DNA of 64,000 nucleotides, from assembly GCA_028023455.1 (NCBI GenBank), contig JAQFVV010000006.1, positions 1,426,001 through 1,490,000 on the forward strand. The letters run 5' to 3'. Of this stretch, positions 1-64,000 are shown piece after piece. This DNA comes from Epiperipatus broadwayi (taxonomy: Eukaryota > Animalia > Onychophora). The translations under genes were made by a program, and so were the position numbers. Position 1 is the first letter of the stretch; each line of letters starts with the position of its first letter. The notes beneath the pieces were generated by a model. That model saw only the letters and a list, made by a program, of their open reading frames with translations. It did no database searches and was not told the DNA's origin.

Positions 1-499
1 CGGCAAATGGATGTGTTAATATAGAACCCTTTCTTATAACTTTTAATACAAAAAATTAAAAAAAGAATGAAAAGCCAAATTTGTTGTCAAATGTGAAGAA
101 GTTGAAAGATACTCAATTTTAAAAATGATGGTTAAACCATGCAAGTTAGAAAGAGCTTTTGGAAAAATCAACAGCAGCAAAAAAAATCTTGTTTACAAGA
201 AACATATAAAAAGATAGCTATAAAAAAATGATATCTAATATATGCTAGGGACTGGAATAAAAACATAGAAAATTCAGTGAATATAAAAAAAGATGGTTTT
301 CAAAATTAAACATATCTGATTAAAAAACCTATTTTTATACTGTCAAAAAAATATCAATATTGAAACTGAAGATATGATAGCAATAGAATAAGAGAATTAT
401 TATTTAAGGTCAAGACGGAAAGTTTCAAGTCAAAGAAATAATTCTAAGAAGTGGAGGAAAAGATCACATGATTTATTCAAGTACAAACAGAAAACATTG

Positions 500-1200
500 A
501 TTACTAATTATTAGCATAAAACAATTTTAGAAACATTAAAATGTGACATAAAGTGGTTTTTCTTTGATGTCAGAAATGTGTGCATCGGCTAAATGCCCTA
601 AAACCCTGCTAACCAAGTTAAATATTTCTTTTTTCTAAACTCCTTTTATAGACAAATAAGCTCATCTATTTTTCACTCCTTATTACCAAATTATGTCTCT
701 AGCCTTTATTTTTTCCTTCTATCCCATTTTAACGAAAGCTGTTTTTATATTTCCATTATTCAGTCAGTCCTCATATTCTCCAATTTCATTATAAACACTT
801 TAATTCTCTTTATTGTTAAGTTTCTTCCATTCTCCTTATAATTTATTGTCATCCTCATTTCAATATTATACACTCTAAAAATAAATGTTCAATACCCGCC
901 CTGCCTTTCTTCTCTCTTTCATCTTCAGTTAAACTACATCTACAATTCAAATTCTTATTCCATCTTTGCCTTTTTTCTCTAGTATCTGTGTCTTTTACCA
1001 GATAATAATAAACTTTACTATTATCATATATCCTTTTATACATTAATTTTATTCTTATGCACTCCAAAGTTTTTTAATATTCATATTCACTTTCTACAAT
1101 TAGTCTATCTTCCTTTTCCATCTTTCATAATTATATATCTGCATACATTCTCTGCATATTTTATTTCATATTCAAAGCATGCTGATATTGTAAATGAGAG
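500..1200 (-). pseudogene. Highly decayed LINE (RTE-like) fragment
   Basis: Purine-rich minus-strand coding-like composition similar to the RTE relic at 16.6-18.3 kb. Only a short ORF remains (855-1067) and no clean motif is visible. Confidence 0.25.
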
Positions 1201-1739
1201 CATTTAAAAGCCCTCTATTAGCTTATTACTTAACTAGACCAAATTCTGAATTGTGAACCATGACAATAGAAAACTTATAGGATTGGTTTCAAGGAAAGGT
1301 TATGGTCAAAAAGAGTTGATAGATTTACTTTTGGGATGACAACAAATATGAAGATGGACTCAAAAATATCCGGAATTATTTTCTAATATGTGCAGCTGTT
1401 GACGATCTGCCAAATTACATTACCATGTGAAATTGTGGTACCATGTAGCACATTTTTTTTGTAAAGTGCATTTTATGTATTTGGCAATTTTTTCTAATGG
1501 CGGAAAAGTTGGAATAAAGTGAAATTCTGTTTTCTTTTAGGGAAAATGGTAGGGAAAACAGTTGTAATGCTTGAAAGGGGTTACAAGAAAGCTGTTCTGG
1601 AGAAAACACAAGTTTATGAATGATTTATTGAAATTGTCAAATTCACCTGCTCTAAAAATTATGGTGAGTGAAGTCCTCTGAAGAGATAATACTGATATTT
1701 TTTTTATTGACACAAATAGCATTTTTCTCTCAAAATTAG

Positions 1740-2202
1740 TCCTTAACAGTCAAGTGTTTTATCTACCAGTTTTAAAACATTTGCATGATGTGGTAAAAAT
1801 GTAAATGTCCCATTTTGTGGCAAAGTAAGAAGGACAAGCTTTACCATGATAATGCCTCTGCATGCAGTCTTGAGTGTGAAACCATTTTAATCGAATTCAG
1901 CATGATCCAGCTTATCTAAGTTGTATTCATTTGGTCTCTAATCATGTGACTTCTTTTTATTCCCTCGAATGAAAGAATGTCTCAAAATTTTTTTTGCTGA
2001 TGCAGAAGTGTTGGAAAAAAATGACGCAGGCATTAAAAGGCTTCACTTTGTATTTCCGGACTATTTCGAAAAGTAAAAAACATGTAGAATAGATTATTGT
2101 ATTAAATGGACAGGACTTTAAAGGAGATTAAAATTATAATGGTTAAAAAATAAACAATTTTTTTATTATAAAATTCCGCTTAATTTTAGGTCCCCCCTTG
2201 TA
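1740..2202 (+). pseudogene. Decayed mariner transposase 3' part with right TIR
   Basis: Broken reading of mariner C-terminal motifs: YHDNASA (1842-1862), HPAY...DFFLFPRMKECLK, and GQDFKGD* (~2108-2131). It is followed by a TIR-like end ...AGGTCCCCCCTTG|TA. The left boundary is approximate. Confidence 0.6.
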
Positions 2203-2249
2203 ATGGTCTTCATTAGAAGGGGTCAGAGTAATTCATTTTGCTTGTAAAA

Positions 2250-3600
2250 AAGTTTAAAAGCCTGAAGACTTCAACCCAAATGCTTAAGTTTGATTAGCTA
2301 TTGAGTTATATATTTTAGAAGTCCGTTACGAACCTAGTTTACCTCTTATTTCTATACCATCAAATTCTTGTTGATTTTCTTTGACACTGGATTTGGAAAC
2401 ATTCTTAAAGAAATTTTCTAAATGCCTGAATTTTACTTTCGTGATTGTTTTATATAGAACCAGTTATCAGATATTTTCACAGGAGTCTCATTGTTAGTTG
2501 TTTTATTATTTGGAAAAAAATGTAATTACAGTTATAATAGGCATTTACAATTAATTAAAGCATTTAATGCAATGAGAGATGAAAAAAGAAATACTTGAAG
2601 AAATTTTATAAGAACCATCAGAATCTGGATTTAACCAGTTTGAGTTTTTGAAATTTACTATTGTTTTTGTCTCCAGAAATCCAAATTGGTTTTTTAAATG
2701 TTTTATTATTATCAATAGAGATTCGAACCAGTGGGAGATAGATCAACTTGCAACTTTTTAAAAATTCTTTAATTCTGTCCCTCAAGCCACAAATTTGATA
2801 GTCATTACCTATATAGATCATGGTTTGTATTTGACTACATTTACAGTTAAATTCCATTTATGGAACAGATAAGCTTGTCCTGAATTTGTTGATGATCTAA
2901 GAGAATCAAAGCCAAAAGTGTTTACGGTTAGATTTGGAGGAAAAGAAAATTGTTTGGAAATCTCATAAGTTCAATTTTGTACCAAAATTCTATAGTTGTT
3001 TGTAAAGATTCTTTATTGGACATCCATGAATTTGAGGTGAATTTTACATGGGGAAACTAAATCTTGAGATATTGGTTAGTCTGACCTAAATAATGGATTT
3101 TTATAAATTTTCTTTGAGACAATTTCTGTTCTAATATCTGATAGAATAATATGTGACAAAAAAAAACCCTGTTCCACAATATGATGTATGACAGACAAAC
3201 ATTCTAAATTGTCTTTGTTCAAACGCTTAATGACTTTATGTTCATTGGATGCTGAAGCAGTTTTCTCTGATCATGTTCCGAGTTAATTCTAATACTCGCA
3301 CAATGTTTTACCTAAATACGAAGGCATTTAAAAAATTCATCAAAATTACTGTTAACACTCGAAATTCTCTTCTTCAAATTATTGTAAAAGTTTTTGGTTT
3401 TAAATATGCATAAGATCACATCAGCTGACATTTTTATATAATATTGCATCAACTAAAATTTAAAGGGGTGCTGTTGAACTCTTCCTATTAATAACTTTTT
3501 AAACATGAATCTGTTAAAAATAAATGAAAATATTCATTTAACACAATTTTTCTGACTTGTTCCAATAGAATTTGTGATAAATAATTGCTGCAGAACTACT
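2250..3600 (-). pseudogene. Decayed hAT (Buster/Charlie-like) transposase relic
   Basis: Minus-strand fragments EKTASASNEHKVIKRLNKDNLECLSVIHHIVEQ resemble the hAT 'TDGA..M...V..L...HC.IH' region. The ORF at 2618-2857 resembles the downstream 'LN.KLQG..I..D.I..F..KL' region. Many stops. Confidence 0.35.
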
Positions 3601-4337
3601 GTTGGATATATTTTACAATTAATTAGTGTATACAATTTTTGTATTTATTATAACAGAATTATTCTAAATGTTATCATCATGACTTGCACTAAAAATTATA
3701 TATTTTTATAAAATCTAAAAGTTTCCAAGGAAACTTGAAAAATATATATTATATGTATAATAAATTAGTGAATTTAGTGATTTTTCAAAACAGATTTAAC
3801 TTTTAATATCATGAATCACTATGTAATGTAAAGTAATCTGGACTTATCGCTCACACTACATGTATTTCTGTAGTAATCTAATCCTGTCAAGATATCTAGA
3901 GATCTAGTTACATCTCAACCATGTCAAAATATTAAATACTATATTACAAATTCAGTTTACATTTATGGTAATCACTAATTCAGGTAAGGTTTGAATATGA
4001 AATTGTAACATTCTTTTGCTTAAGTTGTTTAATATTATATAATTAAGTTTCAATAAGCTGGGAATAAGTATTACCATGAAATAATGTATTTAGATGTTAG
4101 AATTAAAATAATCTGGCCACTATTTTGGCATGGATGATATGTTTAAACTACTAGTACAACTAATGAGATTGAATTATAACTGAAAAATATGGCTTGTGAA
4201 AATTGCGAATTTATTTTATTTTATTTTAGATAACAGTTAAAGGATATTAAATGTTAAATCTGTATTGTAAAGGCTAAAATTCAATTGTTAGAAGTATTCG
4301 TAGTGTAGCTATTAATATTGTATATGTATATTTGTAG

Positions 4338-4431
4338 TGCCAACATTATTATTGCAACTCCAGGTCGTCTTGATGATTTATTCAATAGAAAAGTTGAAAA
4401 TTTTAATCTCGTTACATACGTCAAATCACTA
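4338..4431 (+). CDS. DDX55: DDX55 coding exon (motif Ib, IATPGRL)
   Basis: Acceptor tttgtag and donor gtaagt. 1 nt + 31 codons: ANIIIATPGRLDDLFNRKVENFNLVTYVKSL, matching DDX55 NIIVATPGRLEDMFRRK...VRSL. Phase 0 end fits the next exon. Confidence 0.93.
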
Positions 4432-7057
4432 GTAAGTATATTTTACAGTTCAAAAGCTTTTTCACTATTTATTCTTTGTTAATTGAGCATGCTCAGGCCA
4501 ATTTAGTGTATTGTGTAATGGAAAGGTGGAATATTATATGATTGTCTTTGTCTACTTTAAACATTTGTATTATTCCGTTCTATTTGCTTTGTTTATTAAT
4601 AGATTAATAATTTAAAGGAGTAAGGCTGTTATAATTGTACATTATCATTAAGACATCACATGCCCTTATTTTACAATTTCTGTTTTCACTACTTTTATGC
4701 CATATAATGTAAGTTTTAATAATTGATTACTAAAGCTTACACTAGATGGTGTAAAAATAGTGAGATTAGAACAATTTGCTAATCAATATCATTGTGTAAA
4801 GTAAGGTTATGGAATGTTTTATAGGTCATGTGATGTAGTGGTTTTGTGCTAAATCTGGCCAATGAATGAAAGTGCCCAGGGCTCTAAAAAAAATAAAGTC
4901 ACTATAACATAAGCAGTTTCAGATCCATATAATTATGCCGGCAAATAAGTTTGGATTGAAAAAATTGACAAGTTTACCAATTTGAGAAGATTCCTTGATA
5001 GTATAGCAAAAAGTAAAAAATGGCTGCTCGAGGAAAAGTATATTAGTTCCAAAAGAGATCCAAGTATACTGTTCTAAAATCCAAACGCTCCTCGATGGTG
5101 AAACACATAAGTTAGTAACTAGTTTGGGGATATTTGAATAGGATAATACCAGATTAGGATTTATTAAGCATTGCCACTTTACATGTTTTGATTAATAAAG
5201 ATTACACTAGATGGCATACTTGGTCCACTTTTTGGTGAAACCATCAGGAATTTGAAAAGTGAAGATGAGCCATTGTGAGAAACTTATTAAGTAGCCATTT
5301 TATCTATGATAAAAGCTTCATCTAAAGTATAAGCTTTTTGAGAGCACTATTTTTTGAACTTCTTCATTCAGATTGTCTGCAAGTTCTAATGAAAAGTATT
5401 TGATTTTTTAGATGTAAAAGATTATAAAAGCTTACTGCAGTATATAGAGCCAAATTACTCATGGCAGTCTAAGCCGTAATTACTTTTGACAATAGAATTC
5501 AATACGTGTAATCACTTGTGAAGAGATGTTTATCCATGTAATCTTGCAAATTATTGTTGTTATAATACAGAATTATCATTTTCCATTTACAATTTTACAA
5601 AAAAAAAATATCATTTGGTTTTTGTAAATTTCAGACACCACTATCTGTGCAGTAAAATTTAATAAGGTTGTTATCCGAAATTGGACTTTTTTTGTATTTG
5701 AGGAATCAAATGTTGCTTATTTGTAAATAACTTTTTTTTTTTATGATGTAGCTTGAAATATCTACCATTTCCACATGATTTCTTAAGGAATCATGAATGG
5801 TTGTTAGTGATTTTGGCACTATAGGTAAATAAAGTGATTGTCAAATTCACAGATGTTTTCTAATAGTGATCTTATGGGCATTTTATTCAGAGATTATTAA
5901 TTTTAATGTATTGGATGCAGGTCATATTTATAGTTCCAGTCTAATTTGTTCTACTTTGAAATTAGCACTAGAGTTTCCTGCTCTGATTTTTTTAAACTGT
6001 AGATACATTTTCTCTCGCGTATTTTTATACACGTGTGCCTGTGACTCTTAATTTGAGTAACTGTTATTCCACTTACACTAAATCTGGAATATTCTCTATT
6101 TTAATTTTTATAATTGACTGAACCGTACTTGATTTTCACTTATTTAGAGGCATCTATTGCCCGCCTTAAGGAATTATTGGACGTTCTTTGAGTTAAGTAA
6201 ATCAAATGAATAATGGCCTCTATTGCTAATGTATGCAGAGAATGACCGTTGCAGTGTTTTGTCTAGTATAAACTGTCTTAGTCAAAAGTATCAAAGGTTC
6301 CTCCAGTTTATGTATAATTGATGTCACTAAAATATATCGTTAATGGTTTGGGTTTAAAATCTTAGAGTGTCTTTAATCTTAGAGTATCTTTGTATCTTAG
6401 GTTATTAACTTGAATAGAAATATAGATGGTGGTTGGATGTGTGATTATCATTCTTGTCGGTGAAGAGAGCAAATGACCAGAAATTACTCCACGATAGCAG
6501 ATATAGAACTACCGTTTAGTGCAATGGGCCATTCTTTCTATATTTAATATTTTGCATCGCGTGAGTTAAATGAACAAATCAACAATATAAGGCATTGCTG
6601 ACAAAATGTATATATAACATGAAAAATGTTATTGTTAAAAGTATATTAATATACACATGAATATAAAAAGTATATTATTTTTCTTTCGAAACAATATGAA
6701 TTTAAAAAGAATGGGGAAGTATGGAGGTGTTTATTATTTTTCTTATAATACAAATTCTGTTTCAAATTGTTTAAAGAAATACAAGGTAGTTAGCAATTTA
6801 ACTACAAACTTTAATAACAGTCACAACAGTGATTTTGTTAGTTTGCGCAAAGTCTCTAAATCTTGTACGTAGTTTGATACTTCTTTGCAAATCCAAGATT
6901 CTGAATTGTGTGAATTGATTTCATAAACAATTTAAAATATAATTCATTTGAGATAAAATTTGCTTACAGATATAAGACAAACCAAAAATAGTAAAAGTAG
7001 ATTGTGTTTTGTTTTCATTGTTAAAAACTGTTTAAGAAAAGATATCCAATATTAGCA

Positions 7058-7288
7058 AACTCTCCATACAGTAATGCCATCCAGTGCAGGCTTTAGTAAT
7101 CAATGAATGCATGAAATTTTTTGCGTAAAATCCCTATCTATTGCAAAATCCTTTTAGCATCCATTGATTCCTAAGACTTGCACTAGGTAGCAACTACTGT
7201 ATGGAGAAGCCACAATACATCACATCACATCACATATTGTTATTAACAGCTTGTGTTATCATAGGAAATGCTGATCACGTGATGTTTC
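7058..7288. mobile_element. Family B 3'-end inverted pair (old copy) interrupted by a short LINE tail
   Basis: Minus arm AAACTCTCCATACAGTAATGCC...; plus arm ...CATCCATTGATTCCTAAGACTTGCACTAGG...ACTGTATGGAGA, then AGCCACAATACATCACATCACATCAC (LINE tail), then family B resumes and ends at GATCACGTGATGTTT. Confidence 0.65.
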
Positions 7289-8951
7289 GGTGGCTTTATA
7301 TCCAACATTCCAATGTAATTTAATTTGATATTTTTACCTTTTTTTATTTCTTTGCATCTATTAATCCAAATTTATGAACCTATAAAGTTAATTAATTACA
7401 TTTCCAAGTCATCAATTCCTAGAAAATAAAAATAGTACATTGTTTGCATAATTTTATTTTCATCAAAATTCACTGGATCAATGACAAAACATTAGCAGAT
7501 TAAAATTTATACATTTATATTAAATATTATTATTTAAAGTAAATAACAAATGATAAAATATGAATATCAGTTAATAATCATTCATCCCAAACACATTTAT
7601 AGCTCGCTCAGTGATCTTAGAGTCAGAAGTTGACTACTGATCTAGTATTCATTGATTCTTCAAGCTTACAATAGATAGCGCTAGAGTAGAATTAATAGAA
7701 TGAATTATAACATCCAATATTGATGATCTCTATAGATAACCGCTTGTCATATTTTCAGGAATTTTATTATTGTTTCAAAAAATTAAAATGTGTATTTAAA
7801 TCACAATAAATAGAACCCTATAGGAATGAAATTCATATTGTGACAATCATAAAATTACACCCTTTGTTAAATTTAGGAATCCTTAATTATTGAGTTCACT
7901 ACTTTATCAACCCATTAAATCTTCTAGGCATACAAGCTGTGAACCATAATGAAGTTTAAGAGTTATCTATCACCAATACTATTGATCAGTGGATTGAAAT
8001 GACTGATGGTGGATTCGATTTTGCTGATAAGCCAACTCCAGGAACTATAAATAGTGCTTATAATTCATTCTGCTCAAGAGATACTTTGGTTGTCAATCTT
8101 TCTTGATTATGCGTACAATATACTTATTGTGCTTAGTGTTGAAAAATACAATGGAAGAGTAGAGAAGCCATATCTGTTTCATCTTGGCCAGCTGACAGAG
8201 TGCAGGCCGAAAGTCCATAAAGAAGTATGGAAAGGAGCCGTCAGCTAATGTAGAAACATCTTAAGGAGCGTTGTGTCCATTAAATGCGTAAACTTCAAGG
8301 GTCTACTGCTTTGGGGAGAAACCAGCTGACAATTAACAGGTAAACTACCATCCGATGCTGCCTGTGGAATTAAGAACAGTATGATTAAAAACTATCACCA
8401 CCAAAAGTGTACCAATATCTGAAGTCCAAGTTTCAATTCTTAGTGATGAAAGGGAATGGGTATGAACTTTAAAAATATTTTATTATAAATGTCTATTACT
8501 ATTAAGTATTTTTCTTCATTATTCTTAAAGTATTTTATAAATTATGCTATTATTGATTTTGTACATCTGTTTATAAACTAGTATGTCAGGAGATTGCTAA
8601 TTTATTTTATTTAATCACACCACAATTCAATCAATGTAGATCTAGTTTTTCTTCTTTACCGCAATCCTTGGCCATACTTTTAAAGACTTAGTATATTAAA
8701 ACCTGTCATTTTTATCATCTGTAAATATAAAAAGTTGTCAAAATAATAATTTAATTTTAGCTTGATGAAGTCTAAAGCAGATACAAAACAGGCTGCATAG
8801 CTAGGATACATTAAGATTCTCTTTTTATTATTTAATAGTTTATAGTTTTAAGTAAACTATCCTCCAGTTTTGGGGAAGGATAATTAGGTGTATTGATGTA
8901 AGTTAACTGCTATAACTTTATTTTGGGCTGTTTTGTTTATATATGAGATTC

Positions 8952-9044
8952 GTTTGTATGTGTTTTATTTATTCATAAATGATTGTGATACCGTTGTGTT
9001 TGTATGTGTTTTATTTATTCATAAATGATTATGATACCGTTGTG
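8952..9044. repeat. Tandem duplication, 2 x 46 bp
   Basis: GTTTGTATGTGTTTTATTTATTCATAAATGATT(G/A)TGATACCGTTGTG occurs twice, with period 46. Confidence 0.85.
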
Positions 9045-10424
9045 ATTGCCGGTCACTTGCAGTCATTATATTGCTTAGAGCAGGGTATGCGGTAGATGGA
9101 CATTCTTACCGTATATCATTTGCTTTGTTTTTTTATGCATGTCTTGGATGATATCATTTGCGACTGCTATTCTCTCATACGTTTAGTATCTTTACAATTG
9201 TATGCAATAGATGCAAATTCCTCTCACATAGCATTTTCCTAGCTCACATGTATTCATTTACCCATAAATAATATAGCACAGATGTTGTTTTCCTGTATCT
9301 TACATTTACTTATATGGCATTTAGTTATTTGCATGGTAGCCTGAAAGTATTTATGGTAGTCCAATTCTTTAAAGAGTTAATGAATTTAGAGTATCCTCAA
9401 ATTGTAGGTTTATTAAATCTTAAAATTGTAATAACTAGTAGTTGTGATCGTTAGTCTATACAGGAAGTTTATGTCTATTCAGAAACAATTAAAAATGTAT
9501 TATATCGTATATGATCTGTGCATAAACTTCATTATTGAATCTATAAGTATGTAATCATAGTAACTTGTTTATAAATTGACAGGACAGTCAATTTATGCTA
9601 TCATGTGGGTTATAATAATGTATATACATAAATAAATTGTAGGGTCTCATTATTTTTAGCATTTGTCATTATTTTGCAATCTCAATAAATTAAATAGAGT
9701 ATGATAGGGTCTCATGTATATCTTGCTGATCTTAGCAGGCTATAAAAAGAAAAAGTTTTTGATCACGTGATGTTGGAATGTGGAGTTGCCGTTCACATTG
9801 CCCTTGGGTGATTTTTGTGTGGGATGTACTTTTTGACAGTTGCAATATGTAAATGAGCCCTACTATATAGTCTGAACTGTGATACATTCTAGCGGGCAGA
9901 GCAGCATTTCATACAATCATGTGCACAACAATTGTGCAACCATATAAGAGGAAAAGAGCAATGCATGCAGTGATCATTGTAGAAGTCAATAAAATGGTTA
10001 AAAACTGATATTAGAAATAAGGTTAGAATATCTGTCAAAACTGGATTAAATGGATTCACACAGATAACTGTATTTGTACATAATATTTGTGTGTATGAAC
10101 GGTTTATCATCCGGCCAATTATTGGGATTGTCCAAAGAAACTGAAGTGACTTCATTCATTTTATCTTTTTATAGTCTTCTTATTAGCAAATGAATAAACT
10201 TCTTTTTATTCCCTTTAGTTAAGGTTGTTGTCTTATTAATTTATTCGCAGATGCATATACAGCTGGTAAACATAAACCTTACTCCTGTATATAGCACATA
10301 ATTATAAGAAAGTTTAATAATATAATTCAGTTTTATGTACATTAAACCATTAAAACACACAATCATCTTGGTTATATAAGTTATTAAAACTAGAAATTTT
10401 TTTCACACAATAGTGCCCCCTAGT

Positions 10425-10890
10425 GGAAGCTCTAGTAATCAATAGATGCTGAAAGAATGTATCATAATGCCTATCCAGTACTTTCTCATCCAATATTCCC
10501 AGACTAATTTGTAGCGTATGGCTTTCATCAATGAGGAGCCTTGGGTCTGGAATGCACACGGATCTTAGGATATATTGTACTTCCCTCTAACATCCGCCTT
10601 TTACCTTTTTGTCCGAACTGAAATCATACTATCATTTTCAATCGCAAGCTAATTTATCCGTATAGTCATAATGATCTAAAACTAGTTCAGTATCTGTACA
10701 TTTTGATGTCATTGGTTATTTTAATAACCGTAGTCAACTTTATCTTTTGGTTCCTCACAGAAGAAAGACACAAGCTTGAAACTAGTCTGGAGATATTGGA
10801 TGGGAAAGCCCTGGATAGAGATTATAATGCACAACCTTTTAGCCGTTATTGATTATTAGAACTTGCACTAGGTAGTACAATTGTGTGGAA
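10425..10890. mobile_element. Old family B tail-out inverted pair with two decayed HHRs
   Basis: Minus copy ~10425-10570 (CAATATTCCCAGACTAATTTGTAGCGTATGGCTTTCATCAATGAGGAGCC). Plus copy ~10748-10890 (TCCTCA-CAGAAGA-AAGACACAAGCTT-GAAA-CTAGTC-TGGAGA). Both cores are mutated. Confidence 0.7.
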
Positions 10891-11497
10891 AAATTTTATT
10901 ACCGTTTATGCAAATTATTATTATTATGAAATAGAAATATTGTGTTAAATAATACAATATTGTACAGCATATTTTATTAATGCATATTTAAATTATTTAC
11001 TTACTGTCATCGACGGAATATAATTATCGTCAGTGAGACATTGACTCTATATATATGTAAATGTAAACATGTCTGGTATTTATCTGAAAGTTTGTGTTGA
11101 TGTTATTATAGTTGTAATTAAAAAATGGTAGCATCATAATGTCTAAAGTTTGATGTAATATCAAGTTCATACCGAGCACTTAGCGTTTGAAAGTTTGTGA
11201 TGACAATATTTTATTAATTAAGCTGACATTAGGTGGCAGAGCTGGAGTGGAATAAAATTAGCTAATAATAAGAGCAAACTAGGTTTCTTTTGGACTATTA
11301 GCTGAAGGATTTTAGACTTCAGTAAAATATAAACCATATTGCATTATGTCATACTGTATATCTCTTGGAAAGCATTGTGTAACTGGGGTCATGTGATCGT
11401 TTTTTTTTATATGTAATCAGTAGATCTATTATTAATCAAAAATGTAAAATATTCAGGAATATTTTATGTTTATTAATTATACATTTCTTCATTTCAG

Positions 11498-11553
11498 GAA
11501 GTTTTAATTTTAGACGAAGCAGATCGGTTATTAGATATGGGGTTTGAAACAAG
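11498..11553 (+). CDS. DDX55: DDX55 coding exon (DEAD box)
   Basis: Acceptor atttcag and donor gtaagt. EVLILDEADRLLDMGFET + AG (phase 2, completed by the first T of the next exon to give Ser). Confidence 0.96.
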
Positions 11554-12562
11554 GTAAGTAGCATAATTTATTATGCTGATTTAATAATCTTAAGATTGAT
11601 ATTGTGCAATAAAATCTATGTATGTGTATGTACTTGGATCATCGTAATTTGTTCTTGCCTGTCATCGTCTTGACATAATTTATTCTAATACATTACCTCA
11701 GATTTATATCTGTGTCATGAAATAATGAAGTCCTTTAGATCATTGAAATGCTTAGTAATAAAATGTTTTATATTTTGAATTTAAAATAAATTTGATTCTT
11801 GTTGAAACAGGAAGCAGTGTTTAATATAGGGTTACTCATAAGAACATTAACGTAAAGTATGCTTTTATTCGATTTAGGAATTCTGTTTTTTAAGTGGAAT
11901 CTTGTAACCGATATTTAACATACTTCTATCATATGGATTATCTTTAAATTTTATACATGTGTTAGATATCAATATAAAATTTCAGGCTTATCTGGATGTT
12001 TGACCAGTCTAACAATGTTGGCAGGAATTTTAAGCTGCGTTGATATTCGTTCAGTAAATTTTTAAGGATGCGTAGTAGATGGCTGTATATTCTTTAAAAA
12101 TACGCTTTCATTGAATTTCATGACTAAATTCCATAAAAACCATTTACAATTAATTAAAGTAGAAAGAAAAAGAAATGGAGGATGAAATCTTAACTTCTCT
12201 TGATTATTTAATAAAAACTACTTTTTAAAAAAAAAAAATACTGTCTTCATTAACACAAAAATCTTGTAAATGATTTTTAATGAATGCGCATTGTAACATT
12301 GTTTAGATTATCAGTTGAATTTGAATAGCCACAAAATGGCATTTGCAAAATATCCAATACTAAAAAGTAAAAAATAATATATATAAAAAATATTTTTCCT
12401 TTCAATTATAATTTTGATTGTTATATTCAACTTGAAATAAAAGTGTGGGATTATATTTTTGATTTTTAGTATATTACTCATCAAGTTAAATAAAAGCTAA
12501 GACTTTAAAATATGTTTAGATTGGTTTTGTCAAATAACTGGCCAGTAACCAATCTATTAATA

Positions 12563-12935
12563 CAGGGGTCCCCAACCCTAGACCATTTTACTTCTGCCCG
12601 CCGCTATCCGAACACGATAAAAAATTATTTATCTGATACAAGTAAATTCAATTTTTGAAATTTCTTATAAATTATTGTATTATATTGTAATCAAATTGTA
12701 GGGCATACTATACTTTTACAGTGTAAAAATATAAACGTTAATTATATGTTAAAATTTTATTTTTGAAATAAATATTTTTTTGTACATTATATGTATTATT
12801 AACAATATCCAACTATAAATTTACATTGAAAAAATAAATGGTGCTCGCCACCTGGTTGAAAAAAATAAAGGGTGCCCGCCTCTTGGCCGGTATTATAGAA
12901 TGTGCTCTTAAGCGCAAAAAGGTTGGGGACCCCTG
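12563..12935. mobile_element. hAT-superfamily MITE
   Basis: TIRs CAGGGGTCCCCAACC / GGTTGGGGACCCCTG. Perfect 8-bp TSD TATTAATA at 12555-12562 and 12936-12943. Confidence 0.93.
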
Positions 12936-14289
12936 TATTAATAGCTCAATTATTGGTTTGTAAATAGGTGTATAGCTTTTCTTAAGTTGAGCATAACTAT
13001 GGATTTAGTAGGATATAATTTTTGCATTACTTCTGTGTATATGGAGCCATCGTTTGCCATTATTTTATGTTAATATGATGGAAAAACCAAAAGAATGCTA
13101 TTGTGTTTCAGAAATACACCTTTTGTTGAATGTTCATAGATGAGGAATTAGTTTTTTAGGATAGACTTTTTTACCATACTCTAATGTTCCTCAAATTAAT
13201 TGCCATGAGGAATCTAACAAAGTCTCATTTTGGCTAATTGAATAAACTTCTTATGCTTAGTCTGCCACTATGATGCTTGAAGTTACTTGACTTTGAAATA
13301 ATTTACGATATGATCATTTATTTATTTGAAATCAAATCTCACTATCCATTTTATTATATAAAATTATCATAGTTTGACATATAAGATTATTTTCGCTTTG
13401 TTTACATTATTATTATTTTTTTGTCTCAAGTTCAGTTGTAATACATTTTTTATTATTAAATTAAAATAAACTCTTTGTTTTTACTTCACCTTCGAGTGGG
13501 AAGTTTTAATTGCACTTTATGCAAAAAAGTGAAGCTTAGTATTATTAGGAAAGAATTATGAGGCTTAGCGCTTTCGGGGAACTTAGGTCTCCATATTCGT
13601 AGCCTATCTTGGGAGTGTCGGCTTACCTTGAGATTTTAAGCGACGCTTGGCAGTAATTTATGCAAAATTTATTCAAAGTTTTCTTTCATATTGACCATTT
13701 TCTGGAGATTGCAAAGCACGATTCTTTTCGGCTTATTGCATAGTTGTCATTTGCAATAAAACACGCATCTTTTATTTTGCGTTTCGTATCATTATGCTCA
13801 GTGCACAATGCCCTTGCCAAAGTGGGTTCGAACACATGTTCTGTTGTTTTTTGGTGCTCGAAGAATATGGATTTGTTTTCAGTATTGTTTATAGCTCTCC
13901 TGTAAATCCTGCAGTTTTAATTTGGGTAAAAAAGATAAAACAGCCTTTAAATAGCTTATTGAAGGGCAAAGGTTCTCCATCAGATCCTCATCAAGAGGAC
14001 TAGTAGAGAAGAAGGCGTTACTCAATAGATTTACTAATTGTTGGGTCATAAGTATATTTAGTAATTTTTTATCATTTCATGGTATAACTAAAAATAGTTA
14101 GATTCCCATTTATCAATCTGTAATTGAATGGCTATCTGGATTGGCTACTTGAAAGAAAAATTCTAGCCAGAATTTCAAGCAAATGCGAGTAAACTATTAA
14201 CTCATTAAATCTTATTATTTTGCATTAGAAGATAGTATAATTTTGTTTTGGCATATTATAACAAAAAAGAATAGTTTGTAAAAACGACA

Positions 14290-14391
14290 ATCCGAAAAAT
14301 ATTTCCAAGTCTTTTATCAATACTTATAAATCCAATAAAAATCCGAAAAATATTTCCAAGTCTTTTATCAATACTTATAAATCCAATAAAA
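14290..14391. repeat. Tandem duplication, 2 x 51 bp
   Basis: ATCCGAAAAATATTTCCAAGTCTTTTATCAATACTTATAAATCCAATAAAA occurs twice and explains the repeated peptide in ORF 14256-14516. Confidence 0.9.
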
Positions 14392-15038
14392 AAGCCATCC
14401 TTAGATATGTTAAAAGAAAATGGCACATCATATTTAAATATAAAATTGATAATGATCAAATTACTAGAGGTAAAAAAGGAAAAGCCAGACAACTTTTTAA
14501 TTTTTATTTTAACCAAAAGTGAAGAGGAAAAAATAAATGTTAATTTTGTGTTATTTAAATCCTAACTTGGTCTTCTTTTTGTGATTTTTCTGTAAAACTT
14601 TCAACTTGGTGCTTATTTAATTCACATTCGGCTGTTAAGCAGTCTTCATTAGAGCAAGAAAATATAACCCATCAACTCTCAAAAAGATCGCTGGACATTC
14701 AAAACTGTAACATAAGGCAATCAAAAGAGGTAAAAGAAGGAATATATTGTTTTTTATGATTTTTTTTAAACGTAAACAATACTAGAAGAATTGAAAAGGT
14801 GTAGAACAAGATTAGTATTCATACGTTGCTTAAGTATTTTTATTACATGTCAATGTATAAAGTAAATACCAAACATTTATTGTGTTACCTTACCCGTTTA
14901 AATGACGTTAATATTTATTCCTATAAGAATTTATTCTCTGTTTATCAAACATTCACTCATCATAAAGTTTTCTGGATTTCAGGCATTATGAACTCTTTGT
15001 GTATATATATATTTATCAAATAATATAAGTATAAAAAA

Positions 15039-15322
15039 AAAAAATCCACTAGAATAAAACTACAAAAATTTTTAAAAATGCGTATATAAAATTGAGGATT
15101 GATATCCTTTGCTAATTGTGTTAGTATTCACAAATTATAGAAAGTAGGTTATTCACATAGGAACGTTACTGTTGTGAGAGTTTAATAAGCTTTAAATATT
15201 AATGTATTGCTACTCAAGATGGCGGAATATGCCTTAAGCTGGCTATAACAAAGGATATTAATCTTCAATTTTATATACACATTTTTAAAAATTTGTGTAG
15301 TTTTATTCTAGTGGATTTTTTT
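15039..15322. mobile_element. MITE-like foldback with ~73-bp imperfect TIRs
   Basis: 15039-15111 is the reverse complement of 15249-15322 (AAAAAATCCACTAGAATAAAACTAC...CCTTTG / CAAAGG...GTAGTTTTATTCTAGTGGATTTTTT). Confidence 0.75.
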
Positions 15323-15373
15323 AATATATGTATTTAGTTGTATTAATATGCTTATGTGTTTATTATTTTTTAG

Positions 15374-15560
15374 TTTAAACAGCATTTTAAGTTACTTACC
15401 AAAGGTGCGTAGGACAGGATTATTTTCTGCTACTCAGACGAAAGAAGTCGAAGCCTTAATTAGAGCTGGTTTGAGAAATCCAGTGTGTATTTCTGTCAAA
15501 GAAAAAAATTTGGAAAATTCAGATGCCAAAACCCCCAATACTCTAAAAAATTATTATACA
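15374..15560 (+). CDS. DDX55: DDX55 coding exon (motif III, SAT)
   Basis: Acceptor tttttag and donor gtaagt. [44 protein letters not shown]...[11 protein letters not shown] is diagnostic of the DDX55/Spb4 subfamily ([15 protein letters not shown]). Confidence 0.96.
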
Positions 15561-15999
15561 GTAAGTAAAAACTTTTATTCAACTTACTATTTTGCTAACA
15601 TTGATTTAACTAATATGATAAATAATTATTTTATTAAAAACATAGAAATGATAAATTTATAATTCATTATATTTTTTTATATATTTAAGAAAATGTTTAT
15701 ATTATTACATGACTATATTATTACAAATTTAAAAAGTTTCTTCATGTTTCATTATATTCTTCATTAAAACTATATCACATGATCACCTATAAATATTTTA
15801 GTTAGATTATTAATATGCATAGATGAAATGAATTATAGAATTAGATTTGGATAAAGTTCTTTTGAAAGAAATAGCTTCATATTAAAAGGAAATATGCTTG
15901 TATGCTTGTAAAAGACTCTTATTTTCAGAACTTATTTATAGATTTGTAACTTTGACACTCAATACAAATTTAATACAAAGACTTCAGATCATATAGTGG

Positions 16000-16225
16000 T
16001 AAATGGAGAAACATATATTGAGAGTAACAATATCAAATTGAAAGTGAAGTGCCATGGATGAGAACACAGGTGTGGTTTATTAAGAGACCAAAATGCAACT
16101 GGGATGGACATATTGCTAGGAACGAAGACAAGGACAAAGTTGCTAAGAAATTGTAAAAGACTCAGAAAAAGACCAGACATGAGATGGTTGGATAAGATAA
16201 GGAAGCTTTTTGGATCTGGATTTTA
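16000..16225 (+). pseudogene. RTE-clade LINE 3' fragment
   Basis: Broken K..KCNWDGHIARNED...KRPDMRWLDKIRK, typical of the RTE RT C-terminus. Confidence 0.5.
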
Positions 16226-16559
16226 TCATTATTGATAATTTAGTAATTATCAGTAATTTGTCAATGATTTTTAAATTTTCAAATAAACAAACTGATTGGC
16301 TATTTAGGAAAAATAATGTTTGTTTATAAGAAGAATTATAAGATTGATTGTATCACAATAATCAATGAAAGTAAATGAATCTAATTGTACTTAAACATGT
16401 GCATGTGTGAATTTGAATTGTTATTTTTGAGCGGAGGATATTGTTTAAAAAAATAGAATATAGCTAAAAAGAACAGAAGATAAAATACCATGTATATATA
16501 TAAAAGAAATCACACACACAAATACTATCAAGTAAGATATGTAATGGTATGTGTGAAGA

Positions 16560-18330
16560 TAATATGGTGTTAACTCGCTTTCTCTTAAATGAAGTTATAA
16601 GTTTTTGTATGCCCAGAAACCATGTTAGTCCAAGTTAAACATTCCTTTCCCTCAAAATTTTTACATACCATGATAAAACTTATCTAGTTCTTATTTCTGG
16701 TTATCCGATTATTTTCTCTCGTCTATATTATTTTAATAAATGTTGTTTCATTAATGAAGCTAGTTAATCTTTTATTTCCCAATTTTGTTATAAAAAATTA
16801 AAATTATAAAATCTCAATTTTTGTACTGCCTTTACTTTTAAATTTCCTCCATTTTTCCATATATTTTATTCTGATTCTGTTTAAACATCTTATGTTCCAA
16901 AAATAAATGTTAAATTCTTTCTTCTTTTTTATGAATACTTCTATAATCCAAATCCTTATTCTATTTTTGTGTTTTTTCTCTGGGTATCCGAAACTTGCGC
17001 CCTTTTATCAAATTACAATAAACTTTCTTTAGTGCCGTATATCCTTTCATATTTTATATAATTTTTATTTTTGATAACAATCAACCTTAAGAATCACTAA
17101 TCACAACCTGTAGTCAAGGCAACCTTCTTTAAAAGGTAGTACGACTTTTATCTATGGACTGATATGTTTATATAGACATTAAAGATTGCAACTTGACCAA
17201 GGAATGTGAGATGAATACTGCACAGAAGTTTAAATAAACCTCATTAATCAGGCAAATATAACCTGTTCTGAAAGCAGCCTAATAAATAGTCAATAATCAA
17301 TTATAACTCCCAGATTTTTATTTTTATATAACGTGAAATTATTATTTTTTATTCCGTTTCCACAATTTCTTTTATTTAACTATCTATCCTATTTCATCAT
17401 GTTTTATAATTATGTAGCTATAATACATTCTCTATAAATTTATTCCATTTACCTAATGCATTTGTTTTTCTTTCCATGTAATCCAATGTAATACTATTCT
17501 TCCATGAACTATTTCATTCACTGTAACTTTCCAATCATTTTTAATTTAATTTTAAGTCTGCTCATTAAAAAAGACGTATGCTCTATTTCACCTTGAATAG
17601 TCCACAATTATTTCTCTATACATATCTACCTATTTTTTTTGTATTCTATCTTTTTGATTTCCTTGACCTATATCAAAGCACATCATTTTCAAATGTTAAA
17701 GCATTTCTTTCTTAACAATTGTATATACCCTATTTATTGTATGGAAAACATGTCGAATTTTTAGTCAATTCAATTTTTAATTACCCATAATGCCTTTTTC
17801 CATTTAGTAAAGTACTTAAATATTTATACTCCTGTTGTTCTAGATAAAAATTAGTTATTATACTTTCTTCAGTTTTACTCTTTCCGTCAAACATTACGAT
17901 CTTAAATTTTTCTTCAATATCTTCTTACCTTTTCATATATTTAAAATAATGACTTACGATCTTAAATTTTTCTTCAATATCTTCTTACGTTTTCATATAT
18001 TTAAAATAATGATTCCATCATGACTTCTAGACTTGTTAAAAATATGCTTTAAAAAAGAGAATTACTATATTATATAGTTTCTAGTTCTCACTACTGGAAT
18101 ACTACTCTTATTTCTAATTTTTCTGCCTCTATTCCCAAGTCTCTTAGAAATGAAATAAATAGTAAACCTGTATCTATTCAACTTCACATTTAATTTCCAC
18201 TGGTTCTGTATCTCTGACTTGGTACATTTTAAAATTACCCTCCAAGGGCTCTTAGCCAGTCGTAACAACTCTAATAACCACTTCTGATACTTCGTAAGCA
18301 GTGCTTATTCCATATCGGATAGATTTTTTT
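16560..18330 (-). pseudogene. Decayed RTE-like LINE ORF remnants (contains a 2 x 60 bp tandem duplication at 17894-18012)
   Basis: Minus-strand fragments resemble the RT N-terminal motifs WKKA...I and CFxD...FD, with many stops. The 60-bp duplication is seen directly. Confidence 0.4.
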
Positions 18331-18835
18331 ATAGTCTTTATTTCATCCGTAACATTTTCATTGTTGATGATGCTGAATTTCTTGGTACTCATTTCTTGTT
18401 GATGAGAATAGCAGGAAGGAACAAGCATGATGTGTTGTCATTGAAGCAGATTGTCCTCCAGAATATGAGTTTGATTCTTAATACGTCTGGGTATAACTTC
18501 AGTAAGCTGAAGGGCTATGAAGTTTCTGAATTTTTTACTTGGGTTTGGTTATTTGTTAGATAACTATTCACAATTTTTTGAAGATAAAACAGATCTTAGA
18601 GTGTATTCTAAGTTATGATAGCAATTATACCAATAGCAAAAATATTGTAGGACATCCTGCCTAACACTATTCTATCGATATACTAATTGCTAGAAGGTCT
18701 AAATATCGGAAAGGACAAAGTCATCTTGCTGAATTCTATTTATTAATGTTTTGAATTAAAAGACAATTCAGTAGATTAAAAATTTATCTTTTAAAATTAC
18801 TTTTGGAAAAATATAATAGAAATTTCGACCACAGT

Positions 18836-19333
18836 TAGATAGAGATTTTAAATGTTTTCTCTTGCAGCATTTATCGAAAAAGCTTGTTTAGAGCTATTAA
18901 CACGCTCATTATATTACATTTGTAAATACAAGCTAATTAAGTCACATGGTGTACGACTTAGTTTTCCTTACTATTATAGTTTGTCTTTAAAAGGTTTTGG
19001 TGATGTTATATTGCTAAGGCTATTAATATATGGTTTATCTGAATTTAGTTCAGTCCCATATGGCTATTTAAGTTAGATAGCTGGATTTGAAGACATATAG
19101 ATGTCTGAAAACTTCAGATTTTCTACTAAATAGTTACGTATTAGATAAATGTTGGGCTTGAGTTTGTATTTTAGATCTAGGGTCTGGATATCCTAGTATC
19201 TCACTGAAGAGAGCCATTAACTTGAAACTAGTTCGAGGATAAGGATAATTCTAGATAGAGATTTTAAATGCTTTCTCTTGCGGCATTTGTCGAAAAAGCT
19301 TGTTTAGAGCTATTAACATGCTCTTTATATTAC
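18836..19333 (+). mobile_element. Family D retrozyme-like unit: 416-bp monomer plus 82-bp terminal redundancy
   Basis: TAGATAGAGATTTTAAATG...TATTAC at 18836-18917 is repeated at 19252-19333. One HHR-like motif lies at 19197-19238. A homologous minus-strand copy lies at ~46127-46540. Confidence 0.8.
19197..19238 (+). ncRNA. Minimal type I hammerhead ribozyme motif (family D; first stem I pair mismatched)
   Basis: TATCTCA-CTGAAGA-GAG ccattaa CTT-GAAA-C TA G-TT-CGAGG. Stem III palindrome ACTAGT, GUU triplet, A.C mismatch at the base of stem I. Confidence 0.6.
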
Positions 19334-19708
19334 TCTCTCACTGTGAAAACATTTTTCTCTTATGATAACTAAAAACGTCTGGCAGTTAAAAATTGCCATC
19401 TTGGAATAATTGATGGGAATAGAAAACGACATATCACTAAGTCTTATTTATCTAACATGAATAACTGTTATTAAAATGACTATTTTAAATATAAATTCAT
19501 AACACTTTCTCTAAATTTGTTAAAATAATTTTTAAAATATATTAATTTTTACAATAAAAAAAAAAGGTAGATTTCATATCTGAGAAACCTTTATAATAAA
19601 ACTTTGTACTCATAACAATTATGAAAATTAGTATTTAATAGTGTTAATATATTAACATCACGATCACCATTTTGTATGCTTACACACACTGTTAAAATAA
19701 TAGCAAAT

Positions 19709-19845
19709 TCTTCATACAGTAGTATCACCCAGTGCAAGCTTTAGTAATCAATGGATGCAAGAAGGTTCGTGCATAATTCACAAACCTTCTTGCATCCATT
19801 GATTACTAAGGCTTACACTGGGTGGCACTACTGTATGGAGATATT
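19709..19845. mobile_element. Family B 3'-end mini palindrome
   Basis: CATACAGTAGTATCACCCAGTGCAAGC...GCAAGAAGGTTCGTGC / CACAAACCTTCTTGC...TTACACTGGGTGGCACTACTGTATGGAGA. Confidence 0.75.
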
Positions 19846-20989
19846 AAGTTAAGTGTGGTGAATAGATATGGTTATTTGGGAATTATTTTAAGTAATCAGA
19901 AAAATTTTTTGGATGAATGAGAGAAAAAATTGATAAATGAAGCAAAGAAAAGAAAGGGATTGATAAAGAAATTAACAGTGTTTTCATATAATAAATATGA
20001 TGTAGCTAGAATTGTATGGAAGGGAGTTGCAGTAGCAGGGTTAACATATGGTAATGATGCATTATGTGTTAGTAAAGGGGTATTAGATTATTTAGAAAAA
20101 AGTTCAAGTGGAAGTAGGACAACATGCATTGGGTGCAGATGTATGGACAGCAAAGGAGGCAATTCAAGGAGAAATGGGATGGTCATGTTTTCATATGAGA
20201 GATGCAAAAAGTAAAATGAAAATATTTGGTAAATTGCAGTTTATGGATAATAAAAGAATAGCCAAAATAGTATTTAATTGGGTTATGAGTAAAGGGCAAG
20301 TAACAAGATGGGTGAGAAAGGTGATGCGGTATGCAAAAGATTTGGATAAAGAATTTATATCAGTATATTTGTACAAAAGATGGGATGATTGTGTTAAGAG
20401 GATTGTTGAGTGTTATAGTAGTAAGGAATGGGATAAAAGAATAGATTTATTAATAAAGAATAGGGAGTTAGAGAGATGGAGAAATAGTATGGAGAGTAAA
20501 AAGAGTTTAAATATATAGTTGCGAGTTAATATATGATAATAGTAAGGAAAGTAGTTTATTGTTTAAGGCTTGAACGGGAACTTTAGCAACAAGAGAATAT
20601 ACATGTAAATGGAAAAATATGGGTGATTTATTTTGTAAATTATGTAAGGAAGGAATAGAAAATATTAGGCATCTGTTAATTGAATGTAAATGCTTGAAAA
20701 CAGAAAGGTTACATATAATGAAGTTATGGAAGAATAAATATGAAAAAAGTGATTATACAGAAAGTGAATTATTGGTTTTTATGCTGGCTTTGGGAAAAGA
20801 TAAGGGGGATTTAGATATAAAGGCTATAGAGTTGACAAAAATTATGTTGTGGAAATGGGATGGAGCAGAATATGGGAAAACTTAGAGTGGGGAATGGAAA
20901 ATTAAGTGACTAACAGGTTTATCTGGGCATAATTGCTGAGATATTCTTGACTTCGTTTAAGGAGAAGCCACAGTACATCACATCACATC
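19846..20989 (+). mobile_element. 5'-truncated non-LTR retrotransposon (RT C-terminus + CCHC zinc knuckle, (ACATC)n tail)
   Basis: Frameshifted ORF pieces: ARIVWKGVAVAGLTYGN, EAIQGEMGW, CKLCKEGIENIRHLLIEC (Cx2Cx7Hx4C). 3' end GGAGAAGCCACAGTACATCACATCACATC. A second copy lies at 41345-41920. The clade is not firmly assigned. Confidence 0.8.
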
Positions 20990-21465
20990 GCATTACTGTT
21001 CTAATATATTAACAGCATATTAATGTATAATCAATACATTCTTTTTATGCATAAACTAATGTTTTATTCTTTTGAATAATGCTCACTTAGAATTTAATTA
21101 CTGCTACAAATTTCACTTTATATTTTATTATAGAATTTCATAGGATTGCATACACACATATGTGCATATATAAGTAAATATTTTTGTTTTTTGTTTTTAT
21201 TAGTGTCTTTCCGCCTTAATTCTATCGCAATTATCCTTCAGCCCAGAGGTCAGACTAACCTCTCTTACTATGAATGCATTTGATACATCTCCTTCAGGGT
21301 TTTTCAAGTGAGCAAGACATACATAGCATTTGGTAGAATTTAACTTTATACCCAAATTTGTTTTAGCTATATTTAAATTTAACTGTCTGTGAGATCTATT
21401 TCAAACTTGTATTCCATCATACATGTCTGAAGATGTGATGAAAGATGTGAAAAAGTTTATTGGAT

Positions 21466-21511
21466 ACCCAAGATGTGCATTTCATATTGATCCAGCACTC
21501 ATCAGTTGGAC
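21466..21511 (-). ncRNA. Minimal type I HHR motif (family A-related)
   Basis: Minus strand reads GTCCAA-CTGATGA-GTGCTGGATCAATAT-GAAA-TG CA CA-TC-TTGGGT. Stem I is 6 bp with two wobbles, stem III is ATG/CAT, the triplet is AUC, and stem II is weak. Confidence 0.65.
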
Positions 21512-21619
21512 CAGATCACAATCTTTTACACATAAATTATTCCAGATGTTACCTAAAATTACTGCTACAACATCCATTTTGTATTTCATCGTAGAATTTC
21601 ATAGGATTACATATATCCA

Positions 21620-21940
21620 TACATACATCATCATCATCATCAACTATCATCAAACCACTGCAGGATGAAGGTCCAAGTTCAATCCATCTTCTCCGATCTT
21701 TAGCTTCTCTTCCTCACATCACCCCTGCACACTTTCTTATTTCATCCATCCATCTCATCATGTGATCTCTTTCTGGGTCTTTTACAATTTCTTGGAATCC
21801 AGTTTAAGATTTTAATTGTCCATCTATTATCTCTTCTAACAATATGTTCAGCCCAACTCCATTTCAGTCTTTTAATTTTTTCAATGAGGTCAGTAACACA
21901 TGTCTGTTCTCTTACCCATATATTGCGTTTTCAATCTCTT
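21620..21940 (-). mobile_element. RTE/BovB-like LINE 3' end with (GAT)n tail
   Basis: (CAT)n run at ~21625-21650, followed by sequence that reads on the minus strand as the RTE C-terminus (KRLKWSWAEHIVRRDNRW...). Confidence 0.65.
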
Positions 21941-22205
21941 CTTGTTACTCCCATACATACATACATACATACATACATGTGTTTATTTGGAAAATGTTAT
22001 AAATATTTAGGTTATAAAGGAGCTAATACTGGAGATAGAATAACATCATGTAAAAGATTTACGAATGATGTGGATTTTATAAAAGAGGATTTAAAGAATC
22101 TCTAAAATATATTAAACAAATTAGAAGAAGGATGCATAGAATAAGGAATGCAGATTAATATTGAGAAAACCACGTGTTTATAGATAGGAAGAATTACAAA
22201 ATGAA

Positions 22206-22920
22206 TACAAGTTAAATTCGTAATAAGATAATGTCAACAGGTGAATGGATTTAAATACATGGGTAATGAGTGAAGACGGAAGAAGGAAAGATGAAATTAA
22301 AAGGAGATAGCATTGGCAAAGGAGGTGTTCGTTAAGAGAAAGAAAATATTTTTTTTGAATCTTTGAAAAGAGAATTGCGGGAAGAATTAATTGAGTATTA
22401 TGTGTGGAGTGTATTATTGTACGGTCATGAAACGTGGATAATGAGTAAAAGAATTATGAGCAGAATGATGGTCTTTAAAATGTGGATGTGGAGAAGATTA
22501 GAAAAATTAGCTGGATGAATAAATGGCAAAAAAAAAAGATTAATTTCCTAAATTAATCTTTTTTTTTTTCAATTGCTCTTTCTGAAACATCTCATTTGCC
22601 ATTTTATTCATCCAGCTAATTTTTCTAATCTTCTCCACATCCACATTTTAAAGACCATCATTCTGCTCATAATTCTTTTACTCATTATCCACGTTTCATG
22701 ACCATACAATACTACACTCCACACATAATACTCAATTAATTCTTTCCGCAATTCTCTTTTCAAAGATTCAAAAAAAATATTTTCTTTCTCTTAACGAACA
22801 CCTCCTTTGCCAATGCTATCTCCTTTTAATTTCATCTTTCCTTCTTCCGTCTTCACTCATTACCCATGTATTTAAATCCATTCACCTGTTGACATTATCT
22901 TATTACGAATTTAACTTGTA
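22206..22920. repeat. Near-perfect 325-bp inverted repeat of an RTE LINE fragment (tail-in foldback)
   Basis: 22206-22530 is the reverse complement of 22595-22920 with only a few differences. The arms encode RTE motifs (YVWSVLLYGHETWIMSK, MWMWRRL). A perfect hairpin sits at the centre (22528-22569). Confidence 0.9.
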
Positions 22921-23029
22921 ATAAATTGACCTTTTATATAATTAAATCTATGGTATAAATATTCTTATTTGCTAATTGTTTTCTTCATCTAATTGATTAT
23001 TGTCAATCTTTTATATTCATTTTGTACAA

Positions 23030-23290
23030 AAATCATTGAACATTATTTTAAAGATAGAAAGAGAAATTGGATTGTATGTATACTAAGAAGAAAAAATAGT
23101 TTAATGAAAAATGGTTTGGAGGGAATGGTGAATAGAAACAAGAAAAATTTATGGAGATTCTCTTTTCTAGATGATATAAGAGATGGGAAGAGGTATATGG
23201 AATTGAAGATGTGAGCAATAAACATAATAGAATGGAGAAATGAATAAGTTGGTTGTATGATTGCTTTCTAGATCTGTCCATATAACATAG
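23030..23290 (+). pseudogene. RTE LINE 3'-terminal fragment
   Basis: KRNWIVCILRRKNSLMKNGLEGMV...FLDDIRDGKRYMELK matches the RTE C-terminal pattern W.GH..R....EG.V...D.I...Y.ELK. Confidence 0.6.
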
Positions 23291-25274
23291 CATTACTGAT
23301 ATATATTATAATGGTCGACCGAACCTCCCTAATCTAATCTGCCATACCAGGGTGCCACCAGGCCATTTGAACCTGGAAAATTTAAATAGTAGGCAGATAC
23401 GCACGGGAAAGGTTACTCTTTTATCGAATTGAAAGCACCAGTCACTAGCTCAGGGAGAAGTCGTTACCATATATATTGTTATTTAAATCTTCATTCTTAT
23501 TTTTAGCTTTAAAATCCACTCAACAATGAAAGAAATTAATTACTTCTACAACATCTGCTTTATATTTTATCATAGAATATCCTAAGTCTATGTATATATA
23601 TTGCAATGGACAGCAGGCACTCTTAATATCCATCACCAGAGAGTGCAACTAGACTTATAGCCTAAAAATGATTGTCTACTGCTGAGGATACCAAGTATAA
23701 ATGCCTACCACAGCTATACCATTATTCAGACATTTAATATTGTCTCTGGTTCACAGAGAGCAGAGATTCTTGCAAATATCAATTGGCAGAGTAGACTCCA
23801 GTAATCAAAACACTGAAACAAATTAACAATCAACAAAAAAATACTTATTTATAGCTTAGTATAATACAATTCAAATACAACAGAGTTTAAATATGACAAG
23901 ATTCAAATATGGAAGAGTTTAAATATACAAAGTTCAAATATGACAATCTAAATATAATAATTCACATATATCAGAGGAATCCAACGATATAAATAAAATG
24001 CGTTTGAATGGTAATGAACTTTTTTTTGGTATCCTTAAATATTACACTTCACAAAAATTTACACATAATATTGGATCACCTCTTAAGTTTGAAATTACTC
24101 TTATGATTTATCAGGATATGCATATACATATTATGCTTTTGCATTAAACAAATAATAATAAAGCAGCTTAAATTTCCCCGAAAATGTTCATGCATGCGGA
24201 CCATTACAATATTAACCCAATACACTGTGCATGTGACTCTACACCATTATTAAATGGAACAACAATAAATAAACCTCTGAATTATCCATATTATAAAAGC
24301 AAAAAAGTATAATTCATGGAGAGAAATGTCTTTAACCAATGCAAACACAATCATCTGCAATTAACCCATGTGGGCGTAATATATATCATGGGGAAATGAG
24401 TAAACCATAAATTCACATGGTTGATAAATACCAAGGATTGCTATATACCACGCACACATGTACACATACCAATTCTTTTCATTTCAGATACATGCGATGC
24501 AAACAATGTAAACAAACAAAGCTGCTAACAAATTTAACCAGTTTATTAAATGATTTATAGTTATGACCATATCATGTTGAATATATTAATGATATTTAAA
24601 ATATTTTTAGAGATTAATTCTTAAATATAAAGTAAAATAAAATAAAAAATCTCTTTTTAAAACTTCTTTAAAATCAACTTTGTTCTAAAACTACATTGTA
24701 ATTAATAACGGTTGCAGAAGCAATTTTTTTTTAAAATTAAAACTCATTATAAGGGGAAAAGAAAATTAAAATTTAAGAAATAAACCGTTTCTTCTGTCTC
24801 AAATGGTTAAAAGAAAATAAACTATTATAGTGACTGTAAAATAAAAGATTTTTAAGATTCTATATCCTGTCACGATATCAAATCCACTGACAGAAAAAAG
24901 TAAAGTTTTATGATATTTAAATAATAAAATAAGTCAAAATAAATTTGTAAATCATTTAAGTTATAAATATCAAAAGATAAATATACAGATTAATATTAGT
25001 TAATGTGAAAAATCCATAAATCATTTAAATTAAATATCATTGGCTTGTTGGTAGTTTAGGAAATGTCTTATAGTTCATAAATAAAAGATTACCTTTAAGT
25101 ACAAGAAAAAAGATGGTGAAGGAGATATTATTTTTCAGAAATGTTGAATTCTATATATAAATTGTTGTGTTTATTCTGGATTATAGACCCGACCTACAGA
25201 AATAATACTAAGACCAGTATTACAATTAATACATTTACTATATGTACAAATATATACAATACAATATACAGTGT

Positions 25275-25463
25275 AATTAAAATTACCCCAAATCCAAAAT
25301 TCACCAGCCAGCATAAAATAATATTAAAATCCAAGGTTCCGCTACAGCGTTCTAAGTGTAAAGAAACTAAAACTACACTATATATAATATTAAACATTAC
25401 CCACACCTTCCTCCACCCCCTTAATATTGAAAGAACTCTTAAATAAATTAATTGCTTCAGAAT
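25275..25463 (-). mobile_element. Diverged 3' end (pLTR) of the Penelope-like element
   Basis: Homologous to 30171-30385 (AATTAAAATTACCCCAAATCC...GAACTCTTAAATAAATTAATTGCTTCAGAATA). The HHR region is degenerate. Confidence 0.75.
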
Positions 25464-25483
25464 ATACAAGTGAATATGTACAA

Positions 25484-25984
25484 TGTTGAATATTGTAGTT
25501 CAACGTAAACTCTGGGTTCTGCCTACCGCTTCCAGCTACATCTGCTGGCTTGCCTCTCGGGTAGGGTGTATGGCTCTTCCAGCTTTACAAGACAGCTTGC
25601 CTCGAGCCGAGAGTGGTCTTAGCAGCGTCCGGTCTCTGTGGGACTTGCCTAGTTGCGTAGACTAAATAGCATAGTGCGATCATGGGAATACTTGCTGCTA
25701 TTCAGGTTAGCAGAGATTCCCTGGGAGAACGCAAAGAGTCTTTTCAGGTTAGACAGACGTTCTTCCCTGATTCTCACAAAAGGCTGATTATTTATGCCTA
25801 GATCCCTGACCTTATTGAAAACCTTCAGATTCAGCAAGCTTTGTTGCTTATTGGCCTGTAATAATCATTGGCTAGGTTTTTATCTATACATCAGCCTATT
25901 GGCCTGTGGCAAACAATGCTTAATCCGATCAGATAAGGAGGCATCTGGAATAGTCCACTTCTGAGAGAAGGGAGGACTATAACA
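25484..25984. mobile_element. GC-rich ~500-bp island, possible solo LTR
   Basis: Abrupt GC increase bounded by TGTT...AACA. No convincing TSD and no partner LTR in the window. Confidence 0.35.
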
Positions 25985-26224
25985 TAAATACTGTATTGTA
26001 TTTATTTTGGTACAAGTTTTGCATTGGCAAGTTAGAATTTTAAATTATTAAATTCCCGAAAAGAAAATAATATTTTTTCTTTTGAAATATCATCTGATTG
26101 CATTTTTTAGACAACGTAGGTTATATATTTTTTTAAATTAAAGAGTTAAAAAGAAAATAAAGAGTAGAAGTAACCAAACATACAGTTTTTTGCTAAGTAA
26201 AGATATAAACTATTGCAATCAATA

Positions 26225-27123
26225 GCAACTAAAGGCACAAACTCTATACATATTGCCACCAGTGCAAGCCAAGCATCAATGGAGCCAGAAGGCTGTGCAT
26301 AAAATCCAATCTAGTGCCTACTCATCCATATCACCAGACTAGTTTTGGTTTGTGGCCTCGTCAGTGAGGCCTGGACCTGAGGCACGCACCTAGATATTAG
26401 ATCTAATGCACCCTCCAGCAGCACCTTTTACCTACTAACTACAATCTGGTCTAAATTGAAAATAATATTTTCAATCCAGCTCATTAGCTATATAGTCATA
26501 TAGTTGAACAGTTAGTACCTACACATTTTGGTGCTTGGTTGTTTAATAACATAACCACCAGTATCCTATTAGGCAGTTGGTTTTAAGCCTACTACATTAC
26601 AGATCACCATTTCTATGTTGCTCTGTTATTGAAACAGCAAAACCTCTATACGTATTGCCACCCAGTGCAAGCAAAGTAATCAATGGATGCCAGAAGGCTT
26701 GTGCATAAAATCCCATCTAGTGCCTACTCATCCAATATCCCCAGACTAATTCTGGTTTGTGGCCTTCGTCAGTGAGGAGCCTTGGACTGAGAGCACGCAC
26801 CTAGATTTAGGTCTAATGCAACCTCGCAGCAACTTTTATCTCTACTTAACTACAAACTATGAGTCTTAAATTGAAAACACCATAATATTTTCAATTCAAA
26901 CTCATTAGCTTATACAGTATAGTCATAAAGGTCTGAACTCAGTTCAGTACCTATACATTTTGATGACTTTGATTCTTTAATAACCATAGCCACCAGTGTC
27001 CTATTAGCAGGATTGGTTTCAGCCAGTAAACATCACATGATCACCATTTCTTATGCTTGCTAATAACGTTATTAAAACAAAACTCTCTATACGTATTGCC
27101 ATTCAGTGCAAGCCAGAGTAATC
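26225..27123 (-). mobile_element. Family B head-to-tail tandem array (~2.1 monomers of 400-440 bp), each with a decayed HHR
   Basis: The landmark TATTGCC recurs at ~26253, 26654 and 27095. HHR cores TCGTCAGTGAGG lie at ~26358 and ~26767. Confidence 0.85.
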
Positions 27124-27464
27124 ACACATTCCTTTCAGTTTATTTGGATCTTTCCATATCTAGTTTTTCATTTCTGATACTAAATTTCTTGTATGTGGAA
27201 TGTGAAGATGTGATCAAGCTAGCGAAAATAGATAATCATGTTAAACCTATATGATTTGGATATCTTTATCTTCCAAAATTCCAAATAATAATTGTAGATA
27301 AATATATTTAAGTGACTCTGTATTATGAATTAAAGATCTCGTTTATCAATTTCTGCCATGACTAAAAAAAATTAAATAATATCTCCACCATATATATCAG
27401 TATAATCTTTCTATTCTTTCAAAAGTTTGGTTCACAGTTATATTTAATATGTATAATCAAATAA

Positions 27465-27872
27465 CATCACATGATCACCATTTCTTATGCTTGCTCAAGC
27501 TGTTAAACAGGCAAAACTCTTTATACAGTAGTGCCACTCAGTGCGAACCAGAGTAATCAATGAATGCAAGAAGGTTTGTGCATAAAATGCCTATTTGGTG
27601 CCTACTCATTCAATATCCCCTGACTATTTCTAGCTTGTGGCTTTCATCAGTGAGGAGCCTTGGATCTGATAGCCATGCACCTAGGTCTTAGGATCAGTGC
27701 TTTCATATCCAAGGCTCCTCACTGATGAAAGCCACAAGCTAGAAACTAGTCTGGGGATATTGGATGAGTAGGCACTAGATAGGTATTTTATGCACCAACT
27801 TTCTTGCATCCATTGATTACTCTGGCTTGTATTGAGTAGCACTACTGTATGGATAGTTTTGCCTGTTTTATC
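27465..27872. mobile_element. Family B tail-out inverted pair centred ~27690
   Basis: Minus arm 27465-~27690 (decayed HHR at 27616-27656) and plus arm ~27695-27872 (intact HHR at 27716-27757). Confidence 0.88.
27716..27757 (+). ncRNA. Minimal type I HHR (family B)
   Basis: TCCTCA-CTGATGA-A AGC cacaa GCT A-GAAA-C TA G-TC-TGGGGA. 6-bp stem I, 3-bp stem II, palindromic ACTAGT stem III, GUC triplet. Confidence 0.85.
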
Positions 27873-29380
27873 AGATAACTGACCTTCACCATTTTTTTTC
27901 TTTTTGAATTTATTTCTTTTGAATCAGTTGTCATTACAATCTGGTTTCAGCCATTTTATATGGTCTGCATCAAGAGGCTCATGAAAAACTGTATGCATAT
28001 CTATTTTTCGTTATATAATCCATTAAGTTAAATAATAAGTGGTTAATGGATAAAGAATGGATAGTTAATTAATTAATATATGTGGATATATATCCATTCA
28101 ATATATATAATAGAGTAATTTTGTAGTAGAATTGAGAAAAAAAATCACATAATAGATCGTGTCAGATATCCATTTGTTTATCTGTCTTCTCTCATGTATT
28201 GATATAGATGTCGCTATATGTGCTTTAAATCATGGAGACATATTGAAACGGGCAAAAAACATAATTTGCCGAAAAAGGATTTTTTATGATAATTTTATAA
28301 TTTGTAATCTTTGTTGCTTGTATATATGTATTTTTAAACATATTTGACTATTATATAATCTGTGAATGGTAATGTAACAAAAATGTATAATGTTTTTTAG
28401 TTATGAAAGCCTCGACAAAGGTCATAAGCTAGACAAAAGATTGTGACAATGATTTTTGATTCAAATAAAATAATATTTTAAAAGAAGAAATTGATGAATA
28501 TCTGTGGAGTTATTTAAATATATATATTGCAAAAAGTATATTCTTCATATCCAATGTGCAGAAAAATCAGACTAAATTAGCAAGTCATGTTTCATCAGGT
28601 AAACATCAAATCATCAGTTATAATAAAATATGAACATGGTTTTATACATCTAGTAGTGTTACATATATTCTTTTTTGGAAAAGATTCCAATTCACATGTT
28701 CATGGCAGAAATAATCGTTTGACTAATTTTATGAAATACATTTATTGTCTTAGTGCATTTGACGATTTTACGATAAGTTCCATGAATATTACCCCGAGAG
28801 ACAGCACCGAATATAAGGTTACTTTGAATTTTTTTAATGCTATTGAAATAAATAAGAGAAATCTTCCATTTTTTTCATACATAACTTAGTGCGAAACACA
28901 ATATATATAACGATAATACTTAAATCTATTAAAGTACAAAATTATATTTCACAAGAGTTTGTGGGCAATTGACAATTATTTTAGTGCTATTATTTAAAAC
29001 TGCATAGCCAACCTTTTGACACAACGAGTCTTTGTTAAAACTACACCGAAATTTGTTAAAGTGAATCTTTAAGTATGTATAAAGATTTCAATCTAGATTT
29101 GCAAAAATATTCTACATTGAAAGCCCATAAAAGCAGACTGTAATAATAATTAATTTTCCATAAATTCTTGTGGAATACAATTTTATATATATATAAACAA
29201 TGAAATTATAATTAATGCCATGTAAATTTACGATAAATTGTGAATCCGCAATTTTAATGGGTTATAATTATTTATGATATATTGTCAATCCACAATTTTG
29301 GTGGGTTATTTTAATTTCTAATGCTGTATTTATTTATTATATATACATATGAGTAGAATGCCATCTTAAAATGTTTGTAG

Positions 29381-29505
29381 TTTTGTGAAGCGGATAATAA
29401 ATTGAACATCTTGGTATCATTTCTCAAATCACGTTTGGATTTAAAACACATGATATTTTTCAATACGTGTGCCAGTGTGGATTATTTCTCGGATATTTTG
29501 AAAAG
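29381..29505 (+). CDS. DDX55: DDX55 coding exon (motif IV)
   Basis: Acceptor tttgtag and donor gtaaga. FCEADNKLNILVSFLKSRLDLKHMIFFNTCASVDYFSDILK+AG matches DDX55 VCKADEKFNQLVHFL...KHLVFFSTCACVEYY. Phase 0 start fits the previous exon. It is absent from the ORF track. Confidence 0.93.
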
Positions 29506-29789
29506 GTAAGATTTTTCTTTCTTTGTAAGCATGAGCTAGGAAATATTACGTGACTGCCAGAATTATGATTTTTTTCACAGGAATCTTTCGAGTTCCATTT
29601 TTTTTTTTTTTAAAAAATTAAGATTATGGAATCAATTAATAATATCACAAAGTAGTGAAAATTATTTCTGATTCTTAATTTGAAATTGATACATTCTCCA
29701 ATCAGGGACCATGGATTGAATGAATGATTGAGTTGAGAAATTAAGACATTCTTTGACATAAATGAACATATTAAGGTTTCATGTGTGAG

Positions 29790-30135
29790 GGATCAGATTG
29801 ACTTAAGATCAACATGGGTACGATAACAATATTGATATCAACAAGGGCTTTGAGCATTCCAGTCTTGGATTTTCAATGAAATGGATGGCTGAAGGGTTGG
29901 AGAGTGGAGAAGATTGAAGCTTATCCATTAAAGTTTAAAGATTTGCTATTTTAATATAAACTGAGCATTGATTGTATATATGTGTGGGAGATGGTGATCT
30001 GGACCAACTGATGAGCGCTGGTTCAACGTGAAATACATGTATTGGAGATCATTTGGTCATATGTATCAATTGTATAAGATAGATTGGATAGATGTAGGGT
30101 GCTTGAAAGTTCAAGTCCTTTATAATTACATTAAG
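29790..30135 (+). mobile_element. Family A retrozyme-like element
   Basis: Homologous to 35041-35330, 56338-57066 and 58123-58270. Contains the HHR at 30004-30045. Confidence 0.8.
30004..30045 (+). ncRNA. Minimal type I HHR (family A)
   Basis: CCAA-CTGATGA-GCGCTG gtt CAACGT-GAAA-TACATG-TA-TTGG. Stem I is CCAA/TTGG and the triplet is GUA. Confidence 0.7.
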
Positions 30136-30170
30136 TTACATATAGACAATATACATATATTTAAATATAT

Positions 30171-32517
30171 AATTAAAATTACCCCAAATCCAAAATTCAA
30201 CCAGACCAGCAAAAAATAATATTAAAACACAACCAAAAGTTTCACTGCTACAAGCAGACTTCTCAAGTGTAAAGAACAACAAAAACTACACAATATATAT
30301 AATATTAAACATTACCCACAAATCCATTCACTTCCCATCCACCCTTAATATTAAAAGAACTCTTAAATAAGTTAATTGCTTCAGAATAATAAATTTTCAA
30401 TAATAAAGATTCTTTAATTCTTCTTTTGATTTCATTTCTCTCAAAGAAGACAACCTTAGCTTCATCAAAATTAATAGTGTGGCCTGTATCTTTTTCATGA
30501 CATACAAAGCAGAACTAAGATATCTATTTTTAACTCTACTTTTATGAACCTTTATTCTTTCATTTAAACTCAAACTACTCTGACCTATGTAAACCTTCTT
30601 ACAAATAAACAAGGAATAAAATATACTATACCAGGAATAGTCTTTCTATCAAAAACTTCTTTTGTATTATTTAATAAATTATTCAATGTAACACCCCTTT
30701 TCCAAGCAATTTTCTTATTTCCAAACAATTTACTATTTCTACACACAATTTTATAAGAAGACAATTTAAATGGCAAAGAAATAAAATCATATTTTTTCTC
30801 TATCCTTTACATCCTTAACAGTATTACTATTAAATAAAATACTTTTAACAAATTTATCAGAGTAACCAACCCTCAGGTAATCTTTATAAAATTGACCTTT
30901 CTGAAACAAAGCTACCCCACTAGAATTATTTAATTTATTATTCCTATGACAATAATTCCTTAAAGCAGCTACTTTATGAGATACAGACTGATAGCTATCA
31001 TGTTTAATTAGAGATCTTAATTCTTTACTTTTAACTAAATGACTGCACAATAAACAATTAGTCTCTACATTTCTAATCACCAAAAGATCTAATAATTTTA
31101 ACTTACCAAAATCTAACCCCCCTCCTAACATAAATTTTATAGAAGGATCAAAACAATTAAACCCATTTACAAATTCCTTCAATTTATCATTCTCAATTAC
31201 AAATAAACAATCATCAACATAACTGACAAATAACTTTACATATAAACAATTCTTTTTAATAATAATTTCCTCTTCCATATAATTAATATAAACTGAACAT
31301 ACTAAAGGAGAAATAATATAACCTATTATCCACCCTTCCTTAATTTTATAAAAATTACCATTATAAGTAAAATACATAGAATCTTCCAATAATAAAAGCA
31401 AATCTTTAATTACCTTAATTTTATTTTTTGTTAAAGAACTTTTTTAATCAATACAGACATAAGAACATCAATACTGCTTAACCTATTAACAGACTGATAC
31501 ATATTTTCAATATCTAAACTGCCAAATACCCAATTACTTTCCATTTTAAAATTATTAATCTTATCAAAAGCCTCAAAAGAAGAAGAAACTGTGTAATGAC
31601 CAAAATCAACAAATTGTTTTAAAAAATTATTCAAGAATCTAGAAATACCCTCTACAACACTACCTGTAAAATCAAAAATAAATCTTAAAGGAAAACCATC
31701 TTTATGAGTCTTAATATTCACAAACATCTTAGCTGATGTAAAATCATTTGGATAACATTTTAAATAATCTACACTATTAAAATTTTTTAAATTAACCCAT
31801 TTTCTTCATAATATTTATCAACTTTCTTTTAATCAAATTACCTGGATCTTTATCTAAAAACATATATTTACCATTATTTAATTCTTTATCCATTTGCTCT
31901 TTGAATTCATCTCCTTTCGTAATGACAAACCTACCAGCTTTGTCTTCATGAGAAATGATCACATCATTAGCAATTAACCTATTCTTAAGATGTCTAACCT
32001 CAGCAGGATTAACCACAAATTTTTCTTTCCTTTTTAAACTTTTATTCAAAATCGATTGAACACCAACTTTCTGCTCATCACTCAAATTACTAGATTCAAT
32101 AGACAAAATTGTATCAAAAACTATATTTTTTGAATGAAATGGAACAAAATTAGGGCCTTTACCAAGAATATCTAATTCTCTATCATTTAACTTAATATCA
32201 GAAAGATTAACAACTCTATTATCAGAAGCATTACTCTCATACCCCTTATCACTACAATAAGTTTTATTAACTTTCCCAAACAACCACTTTAATTTTCTTT
32301 CATATTTCTTACAATAGAAATTTGACCTATTCTGTCTAAATTGCCTCATGAAAAAATTCAAAATTGAATAATTAAAATCTTGCCTCCTGTCTAAATAATA
32401 TCTATTTCTTTTATATACATAAATAAATTTGTAAAACTTTACAAAATTTTCTTTCAAAAAACTATTCAAAATATATGTTTGTAACTTAAAAACCAAATTC
32501 CTATTTTGAAGCAACCT
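30171..32517 (-). mobile_element. Penelope-like retroelement, left arm (RT + GIY-YIG; frameshifted, 5'-truncated)
   Basis: ORF pieces 31792-32514, 31431-31727 (KTHKDGFPLRFIF, SLDIENMY), 30787-31401 (ISPLVCSVYINYME, YVDDCL) and 30397-30776 (GIVYFIPC..YIGQS..ERIKVH). Confidence 0.93.
30227..30270 (-). ncRNA. Variant type I HHR (U3-A8) in PLE 3' end, left arm
   Basis: Minus strand reads ACAC-TTGAGAA-GTCTGCTTGTAGCAGT-GAAA-CT ttt GG-TT-GTGT. Confidence 0.7.
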
Positions 32518-32527
32518 TTTTTTTTTT

Positions 32528-34922
32528 AGGATAGAGTCTTTAAGATGGCAGATTTATTTTCATAAAAAATGTAGGGAATTTAGTGTTTTTCCTAGGTGTT
32601 GTGTTATTAATTTTAGTAGAAATAAAAAATTGCTTCAAAATAGGAATTTGGTTTTTAAGTTACAAACATATATTTTGAATAGTTTTTTGAAAGAAAATTT
32701 TATAAAGTTTTACAAATTTATTTATGTATATAAAAGAAATAGATATTATTTAGACAGGAGGCAAGATTTTAATTATTCAATTTTGAATTTTTTCATGAGG
32801 CAATTTAGACAGAATAGGTCAAATTTCTATTGTAAGAAATATGAAAGAAAATTAAAGTGGTTGTTTGGGAAAGTTAATAAAATTTATTGTAGTGATAAGG
32901 GGTATGAGAGTAATGCTTCTGATAATAGAGTTGTTAATCTTTCTGATATTAAGTTAAATGATAGAGGATTAGATATTCTTGGTAAAGGCCCTAATTTTGT
33001 TCCATTTCATTAAAAGAACATAGTTTTTGATACAATTTCGTCTATTGAATCTTGTAATTTGAGTGATGAGCAAAAAGTTGGTATTCAATCGATTTTGAAT
33101 AAAAGTTTAAAAAGGAAAGAAAAATTTGTGGTTAATCCTGCTGAGGTTAGACATCTTAAGAGTAGGTTAATTGCTAATGATGTGATCATTTCTCGTGAAG
33201 ACAAAGCTGTTAGGTTTGTCATTATGAAAGGAGATGAATTCAAAGAGAAAATGGATAAAGAATTAAATAATGGTAAATATATGTTTTTAGATAAAGATCC
33301 AGGTAATTTGATTAAAAGAAAGTTGATAGATATTATGAAGAAAATGGGTTAATTTAAAAAATTTTAATAGTGCAGATTATTTAAAATGTTATCCAAATGA
33401 TTTCATATCAGCTAAGATGTTTGTGAATATTAAGACTCATAAAGATGGTTTTCCTTTAAGATTTATTTTTGATTTAGATTCTTGAATAATTTTTTAAAAC
33501 AATTTGTTGATTTTGGTCATTACACAGTTTCTCCTTCTTTTGAGGCTTTTGATAAGATTAATAATTTTAAAATGGAAAGTAATTGGGTATTTGACAGTTT
33601 AGATATTGAAAATATGTATCAGTCTGTTAATAGGTTAAGCAGTATTGATGTTCTTATGTCTGTATTGATTAAAAAAAGTTCTTTAACAAAAAATAAAATT
33701 AAGGTAATTAAAGATTTGCTTTTATTATTGGAAGATTCTATGTATTTTACTTATAAAGGTAATTTTTATAAGATTAAGGAAGGTTGGATAATAGGTTATA
33801 TTATTTCTCCTTTAGTATGTTCACTTTATATTAATTATATGGAAGAGGAAATTATTATTAAAAAGAATTGTTTATATATAAAGTTATTTGTCAGATATGT
33901 TGATGATTGTTTATTTGTAGTTGAGAATGATAAATTGAAGGAATTTGTAAATGAGTTAAATTGTTTTGATCCTTCTATAAAATTTGTGTTAGAAGGAGGG
34001 GGGTTAGATTTTGGTAAGTTAAAATTTTTAGATCTTTTGGTGATTAGAAATGTAGAGACTAATTGTTTACTATACAGTCATTTTGTTAAAAGTAGAGAAT
34101 TAAGATCTATAATTAAACCTGATAGCTATCAGTCTGTATCTCATAAAGTAGCTGCTTTAAGGACTTATTGTCATAGGAATAATAAATTAAATAATTCTAG
34201 TGGGGTAGCTTTGTTTCAGAAAGTTCAATTTTATAAAGATTACCTGAGGGTTGGTTACTCTGATAAATTTGTTAAAAGTATTTTATTTAATAGTAATATT
34301 TGTAAGGATGTAAAGGATAGAGAAAAAATATGATTTTATTTCTTTGCCATTTAAATTGTCTTCTTATAAAATTGTATGTAGAAATAGTAAATTGTTTGGA
34401 AATAAGAAAAATGCTTGGAAAAGGGGTGTTACATTGAATAATTTATTAAATAATACAAAAGAAATTTTTGGTAGAAAGACTATTCCCGGTGTAGTATATT
34501 TTATCCCTTGTTTATTTTGTAAGAAGGGCTACATAGGTCAGAGTAGTTTGAGTTTAAATGAAAGAATAAAGGTTCATAAAAGTAGAGTTAAAAATAGATA
34601 TCTTAGTTCTGCTTTGTATGTCCATGAAAAAGATACAGGTCACACTATTGATTTTGATGAAGCTAAGGTTGTCTTCTTTGAGAGAAATGAAATCAAAAGA
34701 AGAATTAAAGAGTCTTTATTATTGAAAATTTATTATTCTGAAGCAATTAACTTATTTAAGAGTTCTTTTAATATTAAGGGTGGATGGGAAGTGAATGGAT
34801 TTGTGGGTAATGTTTAATATTATATATATTGTGTAGTTTTTGTAGTTCTTTACACTTGAGAAGTCTGCTTGTAGCAGTGAAACCTTTGGTTGTGTTTTAA
34901 TATTTTTTTTTGCTGGTCTGGT
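32528..34922 (+). mobile_element. Penelope-like retroelement, right arm (RT + GIY-YIG; frameshifted, 5'-truncated)
   Basis: The frame is open from ~32528 (RIESLRWQIYFHKKC...) into ORF 32630. RT lies at 33482-34333 (SLDIENMY, ISPLVCSLY, RYVDDCL, KFLDLLV). GIY-YIG lies at 34344-34817 (GVVYFIPCLFCKKGYIGQS...ERIKVH...HEKDTGHTIDF...KESLLL...AIN). It is an inverted copy of 30171-32517. Confidence 0.95.
34852..34895 (+). ncRNA. Variant type I HHR (U3-A8) in PLE 3' end, right arm
   Basis: ACAC-TTGAGAA-G T CTGCT tgt AGCAG T-GAAA-CC ttt GG-TT-GTGT. Stem I is ACAC/GTGT, stem III is ACC/GGT, the triplet is GUU, and cleavage is predicted after 34891. It lies 35 nt after the GIY-YIG stop codon. Confidence 0.75.
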
Positions 34923-34954
34923 CATAAATATAAAAGCCAAGAAAAGTTAAAATT

Positions 34955-35700
34955 AAGGTGACACTTTAGTCTTCATTAAAATCATTATGATTATTCATGA
35001 ATGTTAAATATTTGATAGTACATTTTATTTAATTAATTAATATATAGGGGATTTGAACCCAGACTTTCATACGACCCTCAACCATCCATGCTATCTCTTA
35101 CTGCTGATACACTTGATCACACATATGTTGAAAAGATAAATAATCACCAATATTCTTATTTCATGCTAAACCAGAACTCGTCAGTTGGTCCAGATTATCA
35201 TCTCCACACATATATACAATCAATGCTCAGCTTATATTAAGATAGTCAATCTTCAAACTTCAATGGACAGACTTCAAACACTCCACCCATAACTCTTCAG
35301 CCATCCATTTCATTGAAAATCTGATGATGGAACGCGCAAAGCCTGAAAGTCGGAGTTCAAACCCCTATATATTACATATAGAAGTGCAGGTATGAAAATG
35401 CCTGTACTGTAGAAAAAATTCATATTTTAATTAATTAAGTAAATTTAACTTTGAAAGATAAGTTGTTTGAAATCTCTAGAGTATTTTTATATCTATTATA
35501 TATTCTTTATTAGCCATCTTTTGCCATTAAATAAATTTGATGTTAATACAGAAAATGGAGTTATTATTTAGGATCTTTGTTTAAAATGATTCTTTAAATC
35601 TTTGAAAGTTAAATTTATATAATTAGTTAAATAAAAAGCACTGTCAAATATTTAGCAGTCCTAAATCATCATAAGTAATATAGACTAAAATTTCACCTTG
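34955..35700. mobile_element. Old MITE-like foldback (~80-bp diverged TIRs) hosting a family A insertion
   Basis: 34955-35035 (AAGGTGACACTTTAGTC...AAATATTTGATAGTAC...) is an imperfect reverse complement of 35620-35700 (...GCACTGTCAAATATTT...GACTAAAATTTCACCTT). Confidence 0.55.
35041..35425 (-). mobile_element. Family A element (minus body + short inverted plus 3' tail) with ~13-bp TSD
   Basis: The HHR lies at 35146-35189 (minus: ACCAA-CTGACGA-...-GAAA-TAAGAA-TA-TTGGT). An inverted 3' tail starts at ~35342. Flanks TTTAATTAATTAA lie at ~35028-35040 and ~35426-35438. Confidence 0.8.
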
Positions 35701-35804
35701 TACTAATAGTAAATACCAAATGAAGTTTTAATAATAGCTTAACTAGTTTTAATCTAAAAAGAAAAGAAAAAAAAATGGAAACAGATAATAAATTTAACTT
35801 GTGA

Positions 35805-36250
35805 TAAAGATCCTGCCAAATAGAATAGTGGTGGCTATGGTTGTTAAAGAGCCAAAGACACCAAAATGTATGGGTGCTGAACTGAGCTCAGACCCATATG
35901 ACTATATAAGCTATTGAGCTTAGATTCAAAATATTATTGTGTCTTCAATTTCATTCTCATAGTTTTGTAGTTAAGTAAAGTTGAAAGGTGGGTGCTGGAG
36001 GGTTGCATTAGATCCTAAGGTCTAGGTGCAGTGCTCTCAGATCCAAAGCTCCTCACTGACGAAGGCCACAAGCCAGAAACTAGTCTGGGGATATTGGATG
36101 AGTAGGCACTAAATAGGGATTTTATGCACAAGCCTTCTGGCATCTATTGATTATTCTGGTTGGCACAGGGTGGCACTACTGGATGGAGAGTTTTGCCTTG
36201 TTTATTAACAATTATGTGCTAGTATAAGAGATGGTGATCATGTGATGTGA
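35805..36250 (+). mobile_element. Family B full monomer
   Basis: One complete permuted unit ending in GATGGTGATCATGTGATGTGAT, with the HHR at 36050-36091. Confidence 0.85.
36050..36091 (+). ncRNA. Minimal type I HHR (family B, G-C stem II variant)
   Basis: TCCTCA-CTGACGA-A GGC cacaa GCC A-GAAA-C TA G-TC-TGGGGA. Stem II GGC/GCC is a double compensatory change relative to AGC/GCT in other copies. Cleavage is predicted after C36085. Confidence 0.87.
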
Positions 36251-38233
36251 TAAATATATTATTACTTTTGTTGTTTCCTAGCAGAAAAAATTGATAATAA
36301 TAATAAACAAATAATAAAATGAAAATTGTTTTTTTTTTTTAAATAGAAAGATGTTTCGATAATAATTTTACTTTATTAAAGTTAAATTAAGGGAGTGAAA
36401 TAATTTGCTTTAAAAATGTTTCGTCTTGCTTTCTTATAAAAGATAATGATATCTAATAAAACTTTTTTGAGGTTTGATTCGCAAATAGAACTGATTATTT
36501 TGAAAAATTTTAATTTAATTAATAAATAAAGATGAGCAGGATAGGTATTTGCATGAAATAGTAGAATAAAGAAAAATAGAGAATCGGCAAGTATTGATCA
36601 TTGTGAAAGAAGAAATCTACTACCTGAGTCACGTGGTAGTGAAGATCTGGCTAGAAAATGAAAGCTAAAATTAAGTCCAGGAAGAAATAACAGAGTGTGT
36701 AATAAAAATAGAATTTGACCTGAAAGAGAAAAAAAATTCCCATCAAAGCTAGAGTTGGCTATACAGAGTTCAAATAATATGTATGAAAATATTCAAGAAA
36801 ATGATAATAAGGATGAGCCCTCAGACATCAATGCAAACATATAATTTAAAAAATAAGCAATTTTTTCAGAGTATATGGGTGGAGCTTCAACAGGTTGGAG
36901 AGATATTTTAATCTGAAACTTAGTTATCTGAAAAGAGTAAAATAGGGACAGCATGTACCCATCTCCAAAGTACATCCCAAACATGGCAGGATTTGTTGTT
37001 TGAGAAGGAATCAAACATTTGTATTGCCCAAGAGAGGGTTTCATCCCATTTCAGGTAATCAAGCTGAGAGTGTTAACAGCTGATCCTTTTATCCAAAAGT
37101 CAGATTAAAATCAGGCATTGAACAAATGCTTATAAGCACTGTTGGAAAACCATGGAGCAGGTGGATGAACTATTAAATGTGTTTAAGAGCAATAAATAAT
37201 GATGGCACAAGAGAATGGATTTAAATCCCAACAGAATTGTTAAATGGGAATCTGAAGCCCAGATCGATACAGTTGAAAATAGAAATGCTACAGCATTGTA
37301 TGAGGAAAGATCTGAAGGCTGACTGTCTTGGGGAAATAAAAAAAGAAAAGAAGGTCAATAAACAATCCAACCAGTCTGGATAGAACAAGAATTATTTATT
37401 GGACTGGAAGTGGAACTTTAAATTGACAACAAAGAATTACCACCACTGATCACATTATAAATGTCAATTGCTTTCAGTAGGAGGTAGTCCCATCTCACCA
37501 ACAGTTCATATTGTAAATCTACGGGAATGAGAACCAAGCACTTTGCTGCACACGCTATTTGTTCACGCCGTTTGGACTCCGGCAATTCAGGGTTCATGCT
37601 TGATTTTCCTCTTGGTGTTTTTAATTAGTCGGTTCCATTTCTATAGTATCAAGAAATATTTGTAATTAGCAAATATTTCTTGGCATTTATCAAATGCAAT
37701 TTTCTTATCACATATTCCGTAAATATTTTCTATTGTTGAATTCTACACAAATTTAATTATTAATTAAACTTTTTTACTTTCTATCTGATTTAATTATACA
37801 ATGTTCTTTTTTTTCTTAAATTACTTTACCCAAACAGTTCATTAATTTTACTCTTATCAGTTATTGATCGAAAAAGATATATTCCTCTAATATATTTTCC
37901 TTACTTTTTCTGGAGCACAAAAAAACTTATAATTATTGAATTACAATGTATATACTTTTAGAAACATGACAGTTACATAACAAATATGCATTTAATTTGA
38001 TATTACAGAGGGCTAGTAATATGTAGCTATTTTTTATTTTAATTAATGTTTGTGCCGTCATTTTCATATAGAGTGGTTTAATGCTATATTAGAATGATAG
38101 ATTTGAAATAAAGGTTCCTAGATTAAAACTTAACCTGTCTCATCCAAGGCTGAAAAATTACACCCTCTTCTAAGCATCTAAGCATTCTGTTATTTTTTTT
38201 TTTTATATTAAAATTCTCTCTATATAAAGAATT

Positions 38234-38390
38234 GTCAAACATCACATGATCACTATTCTTTATGCTTATACAACTATTTTTCACAGAGGCAAAACTCTCC
38301 ATACAGTAGCGCCACTCAACTTTCCTGCATCCATTGATTACTCTGGCTTGCACTGAGTGACGCTACTGTATGGAGAGTTTTGGCTCTGTG
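38234..38390. mobile_element. Family B 3'-end mini tail-out insertion with perfect 12-bp TSD
   Basis: TSD ATATAAAGAATT at 38222-38233 and 38391-38402. The minus arm starts at (GTCA)AACATCACATGATCAC and the plus arm ends at GGCTCTGTG. Confidence 0.88.
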
Positions 38391-39917
38391 ATATAAAGAA
38401 TTATATTCAGATTTATTGACACCATAATACAATTCAACTATTAAGCCACTTACTTATAAATGCTAAGCAATGACTTGAAAAAGATGTCTCAGCCTCTCTC
38501 TAGATTTTCGTAGATAAATAAAAAAGCATATTTAAACATCACGAACAAGTGTGGAATTTAAATTAACTGTGATATTGTCAAAACTTCATATTTAAAGGCA
38601 TAGTAGACAATTATTTCTTTTAGCGCCTTTTTAAACACACTCTTGCTTAATAATTTAGTATATATGTGAAGTATTCACATAACACACAGCATTTTACAAT
38701 TATACTGTTTAATGTGAAGCTTTAATAATAGTCAATTTAAATATCACATTTGTTTATGGTTGTTTAAATATATATTGTCTTTTACACCCTGACATAGTAA
38801 CTAAAGAGAAGTGGAATTATCTTTTTCTACTTGTTGCTAAGCAATTATAAACGAATGGTTTAATGGTTGAATTGTTAGTAGTTTTGATTTGTGGGCAGAT
38901 TCTTTAGTATCACACCCATTAGTCTGGCTATGATACCAATTTTGTTATGATTTTGCTATATATTTTTAGAATCTTATAGAATGTCCTTATGGAATATCAA
39001 TAAGGGGTGCAGGACATATTTTCATACAATAAATTGGTTAAAAGAATAGTTCCGTATGCAAATAATTTTGTCACAGTAGTTCTGTATAATGAAGTGTCAT
39101 ATTTTTTTAAATTGTTAAATACATCAGCAACACGTCGCACTCCATGTTGTAAGTCAGTGTTGTCAAATATAGCAACATGTCGGATTCCATGTTGGAACTC
39201 GACATTCAAATTCTTGATTTTTAAAAATTATCCAAAATATAATATAGTTTTAAAATTGTGATTATAGAAATTTGATGACCATTGAGGATATAATGTTATA
39301 TTTTGATCGTGGGCTCTATCATCTAATAACATTAGCCTTATCTACTGGCACAGAATCTAAATATTTTACTAATTTTTAAAGTGCACGGCTTTGTTTTCAA
39401 CTTTAATCCCAAATTATTATTTTTTTTTACAAATCCTCAGACTCTGTCTTTTTGACTGAAAATTTTAAGCATATTGATCTAGGAAGGGCACATTTGTAAT
39501 ATATCATATTTTTTCAAAGCCCATCCTTCTAAACACTCAAGTTATGGATCGTAATTCACCCTACTATTTTGGAATAGTTTCTTAGAGACTAGAGGCTGCT
39601 CCTTCACAATTAATTTTGTTTGTTAACAGATTTAGATATTCTACTTAATAATACTCTTGAGGAAATAATATTCTGTTTCTAGTTAATAATGGAAAAGTTA
39701 GTTATTTGATACATCATGTAATATTATGGTACAAAATGTGGCAGATGTTAGTAAGTAACTAAGAATCACATGATCACCATTCTTTATGCTTACCCAAGCT
39801 GATAATGCAGAGGCAAAACTCTCCATACAGTAGAGCCACTCGGTGCAAGCCAGAGTAATCAATGGATGCAGAAAAGTTTGTGCATAAAATGACTATCTAG
39901 TGCCTTCTCATCTAATA

Positions 39918-39959
39918 TCCTCAGACTAGTTTCTAGCTTGTGGCTTTCATCAGTGAGGA
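39918..39959 (-). ncRNA. Minimal type I HHR (family B, perfect stem I)
   Basis: Minus strand reads TCCTCA-CTGATGA-A AGC cacaa GCT A-GAAA-CTAG-TC-TGAGGA. The U.G wobble of other copies is replaced by U-A. Confidence 0.87.
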
Positions 39960-40099
39960 GCCTTGGATCTGAGAGCACTGATTAGGATCTAAAGCAACTC
40001 TCCAGCAGCAACCTTTTACTTTTTAAATTAACTATACAGTTTTGACTCCAAAATGAAACAATAATGTTTTCAATTCAAGCTGATTTACTTGTATAGGCA

Positions 40100-40139
40100 C
40101 CTCACTGATGAAAGCCACAAGCTAGAAACTAGTCTGGGA
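40100..40139 (+). ncRNA. Minimal type I HHR (family B)
   Basis: CCTCA-CTGATGA-AAGCCACAAGCTA-GAAA-CTAG-TC-TGGGA. Stem I is 4 bp, and the motif sits right at the inversion junction. Confidence 0.75.
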
Positions 40140-41344
40140 TATTAGATGAGTAGGGATTAGATAGGGATTTTACATACAAACCTTTCTGCATACATTGATT
40201 ACTCTGGCTTGCACTTGGCACTACTGTTTGGAAAGTTTTGTCTCTGTGTTATCAGCTTGTGTAAGCATAAAGAATGGTGATCATGTGATGTTCAGTGGTT
40301 TAATACCAATCCTTCCCAATAGGATTATGGTGAATATGGTACCAAAGACATGAAAATGTATAGATGTTGAACTGAGTCCAGATCTATATGACTATACAAA
40401 TAAATGAGCTTGAATTGAAAACATTATTGTTTTCATTTTGGACTCGATGCTGTATAGTTAACTAAAAAAGTAAAAGGTGGTTGCTGGAGGGTTGCATTAG
40501 ATTCTAAGATCTAGGTGCAGTGCTCTCAGATCCAAGGAGCCACAAGCTAAGAACTAGTCTAGGGATATTGGATGAATAGCCACTAAATAGGGATTTTATG
40601 CACCAACCTTTCTGCATCCATTGATTATTCTGGCTTACACTGAGTGGCACTACTGTATGGAGAGTTTTGCCTCTGTGTAATTAAGTATCAGTAGGAATGC
40701 AATTTATTATTCTAATCTCTAATAAAGAATCATCCTACAAACGTCTTAAAAAGTGTTTAGATCCTTTTTGACAAATGGTCTGTGTATATCATGGTTTACG
40801 TTAAAGAGGTGTTTAATTTCTGTAACACATGAATATGCTCATTGTATATACTATTCGAGCTTCATTGGTAGATTGGTCCTACTGTGAGCTTTAGGATTGC
40901 ATTAAAGAATTTTTAAAGGTGATGCTTTGAAAAAATTAGTTCATTAGGTTGAGTAAATGAACTTACATTCCTAAGAAGTATGAGTAGTTGAATATAGCAA
41001 ACAAATCTCACAGGATGCTAACTCTAGCATGATGTCTATAATGAAAATGTATTTATTATGTTAGATTGTTTTTTTTTTGGTGTGTCTTTCAGATGATTTG
41101 TATACATTTTCTAATAACATATGTCCCTTAGAATGGATTATTTAATATAGAATTATATAAATATTAAAATGGTAATAAATAAAATATGCATTTATATCCA
41201 CATGTAAATTGTCCTTAGCTATAATTTATCGTTTTCATATAGAAATTTTATTCACCATTTTCAACTATTATTAAAGTAAAAGTATTTATCAAAATTTTAA
41301 AATTTAGTTCATGATTTAGTCAGTAGAGGACAGTATATTATATT

Positions 41345-41920
41345 TTTTGTTGAGTGTTATAGTGGTAAGGAATGGGATAAAAGAATAGATTTATTAATAA
41401 AGAATAGGGAATTAGCGAGATGGAGAATTAGTATGGAGAGTAAAAAGAGTTTAAATATATATAGAAATAAACAGAATATTAGGTGCGAGTAAGGAAAGTA
41501 GTTTATTGTTTAAGGCTCAAACGGGATCTTTAGCAACAAGAGAATATATATGTAAGTGGAAAAATATGGGTGATTTAGTCTGTAAATTATGTAAGGAAGG
41601 AATAGAATATATTAGGCATCTGTTAATTGAATGTAAATGCTTGAAAACAGAAAGGGCACATATAATGAAGTTATGGAAGAATAAATATGAAAAAAGTGGT
41701 TATACAGAAAGTGGATTGTTGGTTTTTATGCTGGGTTTGGGAAAAGATTAGGAGGATTTAGATATAAAGGCCATAGAGTTGATAAATGAGATGGAGCAGA
41801 ATATGGGAAAACTTAGACTGGGGAATGGAAAATAAAGTGGCTAAAAGGTTTCTCTGGGCATAATTGGTGAGATATTCTTGATTCCGTTTAAGGAGAAGCT
41901 ACAGTACATTACATGACATT
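41345..41920 (+). mobile_element. Second 5'-truncated copy of the zinc-knuckle LINE
   Basis: Closely similar to ~20400-20989: CKLCKEGIEYIRHLLIEC, and tail GGAGAAGCTACAGTACATTACATGACAT. Confidence 0.8.
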
Positions 41921-42296
41921 ATTGAACTTGTAGTAAAGCCCATGTTTTTTCCATGCGCCCACACATTGATTACCATTTGATATACTATTTTAAATTATTA
42001 ATTGACCGTAGTAAATACTTTAAAATGTTGCATTTATATTTTTGTCATTGTGATTTTTTATGTCTGTTTTAGACTCTAATTAAAATAACGAAGTTTAAAT
42101 AAATTATTTTCATCTCTTCTTTAATTATCTAGTTTTTTTATTTTTAATATGACTTTGTTTATCGGACTAGCCTCAATTTCTTTTTTTGTATTTACTGACT
42201 AACTATTCATCTCACTTTAATTACTTGTGTTGAGATATATATCATTGCATATTATTTTCATTTATAATATAACCCCAATACTTACATACATACATT

Positions 42297-43038
42297 AATT
42301 AAAATTACCTCAAATCCAAAACTCAACTAGACTAGTCACGAAAAACGAAAAAACAAAATCGAAAACACAACCAAAGGTTTCACTGCTACAAGCAGACTTC
42401 TCAAGTATAAAGAACTACAAAAACAACACCATATATATATGTTAAACATTACCCACAAATCCATTTACTTCCCATCCCTCCTTAATATTAAAAGAACTCT
42501 TAAATAAGTTAATTGCTTCAGAATAATACATTATCGATAATAAAGATTTTTTAATTCTTCTTTTTATTTCATTTCTCACAAAGAAGGCAACCTTAGCTTC
42601 ATCAAAATTAATAGTGTGGCCTGTATCTTTTTCATGGACATACAAAGCAGAACTAAGATATTTATTTCTAATCCTACTTCTATGAATGTCTTAGTTCTGC
42701 TTTGTATGTCCATGAAAAAGATACAGGCCACACTATTAATTTTGATGAAGCTAAAGTTGTCTTCTTTGAGAGAAATGAAATAAGAAGAATTAAAGAATCT
42801 TTATTATTGAAAATGTATTATTCTGAAGCAATTAACTTATTTAAGAGTTCTTTTAATATTAAGGGTGGATGGGAAGTAAATGGATTTGTGGGTAATGTTT
42901 AACATATATATATGGTGTTGTTTTTGTAGTTCTTTATACTCGAGAAGTCTGCTTGTAGCAGTGAAACCTTTGGTTGTGTTTTTGATTGTTTTTTCATGGC
43001 TAGTCTGGTTGAGTTTTGGATTTGGGGTAATTTTAATT
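42297..43038. mobile_element. Mini tail-out palindrome of the PLE 3' end (GIY-YIG C-terminus + HHR on each arm)
   Basis: Minus arm 42297-~42687 and plus arm ~42689-43038. Both encode YVHEKDTGHTINFDEAKV...GFVGNV and both end at GGGGTAATTTTAATT. HHR variants lie at 42365-42408 (-) and 42936-42979 (+, U4C). Confidence 0.92.
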
Positions 43039-43522
43039 ATTTATTGACTAATTTAGCTTCATGCTTGTAATGTATACATACATTAGGCATTTATTAAAAG
43101 ATACGTCCACTCCAATCCTAAGTTTAAAAAAAAAAAAACTGCTCTAGAGATTAGTTTTACAATAATTATACAAACCAGTCTTTGAACCACAAATATGCCC
43201 ATATATAGAACATACTGGTCGATTTCTTTTTTTTTATTTGATATTTTACAATCTGTCTTTTAATTTCTTCAGAAGATAACTATTTTTTCTGAAATATTTC
43301 AACACCATGTCTAATTGTAACTCTCCAATGTATTCTATTCTCTGCCATGTCTTCTTAATAGAAACAGTCTTCTTTAAAATATCTTTATGATAATCTTTGT
43401 AATGAAAATGGTGTCTACTTTCCCAAGAAAACCATAATCAAGTCACTGTAAAGCGCTTTTAAAAAACTTCATATTAATCAGTGTTTCACACATCTAATTT
43501 AACTGTGTATGGTTTTACAATA

Positions 43523-44847
43523 CACCTGGGTCTCGTTTTATGCGGTAGATAGGTTCCTCAGAAAACATGCACAAAAGAAATTGCACAAAAATGGACTTAA
43601 CTTACCTCGAAAAATGGGGGATACATACTGTAATTTTCCAAAAGTCGCATAAAAGCAAAGCAACAACATAAAATTACTTTAAAATTTGCATAAAAAAAAA
43701 AATAATAAAATAAAATATGACTAAGAAAGAATTTCAAATTTGAAAAAAATTGATACAAGACAAACTTTTTTTACTTTTTTTATTAACTACAGTATTTAAT
43801 TTTATTCAAAACAATATATTTTTATGCGTAATTTACATTTTTTTCATACATGTACGGTATTTTATTCATTATTGCTATTTGAGACATCAGATTCATCATG
43901 ATGTGATGTGATATGAGGTACTGTAGCTTCTCCTTAAACGAAGTCAAGAGGAAATACAACTAAAACGTTTTCCAATCGCTGTTGATCCTTCCCATTTCGC
44001 TAAGCGATCTAAAATTGAAATTTTTGTTTCCAAAGAAATTCATTTTCTTGGGTATTTTTTTAACTCTCCATTAGAATACACTAAAAATTTAAAATAAAAA
44101 CAAGAACTTAGACCTAAGATAATAAAAAGACACCGACTCACCACTGTTGGGCAAAATTTAATTAAAACTAACAATTAAAAATTAAATTCTTATTTTTGTC
44201 TTTAATTTTTTAATTTTCAATTCCGTTTAAAAATCAAATTTCATTGCTTCACATCACATTAATTTAATATCACGTTACGTAATTTTTAAATTGTTAATTA
44301 CAATTAAAAATCAGATTTTAATTGTTAAATTTAATTGTGCCTACTGCACTCACCTTTTAAAAATAAACTTGTGGACACTAAATGATTAATTCATTATGTA
44401 CCCTTTTTATAAAAAGCAAAAATAGAATGTGATTTAAAATGCAAAAACAACAATATACATAGTATTTTTCATCTATAATGTCTGAACAGATTTACATTAT
44501 AGTCTTGTAAAATTTAATATGTGTATAGAAAATGGGGAAATTCTGATTTTAAGTGAATTATGAACTTCTTTATTGCATAAAATCTATTACAGTATTATTA
44601 TAAAGTGCTGAAAATATTGAAATTATTAGATGGAAGTCAAACTCCGAAAATGTGCTATTACTTTAAATATAACGTGAGTGCACGAAATTTATAATATTTA
44701 AAGTAATAGCGCATTATCGGAGCTCGACTTCTGATCTAATAATTTTTATCGCATAAAAGAAAACTGGATACAAAGATAATAGGAAGAAACATGAATCGCA
44801 TAACTTCAAAATTGCATTAAATAAATTGCATAAAACGAGACCCAGTG
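43523..44847. mobile_element. Tc1/mariner-superfamily (pogo/Tigger-like) non-autonomous element with nested inserts
   Basis: TIRs CAC(C)TGGGTCTCGTTTTATGC / GCATAAAACGAGACCCAGTG flanked by TA. It contains a LINE 3' tail (43898-43949, minus) and a ~55-bp-arm hairpin (~44622-44745). Confidence 0.75.
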
Positions 44848-45286
44848 TAAATAGATTTATATTATCACATCCAACAAGTTGAAGATCATATTCTCATGCA
44901 ATATCTTCAAATGAAACTTTTCTAATGCTTTATATTGAGTTGATATCTAAGTCACTAATCTCTCTATATAGCTAATGTATGTGCCATAGTCATTTCCCTA
45001 TAATGAAATACCATTGTTTTAACTTGTTAAAATCAGTAACGAAAATTAGAATCTGTGGCGCACCTCGACATACTAAGTTCACCTTTTTATTTATAAAACT
45101 ATTTAATAAACAATATATATATCTTTGTTAGCATACAATAAATCACAACCAGTAGCATATTGTTATGATTCGATGTACTTCTTGATTGGTAAAAATATTT
45201 TTTCGAATAACATGTTTTTTTGATAGAAGTAAGCTTTTATTATTTATGTATAATTGTGATTATTTATTAAGTGCATAGAAAGTAAG

Positions 45287-45870
45287 TAAATACTTTTAGA
45301 GAAAGGCTTTAACTGTTATCATATTTACTTTGAATGCTTATAATAGTCAACCGATATCTTTTTTTGACTATAGAGGGACCTCTCAAACTTTGACACAAGC
45401 TAGCGACTTTATAAAGATAAGAACGGCCGTCTTATCTTTAACCTAAATTACCACTTAAAAAATGAAGAGACTAACAGCTTCACGCGCCCAAGTCGAGATG
45501 CTTCAAGATTGCTCTTTATAAGTGATAGTTTAGGTTAATGATAAGACGGCTATTTTTATCTTTATGAAATTGTTATCTTGTGTCGAGGTTTAAGAGGTCC
45601 CTCTATAGTCAAAGAAAGACATCCTTTGGCTATTATAAACATTCAAGGAGCACATGATAAAGGTTAAAGTCTTTCTCTAAAAGTATTTATGTATAAATCA
45701 CTGAATGCATACCTTTATTTGCTTTTCTTAGTAAAAGATTAAAACTGAAACATAATTGTTCAATAATCTTTTACTAAGAAAAGCAAATAAAGGTATGCAT
45801 TCAGTGATTTATACATAAATACTTTTAAAGAAAGGCTTTAACCTTGATCATGTGATCCTTGAATGTTTAT
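45287..45870. repeat. Chained double palindrome (unit in -,+,- orientation)
   Basis: 45287-45455 is inverse to 45525-45689 (diverged), and 45635-45741 is inverse to 45764-45870 (near perfect). Confidence 0.8.
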
Positions 45871-46126
45871 TATTTTAAAATGACTTAGCAAATAATGACT
45901 ACCATTTTGTTATATCTTAGCAGGGTCAGTCAAGTTAGGGATACAACAGAGATGGGGTCAGGGCAAAATCATAAACATTTAAATAATTTTCTAAATTTTT
46001 TATTTTACAAAAATTTTTTTTTAGAAAAATTAAAAATGAATAATAGTGTACTCTTTTAATATAATAGTAAATAAAATCAAATCATACATCATGTGTTTTA
46101 ACTTGGTAAGCTTGGATTTTTTAAAA

Positions 46127-46540
46127 TAATGAGCGTGCTAATAGCTCTAACCAAGTTTTATCGATAAATGCGCAAGAGAAAGCATTCAAAATCTCTCTCT
46201 AGAAACATCCCTCACCCCAAACCGGTTTCAAGCTGTTCACTATCCTCAGTGAGATACTAGGATATTTCAGTTACTAGATTCAAAATACCAATTCAAAGTC
46301 AACACTTATCTGATATTTGACTATTAAGTAGAAAATCTGAAATTTTCAGACATCTATGTGTCTTAAAATCCAAATATCTATCTTAAATAGCTATATGAGT
46401 GTGAAAACTTCAGTCATACCTTATGTTAATAATAACCTTAACAATATAACATAGCTTACGACTTCAAATCAAAACTATAATAGTAAATAAAATAAAGTTA
46501 TACATCACGTGACTTAACTAAGAGCTTGCTAATTAATATA
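46127..46540 (-). mobile_element. Family D full monomer
   Basis: Reverse-complement homologue of 18836-19333 (shared CAGATTTTCTACT, GATATCCTAGTATCTCACTGA, GAGCTATTA.CA.GCTC), ending near the same 3' position. Confidence 0.78.
46213..46256 (-). ncRNA. Minimal type I HHR (family D, ACCGGT loop)
   Basis: Minus strand reads TATCTCA-CTGAGGA-T AGT gaaca GCT T-GAAA-C CG G-TT-TGGGGTG. 7-bp stem I with wobbles, palindromic ACCGGT stem III, GUU triplet. Confidence 0.75.
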
Positions 46541-46611
46541 ATATACACACATGTATATCTTTAGTACATATTAATCTACATATAAATCTTTCAGTAAAAG
46601 ACAATTGACTC

Positions 46612-46651
46612 CCACAATGCATTTCGTGCTGAAATAGCACTCATCAGTTGG
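46612..46651 (-). ncRNA. Minimal type I HHR (family A-related, canonical G10.1-C11.1)
   Basis: Minus strand reads GCCAA-CTGATGA-GTGCT atttc AGCAC-GAAA-T GC A-TT-GTGG. Perfect 5-bp stem II, palindromic ATGCAT stem III, AUU triplet, stem I with one mismatch. An inverted 3' half (GAAATGCATCTTGAGG) follows at ~46693. Confidence 0.7.
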
Positions 46652-49600
46652 CCCAGATCACCATTTCTCATATATATCTTTATCATATGCATGAAATGCA
46701 TCTTGAGGCTCATTAGTTTGTTGTTATTCATATGATTTCAAAAGCATGATATGGTCTGGCAGTTATTTAGTACATTTTTAAACTGACTTCTTCATATTCG
46801 CTCCATATTTAAACAAAAATATTCTAGAAGCATCTTGAACTTACGTAATGTGAGATTACGTTAAATATTAATATTATCATTTATTATTATCAATTTATTA
46901 GTATTACATATCTTGTTTTAGAGCATACGTATGCATTATGCATTTTAGTTTTGTATGATTGGTTATTTTTTAATCATAAATAATCAGGATCAGAAATTAG
47001 TTTAACCACATGATGAAATTAGAAGTTGATATATATATTAATAGTATATTGTAGACTATAGTGTTATTCTTAGTATTACCTTAGTTATCTCTTTAATTAT
47101 GAATAAAAAGATATAATTAAATTTTAATTGAAATGCAAATATTATGGGTTAGACCTGCTATGAAATATCACCTATGTATTAGTCTGGCGATAACTTTCTA
47201 ACCTTGCGATCTTGCAAAATAACGCCTATATGGGATCTTCTGACAAACTTCATTGATCAATTTCTTTAGCACAAAATAGTGAGCTATAACTTTATTTAGT
47301 GAAAAAAAAAAACAAAAAACAACTAAACTTGTAGTAATATAAATTTATTCCAGTAAAAAACAGTGATTGTTTGTTACAATTACTGGCGCAAACTAAAGTT
47401 TTTTATATTATGCAAAATGAAAGTGTTCCCTTCTTTAAAACGTAAAATTAGCAGGGAAACCAACATTTTGAGTAACAACGTTCTCCAATCAGAACATTAT
47501 CAAATGTTCATGTAAAAAAGTAATTTTTTTTTTACAACATTGTAAATGTGTTTAACTTCATGTTTATTTTGATATTTGTTTTTGCCTTAGACTTTAATCA
47601 GAGTAGGTCTAACCAATAAGTACCATTGTAATTCCCTGTGAGTTATATATAAACTAAATATCTATTCTCTCAGCTTTGTTGGCATTTAAGCATTATTTTA
47701 TTGGCATTGTTATAAATTAGAGAGAGAAATCATTAACATAATGATAGAATGTTACCAGAAAGAAAACAGACAGTCCTCTACTTTCATACCTAATTGGTTC
47801 CAATATGTATGAAAGTTGAAATGTATGAAAGTTGAGCAATGTAAAATACACATCAAAAAGGGTTTTCAAAATATTTATTTTTTATTGATTAGTATCTGGT
47901 TATTTCTTTATAAATTTGTCAAGAGATAATTGAACTGTACTCTTCTTTTTCTTTTCTTGATAAAGAATTCTGTAACATACTGTATCAATTTCTATTGCCC
48001 TTCGTACATGAGATATGACGCTTTCCTGGGATCACATTCTTCCATGATTGTTGATCAGTTTAAATTATGTGAATGAACAATTGAAGCAAAAGATTTGCCA
48101 CTTTCAGAATGTCTACTTACTATATTCATCTTTGTCTTGATCATATGGCGATTATGAGACCTTGATTTCTTTTTCATCATATCAATATTGCTGTTTTCTT
48201 ATTTTTCACTCATGTTTATGAATTAAGAAGGGCAAATTTTTTCATAAAAAGAGAAATTTAAAAATGTAACAAACTTTTCTTGAACTATTGTAATTTATAA
48301 ATATCTTAGTGCTTTTGAGGGCACAGTATGTCCTCATATTCATAGTATTGATATTGTACCGCTCGAAAGTGTATGTCCATCCAACAAGATTTAGAATCTA
48401 AGCAAAAGAACCCTGAATCCAATCATACCCGAAATACACAGGTCAGGAGCAATCATGAATTCTAACCTATTTGCCCATTCCCTATACCATTATGAACAAC
48501 ACCTACGGTGATACCACATAAATTCATTATATCCCATCCCGGTGCTACATGGTTTTACATAAGAACTCAACTGGTGATGTTGATGATGAAAGATTGAGTG
48601 AACTCAAGATATCAAGTTAAAAGTATACATAAATATAAATATTATTAAGGAGATCCGAACCACTGGATTAAAGTTTAAAATATAAATATTTATTTGGATA
48701 GAATTCAAGATGAGTTATATATATATATATATAATCAACTCTATGCTTGTAAAACTTTATTTTCATTACAAACATTTAAGAAACTTGTTACAATTATTTT
48801 TATTTTAACATATTAATTTAGTGCGGTGGTCACAAAAAAAAATGGATTTATTGGAGTGGTTTGGTGGATGTTTTATACATAAAAAAATATATTTATAAAG
48901 ATACAGTAGAGTTTCGCTGATTATACGATTTCAATACGTAAGTTTATTTTCATTTAGAGTCTTTATTTATAACAATTAAACCAAGGATACATATCAGTAG
49001 ACTAAAACATTATTTATTTTACATTTTTAGCGTTTAACGATAGAATATAGCGAAACTATAATTATGGGAACAGCTTACTTCAATAAAGGGGAGGGCAGCT
49101 TCATGAAAAGTTGGATTTAAACTCCAACGGAAAATATTACAAAGAGAAAAAGTTTTTATTATCATATACCATTACGATTTACTTTGCTAAACAGGCTAGA
49201 AAACTATAAGAAATGGCAGTGCTAGCATAATATCAGCGAGAGGAAATGGCACGTTTGGCCAGGACAAGGTCATTCTCCAATTTTTTTTAAAGATGGTACA
49301 CACCAGCTTCAAGCTAAAGCGGTACAGGATGAAAAAGGTAGGTAGGAAGTTTCTATGGGCCGGACCATGGCGCATCCATACAGAGCTACTCTAACCTGCA
49401 TGTTCTAGAAGTAGATGTAGACTTCTATTGTTAACGAGAACACGAAAGACGAGGCTTTGAATCCCTGGAGTGAGGTACAGGTGACACAAAGCAGTATATA
49501 AATGTATGTACTTGGAGGAGAAGAATGACTAACGAAGAGGGTCATGACTCCCTGGAGTGAGGTACAGACGAATCAGATCAAAGCCCTATGCGGCTTATGA

Positions 49601-51779
49601 ATAATTGGACATATGCTAGTAATGCTATCATAATAATATAAAATCATTGAATTTAACTATTAAAGTAAAGCCTTAAATGGTTTAACAAATACGTAATGAT
49701 ATGCTAAAATAATGACCCACATAAGCTAAAGTCATTGATCATACATTAAACTATCATTAATGAAGCGTGCATTGCTCCCCCTTCTTGAATCAATATTTTA
49801 ACATATTAAACAAACACTAAAATTCACGCACTTAAAAGTGCAAATTACAAAATAGATTTAATTCGCCAGCCTTTTGGCGATGATGCTCAATAAGAAATTT
49901 ATAAAACTAACGGACCCTAATATCCACCCCAGATTGCAAAAGTATTTATACATTTTGTATAAATTTACGATAAAACATTTATTTAAAAAAAAGGCAGGTA
50001 TTCATTTAAAGTACAAATCCAATCTTACGAGATATTTAAAATAAATAACAAGAACCCATTAATTTCCCCCTCCCCTTTTTATTCCACAGTGGGATATAGA
50101 AGTTCATAAGAATAGATTTGATACAAACAACATTAAATAAAAACATAAAAATATTATTAAAATTAAATTATAACCGCACTAAATTATAAAAATAATAAGC
50201 GTGAGTTGGATGACAGATTAGTTTTGATAGTAGAGAATTGATACAAAAGATTAACAGACTCACAGATTAGCGAGTTTTGAAAAAAAATTAAACAAAGAAA
50301 ACATTATTTTACAAATTAAATTACAAATAAGAATTGGCTAATGCGATTATATTATCTTTGGGCTGGTTACCTCAGGATTCTATGAAGTATTGACAAATCT
50401 TCTGTGGCAGGCTGCATTCTTTGATGGTATGGTCACTCTTGGGTGGAAGGAGCTACATCTTGGCACGAGTCGGGCTGAAGACGGAGGGGAAGGCGGCTTA
50501 GGCCCCTCAAAATTCAACAGACGTGAAGTCGTCTAGAAAGATTGACCAAACTCTGACACAATAGATTTTTAGCTCTATTTATGTCAGTTTTTAGCTCCTC
50601 AGAGAATGTTTTATTTAATTAGATTTCCTGATTCTAATGGATCCTTAATTTACAAGAGTCTTCTCTATTGTTAGTAAAGATGCAGTCATGAGATAACTGT
50701 CCCCAATCAATTCAAACCAATTTCCTGTTTGGAAATGGATTTGATAAAAAATGTTAATAGCTAACTAAAATCCATTAGCTTTGTTTTAGATTTTACTTTT
50801 CTTAACTTTAATTTACAAATTCTTTTTAAAATCATGAAACAAACTTCCCACCCCTTTAATTATTTTTAGACAGTCAAGGACTGCACCTTCCATCTTGAAT
50901 TTTTATGATAAAAAAATAATTACAATATTAAAATAAAAGTAAAAAAAAATACAATTTTAAAAGACACAAAATTATTTAGTATTTTAAATTATATATATAA
51001 GCTCCTGTAATATACGTATATATCTGAGTTGCATCTATAAAAGTTAATATTTAAAATAATTAAAGATTTTTAGTTCAGATTTGTATTTGTGAATCTCATA
51101 GACGCTTCTCAGAAATACACGTATAGTTTATATACATTTTACAAAAAAAAAAAAGCATAATAACACGTGGGCTGTGGTAGAACCATGAAACTCTATCTTG
51201 AACTAAGGTCGACTGTTTCAATATCAATGCTGTGACATACTTTGCCCTCAAAAGCACTAAGCTTCAATAAGCATACATTCATTATCAGTGCTGTGAATAC
51301 GAGGACATACTTCACCCTTGAAACCACTAAACTTCAATAAGTACACATTTGTTAATAGCTTTTTTTAAGATAGCGTTTAAGCGCAGATACTTATAAGTCA
51401 AAACAGAAATGTACATAAAGTGATAGCCCATGTCCTAACATAAACTGACAAGACACAACTCATAAACATGTGCTAATTCAAGATATCCCTACTCAGGATT
51501 TAACCTGTGATGCCAAAAATGGACGTGATTAATGATGGAGAGGTGGGGAGGGACTAGTGACTAATAGTCCATGACAAGGGGAAAATCATTATATGATAGT
51601 ATGCATATTTTGCCACATTTGTTGATAAAAATTGAAAGTACGAAATGTGTACAAAATGGCCAATTGGATAAAAGTAGAATGTACGAAAATAGAGGGTCAC
51701 CTGTATTTGTCAGGTGCAAAGAAATGGAAACTTTCAAAATTAAAAAAAGTTTTAAAAAATGTGTAAGGAAAGTCTAAAA

Positions 51780-53900
51780 CAGTGGATGGAAGAAAAGTTA
51801 GAAACAAAAATTAATGTAATTCCAGAATAATCAAGTTATAGTAGCTGATATTATTCTTGAAATGAAAAGTGAAAACAAAGAAATTGAAATTGACACAGAA
51901 AATATGGTCGAAGGTAATAAATAATGAATTATATTTTTGAACATAGGACAATTTCCCCAAAAAATGTACAGATAGTTTAGAATTATTGTTGGAGGCCCAG
52001 CACAATGGCCTAAACCTATATCAGATATTAGAATAAAGTGTTTTAAATGTGGACCAAAATAGATAAAAGAATATAATTTTCCAAAAAAAAAAGATCAACT
52101 TTTTTTCTAATGTTTATTATTATAAATAATAATTATGAAAAGCAACTCCGTAATAGGCTTTTATAGTTGATATCAGAAGTTAGTACTTATTGTTTTTGTT
52201 GCACGTTATTTGAATCTTTAAACGGAACATTAAAATTTGTCAACGGCTATAAAAGCTGGCAAAAATTGAGCAATGCTTACACATCACGTATTATATTCGG
52301 TGATAAGAATTAATTCAACGTCTCAATTTAAACCAAACTATTAACAATTTGGTGCAATCATTTATTAAAACTGAACAGTATTTGAAAGAAGTTTTCCACT
52401 GTATTGTAGACATTATATTATTTTTAAGTAAACGGAATTGGGCATTCGGGGATGATAATGAGACAATTGGAAGTTCATATATTGAAAATTTTCTTTGTTT
52501 GATTGAATTATTAAGCAAATATATTGTATTATTAAAACATATTAAAATAATTCATGTTAATAAACAAGCGAGTGGTCAATTATTTGCTATATCGTCTGTC
52601 GAAATAATGAAAAACAGTATAAAAAGTGTGAAGGATGCTAAATGCTATAATGCTGAATTGGAATGTGTACCAGATATAGCTCGTCGAACAAATGTTAATA
52701 TTGATTACAAAAGAAACTTAGAAATAAAAGAAACTTTTATTAGTTTTTTTGAAGCACAGGGTATAACCTGTTAAGGTATTATCAAGTTTATTATTAAATA
52801 TTTTAAAATCATCTCACATAGATATTATGGACTGAAAGGACAATCCTATAGCTTTAGTGCTAACATATAAGGACAATATGAGAGTAAAAGCAAGAATAAT
52901 AAATCTATATCAAAATATGCCATCTGTACCTTGTGTAGTTCATTATTTTAATTTACCGGTTTGTGATAAAAACAATATTAAAATCTTTAAATCCTACTAA
53001 ATTGGAAGTTCAAGATAGATTCAGTCAAAGCTTTATCCTTTCAAATGAAAAATTGTATCCGCCTTGAATGAACGTATTAACACATTAGTTGATTGTTCAG
53101 TTGTTTCATAAGCAAATAGAATGTTAGAGAACATTACAAAATTTCCATTTTCTATTTCACGTTTAATTTGGTATAAATTTTAAGTGCAATAATCAAAACA
53201 AACCTTGTTCTTCGGAATGAAGATGTTACATTAGAGTCCGCTTTTTCACTTATTAAATGAATACTAAATCTATTCCAAATCATAAGAAATGATGAATTTG
53301 AAAAATTATTAGAAGTGGTTAAAAAATTGTTCAAGGATTAGGTGGAAATGTGGAATTTCCTCTTTATTATAACTGTAAAAGAAAATGTTTTCGATGAAAT
53401 ATGCATTGATGAAATTTTTGATGACTTTGAGGAATTATAAGATTTTGTGGTTTTCTTCCTTGATAGATACTTTGGATTGCCAAATAGATGATAGATTTAT
53501 GTCAGTTCCAATAATTTTAGAAAATTATAAAATATTTCATTATTTGGCTGAAGAAAAATGCTCTCTTGAACTTCTAAAAGATTACATTTTGTGAAAAATC
53601 TTTAGTCATTTTTGATTAAGACAACGAATTTATGAATGAAGTCTCTTTTTTAAAAAAAAATAATAGAAGAAAAATCTTATTAAACTGTTCAACCTGCTTA
53701 ACTTTAGAATAGAAAATAGTTATAATGAAAATTTTCCCAATGTTTGCATTATACTAAGAATTGATTTAATATTTTAGGTCATGTAGAACACTCATTTAAT
53801 AAATTAAAATGAATCAAAATATACCTCAGTCACAAGAGAGATTTGGGATATTGAAAGTCCACGTTTGGAACTAATAAAAGTTTTACGAAATAAAAAAACA
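51780..53900 (+). pseudogene. Decayed hAT transposase (TTF-type zinc finger / DUF4371, ZMYM1-like)
   Basis: Fragments ...CGPK..KEYNFP...RNRLL...YCFCCTLF, and LSKRNWAFGDDNETIGSSYIENFLCLIELLSKY...VKDAKCY (ORF 52349-52774). Many stops and frameshifts. Confidence 0.7.
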
Positions 53901-55680
53901 ATAAAAACATTTCAGTTGCCGTATGTAGCAATAAAAACTATAAAAACGCAATTTTCAGTTGTAAAGTCATTAATTTATTATATATTGTAATATTGATTTG
54001 TCCCTTTGTTTATATTTGTAATTCAAATTTGCATATGTTTGTTTGTTTGCATAACTAAGCATTTTTTTTCTTTATAATCTAAAACTGAATGCACTTTCGG
54101 TGAAGTTCACCATAATCATCATTATATATTATAGTAAATATTAGTTCTACTTAATATGTCAGAGTAAGTTTGTAAGTTATTTTAATTTATTACAGTTTTA
54201 CATTATTTATGCTATATAATGTAATTCAAATTTTATTAATTCAACGTAAAATTTTTGCCAATAAAATTTTCATGGGGATCTCATAAAAGTACTTACACCT
54301 AGGCCTCCACGTATAGATGACTGAGCCCGTTTTTAGTGATTGAGGCTTGTTTGTTCTGTGAATGGCTTTATGTTCCTAGCATTACATATTTGATAAGTTG
54401 CAAAACTATTTGTACGTTCTTTAAAATTATTAGAATTTCATCTAAATTAATATTTGAAACCGTAAGCTGGTTTCATTAACACGATAAAAATTGTTGCTAA
54501 AAATAGTTTCACCCTTTTTGAATATCAATGCTTGATTTATTAGAAATATAAGAAACTGAAGATCAGTTAAAAATGATACATTTTTTATTTGACAAATTAG
54601 ATTGGCATTGATATAACAAAAGGGGGCGTTGTTTTCAAGCTCACATAAAAAAATGAGTCTTTAGGAATCTTGCTTGTGAATTTATCTTAATAATATATTC
54701 GGACTTGCTATTCTGTGATTGAATTTGTATAAAAAAGTATTAAATGAACATTCACCACCATATTAACTTTGCGTAGTGGATCAATTTTTTTTTTTTTGAT
54801 GATACATCTTTTTAGTACTTGACCCTCCCCCCCATTGCCAGAGTTTGTTTCATTCATTCATACCGTTATTATTTTATAATAACAAACCTCATCTACTGCA
54901 CGATAATCTGGAAAAGACGCAGTTTCATTATGTGGGTTTTTTATTTCCTCTATTGTGAGCACACCCATACATGTATATTATATAAAAGGAGGAGCCTGCA
55001 AACATATTCTTAAATATACTGTGGATACGTGGCATGTATAACTGTGAATCTCGCCAATTTCAAATTATTCCATTTTTACGACTTCACCTTGTGCTTTTTG
55101 AACTGCATCAATTCTTTTTTTTTATATTTTTAATAATACTTAATTTATGAACTTTTTGCACATTGATAGAGTAATGGAATCTGGAACTCATCCACAGATC
55201 ATAATGTAATTTCGCCATTTTCAGAACTGGGCTTCTTATTAACTAACCTGAGCCATTCTCTGGAACTCGGTTCATGGATTGCGACTTATTTTTGTCTTTT
55301 CTGATACTCAAACTTTTTTATGAAGTTATGATCAATAAACTATTTAATTATTTATGCTTTACATATTTAGTACAATAGTCAAGAGGCATTTACTGGAGCT
55401 CAAAGACAACCGATCATGGACCAATTCTGGTGTTCAAACATGAATTTCTGGATATAAATCATTTCAATATTATTATTTATATATATATAGTGAATATAAA
55501 CACCCCAATCTAAGTTAGAGTAATAGCCAAAAATAGAATATCTAATCTGACTTTATATAAAGATGTTTATAAATGAGTAATCAAATGCTGTTGAAAGGCA
55601 TATTGCATAAATATGTATAATGTCCATAAGGTAACCAACCTGTATTATTTTTACTGTTTAAAGCAGGAGTTAAACCCCTA

Positions 55681-55995
55681 AACATCACATGGTCACCATT
55701 CTTTATCCTAATGAGCTTGAATTGAAAAGTTGTGTTTTCATTTTGGACTCAAAGCCATATAGTCAGCTAATAAGGTAAAAGATGGCTGTAAGGAGGTTGC
55801 ATTAGATGCTATGTTCTAGGTGCAGTACTCTCATATCCAAGGTTCCTCACTGATGAAAGCCACTAGCTAGAAACTAGTCTGGGGATATTGGATGAGTAGG
55901 CATTAGATAGGAATTTTATGCACAAACCTTCTTGCATCCATTGATTACTCTGGCTTGAACTGAGTGGCACTACTGTATGGAGAGTTTAGCCTCTG
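55681..55995 (+). mobile_element. Family B element with a 27-bp inverted 3' tail and ~20-bp imperfect TSD
   Basis: AACATCACATGGTCACCATTCTTTAT (minus tail) is joined to the plus body ending GCCTCTG. Flanks are TAAAGCAGGAGTT(aaacc)CCTAAAC and TAAAGCAGGAGTTCCTAAAC. The left boundary overlaps the TSD by ~3 nt. Confidence 0.85.
55844..55885 (+). ncRNA. Minimal type I HHR (family B)
   Basis: TCCTCA-CTGATGA-A AGC cacta GCT A-GAAA-CTAG-TC-TGGGGA. The only change from the consensus is in loop II. Confidence 0.85.
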
Positions 55996-56337
55996 TAAAG
56001 CAGGAGTTCCTAAACGTTATGATCATTGCATCCCCTTAACTTTTAGTAAATTATCTGGTATCTCCTTATAATTATAATAAGAGATAAACAGTAAATAAGT
56101 TTCCACAAAACTAAATCTTAACTGTAACTGTGTTCAAATAGAGACCTGAAGTTTTGCTTGTGTGGCTGATGGGCAGTATCAAAATGGAATAATCTGGAAA
56201 TGTTGATAACATAATTGGTTTTGGAAGTAATTAATAGTATAAATATTATTATATCTGCTAGTCACCATCCCTGGGGAGTACAGGCACTCCAGGTTGGGAA
56301 GCCTTGGTTTAAAGTATCAGTTGGTATACAATCTAAA

Positions 56338-57066
56338 ATTTGAAATACAGACATTCTTGTACCTGAAACTTAATTGTAAATATAGGGGATTTGAACTGAG
56401 GCTTTCAAGCAACCTTCAACTATCCAAACTATCTCGTACTACTGATGCACATGACCACATACATGCAGAGAAGATAAATAATCACCAATTTTGTGCTGAA
56501 CCAGCCTCCATCAATTTGTCCAGATTACCATCTCCCACACATATATATATAATCAGTCCTCAGTTTATATTAAGATAGCAAATCTTTATACATTAGTGGA
56601 CAGGCTTCAATCTACTCCAACCTCCAACTCTTCAGCCATCCATACCATTGAAAATCCGATGATAGAATGGCCAAATCCCATGTTGATGCAAATATTATTG
56701 TTATGCCCATGTTGACCTCAAGTCACTCTGACTCCTGATGTATAGAACAGTATCCATTTAAATACATAGAAGAGGGATGGGCATTCTATCATCGGATTTT
56801 CAATGGTATGGATGGTTGAAGAGTTGGAGGTTGGAGTAGATTGAAGCTGTCCATTAAAGTATAAAGATTTGCTATCTTAATGTAAACTGAGGACTGATTA
56901 TATATATGTGTGGTAGATGGTAATCTGGACCAACTGATGATGGCTGGTTCAACACGAAATTGGTGATTATTTATATAACCTGCATGTATGTGGTCATGTG
57001 TATCAGTAGTATGAGATAGTTTGGATAGTTGAAGGTTGCTTGAAAGGTTGAGTTCAAATCCCCTAT
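56338..57066. mobile_element. Family A tail-out palindrome with perfect 14-bp TSD
   Basis: TSD GTATACAATCTAAA at 56324-56337 and 57067-57080. Minus arm to ~56740, plus arm from ~56775. Both HHRs (~56486-56520 and ~56929-56964) lack stem III. Confidence 0.9.
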
Positions 57067-57804
57067 GTATACAATCTAAAGTTTTTTTATGTTTTTGTCT
57101 GCAATAATAATGTTAAAAAAATAATGGTTTTATAAATATTAAAACAATATATTTATATTTACAGGAAGACGATTTTTTATTATTATTAAAGTTATCTCAG
57201 TTTTGTCGTTAATGATTCATTTAGAAAATTTTGTATACATTTTCTTACTCATATGAAATATCCTTCCGTCATTTATAGTTCATTAATTAGTCTATAGAGG
57301 GCAGGATCTGTTAGACTTCTCAAAGGTTTTGAATTGTGTATAAAAGAAGCGAATGTTTTTCCATCACCATTGATGCTATCCATCTTTTTGTCGAGATAAA
57401 TAAAAAATAATATTTTTTTAATTCGAGTATTTAATTGCGCTTCTGTATTGCTTTTGCTATGGCCGATACCAATTTGTTTAATTTGCATAATATTAAACAG
57501 TTTTATAAGTCTTTTCCCGAATACATCTTTTTTTTTTTTGAAATGTGAATTGTCTCTGTATTCGTTTATCTTATAATATTTGTATACACGATTACGTTAG
57601 ACATTCAGATGGGTTTATTGGATTTCATAAGAAGTTCAAGACCTGTAAGTGACAACTAGTCCATGATTTATAGATCTTCCCGGTGCCTGCTACTGAATCA
57701 CCACCAAAACTTACAGGACACTTACTTTCACAAACAATATATGTTACTTCCATTCTAGGAAATCAATTTAAAACCCGTTTTTTCAATATATGTAAGTGGA
57801 TGAA

Positions 57805-57875
57805 AGTAGTTCATAGTGAATGATAATGTTGTCTGCCGTGCATTTGACCTGGATCCGAATTTAAACTGAGAAAAG
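57805..57875 (+). mobile_element. Possible degenerate tRNA-derived SINE head
   Basis: GTAGTTCATAGTG...GACCTGGATCCGAATT loosely resembles A- and B-boxes. Confidence 0.25.
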
Positions 57876-58122
57876 TTGAAAATTTTTTTTAAACAGCTTA
57901 AGATTTTTCTTTTTTTACCCTAATAGTTGGCCCACTCTTTACCTAGCTAATGTCCAATATCTATTTTTAGTTTGTTGTTAGCTAATTATCCATTATTGAG
58001 AAATAAAGAATCGTATAGCAATTTTTGATGAATACTATTTTATTCTTCACTTGTTTTTGTATGAGGGACTAGTGGAGAGATTTTTGACCCTCAGTTGGGT
58101 TAGTTAAAGCCTGCTGTTGTAA

Positions 58123-58270
58123 ATATAAGGGATTTGAACTCGGACTTTCAAGCACCCTTCAACTATCCATACTATCTCATACCACTCATACACATGACCA
58201 CATACATGTAGAAAAGATAAATAATCACCAATAAACGTATTTCATGCTAAACCAGCACTCATCAGTTAGT
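58123..58270 (-). mobile_element. Family A 3' fragment with HHR (58227-58270)
   Basis: Minus strand reads ACTAA-CTGATGA-GTGCT ggttt AGCAT-GAAA-TACGTT-TA-TTGGT, then the family A tail ending GAGTTCAAATCCCTTATAT. Confidence 0.78.
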
Positions 58271-59049
58271 TCTGTTGTTGCCTACATAAATGAATTATCT
58301 TATTTACGTAGTTAAATTGTGGTATGAAATTCTGAATTCTTTAAATGATAAACATATTTTTTCTAATAATACTTTTTAAAGTTTTAGAAGGAACTTTATT
58401 CCAAGGAAAAATATATCCACAGACATTTCAGTTTAAAGGGGAAATATATAAATATTTATATACACAGATATTTCAGTTAAAAGACAGAAAATAATAATAC
58501 GAAACTAATCAAAGAATACCACACTAAGTATTTTCAGTAGCATTCAGTGAATTATACTATTATTAAAAACATTTACAATAAAATAGGAAAAAGAAAATAC
58601 ATCTCACTAGAGGTTAGAGCACTGATGGACATGTGACCAAGTAACTGTGAAAAAGTCTGATGGGATGTTTTTTTTTAATCTCCATGTTTTATTGTCTGTA
58701 ATTTGTTTTTAATTGTGTAAAATTTCTTGCATTACTGTTGTAAAGATAAGTGCACGTAGTATAAATGTTGTACTTGTTTCTGTGAAGTAGGCATTTGGAA
58801 AAGACTATAATTGAACTTACAATGGCATTCTTTTCCTAATAAATTTTTGTAATATAAGATCGAGTGTATTGTAGGCTATTACACTCAAAAGAATATATGT
58901 TTTTGGCTCTCTTCCGATATGTGGCACAACTCACAGTGTCAATTTTAAGTATGTTTCTCTATATCTCATGAAATATAATGTTGCTCGATTGACTAATACT
59001 TAAATGTACATATTAGCTGCTTATTATTAATGCCTAGCATTGACAAGTC

Positions 59050-62000
59050 TGAGTTATAATTTGTGTTTGTGTGTAGATGTTCTTATGTGTTTCAGTAGCA
59101 CCATTTGTCTTATGGGAAAGTTATTTTAGAATTAGATATTGATTTAATAGGTTCTATGATTGTATGCAGATATTTTGTCTATGGAGGAGGTTTGTCTGTA
59201 GGTATTATTTTAAGAGTGATTTCTAAATGTAGATATATTCTTGTCATGGATGATAAAAAGATTAATAGTTTTTTGTATTGTAAATACATGAATAGAAGTA
59301 GTTCTAATCCATTTAGGTTGCTATGATATCTCATTTGCTTGAGTGAGATGGCCACTATCTCCCCCCCATAAAAGTTTTCTATACAGTGAATAAATCTTTG
59401 ATGTAAAGGATTTTGTGAAGACTATAATAAAGTTTATAATAAGTAATTTTTGTTATAATCAGCATGTTTATAAGTGATACTTTCGATTATAGAGAAAGAT
59501 ACGATTTTGAGAGGGAGGATATGGTCCATTCTGTTGTTTGAATTAGTTTGTTTTGTATTTGCCTTCGCAAAGCCATGTGACCCAAGTTAAAGAAGAATTC
59601 TAAATAGGCTGTAGGTTTACCCTGAACTATGTTTGTATGTGTTTTGCCTGTATATATACACCATGCGCATGTTTTACCAAGATCAAATTCTACTTTATAG
59701 GTGCAAGTGTATTCATGTAATATATCAGCTAGTGGTTGCATTTGTTTTTTTAGTTTATCTATGTAGCCTATTCGGGCTGCATTATGATCAAGTGTGGGTT
59801 TATAAATCCCTGGCAGCCATTTTTCAATGGTATTACGTAGTGGATTTATATATATGGCAAATAGCAAGGCACTAAGCGGAAACCCTTGTGGGATTGATTG
59901 ATGGGGATTAAAAGGAAGAGACATTTTCCCATTTAGAGTTATGTACATTTCTCTATTTATTAGCAAGTTTGTGAGCAAACATAATATTGATTTTGATACT
60001 GTTGTTTTCTTCTAATGTTTTTAAGAGTACATCAATTGGTACTGAATCAAAAGCAGTCCTTATATCCAGTTGTACTGCCATTGGGCTATACTTTTTTGGA
60101 TTTCGCACAGTTTCATTGACAGTTTTGAATACAAAAGCTACCTTGTCCTGTTAATGAGCTTTTTAAAGCAAATTGTGCCTGCAAAAACAAAAGTATAAGG
60201 TGTGGTTCAATTTTATTTTTTTATCTCAGTTTTAAGTAATTTAATACCCAATGGACCCATAGATATTGTGCTTATGTTTTTCACTGTACAGGGTGAAGTT
60301 TGTTTCTTCATAAATGGGAATGATTACTATAGGGTATATATCCGGAATATGATATATCCTTTTCGAAAGAAAGTTTAGCCATGTCTGCAAGATAAATAGA
60401 AGCGAACTGACTTGATGCTCCTGGATGGCATGAATCTGGCATTTTCTCCAAACTTTGGACAAAATCTTTAGGTTTGACTATTTCTGGATCATCCAGTATT
60501 TGTAAATTGGCTAAAAGATGGTTTAAATACTGGCTCATTTTGAAGTATTTTCTTAAAGTGTTTGTGTACTGTTGTTAGCATATTATTACCTGTGACAATT
60601 ACATCTTTAGTCACTAATGCTGAAGGAACTCTTGTGGCAGGTAGTTGGCTTAGTGCCCATTGAATATATTTTCTGGACCAGATATATATTTATGTGATGA
60701 CTCTTCTTTTTTATAGTAATGTATTCTTTTAACACATCACATGTGGATTTGTACGTTTTTTTTAGTTTAATTAATAATTGATTATTTTCTGTAGTGGGGG
60801 TACTACATATTATCCTCTTATGTAAGTCACCAATAAAAGCTAAGAGTTTTGTTGGTGGTGTAGTGGTTCTTGTGACATAGTTTATAGTATGGGATATCAT
60901 TTGTGTGTATGGTATCCATTTTTTTACAGAGTCCATTTCTAAGCTGTTTAGTTTGGGTAATAAAAGGTATATTTCTGAGAATAAAAATTCTGTTGTTCTT
61001 GTACATAATAGGATTCTTATTGTTCTTTTGTGCAGTGTTGCATGGTATGCATAATTTAAATGAAGAATGGCCATTATTGCTGCACGATCTGATAAAGGAG
61101 AGGACTAGCTGAATGTTTAGTGTGTGGTGAAGCAATGGTGCGTGAAGCACTAGATCTGACATTATTGAATGAAGCAAAAATCCTTCACCACTCATAAGTG
61201 GACCATTGATAAGGCACAACCATTTATTCACAAATATAGAATATGACTTGTTCAAGTCTCCCATTAGCATGAACGGCTGTGAGGAGGTAACAAATAATAA
61301 ATTTGTTTTGAACAATTCTGGTAATAGGGTTCTGGTTCGGGGGCATACACACAAACACTACATTTAAACTTATAATCTTATGTTGTATTGTGAGTATTAT
61401 TGTATGCTCATCTGTAAATAAAATGTTGAATGAGTTAAATGGGCACGATTTCATAATTATTACTCCTGTCCCCTGCTGAGGGTCCCAGTCTGTTCAAGTA
61501 CTTAGAAGGATCAGTTTGTGATCCACTGTAGATATTTGCATCTATTGATTCTAATATATGTGGTTGCACTACGTCGAACATTTAATCAGCTGCTAATTTT
61601 TTGCTACAGCATTCAAACCCCTAACGTTATGTACATTTAGTTTTAGTTTCATTATGTATATTATTATTTACTCTACCTAGCCTACTTCTTTTTGTATTAT
61701 GATACTCAAAACCTGTTAAACCTATATATCAACTAGATAGAATAAGTTTCATTATGTGTAGATATGTTATATTTGTGTCGCGTGTGCAATCGGTGTTCTC
61801 TAATGTTAGTAACTATATCATTTGGTTTAGTATAGTGAGAAATGCTTACTCTTCCCAAGTGCGCATTGTTGTCTCTTGAGATGTCAGCAAACTCTGCTTT
61901 GACTTGATTGTCTTTTCTTTTCTGCTTTAAATTGTTCTAGCAATGATGATGACTCTTCATCCTCACTGTTGTTTTGTGATATGCTTGGTATATTTTTTGC

Positions 62001-62530
62001 ATGTTTTTTTCCTGGTCGGCCAGGCTTTCTACTGCTTGGAGCATTACCTGTGTTGTGTAGCACTTGTGTTAAAATGTCCGTTACTTCTGATGATGTTTTG
62101 TTTATTATTATATTTGCTAACAAATTATTTGTTGGATGGATATTACGTTCATTATTTTCTCGTATAAATTGTTTTCCAAATCAGGTAGGGTATTAGATTC
62201 CATATAGGGTATTAACCGTCTTGAACTTTTTTCTTTGATGGTTTGTTTACCGAATTATAATGTTTGCACTGTGCATTATCACAATTGACTGTCAGATGAC
62301 TGCGGAGGCCATACTGAAAACACACGTTTTATCCCTCGAATGAATATTAGCAGCGTAGCCTCTTGATCTGTAACTTGCGGGGGTAGGCTTCGCAGATCGA
62401 CGCTGTTGCACAATTGAACTCTTGAATTCATAACTGTTTCCAAAAATAGTTTTTGGAGTATCTTTGCAGTATACAAGTCCCTAATTAATGATGTTACCGA
62501 ATGGTTCCATAAGCTACTGAAAATCATGTA
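59050..62530 (-). mobile_element. Decayed L1/Tx1-like LINE (ORF1 remnants, APE endonuclease, RT)
   Basis: Minus ORF pieces: 61884-62527 (ORF1-like), 60827-61454 (APE: VCMPP, MLMGDLN), 60241-60538 (PDSCHPG, YSGYIP), and 59487-59978 (RT: SIPQGFPLSALLFAIYINPL). Confidence 0.75.
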
Positions 62531-64000
62531 CAGCGTAATTTAGATATGCATTTTTGAGCACTCCAGTAATCATGCTTTGTCTCTGCTGATTTGTTATGAA
62601 TAGTGCATGCTTGTCTTTTAAATTGATTTCTTTGGTCGATATCAAAAAATTCTAAGACAAGGTAATGATGATTAGGATGATCTGCTATTGTCAGAATGCT
62701 ATCTCACATATTTGAAGTAAAAGCGCTTCATACAATAGTTCCATTGGAAAACTATAGAGAATAGGTAATATCTGTAACAGCTAATGTCAAGCAGTGAAAA
62801 AATTTTTTAAAAGAATTAAATAATTCTCAAGGGATAGTCAAATTAAATTTGATTGAAATATTTTCCAACATTTCATCTGTCCATTGCATACTCGGGCCTA
62901 CATTATTTTCTGAACATATCGTAATAATGGCATAAAGTATATTGACTGCTTAACAATTTTACTTGGTTGTAATAACTTGTTTCGTGGGGATGGGGGGATC
63001 TGTAAATAATTAAACATGTTGCTTTAATGGAATGAGGCAATGAAATCATTGCTTTGCTGGGTTTAATGCAATGTCAGAATACCAGATGTGGAATGTGAGG
63101 TTTACAGATCGATTCCAGTTTTGGTATCTCAACGCTCAGACTTTGTATGAATTCTCAAGCCGTTTGATTATTCGTTTTATTTATTTTTATCATTTGGTAA
63201 ACAGGGTTAAAAGTTTAAAAATGTTGATCCAAACAATGCTCTAGAGAGATGCAAAGGGTGATTTGTGAATTTGGGTAAATATGTCATTTGATCAACAGAT
63301 ATCTACAAAGCATAATTAATTTCAGGCAGTTAAGCAGTCAATCTTAGCTTAAGATTGAGCTTCATGTTTCCACCTACTAACCTATATTCAAACCCTATAT
63401 CCCATCCCGCTCCTTTTGTCGTGTATATATATATATTGTGTATATATTTGAGATGTGCGCCTAAGTTATAAAATTTTAACGTTTCAATAACAATTTTAAA
63501 ATTATTATTAATTCTTTTTTATTAATTATTAGTTCTTTTTTATTAAAGTATTATAGGTGCGGCTCAAATATATATATATATAGGAGCAAAATACTAACAA
63601 AATATTGATTTTTTTGTAAATATTTTATTATACGTCATTTTTAAACTTTTTCTTTTTAAAGTAATTTTTTTTATTAAAATGTATATTTTATAAAATCCAA
63701 GACGGAAGAAGCAACAGTTAATTGTCCAAAAATAATTAAAGGGTTGGAAACACTATTGTTTTAATCTGGGGAAGGTATTTTTTAATTAAAGTTTTACTTA
63801 AAATAACATGAGGATTAAGATTAAAGATTTTGTTTTAATTATAAACATTTTTCTCAAATCTATTTCTAATCTGGAAATAGATTTGAATTTATTTTTGGAT
63901 GTTATCTAACAGTTGCATCTTTCAAAAACAATGAACTAAGTAATTAGAAGCATTCCAGAAATACTTGAGCAGAGTATAAAATGGCGGTTTTTAAATCACC

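Follow-up and report, generated by a model that had tools for sequence, protein, structure and literature searches.

The question raised by this locus is what kind of element repeatedly carries a hammerhead-like motif and whether this motif can be regarded as a ribozyme. In the 64-kb window, i.e. the whole stretch of DNA that was analysed, we found a dispersed, mobile and non-coding repeat of approximately 405-460 nt, here called family B, with one type I hammerhead per unit. Family B is probably a non-autonomous retroelement of the animal retrozyme type, most likely copied by a Penelope-like RT with a GIY-YIG endonuclease. It makes up approximately 7% of the window (n = 10 insertions; 19 pieces detected by nhmmer) and has a GC content of 41%. 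The best single copy according to BLAST and nhmmer (35810-36248, plus strand) is a monomer that lacks only the approximately 17-nt linker, and it is flanked by the 9-nt duplication TGTGATAAA at 35800 and 36246. The monomer period, measured from hammerhead to hammerhead, amounts to 404-407 nt in the array at 26225-27124 and to 425-426 nt in the array at 40095-40686, and the head-to-tail joints in public sequencing runs show a 439-nt unit plus a 17-21-nt linker, leading from 36248 back to 35810. The unit length of 425-440 nt given in the initial annotation falls inside this range, and its statement that the repeat is non-coding holds as well, since the longest ORF overlapping copy 35810-36248 has at most 42 amino acids. 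Beyond the array structure, neither BLAST nor nhmmer detected terminal direct repeats in family B, and there is no LTR, PBS or PPT. The arrays themselves were recovered by BLAST and nhmmer but missed by Tandem Repeats Finder, because the copies are too diverged. The plus strand of copy 35810-36248 folds with -139.3 kcal/mol (z -3.1), compared to z -1.8 for the minus strand.

The family is not confined to this window. Public runs of several related organisms contain tens of thousands of family B copies, one DNA run alone having 75,116 contigs on the 90-nt hammerhead stretch, and run depth reaches 1e4-4e5 within the limits 35810-36248 and drops to nearly 0 in the flanks. Runs from at least five organisms that are guessed to be RNA likewise have very high depth in this interval only; these labels are guesses with unverified library type, and in the contigs circles look the same as arrays and ends are not visible.

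The insertions of family B have a characteristic anatomy. A head-to-tail array of approximately 2.2 monomers with G-C in helix II is located on the minus strand at 26225-27124, where both hammerheads are dead (26326-26373 and 26732-26784). It is followed by a head-to-head inverted pair (27461-27875), in which the minus arm (27461-27695) has a long tail and a decayed hammerhead at 27610-27662 and the plus arm (27682-27875) has a short tail and an intact hammerhead. Insertion 39765-40686 combines an inverted minus arm with a long tail (39765-40100), placed head-to-head, with a short-tailed 1.4-mer plus array (40095-40686), whose second hammerhead (40533-40571) has a 15-nt deletion. In insertion 55672-55995 the inverted long-tail arm comprises just 28 nt (55672-55699) and adjoins a 5'-truncated plus copy (55700-55995), both together bracketed by the 13-nt duplication TAAAGCAGGAGTT (55659 and 55996). 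Inverted pairs without a hammerhead also occur, namely a short pair of tail regions at 38234-38390 between copies of the 12-nt duplication ATATAAAGAATT (38222 and 38391) and a symmetrical pair of 3' regions at 19697-19845, centred at approximately 19775. Older remains are an inverted pair at 10404-10890 with both hammerheads decayed (10490-10543, minus; 10749-10799, plus), a decayed inverted pair of 3' regions at 7055-7285 with the tail motif at 7273-7285, and a plus-strand copy at 4824-5217 that starts in the tail of the preceding monomer and has a decayed hammerhead at 5082-5134. The three short inverted pairs could have been copies of one foldback unit, but the consensus positions of their junctions differ, which rules this out.

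Altogether, the window contains six head-to-head pairs and two partial arrays. The 3' ends cluster at positions 373-413 of the nhmmer profile, the 5' starts spread from 2 to 344, and the target duplications (TSDs) comprise 9, 12 and 13 nt. One arm of a pair ends near 36203-36212 and the other near 36246-36265, so that a tail of approximately 40 nt, the GATCATGTGATGT region, is present in one arm only. Penelope-like elements have been described as often truncated at the 5' end, with partial tandems, an inverted and truncated neighbouring copy and a tail of 30-40 bp on one side (PMC8557442), and the insertion anatomy of family B matches this type. Moreover, insertion ends never coincide with the predicted ribozyme cleavage site, and the insertions span this site uncut; the copied template was therefore not a hammerhead-cut linear monomer. 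A candidate helper is present in the window itself, where Penelope-like RT and GIY-YIG ORFs are located at 33482-34817. All clusters that an atlas search retrieved with the RT ORF were of the Penelope type and came from rotifers, cnidarians and molluscs, and a homology search gave zero matches at 1e-10. Comparison of family B with the RT/GIY-YIG element at 29700-35500 revealed no similar sequence (best E 0.3); family B thus appears to share no terminus (pLTR) with the Penelope-like element of this window.

The hammerhead motif itself is far from a chance pattern. The motif CTGANGA-N(6-30)-GAAACTAGTC has five exact matches (27722, 36056, 39924 on the minus strand, 40105 and 55850), compared to 0 matches in 100 shuffles, and an independent type I hammerhead descriptor recovered these five together with five motifs from other families, compared to 0-1 per shuffle. 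Both approaches bear out the five near-intact copies that had been proposed; decayed motifs occur in seven further family B copies. The core C3 U4 G5 A6 N7 G8 A9 ... G12 A13 A14 A15.1 ... U16.1 H17 is complete in the five copies, and family-wide in public runs each core base represents the majority at 83-99%. In the reference copy (36050-36091, plus strand, 96.3 bits), which belongs to the subfamily with G-C in helix II, helix I pairs 36050-55 with 36086-91, followed by the core CUGACGA (36056-62), the A.A mismatch (36063/36075) at the base of helix II (36064-66 with 36072-74), GAAA (36076-79) and the palindrome ACUAGU (36079-84), and cleavage is predicted after C36085. The A-U helix II subfamily comprises the intact hammerheads at 27716-27757 (plus, 99.1 bits), 39918-39959 (minus, with U-A replacing U.G in helix I) and 55844-55885 (plus, with the loop II sequence CACUA). 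The fifth hammerhead (40101-40138, plus) has an intact core with a helix I of 4 bp and is devoid of the distal helix I, because its arm is truncated at 40095. Two intact tandem hammerheads at one locus were not found in the window.

Curated Rfam hammerhead models do not see this variant: no match reached the gathering score over the whole window, and in 35950-36200 none appeared even at E values up to 10. Positions constrained by the hammerhead differ from the consensus in 12.3% of cases, compared to 19.6% elsewhere (Fisher p 1.7e-4), and the least diverged block of family B is 36050-36130. In genomic copies the core C/G sites decay by 3-6%, the same as non-core sites. The copies are neutral after insertion, and the conservation could reflect recent bursts from few masters.

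Regarding the structure, the motif had been called minimal, which does not hold. Helix I of family B has 6 bp, but after an internal loop a second, distal helix of another 6 bp follows, which in the reference copy gives an extended hammerhead of 36041-36099 (plus strand; distal pairs 36041-36046 with 36094-36099, internal loop 36047-49/36092-93). Across the copies, pairing is kept at 91-92% in these six distal pairs, one of which changes in a compensated manner from A-U to U-A (or U.G) in related copies of the family D type. Helix II consists of the A.A mismatch plus 3 bp and a 5-nt loop; this loop had been described as freely variable, whereas four of the five intact copies have CACAA there, and genome-wide the variation at each loop position stays below 10%. 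As annotated, helix III has 2 bp within the self-complementary ACUAGU. Folding of monomer and dimer shows that it cannot close within one molecule, where a 2-nt loop is sterically impossible.

The covariation claimed between copies is real in three compensated pairs and thin in the window. The switch of helix I from U.G to U-A is found between copies as stated. The double change in helix II from AGC/GCT to GGC/GCC is also real, but represents the split of one subfamily rather than repeated events, as the pair is A-U in 10-11 copies and G-C in three with zero intermediates. Among 14 sequences with few events and the family D hammerhead as outgroup, 91% of the helix cells are paired, two-sided changes occur in helix II and in both the proximal and the distal part of helix I, and the covariation score of 0.153 exceeds that of shuffled alignments (0.112 +/- 0.012; 0 of 500 reach it) and of slid partners (at most 0.062). 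An unfitted alignment scored 0.140 compared to 0.104 after shuffling, a value reached by 1 of 500. When metagenomes were scanned for the motif without constraints on helix II, 0 matches were obtained, and independent copies for covariation were therefore not gained in this way. The palindrome is broken without compensation in 9-16% of the depth of runs guessed as RNA, which reads ACCAGU; in the related copy at 46201-46268 it is kept by a double change from CUAG to CCGG. T>C changes are in excess at 36057 and 36081, which could stem either from editing of antisense RNA or from a subfamily difference. Thermodynamic folding of monomer and dimer did not give the hammerhead among minimum-energy structures, in which other pairings prevail; in the A-U subfamily, one of these is a GCUAG/CUAGU hairpin. 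A consensus fold of ten copies of approximately 220 nt by RNAalifold was discarded; it buries the 3' half of the motif and has an unfavourable covariation term (+1). The three helices around the core are supported by covariation in this thin sample, and helix III can form only between two molecules.

The one unusual trait of family B is the conserved A.A at the base of helix II. Every window copy with an intact core has A.A at positions 10.1/11.1, as the initial annotation had pointed out, and the trait extends family-wide: in four public runs, A is found at 10.1 in 89-99.9% and at 11.1 in 87-99.5%, and the DNA run contains an 11% subfamily with U at 10.1, which would pair. Hence, family B does not have the Watson-Crick pair, usually G-C, expected at this place. 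A highly conserved G-C at 10.1/11.1 is reported for hammerheads including the Penelope type (PMC4209133), and its replacement by A.A therefore makes the activity of family B uncertain. Minizymes, in which helix II is replaced by a non-pairing linker, still cleave (PMC544870); the mismatch therefore need not be lethal. A literature search for natural 10.1/11.1 mismatches found nothing directly comparable. Within the window, hammerheads of other families also deviate at this position. The family D hammerhead at 19185-19252 (plus strand, E 4.5e-17 to the family B profile) has G.U and a GUU site, the family D-like hammerhead at 46201-46268 (minus strand; covariance model, 30.6 bits, E 1.7e-5) has U.U at 46213 and the helix III sequence ACCGGU, and G.U was found by the type I descriptor in a hammerhead of the family A type. 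Such mismatches across hammerhead families argue for tolerance rather than decay. To go further and regard the helix II mismatch as a selected, lineage-wide variant of the hammerhead core appears rather improbable. If true, the loosened junction between helix II and core could make cleavage strictly dependent on a dimer or a protein partner, or could shift the balance between cleavage and ligation towards circles.

These observations bear on the strongest alternative, an unlikely one, according to which the mobile element is the same but its hammerhead is a catalytically dead relic. Here, A.A in place of the conserved G10.1-C11.1 (PMC4209133) would abolish cleavage, family B would spread only as uncut linear transcripts via Penelope-like machinery, and the motif would persist inside a block needed otherwise, for example as promoter, for RT recognition or for RNA stability. 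The missing Rfam match, the reach of the conserved block to approximately 40 nt past the motif and the insertions running uncut across the cut site agree with such a relic, as does the poor cleavage of Penelope-type hammerheads in vitro even as dimers (PMC4209133). Nevertheless, a relic would hardly be expected to keep all 11 other invariant core positions, as seen in the consensus and the five window copies, nor two-sided changes that maintain pairing in helix I, its distal extension and helix II, nor the palindrome across related families; the cleaving minizymes (PMC544870) and the tolerance indicated by the U.U at 46213 and by the family A-type G.U further weaken the premise that A.A is fatal. 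It is highly improbable that family B is a satellite or segmentally duplicated repeat, or a foldback/MITE-like DNA transposon with TIR arms, with an incidental hammerhead-like motif, because, although it forms head-to-tail arrays and numerous inverted pairs with symmetry in some of them, its copies are dispersed with variable 5' truncation and a common 3' region, the TSDs vary from 9 to 13 nt, the arms are unequal with junctions at differing consensus positions and a one-sided tail, which are traits of Penelope-like retrotransposition (PMC8557442) and not of cut-and-paste, and the motif is far beyond chance.

The reading as a retrozyme family, already proposed in the initial annotation, fits all tested traits, namely a non-coding unit, 41% GC, arrays, TSDs longer than 4 bp, no LTRs and a Penelope-like element occurring alongside. 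What we infer from this reading for family B are self-cleavage, the need for a dimer, circular RNA and which element acts as the helper. Metazoan non-LTR retrozymes (Cervera & de la Pena 2020, PMC7229834; Li, Clavereau & Pollet 2026, bioRxiv 10.64898/2026.07.22.740005) are likewise short non-coding repeats of the 150-450 nt class with less than 50% GC, whose units each carry one type I hammerhead and form head-to-tail copies, with TSDs above 4 bp, no LTR, PBS or PPT, and co-occurring Penelope-like elements (PMC7229834). Their hammerheads also combine a 6-bp helix I, a four-layer helix II and a helix III of 1-2 bp, whose loop is small and palindromic. In contrast to them, family B, known here from sequence, is at the upper size end (405-460 nt), has A.A at 10.1/11.1, shows mostly single, truncated or inverted insertions in the window instead of long arrays, and has no sequence match to a Penelope-like terminus when compared with the window's element.

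Penelope-like pLTR hammerheads (Cervera & de la Pena 2014, PMC4209133; Lunse et al. 2017, cited in PMC6765202) are also of type I with a very short palindromic helix III implying dimeric action. They share an unpaired nucleotide just 3' of A9, closely spaced motifs on opposite strands, and high copy number with consensus families showing compensatory changes (PMC4209133). A36063 can be read as the Penelope-type extra base 3' of A9, the next pair being G-C in the majority subfamily. However, family B has a second unpaired A before G12, giving a 1x1 loop instead of a bulge, a helix II of 3 bp compared to 6-8 bp, a long helix I interrupted by an internal loop, which resembles canonical animal hammerheads, and no ORF. 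The frequent 5' truncations, partial tandems, adjacent inverted truncated copies and one-end tails of Penelope insertions (Craig, Yushenova, Rodriguez & Arkhipova 2021, PMC8557442) belong here to an ORF-less element of approximately 440 nt. Newt satellite 2, Dolichopoda pDo500 and Schistosoma Sm-alpha (PMC2837043, PMC6765202) are transcribed repeats of a few hundred nucleotides with a type I hammerhead, for which a double hammerhead was likewise considered in view of the short helix III; they are paired at 10.1/11.1, and family B differs from a long satellite in being dispersed, with TSDs and inverted arms. Hence, family B adds a new family to a kind of element that has been described before, the animal retrozymes copied by Penelope-like retrotransposons (PMC7229834, PMC4209133, PMC6765202, bioRxiv 10.64898/2026.07.22.740005).

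For such a retrozyme, the following life cycle can be proposed. Head-to-tail arrays would be transcribed on the plus strand, and because helix III of each unit's type I hammerhead is too short for closure in one molecule, the ACUAGU palindromes of two hammerheads would base-pair with each other. The resulting double hammerhead would cut after C17, which is C36085 in the reference copy. Copying would be target-primed and start in the 3' tail region, approximately 120-180 nt downstream of the cut site. The template may be an uncut multimer or a circle, as the insertions span the cut site uncut, and priming at both nicked strands would give the head-to-head, tails-out arms.

Neither the insertion signature nor the A.A mismatch alters the known picture. 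The family-wide A.A in several related organisms represents a natural test of hammerhead tolerance at a position that is commonly regarded as invariant. Furthermore, it has only recently become clear that animals can produce small circular RNAs in abundance through retrozymes, whose connection with Penelope-like elements is a matter of ongoing work. The helper relationship of family B is supported by anatomy, not by sequence similarity, and the family provides a clean case of an ORF-less hammerhead repeat with the full Penelope insertion signature, i.e. TSD-bracketed, tails-out arms and a one-sided tail.

Family B, a non-coding mobile repeat, is probably a retrozyme with a functional hammerhead ribozyme, for which cleavage is predicted; the rival reading, the same mobile element with a dead hammerhead, is less likely. 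The pattern CTGANGA-N(6-30)-GAAACTAGTC had five matches in the window (27722+, 36056+, 39924-, 40105+ and 55850+) and none in 100 shuffles, and our own descriptor, which combines the hammerhead core with a helix II of at least 2 bp and a helix I of at least 4 bp, returned the same five family B motifs plus five from other families, with 0-1 in each shuffled window. Hence, the five near-intact copies recognized in the initial annotation were recovered in two ways. Among the other hammerheads found by the descriptor, four of one further family, at 21466-21511(-), 30004-30045(+), 35146-35189(-) and 58227-58270(-), share a 15-nt helix II plus loop of the GYKCUGGWUYARYRU type, have G.U at 10.1/11.1 and carry a non-palindromic helix III segment of 8 nt.

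At 29% GC, the eukaryotic DNA of the window is AT-rich, and the reference copy of family B at 35810-36248 has 41% GC and no ORF longer than 42 aa, in agreement with its description as non-coding. BLAST and a profile from six copies detected 19 repeat pieces, one of which (19006-19266) is from family D, a related family; the remaining pieces represent ten family B insertions (approximately 4.5 kb, 7% of the window), and seven more family B copies contain a decayed hammerhead motif. Successive hammerheads are 404-407 nt apart in the array 26225-27124 (-) and 425-426 nt apart in the array 40095-40686 (+), while contigs of public sequencing runs joined 36248 to 35810 via a linker of 17-21 nt, resulting in a unit of approximately 456-460 nt, although such head-to-tail joints are equally expected from genomic arrays. 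The unit of 425-440 nt proposed earlier falls inside this span. At no locus within the window were two intact hammerheads found in tandem, so no window locus is a candidate monomer source.

In the reference copy, helix I (36050-55 with 36086-91) encloses the core CUGACGA (36056-62), helix II (36064-66 with 36072-74, closing loop CACAA), GAAA (36076-79) and a helix III made of one A-U and one C-G pair within ACUAGU (36079-84), with the predicted cut after C36085. Two details of the initial annotation need correction. The hammerhead is not minimal, because helix I resumes past the internal loop formed by 36047-49 / 36092-93 with another helix of 6 bp (36041-46 with 36094-99). Loop II does not vary freely, as CACAA is shared by four of the five intact copies. 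Canonical animal type I hammerheads likewise have a 6-bp helix I, a four-layer helix II and a short palindromic helix III (PMC4209133). Folding of monomer and dimer indicated that helix III with its 2-nt loop is not formable within one molecule, and a 6-bp helix III is obtainable only by pairing two ACUAGU hexamers, which resembles the two-molecule helix III of double hammerheads (reviewed in PMC6765202). In the subfamily with an A-U instead of a G-C pair at 10.2/11.2 of helix II, GCUAG (G12 together with the 3' side of helix II; 27738-27752 and equivalents) is able to base-pair with CUAGU(C) at helix III and the cut site. The hairpin formed in this way was favoured in minimum-energy folding and is weaker in the G-C subfamily, hence the C/U difference at 11.2 may also tune the competing fold. 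The entire reference copy folds at -139.3 kcal/mol on the plus strand (z -3.1, 0/100 shuffles as good) and has a z of -1.8 on the minus strand; these modelled energies are consistent with a structured plus-strand RNA, with minimum-energy and consensus folds differing in detail.

A MAFFT alignment of 11 copies had 91.5% of cells paired and two-sided changes at two pairs; its covariation score was 0.140 compared to 0.104 in shuffles (reached by 1/500), with slid partners at 0.057 or less. The covariance model proposed in the initial annotation was built from this alignment at window scale and gave 14 matches, and a new cross-family match was found at 46201-46268 (-) with 30.6 bits. The model-fitted alignment of 14 sequences contained three compensated pairs and scored 0.153 vs. 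0.112 (0/500 shuffles). The claimed covariation thus holds in so far as the helix II switch exists and the covariation score exceeds that of the shuffles, but the switch (A-U in 11 sequences, G-C in 3, no intermediates) is a single split between two subfamilies and the other two compensated events stem from family D-type relatives. Hence, covariation in the window is real but thin. Moreover, the relative at 46201 has ACCGGU in place of ACUAGU, a palindrome-keeping double change that would be sensible only for an intermolecular helix III.

Instead of a G10.1-C11.1 pair, family B has an A.A mismatch at the base of helix II (36063/36075). Its unusual character had been noticed before, and the runs show it to be family-wide (A in 89-99.9% at 10.1 and 87-99.5% at 11.1). 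U at 10.1 (36063), which would turn the mismatch into a U-A pair, amounts to 11% of depth in the DNA run and 0.1% in a putative RNA run of the same organism. Alternatively, by analogy, A at 10.1 may correspond to the unpaired base that typically follows A9 in Penelope-type hammerheads (PMC4209133); a G-C pair would then come next in the majority subfamily, and family B would have a second unpaired A before G12 that is not known from earlier descriptions. Since hammerhead minizymes, which lack a paired helix II, retain cleavage (PMC544870), the mismatch decides activity neither way.

Window copies deviate from the consensus at 12.3% of hammerhead-constrained positions vs. 19.6% elsewhere (p 1.7e-4), and the conserved block extends to about 36130. 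In the DNA run, C>T or G>A changes reach 3-6% at other C/G sites, core and non-core alike, which is neutral post-insertion decay, and A/T sites change by less than 2%. C and U are about equally frequent at N7, and A replaces G8 in 17%, both being CpG decay products of the N7-G8 CG. Only 9.7% A at 10.2 and 16% U at 11.2 were found, so the G-C form is the genome-wide majority, though a minority in the window. All runs are assembler contigs with guessed library type, which inform on presence, abundance and head-to-tail joints. The element is present in runs from the same organism and several related ones, with a depth of 1e4-4e5 strictly within 35810-36248 and approximately 0 outside, including 75,116 contigs of one DNA run on the 90-nt hammerhead stretch. 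T>C at 36057 and 36081 makes up 0.4-0.5% of the DNA-run depth and 4-16% of the depth in three putative RNA runs, one from the same organism; the change at 36081 destroys the ACUAGU palindrome without compensation. Both positions are A on the antisense strand, in CAG and UAG contexts, and the excess could come from biased expression of a subfamily or from A-to-I editing in antisense or hairpin transcripts.

The pieces have 3' ends clustered within profile positions 373-413, whereas their 5' starts spread over 2-344. Target duplications of 9, 12 and 13 nt flank three insertions, enclosing both arms where two-armed. Head-to-head pairing with outward-facing tails was seen in six insertions, and partial head-to-tail arrays in two. 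Where there are two arms, the end of one maps to about 36203-36212 and that of the other to about 36246-36265, so that only one side carries a tail, roughly 40 nt long. The same anatomy has been published for Penelope-like elements (PMC8557442), whose insertions are 5'-truncated, form partial tandems, lie next to an inverted truncated copy and bear a tail of 30-40 bp on one side. No insertion ends at the predicted cut site, which rules out a hammerhead-cut linear monomer as template; copying would rather be primed in the tail region of an uncut multimer or circle. In two independent inverted pairs (10749, 40095) the plus arm starts at one and the same consensus position (243 and 242 of the profile), 1-2 nt upstream of the hammerhead's proximal helix I; copying may preferentially stop or switch template at this structured motif. 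The tail motif GATCAYGTGATRT also occurs at 9761-9773(+) and 15772-15784(-) without further family B similarity; these occurrences could be fortuitous or represent very short insertions of the tail alone. The open frame at 4309-4479 (+) encodes a DEAD-box helicase motif (ATPGRL...), which suggests an exon of a host helicase gene with the repeats located in its long introns.

The window also harbours a head-to-head Penelope-like pair (30787-34817), composed of an RT ORF (33482-34333, +), a weakly matching GIY-YIG ORF (34344-34817, +) and an inverted copy of this region (30787-32514) with an RT fragment (30787-31401, -). For this pair, a search of a large protein database gave no homologue at E 1e-10. 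No sequence shared with family B was found, hence this element is not identified as its helper. The initial retrozyme reading is supported by every testable trait of metazoan non-LTR retrozymes (PMC7229834), but the G10.1-C11.1 pair, a match of the hammerhead to Rfam models and helper-terminus similarity, for which the Penelope-like element of the window was compared, are lacking. Family B also fits the proposed origin of retrozymes as non-autonomous derivatives of Penelope-like elements (bioRxiv 10.64898/2026.07.22.740005), and it is a new family within an already known class.

Follow-up and report, generated by a model that had tools for sequence, protein, structure and literature searches.

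A 4.75-kb head-to-head pair of Penelope-like element copies in a probable helicase intron of Epiperipatus broadwayi

Host gene and layout of the locus

The DNA analysed here is a window of 64,000 nucleotides from Epiperipatus broadwayi (contig JAQFVV010000006.1), and all coordinates below are positions in that window. Exons of a DEAD-box helicase lie upstream of a 4.75-kb inverted repeat, all on the plus strand, with motif Ib at 4357, motif II at 11513 and motif III at 15420. The best PDB match of these exons was Spb4, the yeast orthologue of DDX55 (E 5.4e-8), ahead of DDX10, DDX47 and DDX18. Motif and composition scans found no exons carrying helicase motifs IV to VI in the window after 15.7 kb. 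The host gene is probably a DDX55/Spb4-like helicase and the palindrome lies in a probable intron. An earlier reading made from the sequence alone (hereafter the sequence-only reading) had placed the palindrome in a DDX55 intron; the upstream exons and their best match agree with this, and on the downstream side no exon was found in the window beyond the palindrome.

The inverted repeat is made up of two copies of a Penelope-like element (PLE), both decayed and nearly full-length, which are arranged head to head with their 3' ends facing outward. The features of the locus are as follows.

30162 to 30169, no strand: left copy of the 8-bp target-site duplication (TSD), TAAATATA
30170 to 32527, sense on minus: left arm overall, including a 30-nt tail
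30170 to 30199, minus: 30-nt 3' tail of the left arm, missing from the right arm
30200 to 32527, minus: PLE body of the left arm, a pseudogene that begins near codon 47 and reaches the 3' end
32526-31795, 31805-31434, 31443-30790, 30806-30588, 30645-30400 and 30514-30308, minus: open reading frame pieces of the left arm
32517 to 32527, no strand: run of 11 T at the head-to-head junction, read as 11 A on the sense strand of the left arm
32528 to 34922, sense on plus: right arm overall, including a 92-nt 5' extension
32528 to 32619, plus: central "spacer", which is the 5' extension of the right arm and codes for a PLE N-terminal motif
32620 to 34922, plus: PLE body of the right arm, ending at a putative short 3' site; pseudogene
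33473 to 34330, plus: reverse transcriptase (RT) core, a 286-aa open piece (Pfam RVT_1)
34314 to 34814, plus: GIY-YIG endonuclease with CCHH motif, a 167-aa open piece
34925 to 34932, no strand: right copy of the 8-bp TSD, TAAATATA, 2 nt (CA) past the right arm
42296 to 43045, no strand: second, older head-to-head pair of the same PLE family, formed by two 5'-truncated 3' ends

The inverted repeat is genuine and far above chance. Comparison of 30200-32526 with 32620-34922 gave 95.9% identity across 2333 columns with gaps counted, and global alignment of the arms gave 97.4% identity over 2297 aligned bases, with 60 substitutions (38 transitions and 22 transversions) and six internal indels of 2, 28, 1, 3, 1 and 1 nt. 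These substitutions had been noticed as scattered differences by the sequence-only reading, and a deletion that it put at about 27 bp corresponds to the 28 nt missing from the right arm at 33474/33475. Its outer limits of 30171 and 34922 were correct to within one base, the left arm reaching 30170 through the tail. A central T-run expected at about 32516-32527 was measured as the 11 T listed above.

The right arm covers the element from about codon 16 and the left arm from about codon 47, both through the 3' end, in keeping with the earlier description of a near-complete element in inverted orientation. The roughly 100-nt open 5' extension that had been ascribed to the right arm proved to be about 92 nt of real element coding sequence. 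Positions 32528-32619 are open in the right-arm frame and match an N-terminal motif, FLKKC..NV[F/Y]PKF, found at residues ~16-40 of PLE proteins of about 800 aa. Their translation, RIESLRWQIYFHKKCREFSVFPRC, aligns with residues 16-40 of the relatives P0037 and P0054 and residues 25-48 of P0002; since this block is conserved at PLE N-termini, the right arm reaches some 92 nt further 5' than the left. The T-run sits opposite an A-rich stretch of the right arm (32614-32629) and may be either diverged homologous sequence or filler or microhomology at the join.

Coding content and lesions

The domains that had been read in the outward-pointing arms, an RT and a GIY-YIG endonuclease, were recovered by profile and pairwise comparison. 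RVT_1 was detected in the right arm at 33482-34330 (Pfam, E 8.6e-9) and weakly in the left arm (Pfam, E 5.6e-4). The RT piece drew 4041 matches in a representative search, the best with an E of 1e-24 at about 30% identity. Its full-length relatives are 780-820 aa long and carry RVT_1 with a C-terminal GIY-YIG domain, the query aligning at their residues ~350-640. The GIY-YIG piece alone scored a Pfam E of 0.003, under the cut-off; BLASTP against the C-terminal GIY-YIG domain of P0008, a full-length relative that does clear the Pfam cut-off, gave an E of 1e-10. Two Cys stand between the GIY-like and YIG motifs and His residues follow downstream, which is the CCHH feature. Canonical PLE nucleases have a C-terminal GIY-YIG domain with a CCHH motif and two Cys between GIY and YIG (PMC8557442).

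Residues 25-590 of P0002 matched 32549-34177 (tblastn), and the N-terminal motifs found were the FLKKC..PKF block, a GxNF variant and a DKA variant. A word-indexed search with the 161-aa N-terminal piece found no homologues. In some PLEs the 3' region and tail encode the start of the protein; this was considered for the missing first ~15 codons and rejected, the region having no Met and no similarity to the N-termini of relatives. No CX2-5CxxC linker was seen upstream of the GIY-YIG domain, the ~60 residues before the GIY-like motif containing one Cys; absence of this linker separates Penelope/Poseidon from Neptune/Nematis (PMC8557442). The element is a PLE of the C-terminal GIY-YIG type, and it most resembles the Penelope/Poseidon group, of which it is a candidate member.

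Both arms are pseudogenes, with four and five disabling lesions. Two frameshifts are common to the arms, at ~31805-31795 and ~30806-30790 in the left and at ~33339-33349 and ~34314-34330 in the right, and the template that was copied was therefore probably defective already. Other changes are private. The left arm has gaps of 1 nt near 31446, 30606 and 30500 and a 3-nt in-frame gap near 31127; the right arm has a stop at 33011-33013 and the 28-nt gap. Private change since insertion amounts to ~1.3% substitutions per arm. The palindrome had been taken as the likely source of RT and endonuclease for surrounding hammerhead families. With both arms broken, this copy is unable to supply enzymes.

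Insertion footprint

The 26-nt core of the left-arm tail occurs in the window only at four PLE 3' ends (25274, 30170, 42296 and 43014), with none expected by chance. All four of these other 3' ends have the tail, and the right-arm end at 34922 is without it. By analogy with PAc, rather than with other copies of the palindrome's own family, 34922 may be a canonical short start site. The tail motif was not found in the hammerhead repeat families of the window, so that their mobilisation by this particular family is at most conjectural.

The two copies of the TSD bracket the whole pair. Allowing offsets of 0-3 nt, the probability of such a duplication by chance ranges from 0.001, reckoned on the whole window, to 0.006, reckoned on the AT-rich flanks nearby, for a match of only 8 bp, in AT-rich DNA and with a 2-nt offset. 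The one-sided 30-nt tail, the 8-bp TSD around the pair and the AT-rich target match the published insertion footprint of Penelope. In PLEs a tail of 30-40 bp is present at one end (PMC8557442, PMC11167929), and an inverted 5'-truncated copy adjoins the element with TSDs of 8-10 bp, the head-to-head arrangement being the most frequent (PMC8557442, PMC3846280). In vitro, a purified PLE protein cuts and extends both DNA strands, prefers AT-rich targets and begins reverse transcription at either of two neighbouring internal positions, which are one tail length apart (PMC11167929). The PLE transposition cycle is still called undefined (PMC8557442).

Origin of the palindrome

We consider it probable (roughly 0.65) that one PLE integration event produced the two nearly full-length head-to-head copies, 3' ends outward, by dual priming. 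The order of events and the manner of joining, which we infer, would be as follows. The element nuclease would make staggered cuts in AT-rich DNA, giving rise to the 8-bp duplication, and each of the two exposed 3'-OH ends would prime reverse transcription of element RNA near the 3' end of that RNA. Synthesis of the left arm from the distal start site would leave it with the 30-nt tail, and synthesis of the right arm from the proximal site would leave it without. The right-arm cDNA would be extended to about codon 16 with the left-arm cDNA ~92 nt behind, and would then be joined to the tip of the latter, probably by a template switch at the A/T run. Lesions private to each arm would have been acquired after insertion. 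Because the copied RNA would already have held the two shared frameshifts, the event would have been catalysed in trans.

Priming from both ends of a break had been suggested by the sequence-only reading. This origin fits better in view of the 8-bp TSD, the tail on one arm and the polarity of the loop, and it agrees with the in vitro extension of both strands (PMC11167929). The loop continues the right arm in the sense direction, whereas the tail sits on the left arm only, and it is this combination that favours priming at both break ends over the folding back of one cDNA. In a fold-back (snap-back) origin, the tip of a cDNA made by target-primed reverse transcription at a single nick would anneal to itself a few tens of bases back and the enzyme would go on to copy the cDNA that it had just made as far as the 3' end, giving a hairpin-derived palindrome with a short loop. 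Self-priming has been proposed for PLE inverted junctions (PMC3846280), an A/T run lies at the turn, and both the short loops and the arm-length correlation described below would suit it. The loop belongs to the right arm, however, so the right-arm cDNA would have been the template, and a template without the tail could not have yielded a copy that bears it. Run-off copying should, moreover, have duplicated the flank in inverted orientation, and a direct 8-bp TSD was found instead. We regard fold-back as unlikely.

Another class of explanation acts on DNA after insertion: replication template switching or break repair duplicated a single PLE copy in inverted orientation, or two independent insertions happen to meet 5' end to 5' end. 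Divergence of 2.6% plus indels between the arms implies elapsed time and hides the original state from direct view, and on either side of the pair stand diverged hammerhead repeats, inverted relative to each other and 82% identical. A larger palindrome that includes these repeats was tried and rejected: the sequence between each arm and its flanking repeat is unalignable, and the repeats are 82% identical against 96-97% for the arms, a distance of 14 points, so there is no larger duplicated block. The DNA-level origin is rendered quite improbable by the TSD around the whole pair, by arm ends that are two element termini 30 nt apart, as in PLE insertions, and by the recurrence of identical head-to-head geometry at many truncation points.

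An assembly artefact, whether from a long read folded back into a chimera or from two PLE loci wrongly joined, would have to be reckoned with because tandem and inverted PLE structures are known to trouble assemblies (PMC8557442). Contigs built from four read runs (46,476 pieces) included none specific to the locus except one of 684 nt on the unique left flank. Six words sampled from the central 91 nt were nearly missing from the short-read contigs, with one present in one run and none in two runs. These contigs are ~90 nt long with word depths of 10^4-10^6 (~10^5 for family words); given so abundant a family and such short contigs, no read or long contig was obtained across the centre or the flanks. 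The missing words are explained by contig building, which drops low-depth branches beside very deep repeats. A fold-back read would mirror everything and give identical arms, whereas here 2.3 kb is mirrored within 64 kb of non-palindromic sequence and the arms differ by their 60 substitutions and 6 indels, mostly substitutions. The tail on one arm and the TSD common to both flanks likewise tell against an artefact, which we judge highly improbable.

Recurrence of the layout and coupling of the arms

The second pair at 42296-43045 has arms of ~360-390 nt, a loop of up to ~30 nt and the tail on both arms. Its arms are 92-93% identical to 34573-34911 (inverted) and to 34598-34922 (direct), and 91% identical to each other; no TSD is visible around it. 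Many read-derived contigs of the genome connect left-arm to right-arm positions at other truncation points, and among the joins listed the arms were equal within 40 nt in 7 of 13 (permutation p 1.7e-4). All eight palindromic insertions in the window have loops of ~15-115 nt regardless of arm length (70-2300 nt), and several hammerhead-bearing repeats of the window were likewise inserted as head-to-head pairs with short loops.

The correlation of arm lengths at other loci suggests that the arms are synthesised in a coupled way. Two primings that ran wholly independently would not be expected to give near-equal arms, and dual priming then requires a further assumption: that the complex is coupled or dimeric, or that the enzyme jumps onto the tip of the other cDNA. 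A tentative and rather doubtful extension of dual priming is that a dimeric element complex copies two RNAs in step from both ends and that one enzyme jumps to the cDNA tip of the other. This proposal is drawn from the near-equal arm lengths across truncation points, set against RT start sites that the one-sided tail suggests to be independent. If coupling is true, the arm lengths, loop polarity and tail status of this abundant family would constitute a genomic read-out of how PLEs build inverted structures, and could settle that long-open question. Thousands of family copies exist in the genome, and a census of pairs could test the both-strand extension seen in vitro (PMC11167929).

Comparison with known systems

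The head-to-head layout is already known for PLEs (PMC8557442, PMC3846280), and the palindrome is a clean but ordinary example. Its value lies in being a long, clean Penelope head-to-head footprint in which loop polarity and a one-sided tail can both be read. Like the canonical endonuclease-positive PLEs of the Penelope/Poseidon group (D. virilis Penelope, Anolis PAc, Adineta vaga Pen2/Pen5), the element has an adjoining inverted head-to-head copy, a tail of the 30-40-bp class confined to one end, a short TSD of the variable kind and an AT-rich target, and its other copies are heavily 5'-truncated. It differs in that its RT shares only ~30% identity with the closest representatives in the database, its DKG motif reads DKA and its GxKF motif GxNF, and the inverted copy, instead of being a short piece the size of a pseudo-LTR (pLTR), almost equals the direct one in length. 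The palindrome copy is also without a direct pseudo-LTR or partial tandem; no direct terminal repeat was found in or around the right arm, nor in a self-comparison of the window. Pseudo-LTRs are typical of full PLE units and are not obligatory in each 5'-truncated insertion.

Twin priming of L1, as Ostertag and Kazazian are said to have described it in 2001, reportedly has the second primer anneal inside the same RNA, so that the two segments represent different, neighbouring stretches of the element and the 3' end is present in just one of them. The dual priming proposed here would resemble it in being one event in which both break ends prime and an inverted segment lies inside one TSD. The arms of the palindrome, in contrast, are the same sequence, and each runs out to the 3' terminus of the element itself.

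Judged by sequence, the palindrome could be a source of long double-stranded RNA, its 2.3-kb arms forming a near-perfect inverted repeat in what is probably an intron. A>G and T>C counts in the RNA-labelled runs equalled those in the DNA run, giving no sign of A-to-I editing in contigs that cannot show rare variants.

An Rfam search found no hammerhead at the gathering threshold in the whole window and none at E<=5 in 29.5-35.6 kb, and hammerhead candidates folded in two stretches, one of them 34836-34922, were no better than shuffles. Hammerhead-bearing non-autonomous repeats ("non-LTR retrozymes") have been linked to PLE pLTRs (bioRxiv 10.64898/2026.07.22.740005). The palindrome element differs from these in being protein-coding, and the hammerhead repeats of the window are without its 3' tail motif. 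As in animal non-LTR retrozymes, those repeats are laid as head-to-head pairs with short loops, in the insertion geometry of the Penelope type.

Structure and coding content of the inverted pair

Two copies of a Penelope-like element (PLE) lie head to head at 30170-34922. An inverted-repeat search of 28-37 kb recovered a chain of colinear arm pairs, 30200-32524 against 32620-34922, and a single BLAST alignment (30200-32526 against 34922-32620) showed 95.9% identity over 2333 columns. Global alignment of the arms gave 60 substitutions in 2297 aligned bases (97.4% identity; 38 transitions and 22 transversions) and internal indels of 2, 28, 1, 3, 1, and 1 nt. An inverted repeat of such length cannot be due to chance. 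The palindrome limits and scattered substitutions described in the sequence-only reading were confirmed, as was its T-run at the junction, which consists of 11 T at 32517-32527 where the arms meet; its ~27-bp deletion corresponds to the 28-nt indel.

The open pieces of the right arm matched Pfam RVT_1 at 33482-34330 (E 8.6e-9), and a weak GIY-YIG match at 34344-34814 (E 0.003) fell under the cut-off. With the 286-aa reverse transcriptase (RT) piece as query, 1.84 billion representative proteins yielded 4041 matches, the best with E 1e-24 and ~30% identity. Full-length matches were 780-820 aa, with RVT_1 followed by a C-terminal GIY-YIG, which is the canonical endonuclease-positive PLE architecture. 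The nuclease piece of the right arm aligned with the C-terminus of one relative from this search, P0008, at E 1e-10. Two Cys residues between its GIY-like and YIG motifs form the CCHH feature, reported to be universal among canonical PLE nucleases (PMC8557442). No CX2-5CxxC linker was visible upstream of the GIY-like motif in the right-arm frame map; judged from sequence, a linker-free nuclease would fit the Penelope/Poseidon group.

When proteins of the relatives were compared with the right arm by tblastn, the match extended back to 32549 and further. The 92 nt from the T-run to the start of arm homology translate as RIESLRWQIYFHKKCREFSVFPRC, which aligns with a conserved FLKKC..NV[F/Y]PKF block, residues 16-40 of two further relatives (P0037 and P0054). 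This alignment with the PLE N-terminal block indicates that the 92-nt "spacer" is coding sequence of the element, on the + strand and continuous with the right arm, and bears out the proposal that this arm reaches ~100 nt further 5' in an open frame. The right arm begins near codon 16 and the left arm near codon 47, and each continues to the 3' end. Both arms are nearly full length; the pair lacks any 5' leader and the initial ~15 codons. All testable defining features of canonical PLEs were found except pseudo-LTRs, of which no direct repeat was seen for this copy in the right-arm surroundings or the window self-comparison, and a hammerhead, for which Rfam gave no match anywhere in the window (none even at E<=5 around the pair) and folding was uninformative. 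Positions 34852-34895, in the PLE 3' region, resemble a hammerhead whose core is altered (UUGAGAA ... GAAAC), with neither Rfam detection nor support from folding.

Both arms are pseudogenes. The lesions located in frame maps are as follows.

right ~33339-33349, left ~31805-31795: shared frameshift 1, same alignment column
right ~34314-34330, left ~30806-30790: shared frameshift 2, same alignment column
33011-33013: stop codon, right arm only
33474/33475: 28-nt gap, right arm only
near 31446, 30606, and 30500: 1-nt gaps, left arm only
near 31127: 3-nt in-frame gap, left arm only

Lesions common to both arms imply a template that was defective before it was copied, and hence an insertion made in trans. 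Other family copies in read contigs vary by one base in length at both shared-frameshift sites, and much of the family may derive from defective templates. The earlier suggestion that this pair is the likely source of RT and endonuclease is implausible for two pseudogenes.

Ends of the insertion and related copies

In sense orientation, both arms share the end ...GCTGGTCTGGT. The left arm goes 30 nt further, TGAATTTTGGATTTGGGGTAATTTTAATTA, to 30170, and the right arm ends at 34922. Four matches to the tail core are present in the window (25274, 30170, 42296, and 43014; 0 expected by chance), each at a family 3' end. Related and similarly arranged insertions are listed below.

42296-43045: another pair from this PLE family, also head to head, formed by two 3' ends truncated on the 5' side; arms ~360-390 nt with 91% identity
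25274-25468: solitary 3' end from this PLE family, truncated on the 5' side, ~195 nt, with the tail and 80-84% identity to the arms
19706-19845, 22206-22920, 27505-27868, 45287-45689, 45666-45839, 56366-57084, and 39765-40676: non-coding repeats inserted as short-loop palindromes at seven more sites, arm lengths 70-360 nt and arm identities 78-94%

Insertions in this stretch are, as a rule, head-to-head pairs. The pair at 42296-43045 has a loop of up to ~30 nt, around 42658-42688, and the tail on both arms; no target-site duplication was visible for it. Directly after the solitary 3' end lies a GC-rich stretch (25474-25662, 51-57% GC; window 29%).

The left flank of the large pair ends in TAAATATA (30162-30169), which is repeated 2 nt past the right arm (34925-34932). 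An 8-nt flank match would arise by chance with p 0.001 for random junction pairs and 0.006 for local AT-rich flanks. Published PLE insertions are marked by a 30-40-bp tail at one end only, an inverted copy next to the element, 8-10-bp target-site duplications, and AT-rich targets (PMC8557442, PMC3846280), with head-to-head the commonest arrangement (PMC3846280). The layout is therefore already known; less usual are an inverted copy that nearly matches the direct copy in length and an RT only ~30% identical to anything in the representative library.

That the palindrome is an artefact of assembly is argued against by the confinement of mirroring to 2.3 kb inside 64 kb of ordinary sequence, by arm differences that are chiefly substitutions, by the tail on one arm, by the duplication common to both flanks, and by the recurrence of the same geometry at 42296-43045 and genome-wide. 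Reads were available as public short contigs, from runs probably of the assembled sample and from small runs of this organism and its relatives. The PLE family was found in 46,476 contigs at word depths of 10^4-10^6, in pieces of ~90 nt without locus specificity. One 684-nt contig covered the unique left flank mismatch-free. Six words sampled from the central 91 nt were recovered as 1/6 in one run and 0/6 in two; such contigs neither confirm the pair at read level nor count as evidence of absence.

Mechanism of insertion

A purified PLE protein cleaves and extends both target strands, reverse transcribes from two adjacent internal sites whose spacing equals the tail length, and prefers AT-rich DNA (Frangieh et al., PMC11167929). 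The locus fits priming at both ends of a break. We infer an order of events in which reverse transcription begun at the distal site would have produced the left arm with its tail, and that begun at the proximal site the tailless right arm, after which the two cDNAs would have joined head to head, probably by a template switch onto the other cDNA's tip at the A/T run. Arms of nearly equal length suggest that the two syntheses were coupled. The leading alternative, a single cDNA that folds back on itself, is attractive insofar as loops are short (~15-115 nt) in 8 of 8 palindromic insertions of the window, with arms of 70-2300 nt. Contigs from reads of this genome also speak for it: of 13 in which left- and right-arm positions are joined at truncation points other than this one, 7 have arms that match in length to within 40 nt (permutation p 1.7e-4). 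Here, however, the loop is part of the right arm, which would make the right-arm cDNA the template, and the tail is absent there and so could not have been copied; fold-back also predicts an inverted flank duplication, whereas a direct one is observed. Because the tail on the non-template arm and the direct duplication oppose fold-back, two initiations followed by a join are favoured.

Host gene and flanking repeats

Three separate exons upstream of the pair encode DEAD-box helicase motifs.

4357, + strand: motif Ib exon
11513, + strand: motif II exon
15420, + strand: motif III exon

Among solved structures, the motif III exon is nearest to yeast Spb4 (E 5.4e-8), which is the DDX55 orthologue. 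The placement of the pair in a DDX55 intron is likely from these exons; motif and composition scans of the rest of the window found none for the helicase C-terminal half. Read-through transcription of the arms into dsRNA is putative, though plausible chemistry, and base-change counts in read contigs were equal for RNA-labelled runs and DNA.

The pair lies between two converging copies of family A, a repeat that carries a hammerhead.

29790-30135, + strand: family A copy
35033-35343, - strand: family A copy

They are 82% identical where aligned (29846-30054, +, against 35343-35138, -), are not contiguous with the PLE arms by BLAST, and are older, separate insertions. Their convergence may reflect chance given the repeat density, or homing of PLE-type insertions to earlier ones. 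The canonical hammerhead core CTGATGAG-N-GAAA occurs four times in the window (21480, 30008, 46622, and 58240; 0.19 expected), always in family A. A 590-nt direct repeat with 89% identity (20403-20988 and 41347-41919), the first copy of which overlaps a 140-aa open frame (20096-20515, +), is probably a different transposable element.

Follow-up and report, generated by a model that had tools for sequence, protein, structure and literature searches.

A hammerhead-type motif with a U3-A8 core just past the endonuclease gene of an abundant Penelope-like retroelement, probably a known covariant form

The stretch of DNA analysed here, which we call the window, comprises 64,000 nt of a eukaryotic assembly of 5.6 Gb with ~28% G+C. 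It carries an element of ~2.3 kb that is present as a head-to-head pair, whose two arms are 96-98% identical and meet at a 95-nt centre (Table 1). In the right arm the open reading frame survives in pieces that encode a reverse transcriptase (RT) domain followed, on the same strand, by a C-terminal GIY-YIG endonuclease (EN), in whose translation the GIY-YIG and C..C/H..H motifs are readable. The frame is interrupted by stops in both arms, and the window copies are therefore dead relics. Insertion as fold-backs or tandems with a 30-40-bp tail at one end has been described for Penelope-like retroelements (PLEs; PMC8557442), and the head-to-head arms with one longer tail match that architecture. 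The element is an endonuclease-positive PLE that inserts as head-to-head fold-backs. The larger fold-back is nested between older inverted copies of another repeat (29846-30054 and 35138-35343, 79-88% identical), which bear canonical CUGAUGA/CUGACGA hammerhead cores at 30008(+) and 35184(-) that point towards the PLE.

Table 1. Features of the Penelope-like element and its hammerhead-type motifs in the window
Feature	Position	Strand	Remarks
Left arm, head-to-head PLE pair	30164..32524	-	3' tail ~40 nt longer than that of the right arm
Right arm, head-to-head PLE pair	32620..34922	+	ORF in pieces; short 3' tail, ends 31 nt past predicted cut
ORF piece, reverse transcriptase domain	33482..34333	+	RVT_1, E 8.6e-9
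ORF piece, C-terminal GIY-YIG endonuclease	34344..34817	+	Pfam E 0.0031, below curated cut-off
Hammerhead-type motif	34852..34895	+	predicted cut after U17 = 34891
Second copy, in the other fold-back arm	30227..30270	-	helix III C-to-U change, U-G wobble left
Short fold-back, two 5'-truncated 3' ends of the same element	42296..43045	.	centre near 42673, long tails in both arms
Third copy, in the short 5'-truncated fold-back	42365..42408	-	helix I AUAC/GUGU
Fourth copy	42936..42979	+	core UCGAGAA, invariant U4 -> C

Directly read, the 44 nt of the motif in the right arm run ACAC, UUGAGAA, a helix II hairpin, GAAA, CC-UUU-GG, U16.1, U17 and GUGU. This is a type-I hammerhead layout with helix I open, formed by the 4 bp of ACAC/GUGU. 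Helix II has 5 bp (CUGCU-UGU-AGCAG) and an irregular foot, with G and U on its 5' side and U on its 3' side, while helix III consists of A15.1-U16.1 and two C-G pairs, 3 bp in total, closed by a 3-nt UUU loop. In hammerhead numbering the core reads U3 U4 G5 A6 G7 A8 A9, then G12 A13 A14. The hammerhead core nucleotides U4 G5 A6 N7 A9, G12 A13 A14, A15.1-U16.1 and H17 are all present and in the correct order (34856-34891); the sole departure from the invariant core is the replacement of C3-G8 by U3-A8, which still permits a Watson-Crick pair. Traits of the PLE class of hammerheads are seen as well, namely the short helix I, the irregular or unpaired base at the 5' foot of helix II, the location at the 3' end of a PLE and the occurrence in opposite-strand pairs. 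An earlier note on this DNA had read the letters in the same way and had placed the motif just 3' of the GIY-YIG stop, and both points are borne out, with 34 nt separating it from the end of the ORF piece. Its remark that a CUGANGA descriptor would miss the motif also holds, U3 standing in place of C3.

The 28-nt core of the motif matches four sites in the window with <=3 mismatches, at 30239-30266(-), 34856-34883(+), 42377-42404(-) and 42940-42967(+), and finds no match at that tolerance in 100 shuffles of the window. All four copies listed in the earlier note were thus recovered by the core; what it had overlooked is the C at position U4 of the fourth, which is a decayed copy because this invariant U is replaced. 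Its further suggestion, that copy variants such as AUAC/GUGU in helix I and CU/GG in helix III keep the pairing, falls away, as these are single C-to-T transitions that always leave a G-U wobble and constitute no structural evidence.

Might the resemblance be accidental? A loose hammerhead descriptor recovers three of the four window copies and also yields ~2 matches per shuffled 64-kb window, both strands counted, so that one descriptor match alone is not significant, and it is position, copy number and conservation that lend significance. An AT-rich 3' UTR could on this account fit such a descriptor by chance, and the short stems and the missing Rfam hit agree with that. Rfam indeed reported no hammerhead, either at the gathering score over the whole window or at E up to 10 in 251-nt and 7-kb stretches. 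This blank carries no weight, since the canonical cores at 30008(+), 35184(-) and 36056(+) likewise went unreported, even in the 251-nt search. At ~1.6e-5 matches per position per strand, moreover, a sense match <=100 nt past an EN stop would be expected only ~0.002 times per family. The motif is also depleted of subfamily variants, recurs in two PLE families with unrelated helices and corresponds feature for feature to a published PLE variant, all of which are taken up below. We consider a chance resemblance highly improbable.

Copy numbers were obtained by pattern matching of the 28-nt core over the element's own 5.6-Gb assembly. The 28-mer has 21,548 matches with <=3 mismatches, while the control gave 0. 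Exact copies with U3/A8 number 8,406; exact counterparts with C3/A8 number 80 and those with U3/G8 number 20. A single exact copy carries C3/G8, where ~0.2 would be expected from the two single changes. The U-A pair is fixed in the family, which has no C-G subfamily, and the single variants resemble products of decay; exact counts of the four 3/8 states over the whole assembly revealed no compensatory 3-8 switch inside the family. C3/A8 exceeds U3/G8 four to one, although the transitions concerned, T-to-C and A-to-G, are equivalent between strands. Some of these copies are the two arms of one fold-back, so common descent may account for part of the C3/A8 excess. As to the assembly, its 18,588 contigs equal 3 x 6,196, and large contigs restart near C6204 and C12393; the contigs appear to form three length-sorted sets, and if these are haplotypes or separate assemblies, the counts given may exceed the true copy numbers about threefold. 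Exact-pattern scans of metagenome_contigs and genome_contigs returned no match.

The copies are arranged in a characteristic way. Among the first 50 pairs of neighbouring exact copies, about 24 are in -/+ orientation, 49 nt to 7.6 kb apart. Of the first 100 exact copies, roughly half belong to -/+ head-to-head pairs and no more than two or three to same-strand tandems. With so few tandems, two sense motifs would rarely share one transcript. Where copies do stand in tandem, a single transcript could give rise to a dimeric hammerhead. Rare tandem neighbours, all on the plus strand, are found at G000:C1:2078106 and 2078272 (L001; 166 nt apart) and at G000:C1:32669143 and 32669694 (551 nt).

Genomic copies decay neutrally, and variants common to many copies are those fixed in active source lineages; on this rationale, 100 copies were picked by means of a 26-nt anchor that lies outside the motif, where the ORF ends, and were aligned. 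Copies interrupted by unrelated sequence were removed, which left 91 for analysis. An alternative base present in >=8 of the 91 copies occurs at 9 of 47 sites in the upstream spacer, at 1 of 44 in the motif and at 3 of 45 downstream; with the cut-off lowered to >=5 copies the figures become 12/47, 2/44 and 6/45. The spacer differs from the motif at both cut-offs (Fisher, p 0.016 and p 0.008, respectively), while the difference between motif and downstream tail at the higher one is not significant. Rare changes amount to 1.2-1.8 per site, all three regions alike. Of the two variable sites within the motif, one is the third base of loop 3 (A 70, U 19, G 2) and the other, detected with the lower cut-off only, is H17 (U 86, A 5, G 0); these are exactly the positions that a hammerhead tolerates. 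All 11 core nucleotides are kept in 83 of the 91 copies. This pattern suggests that the motif was under constraint in active lineages. The helices themselves contribute no covariation within the family: changed pair cells are broken in 26 cases, kept in 8 and doubly changed in 0, so that no helix shows a compensatory double change among the 91 copies. A first count had yielded 11 'double' helix changes; these arose spuriously from 4 interrupted copies, in which unrelated sequence had been aligned, and vanished with their removal.

Constraint of this kind need not act on catalysis. The conserved block spans consensus positions 64-133, loop 2 included, and reaches beyond the motif by ~9 nt on the upstream side and by 17 nt on the downstream side; as it is wider than the motif, and as motif and tail do not differ significantly, the constraint is not uniquely attributable to catalysis. 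The first ~17 nt past the motif (consensus positions 117-133; compare window 34896-34922) are no richer in subfamily variants than the motif, and the arm with the short tail ends directly after GCUGGUCUGG. This region directly 3' of the motif may be an element that the reverse transcriptase recognises or at which it initiates. A rival account arises here, in which the motif descends from a hammerhead and cuts negligibly or not at all, the block being kept as a signal for binding of the PLE reverse transcriptase or initiation in target-primed reverse transcription. The extent of the block beyond the motif, including loop 2 and the start of the tail, is in keeping with this account. So is the fact that every genomic copy carries the motif together with 31-67 nt past the cut site, from which it follows that the templates had been uncut at the predicted site. 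Biochemical work on one PLE points the same way: its hammerhead mutants insert normally in vitro, and the start of reverse transcription is internal, close to the 3' end (PMC11167929). Against it, the eleven core nucleotides kept are exactly what a hammerhead requires, and shared variation is confined to the two hammerhead-tolerant positions, with H17 never a G.

Folding predictions bear on the same issue. The hammerhead secondary structure, with helices of 4, 5 and 3 bp, is worth -4.5 kcal/mol versus -7.6 for the alternative minimum free energy fold. A 56-nt region folds no better than its shuffles (z 0.19), and helix II, the only thermodynamically robust one, is alone in the centroid, which again favours a block that does not cut. 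Such weakness of the fold is usual for PLE hammerheads. The majority form of the helix III strand, A-CCUUAGG-U, is self-complementary save for a central U-U, and its duplex is predicted at -8.4 kcal/mol. The loop-3 variants UUA, AUU and UUG give helix III duplexes of -8.2 to -8.9 kcal/mol versus -5.1 for UUU, which is the minor form found in the window. In these calculations the self-complementary strand fits a dimeric helix III.

Does the U3-A8 core belong to this one family only? A second PLE family, with RT and EN ~28% identical to those of the first (tblastn among sampled loci; L009 386-1305, L132-L143), carries a motif that starts 57 nt past the EN stop and reads UUGAUAA, one unpaired A, GACUA/UAGUC, GAAA, the palindromic loop GUAC, U and U (L009). 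It has 7,056 matches in the genome, often as -/+ pairs, and in one copy both members of a helix II pair are changed, from G-C to A-U. The two families resemble each other in the U3-A8 core, in its position tens of nt past the GIY-YIG stop, in head-to-head pairing and in copies running to thousands. They differ in helix III, which in the second family has the classic min-hammerhead form of a 1-bp stem closed by the palindromic loop GUAC, as opposed to 3 bp in the first. Helices II and III are in fact wholly different between the two, and the U3-A8 core is kept. Judged from sequence, this recurrence of the core with unrelated helices is the best argument for a hammerhead core and against a family-specific accident, and it also tells against a block retained purely for the reverse transcriptase. 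Weighing both sides, we regard a descendant with no or negligible cutting as unlikely, yet far less so than a chance resemblance. A descriptor tally of 3/8 states over all sampled DNA was dominated by the first family by construction and is of no use as evidence.

How does the motif relate to published hammerheads? Cervera & de la Pena 2014 (PMC4209133) describe min-hammerheads in the pseudo-LTRs of all PLEs examined there, which cleave weakly and as dimers. The same text records U3-A8 in place of C3-G8 in PLE min-hammerheads of Schistosoma mansoni, found by homology after a descriptor had missed them, with ~1,300 hits. The statement in the earlier note that core variants are on record from PLEs is borne out by this precedent, and the U3-A8 covariation itself is thus already published for PLE hammerheads and not new here. 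With the Cercyon-related PLE min-hammerheads of S. mansoni, as set out in that text, the present motif shares the type-I layout, U3-A8, the PLE 3'/pseudo-LTR location and a short helix I (4-5 bp). The PLE min-hammerheads described there also share with it an unpaired base at the 5' end of helix II, escape from CUGANGA descriptors, thousands of mostly solo copies and opposite-strand pairs a few hundred bp apart. Helix III differs, being a real 3-bp stem with a 3-nt loop here versus absent or 1 bp in those motifs; helix II has 5 bp and an irregular foot here versus 7-8 bp. The copy number is higher and the host different here, in a comparison made by description and not base by base with the motifs of that text.

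Canonical metazoan type-I hammerheads, of the Rfam Hammerhead_1 type found in retrozyme and satellite repeats, have in common with the motif the order of the core, the succession of GAAA, helix III and the UH cut site, and a palindromic stretch in helix III that lends itself to dimer formation. They differ in the core pair, which is U-A here and C-G there, and no loop 1/loop 2 contact is recognisable in the present motif. The hammerhead of the PLE Poseidon from Anolis carolinensis (PAc; PMC11167929) is likewise PLE-borne, but it is C3-G8 and overlaps the start of the ORF in the pseudo-LTR, whereas here U3-A8 lies past the EN stop. Its 3-8 pair was demonstrated by single and double compensatory mutants. 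The PAc ribozyme requires protein in order to cleave, and insertion in vitro does not depend on it. Hammerheads are lacking in Naiad PLEs, which flourish all the same (Craig et al., PMC8557442).

Based on these observations, we interpret the motif as probably a PLE 3'/pseudo-LTR hammerhead ribozyme motif in its published U3-A8 covariant form. Under this interpretation PLE transcripts would be cut after U17 (34891), which would separate the body of the element from a tail of 31-67 nt; alternatively, the cut would serve to resolve read-through and multimeric transcripts. Cleavage would probably be slow and would take place only with help, either from a second copy paired through the near-palindromic helix III (consensus CCUUAGG) or from the element's protein.

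What are the implications of a U3-A8 core on this scale? A very large natural family, with thousands of copies, joins the few documented U3-A8 replacements, together with a second, unrelated family that has the same core, and the U3-A8 state stayed fixed while the element diversified. The case is also a reminder for annotation that most PLE hammerheads escape searches by descriptor or with Rfam. Our understanding of how hammerheads or PLEs work is not changed by it. With U3-A8 in two deeply diverged families, we may speculate, somewhat doubtfully, that core pairs other than C-G are the rule and not the exception among the PLEs of this animal. If that were true, a whole retroelement community of tens of thousands of copies would depend on an attenuated, helper-dependent hammerhead, and nature would thereby have supplied a covariation series of the 3-8 pair on a large scale. 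There would also be a hint of selection for slow cleavage, which might, for instance, allow template RNA to survive at full length.

Other hammerhead motifs were encountered alongside. A third PLE family (EN 30-37% identical), seen at L003:1240-1300(+) and on the minus strand of L030 (~1238 of the reverse complement), bears the motif ACU-CUGUGGA-U-GGCUUG...CAAGUC-GAAA-CG-UC-AGU, with a C3-G8 core and U at the normally invariant position 6. In the window, about a dozen clear canonical C3-G8 type-I cores of other repeats stand among 18 raw pattern matches, for example at 27650(-), 27722(+), 36056(+), 39953(-), 40105(+) and 55850(+), and at 21505(-), 46647(-), 56934(+) and 58265(-). These cores, none of them reported by Rfam, belong to at least two non-coding, retrozyme-like repeat families and several form inverted pairs.
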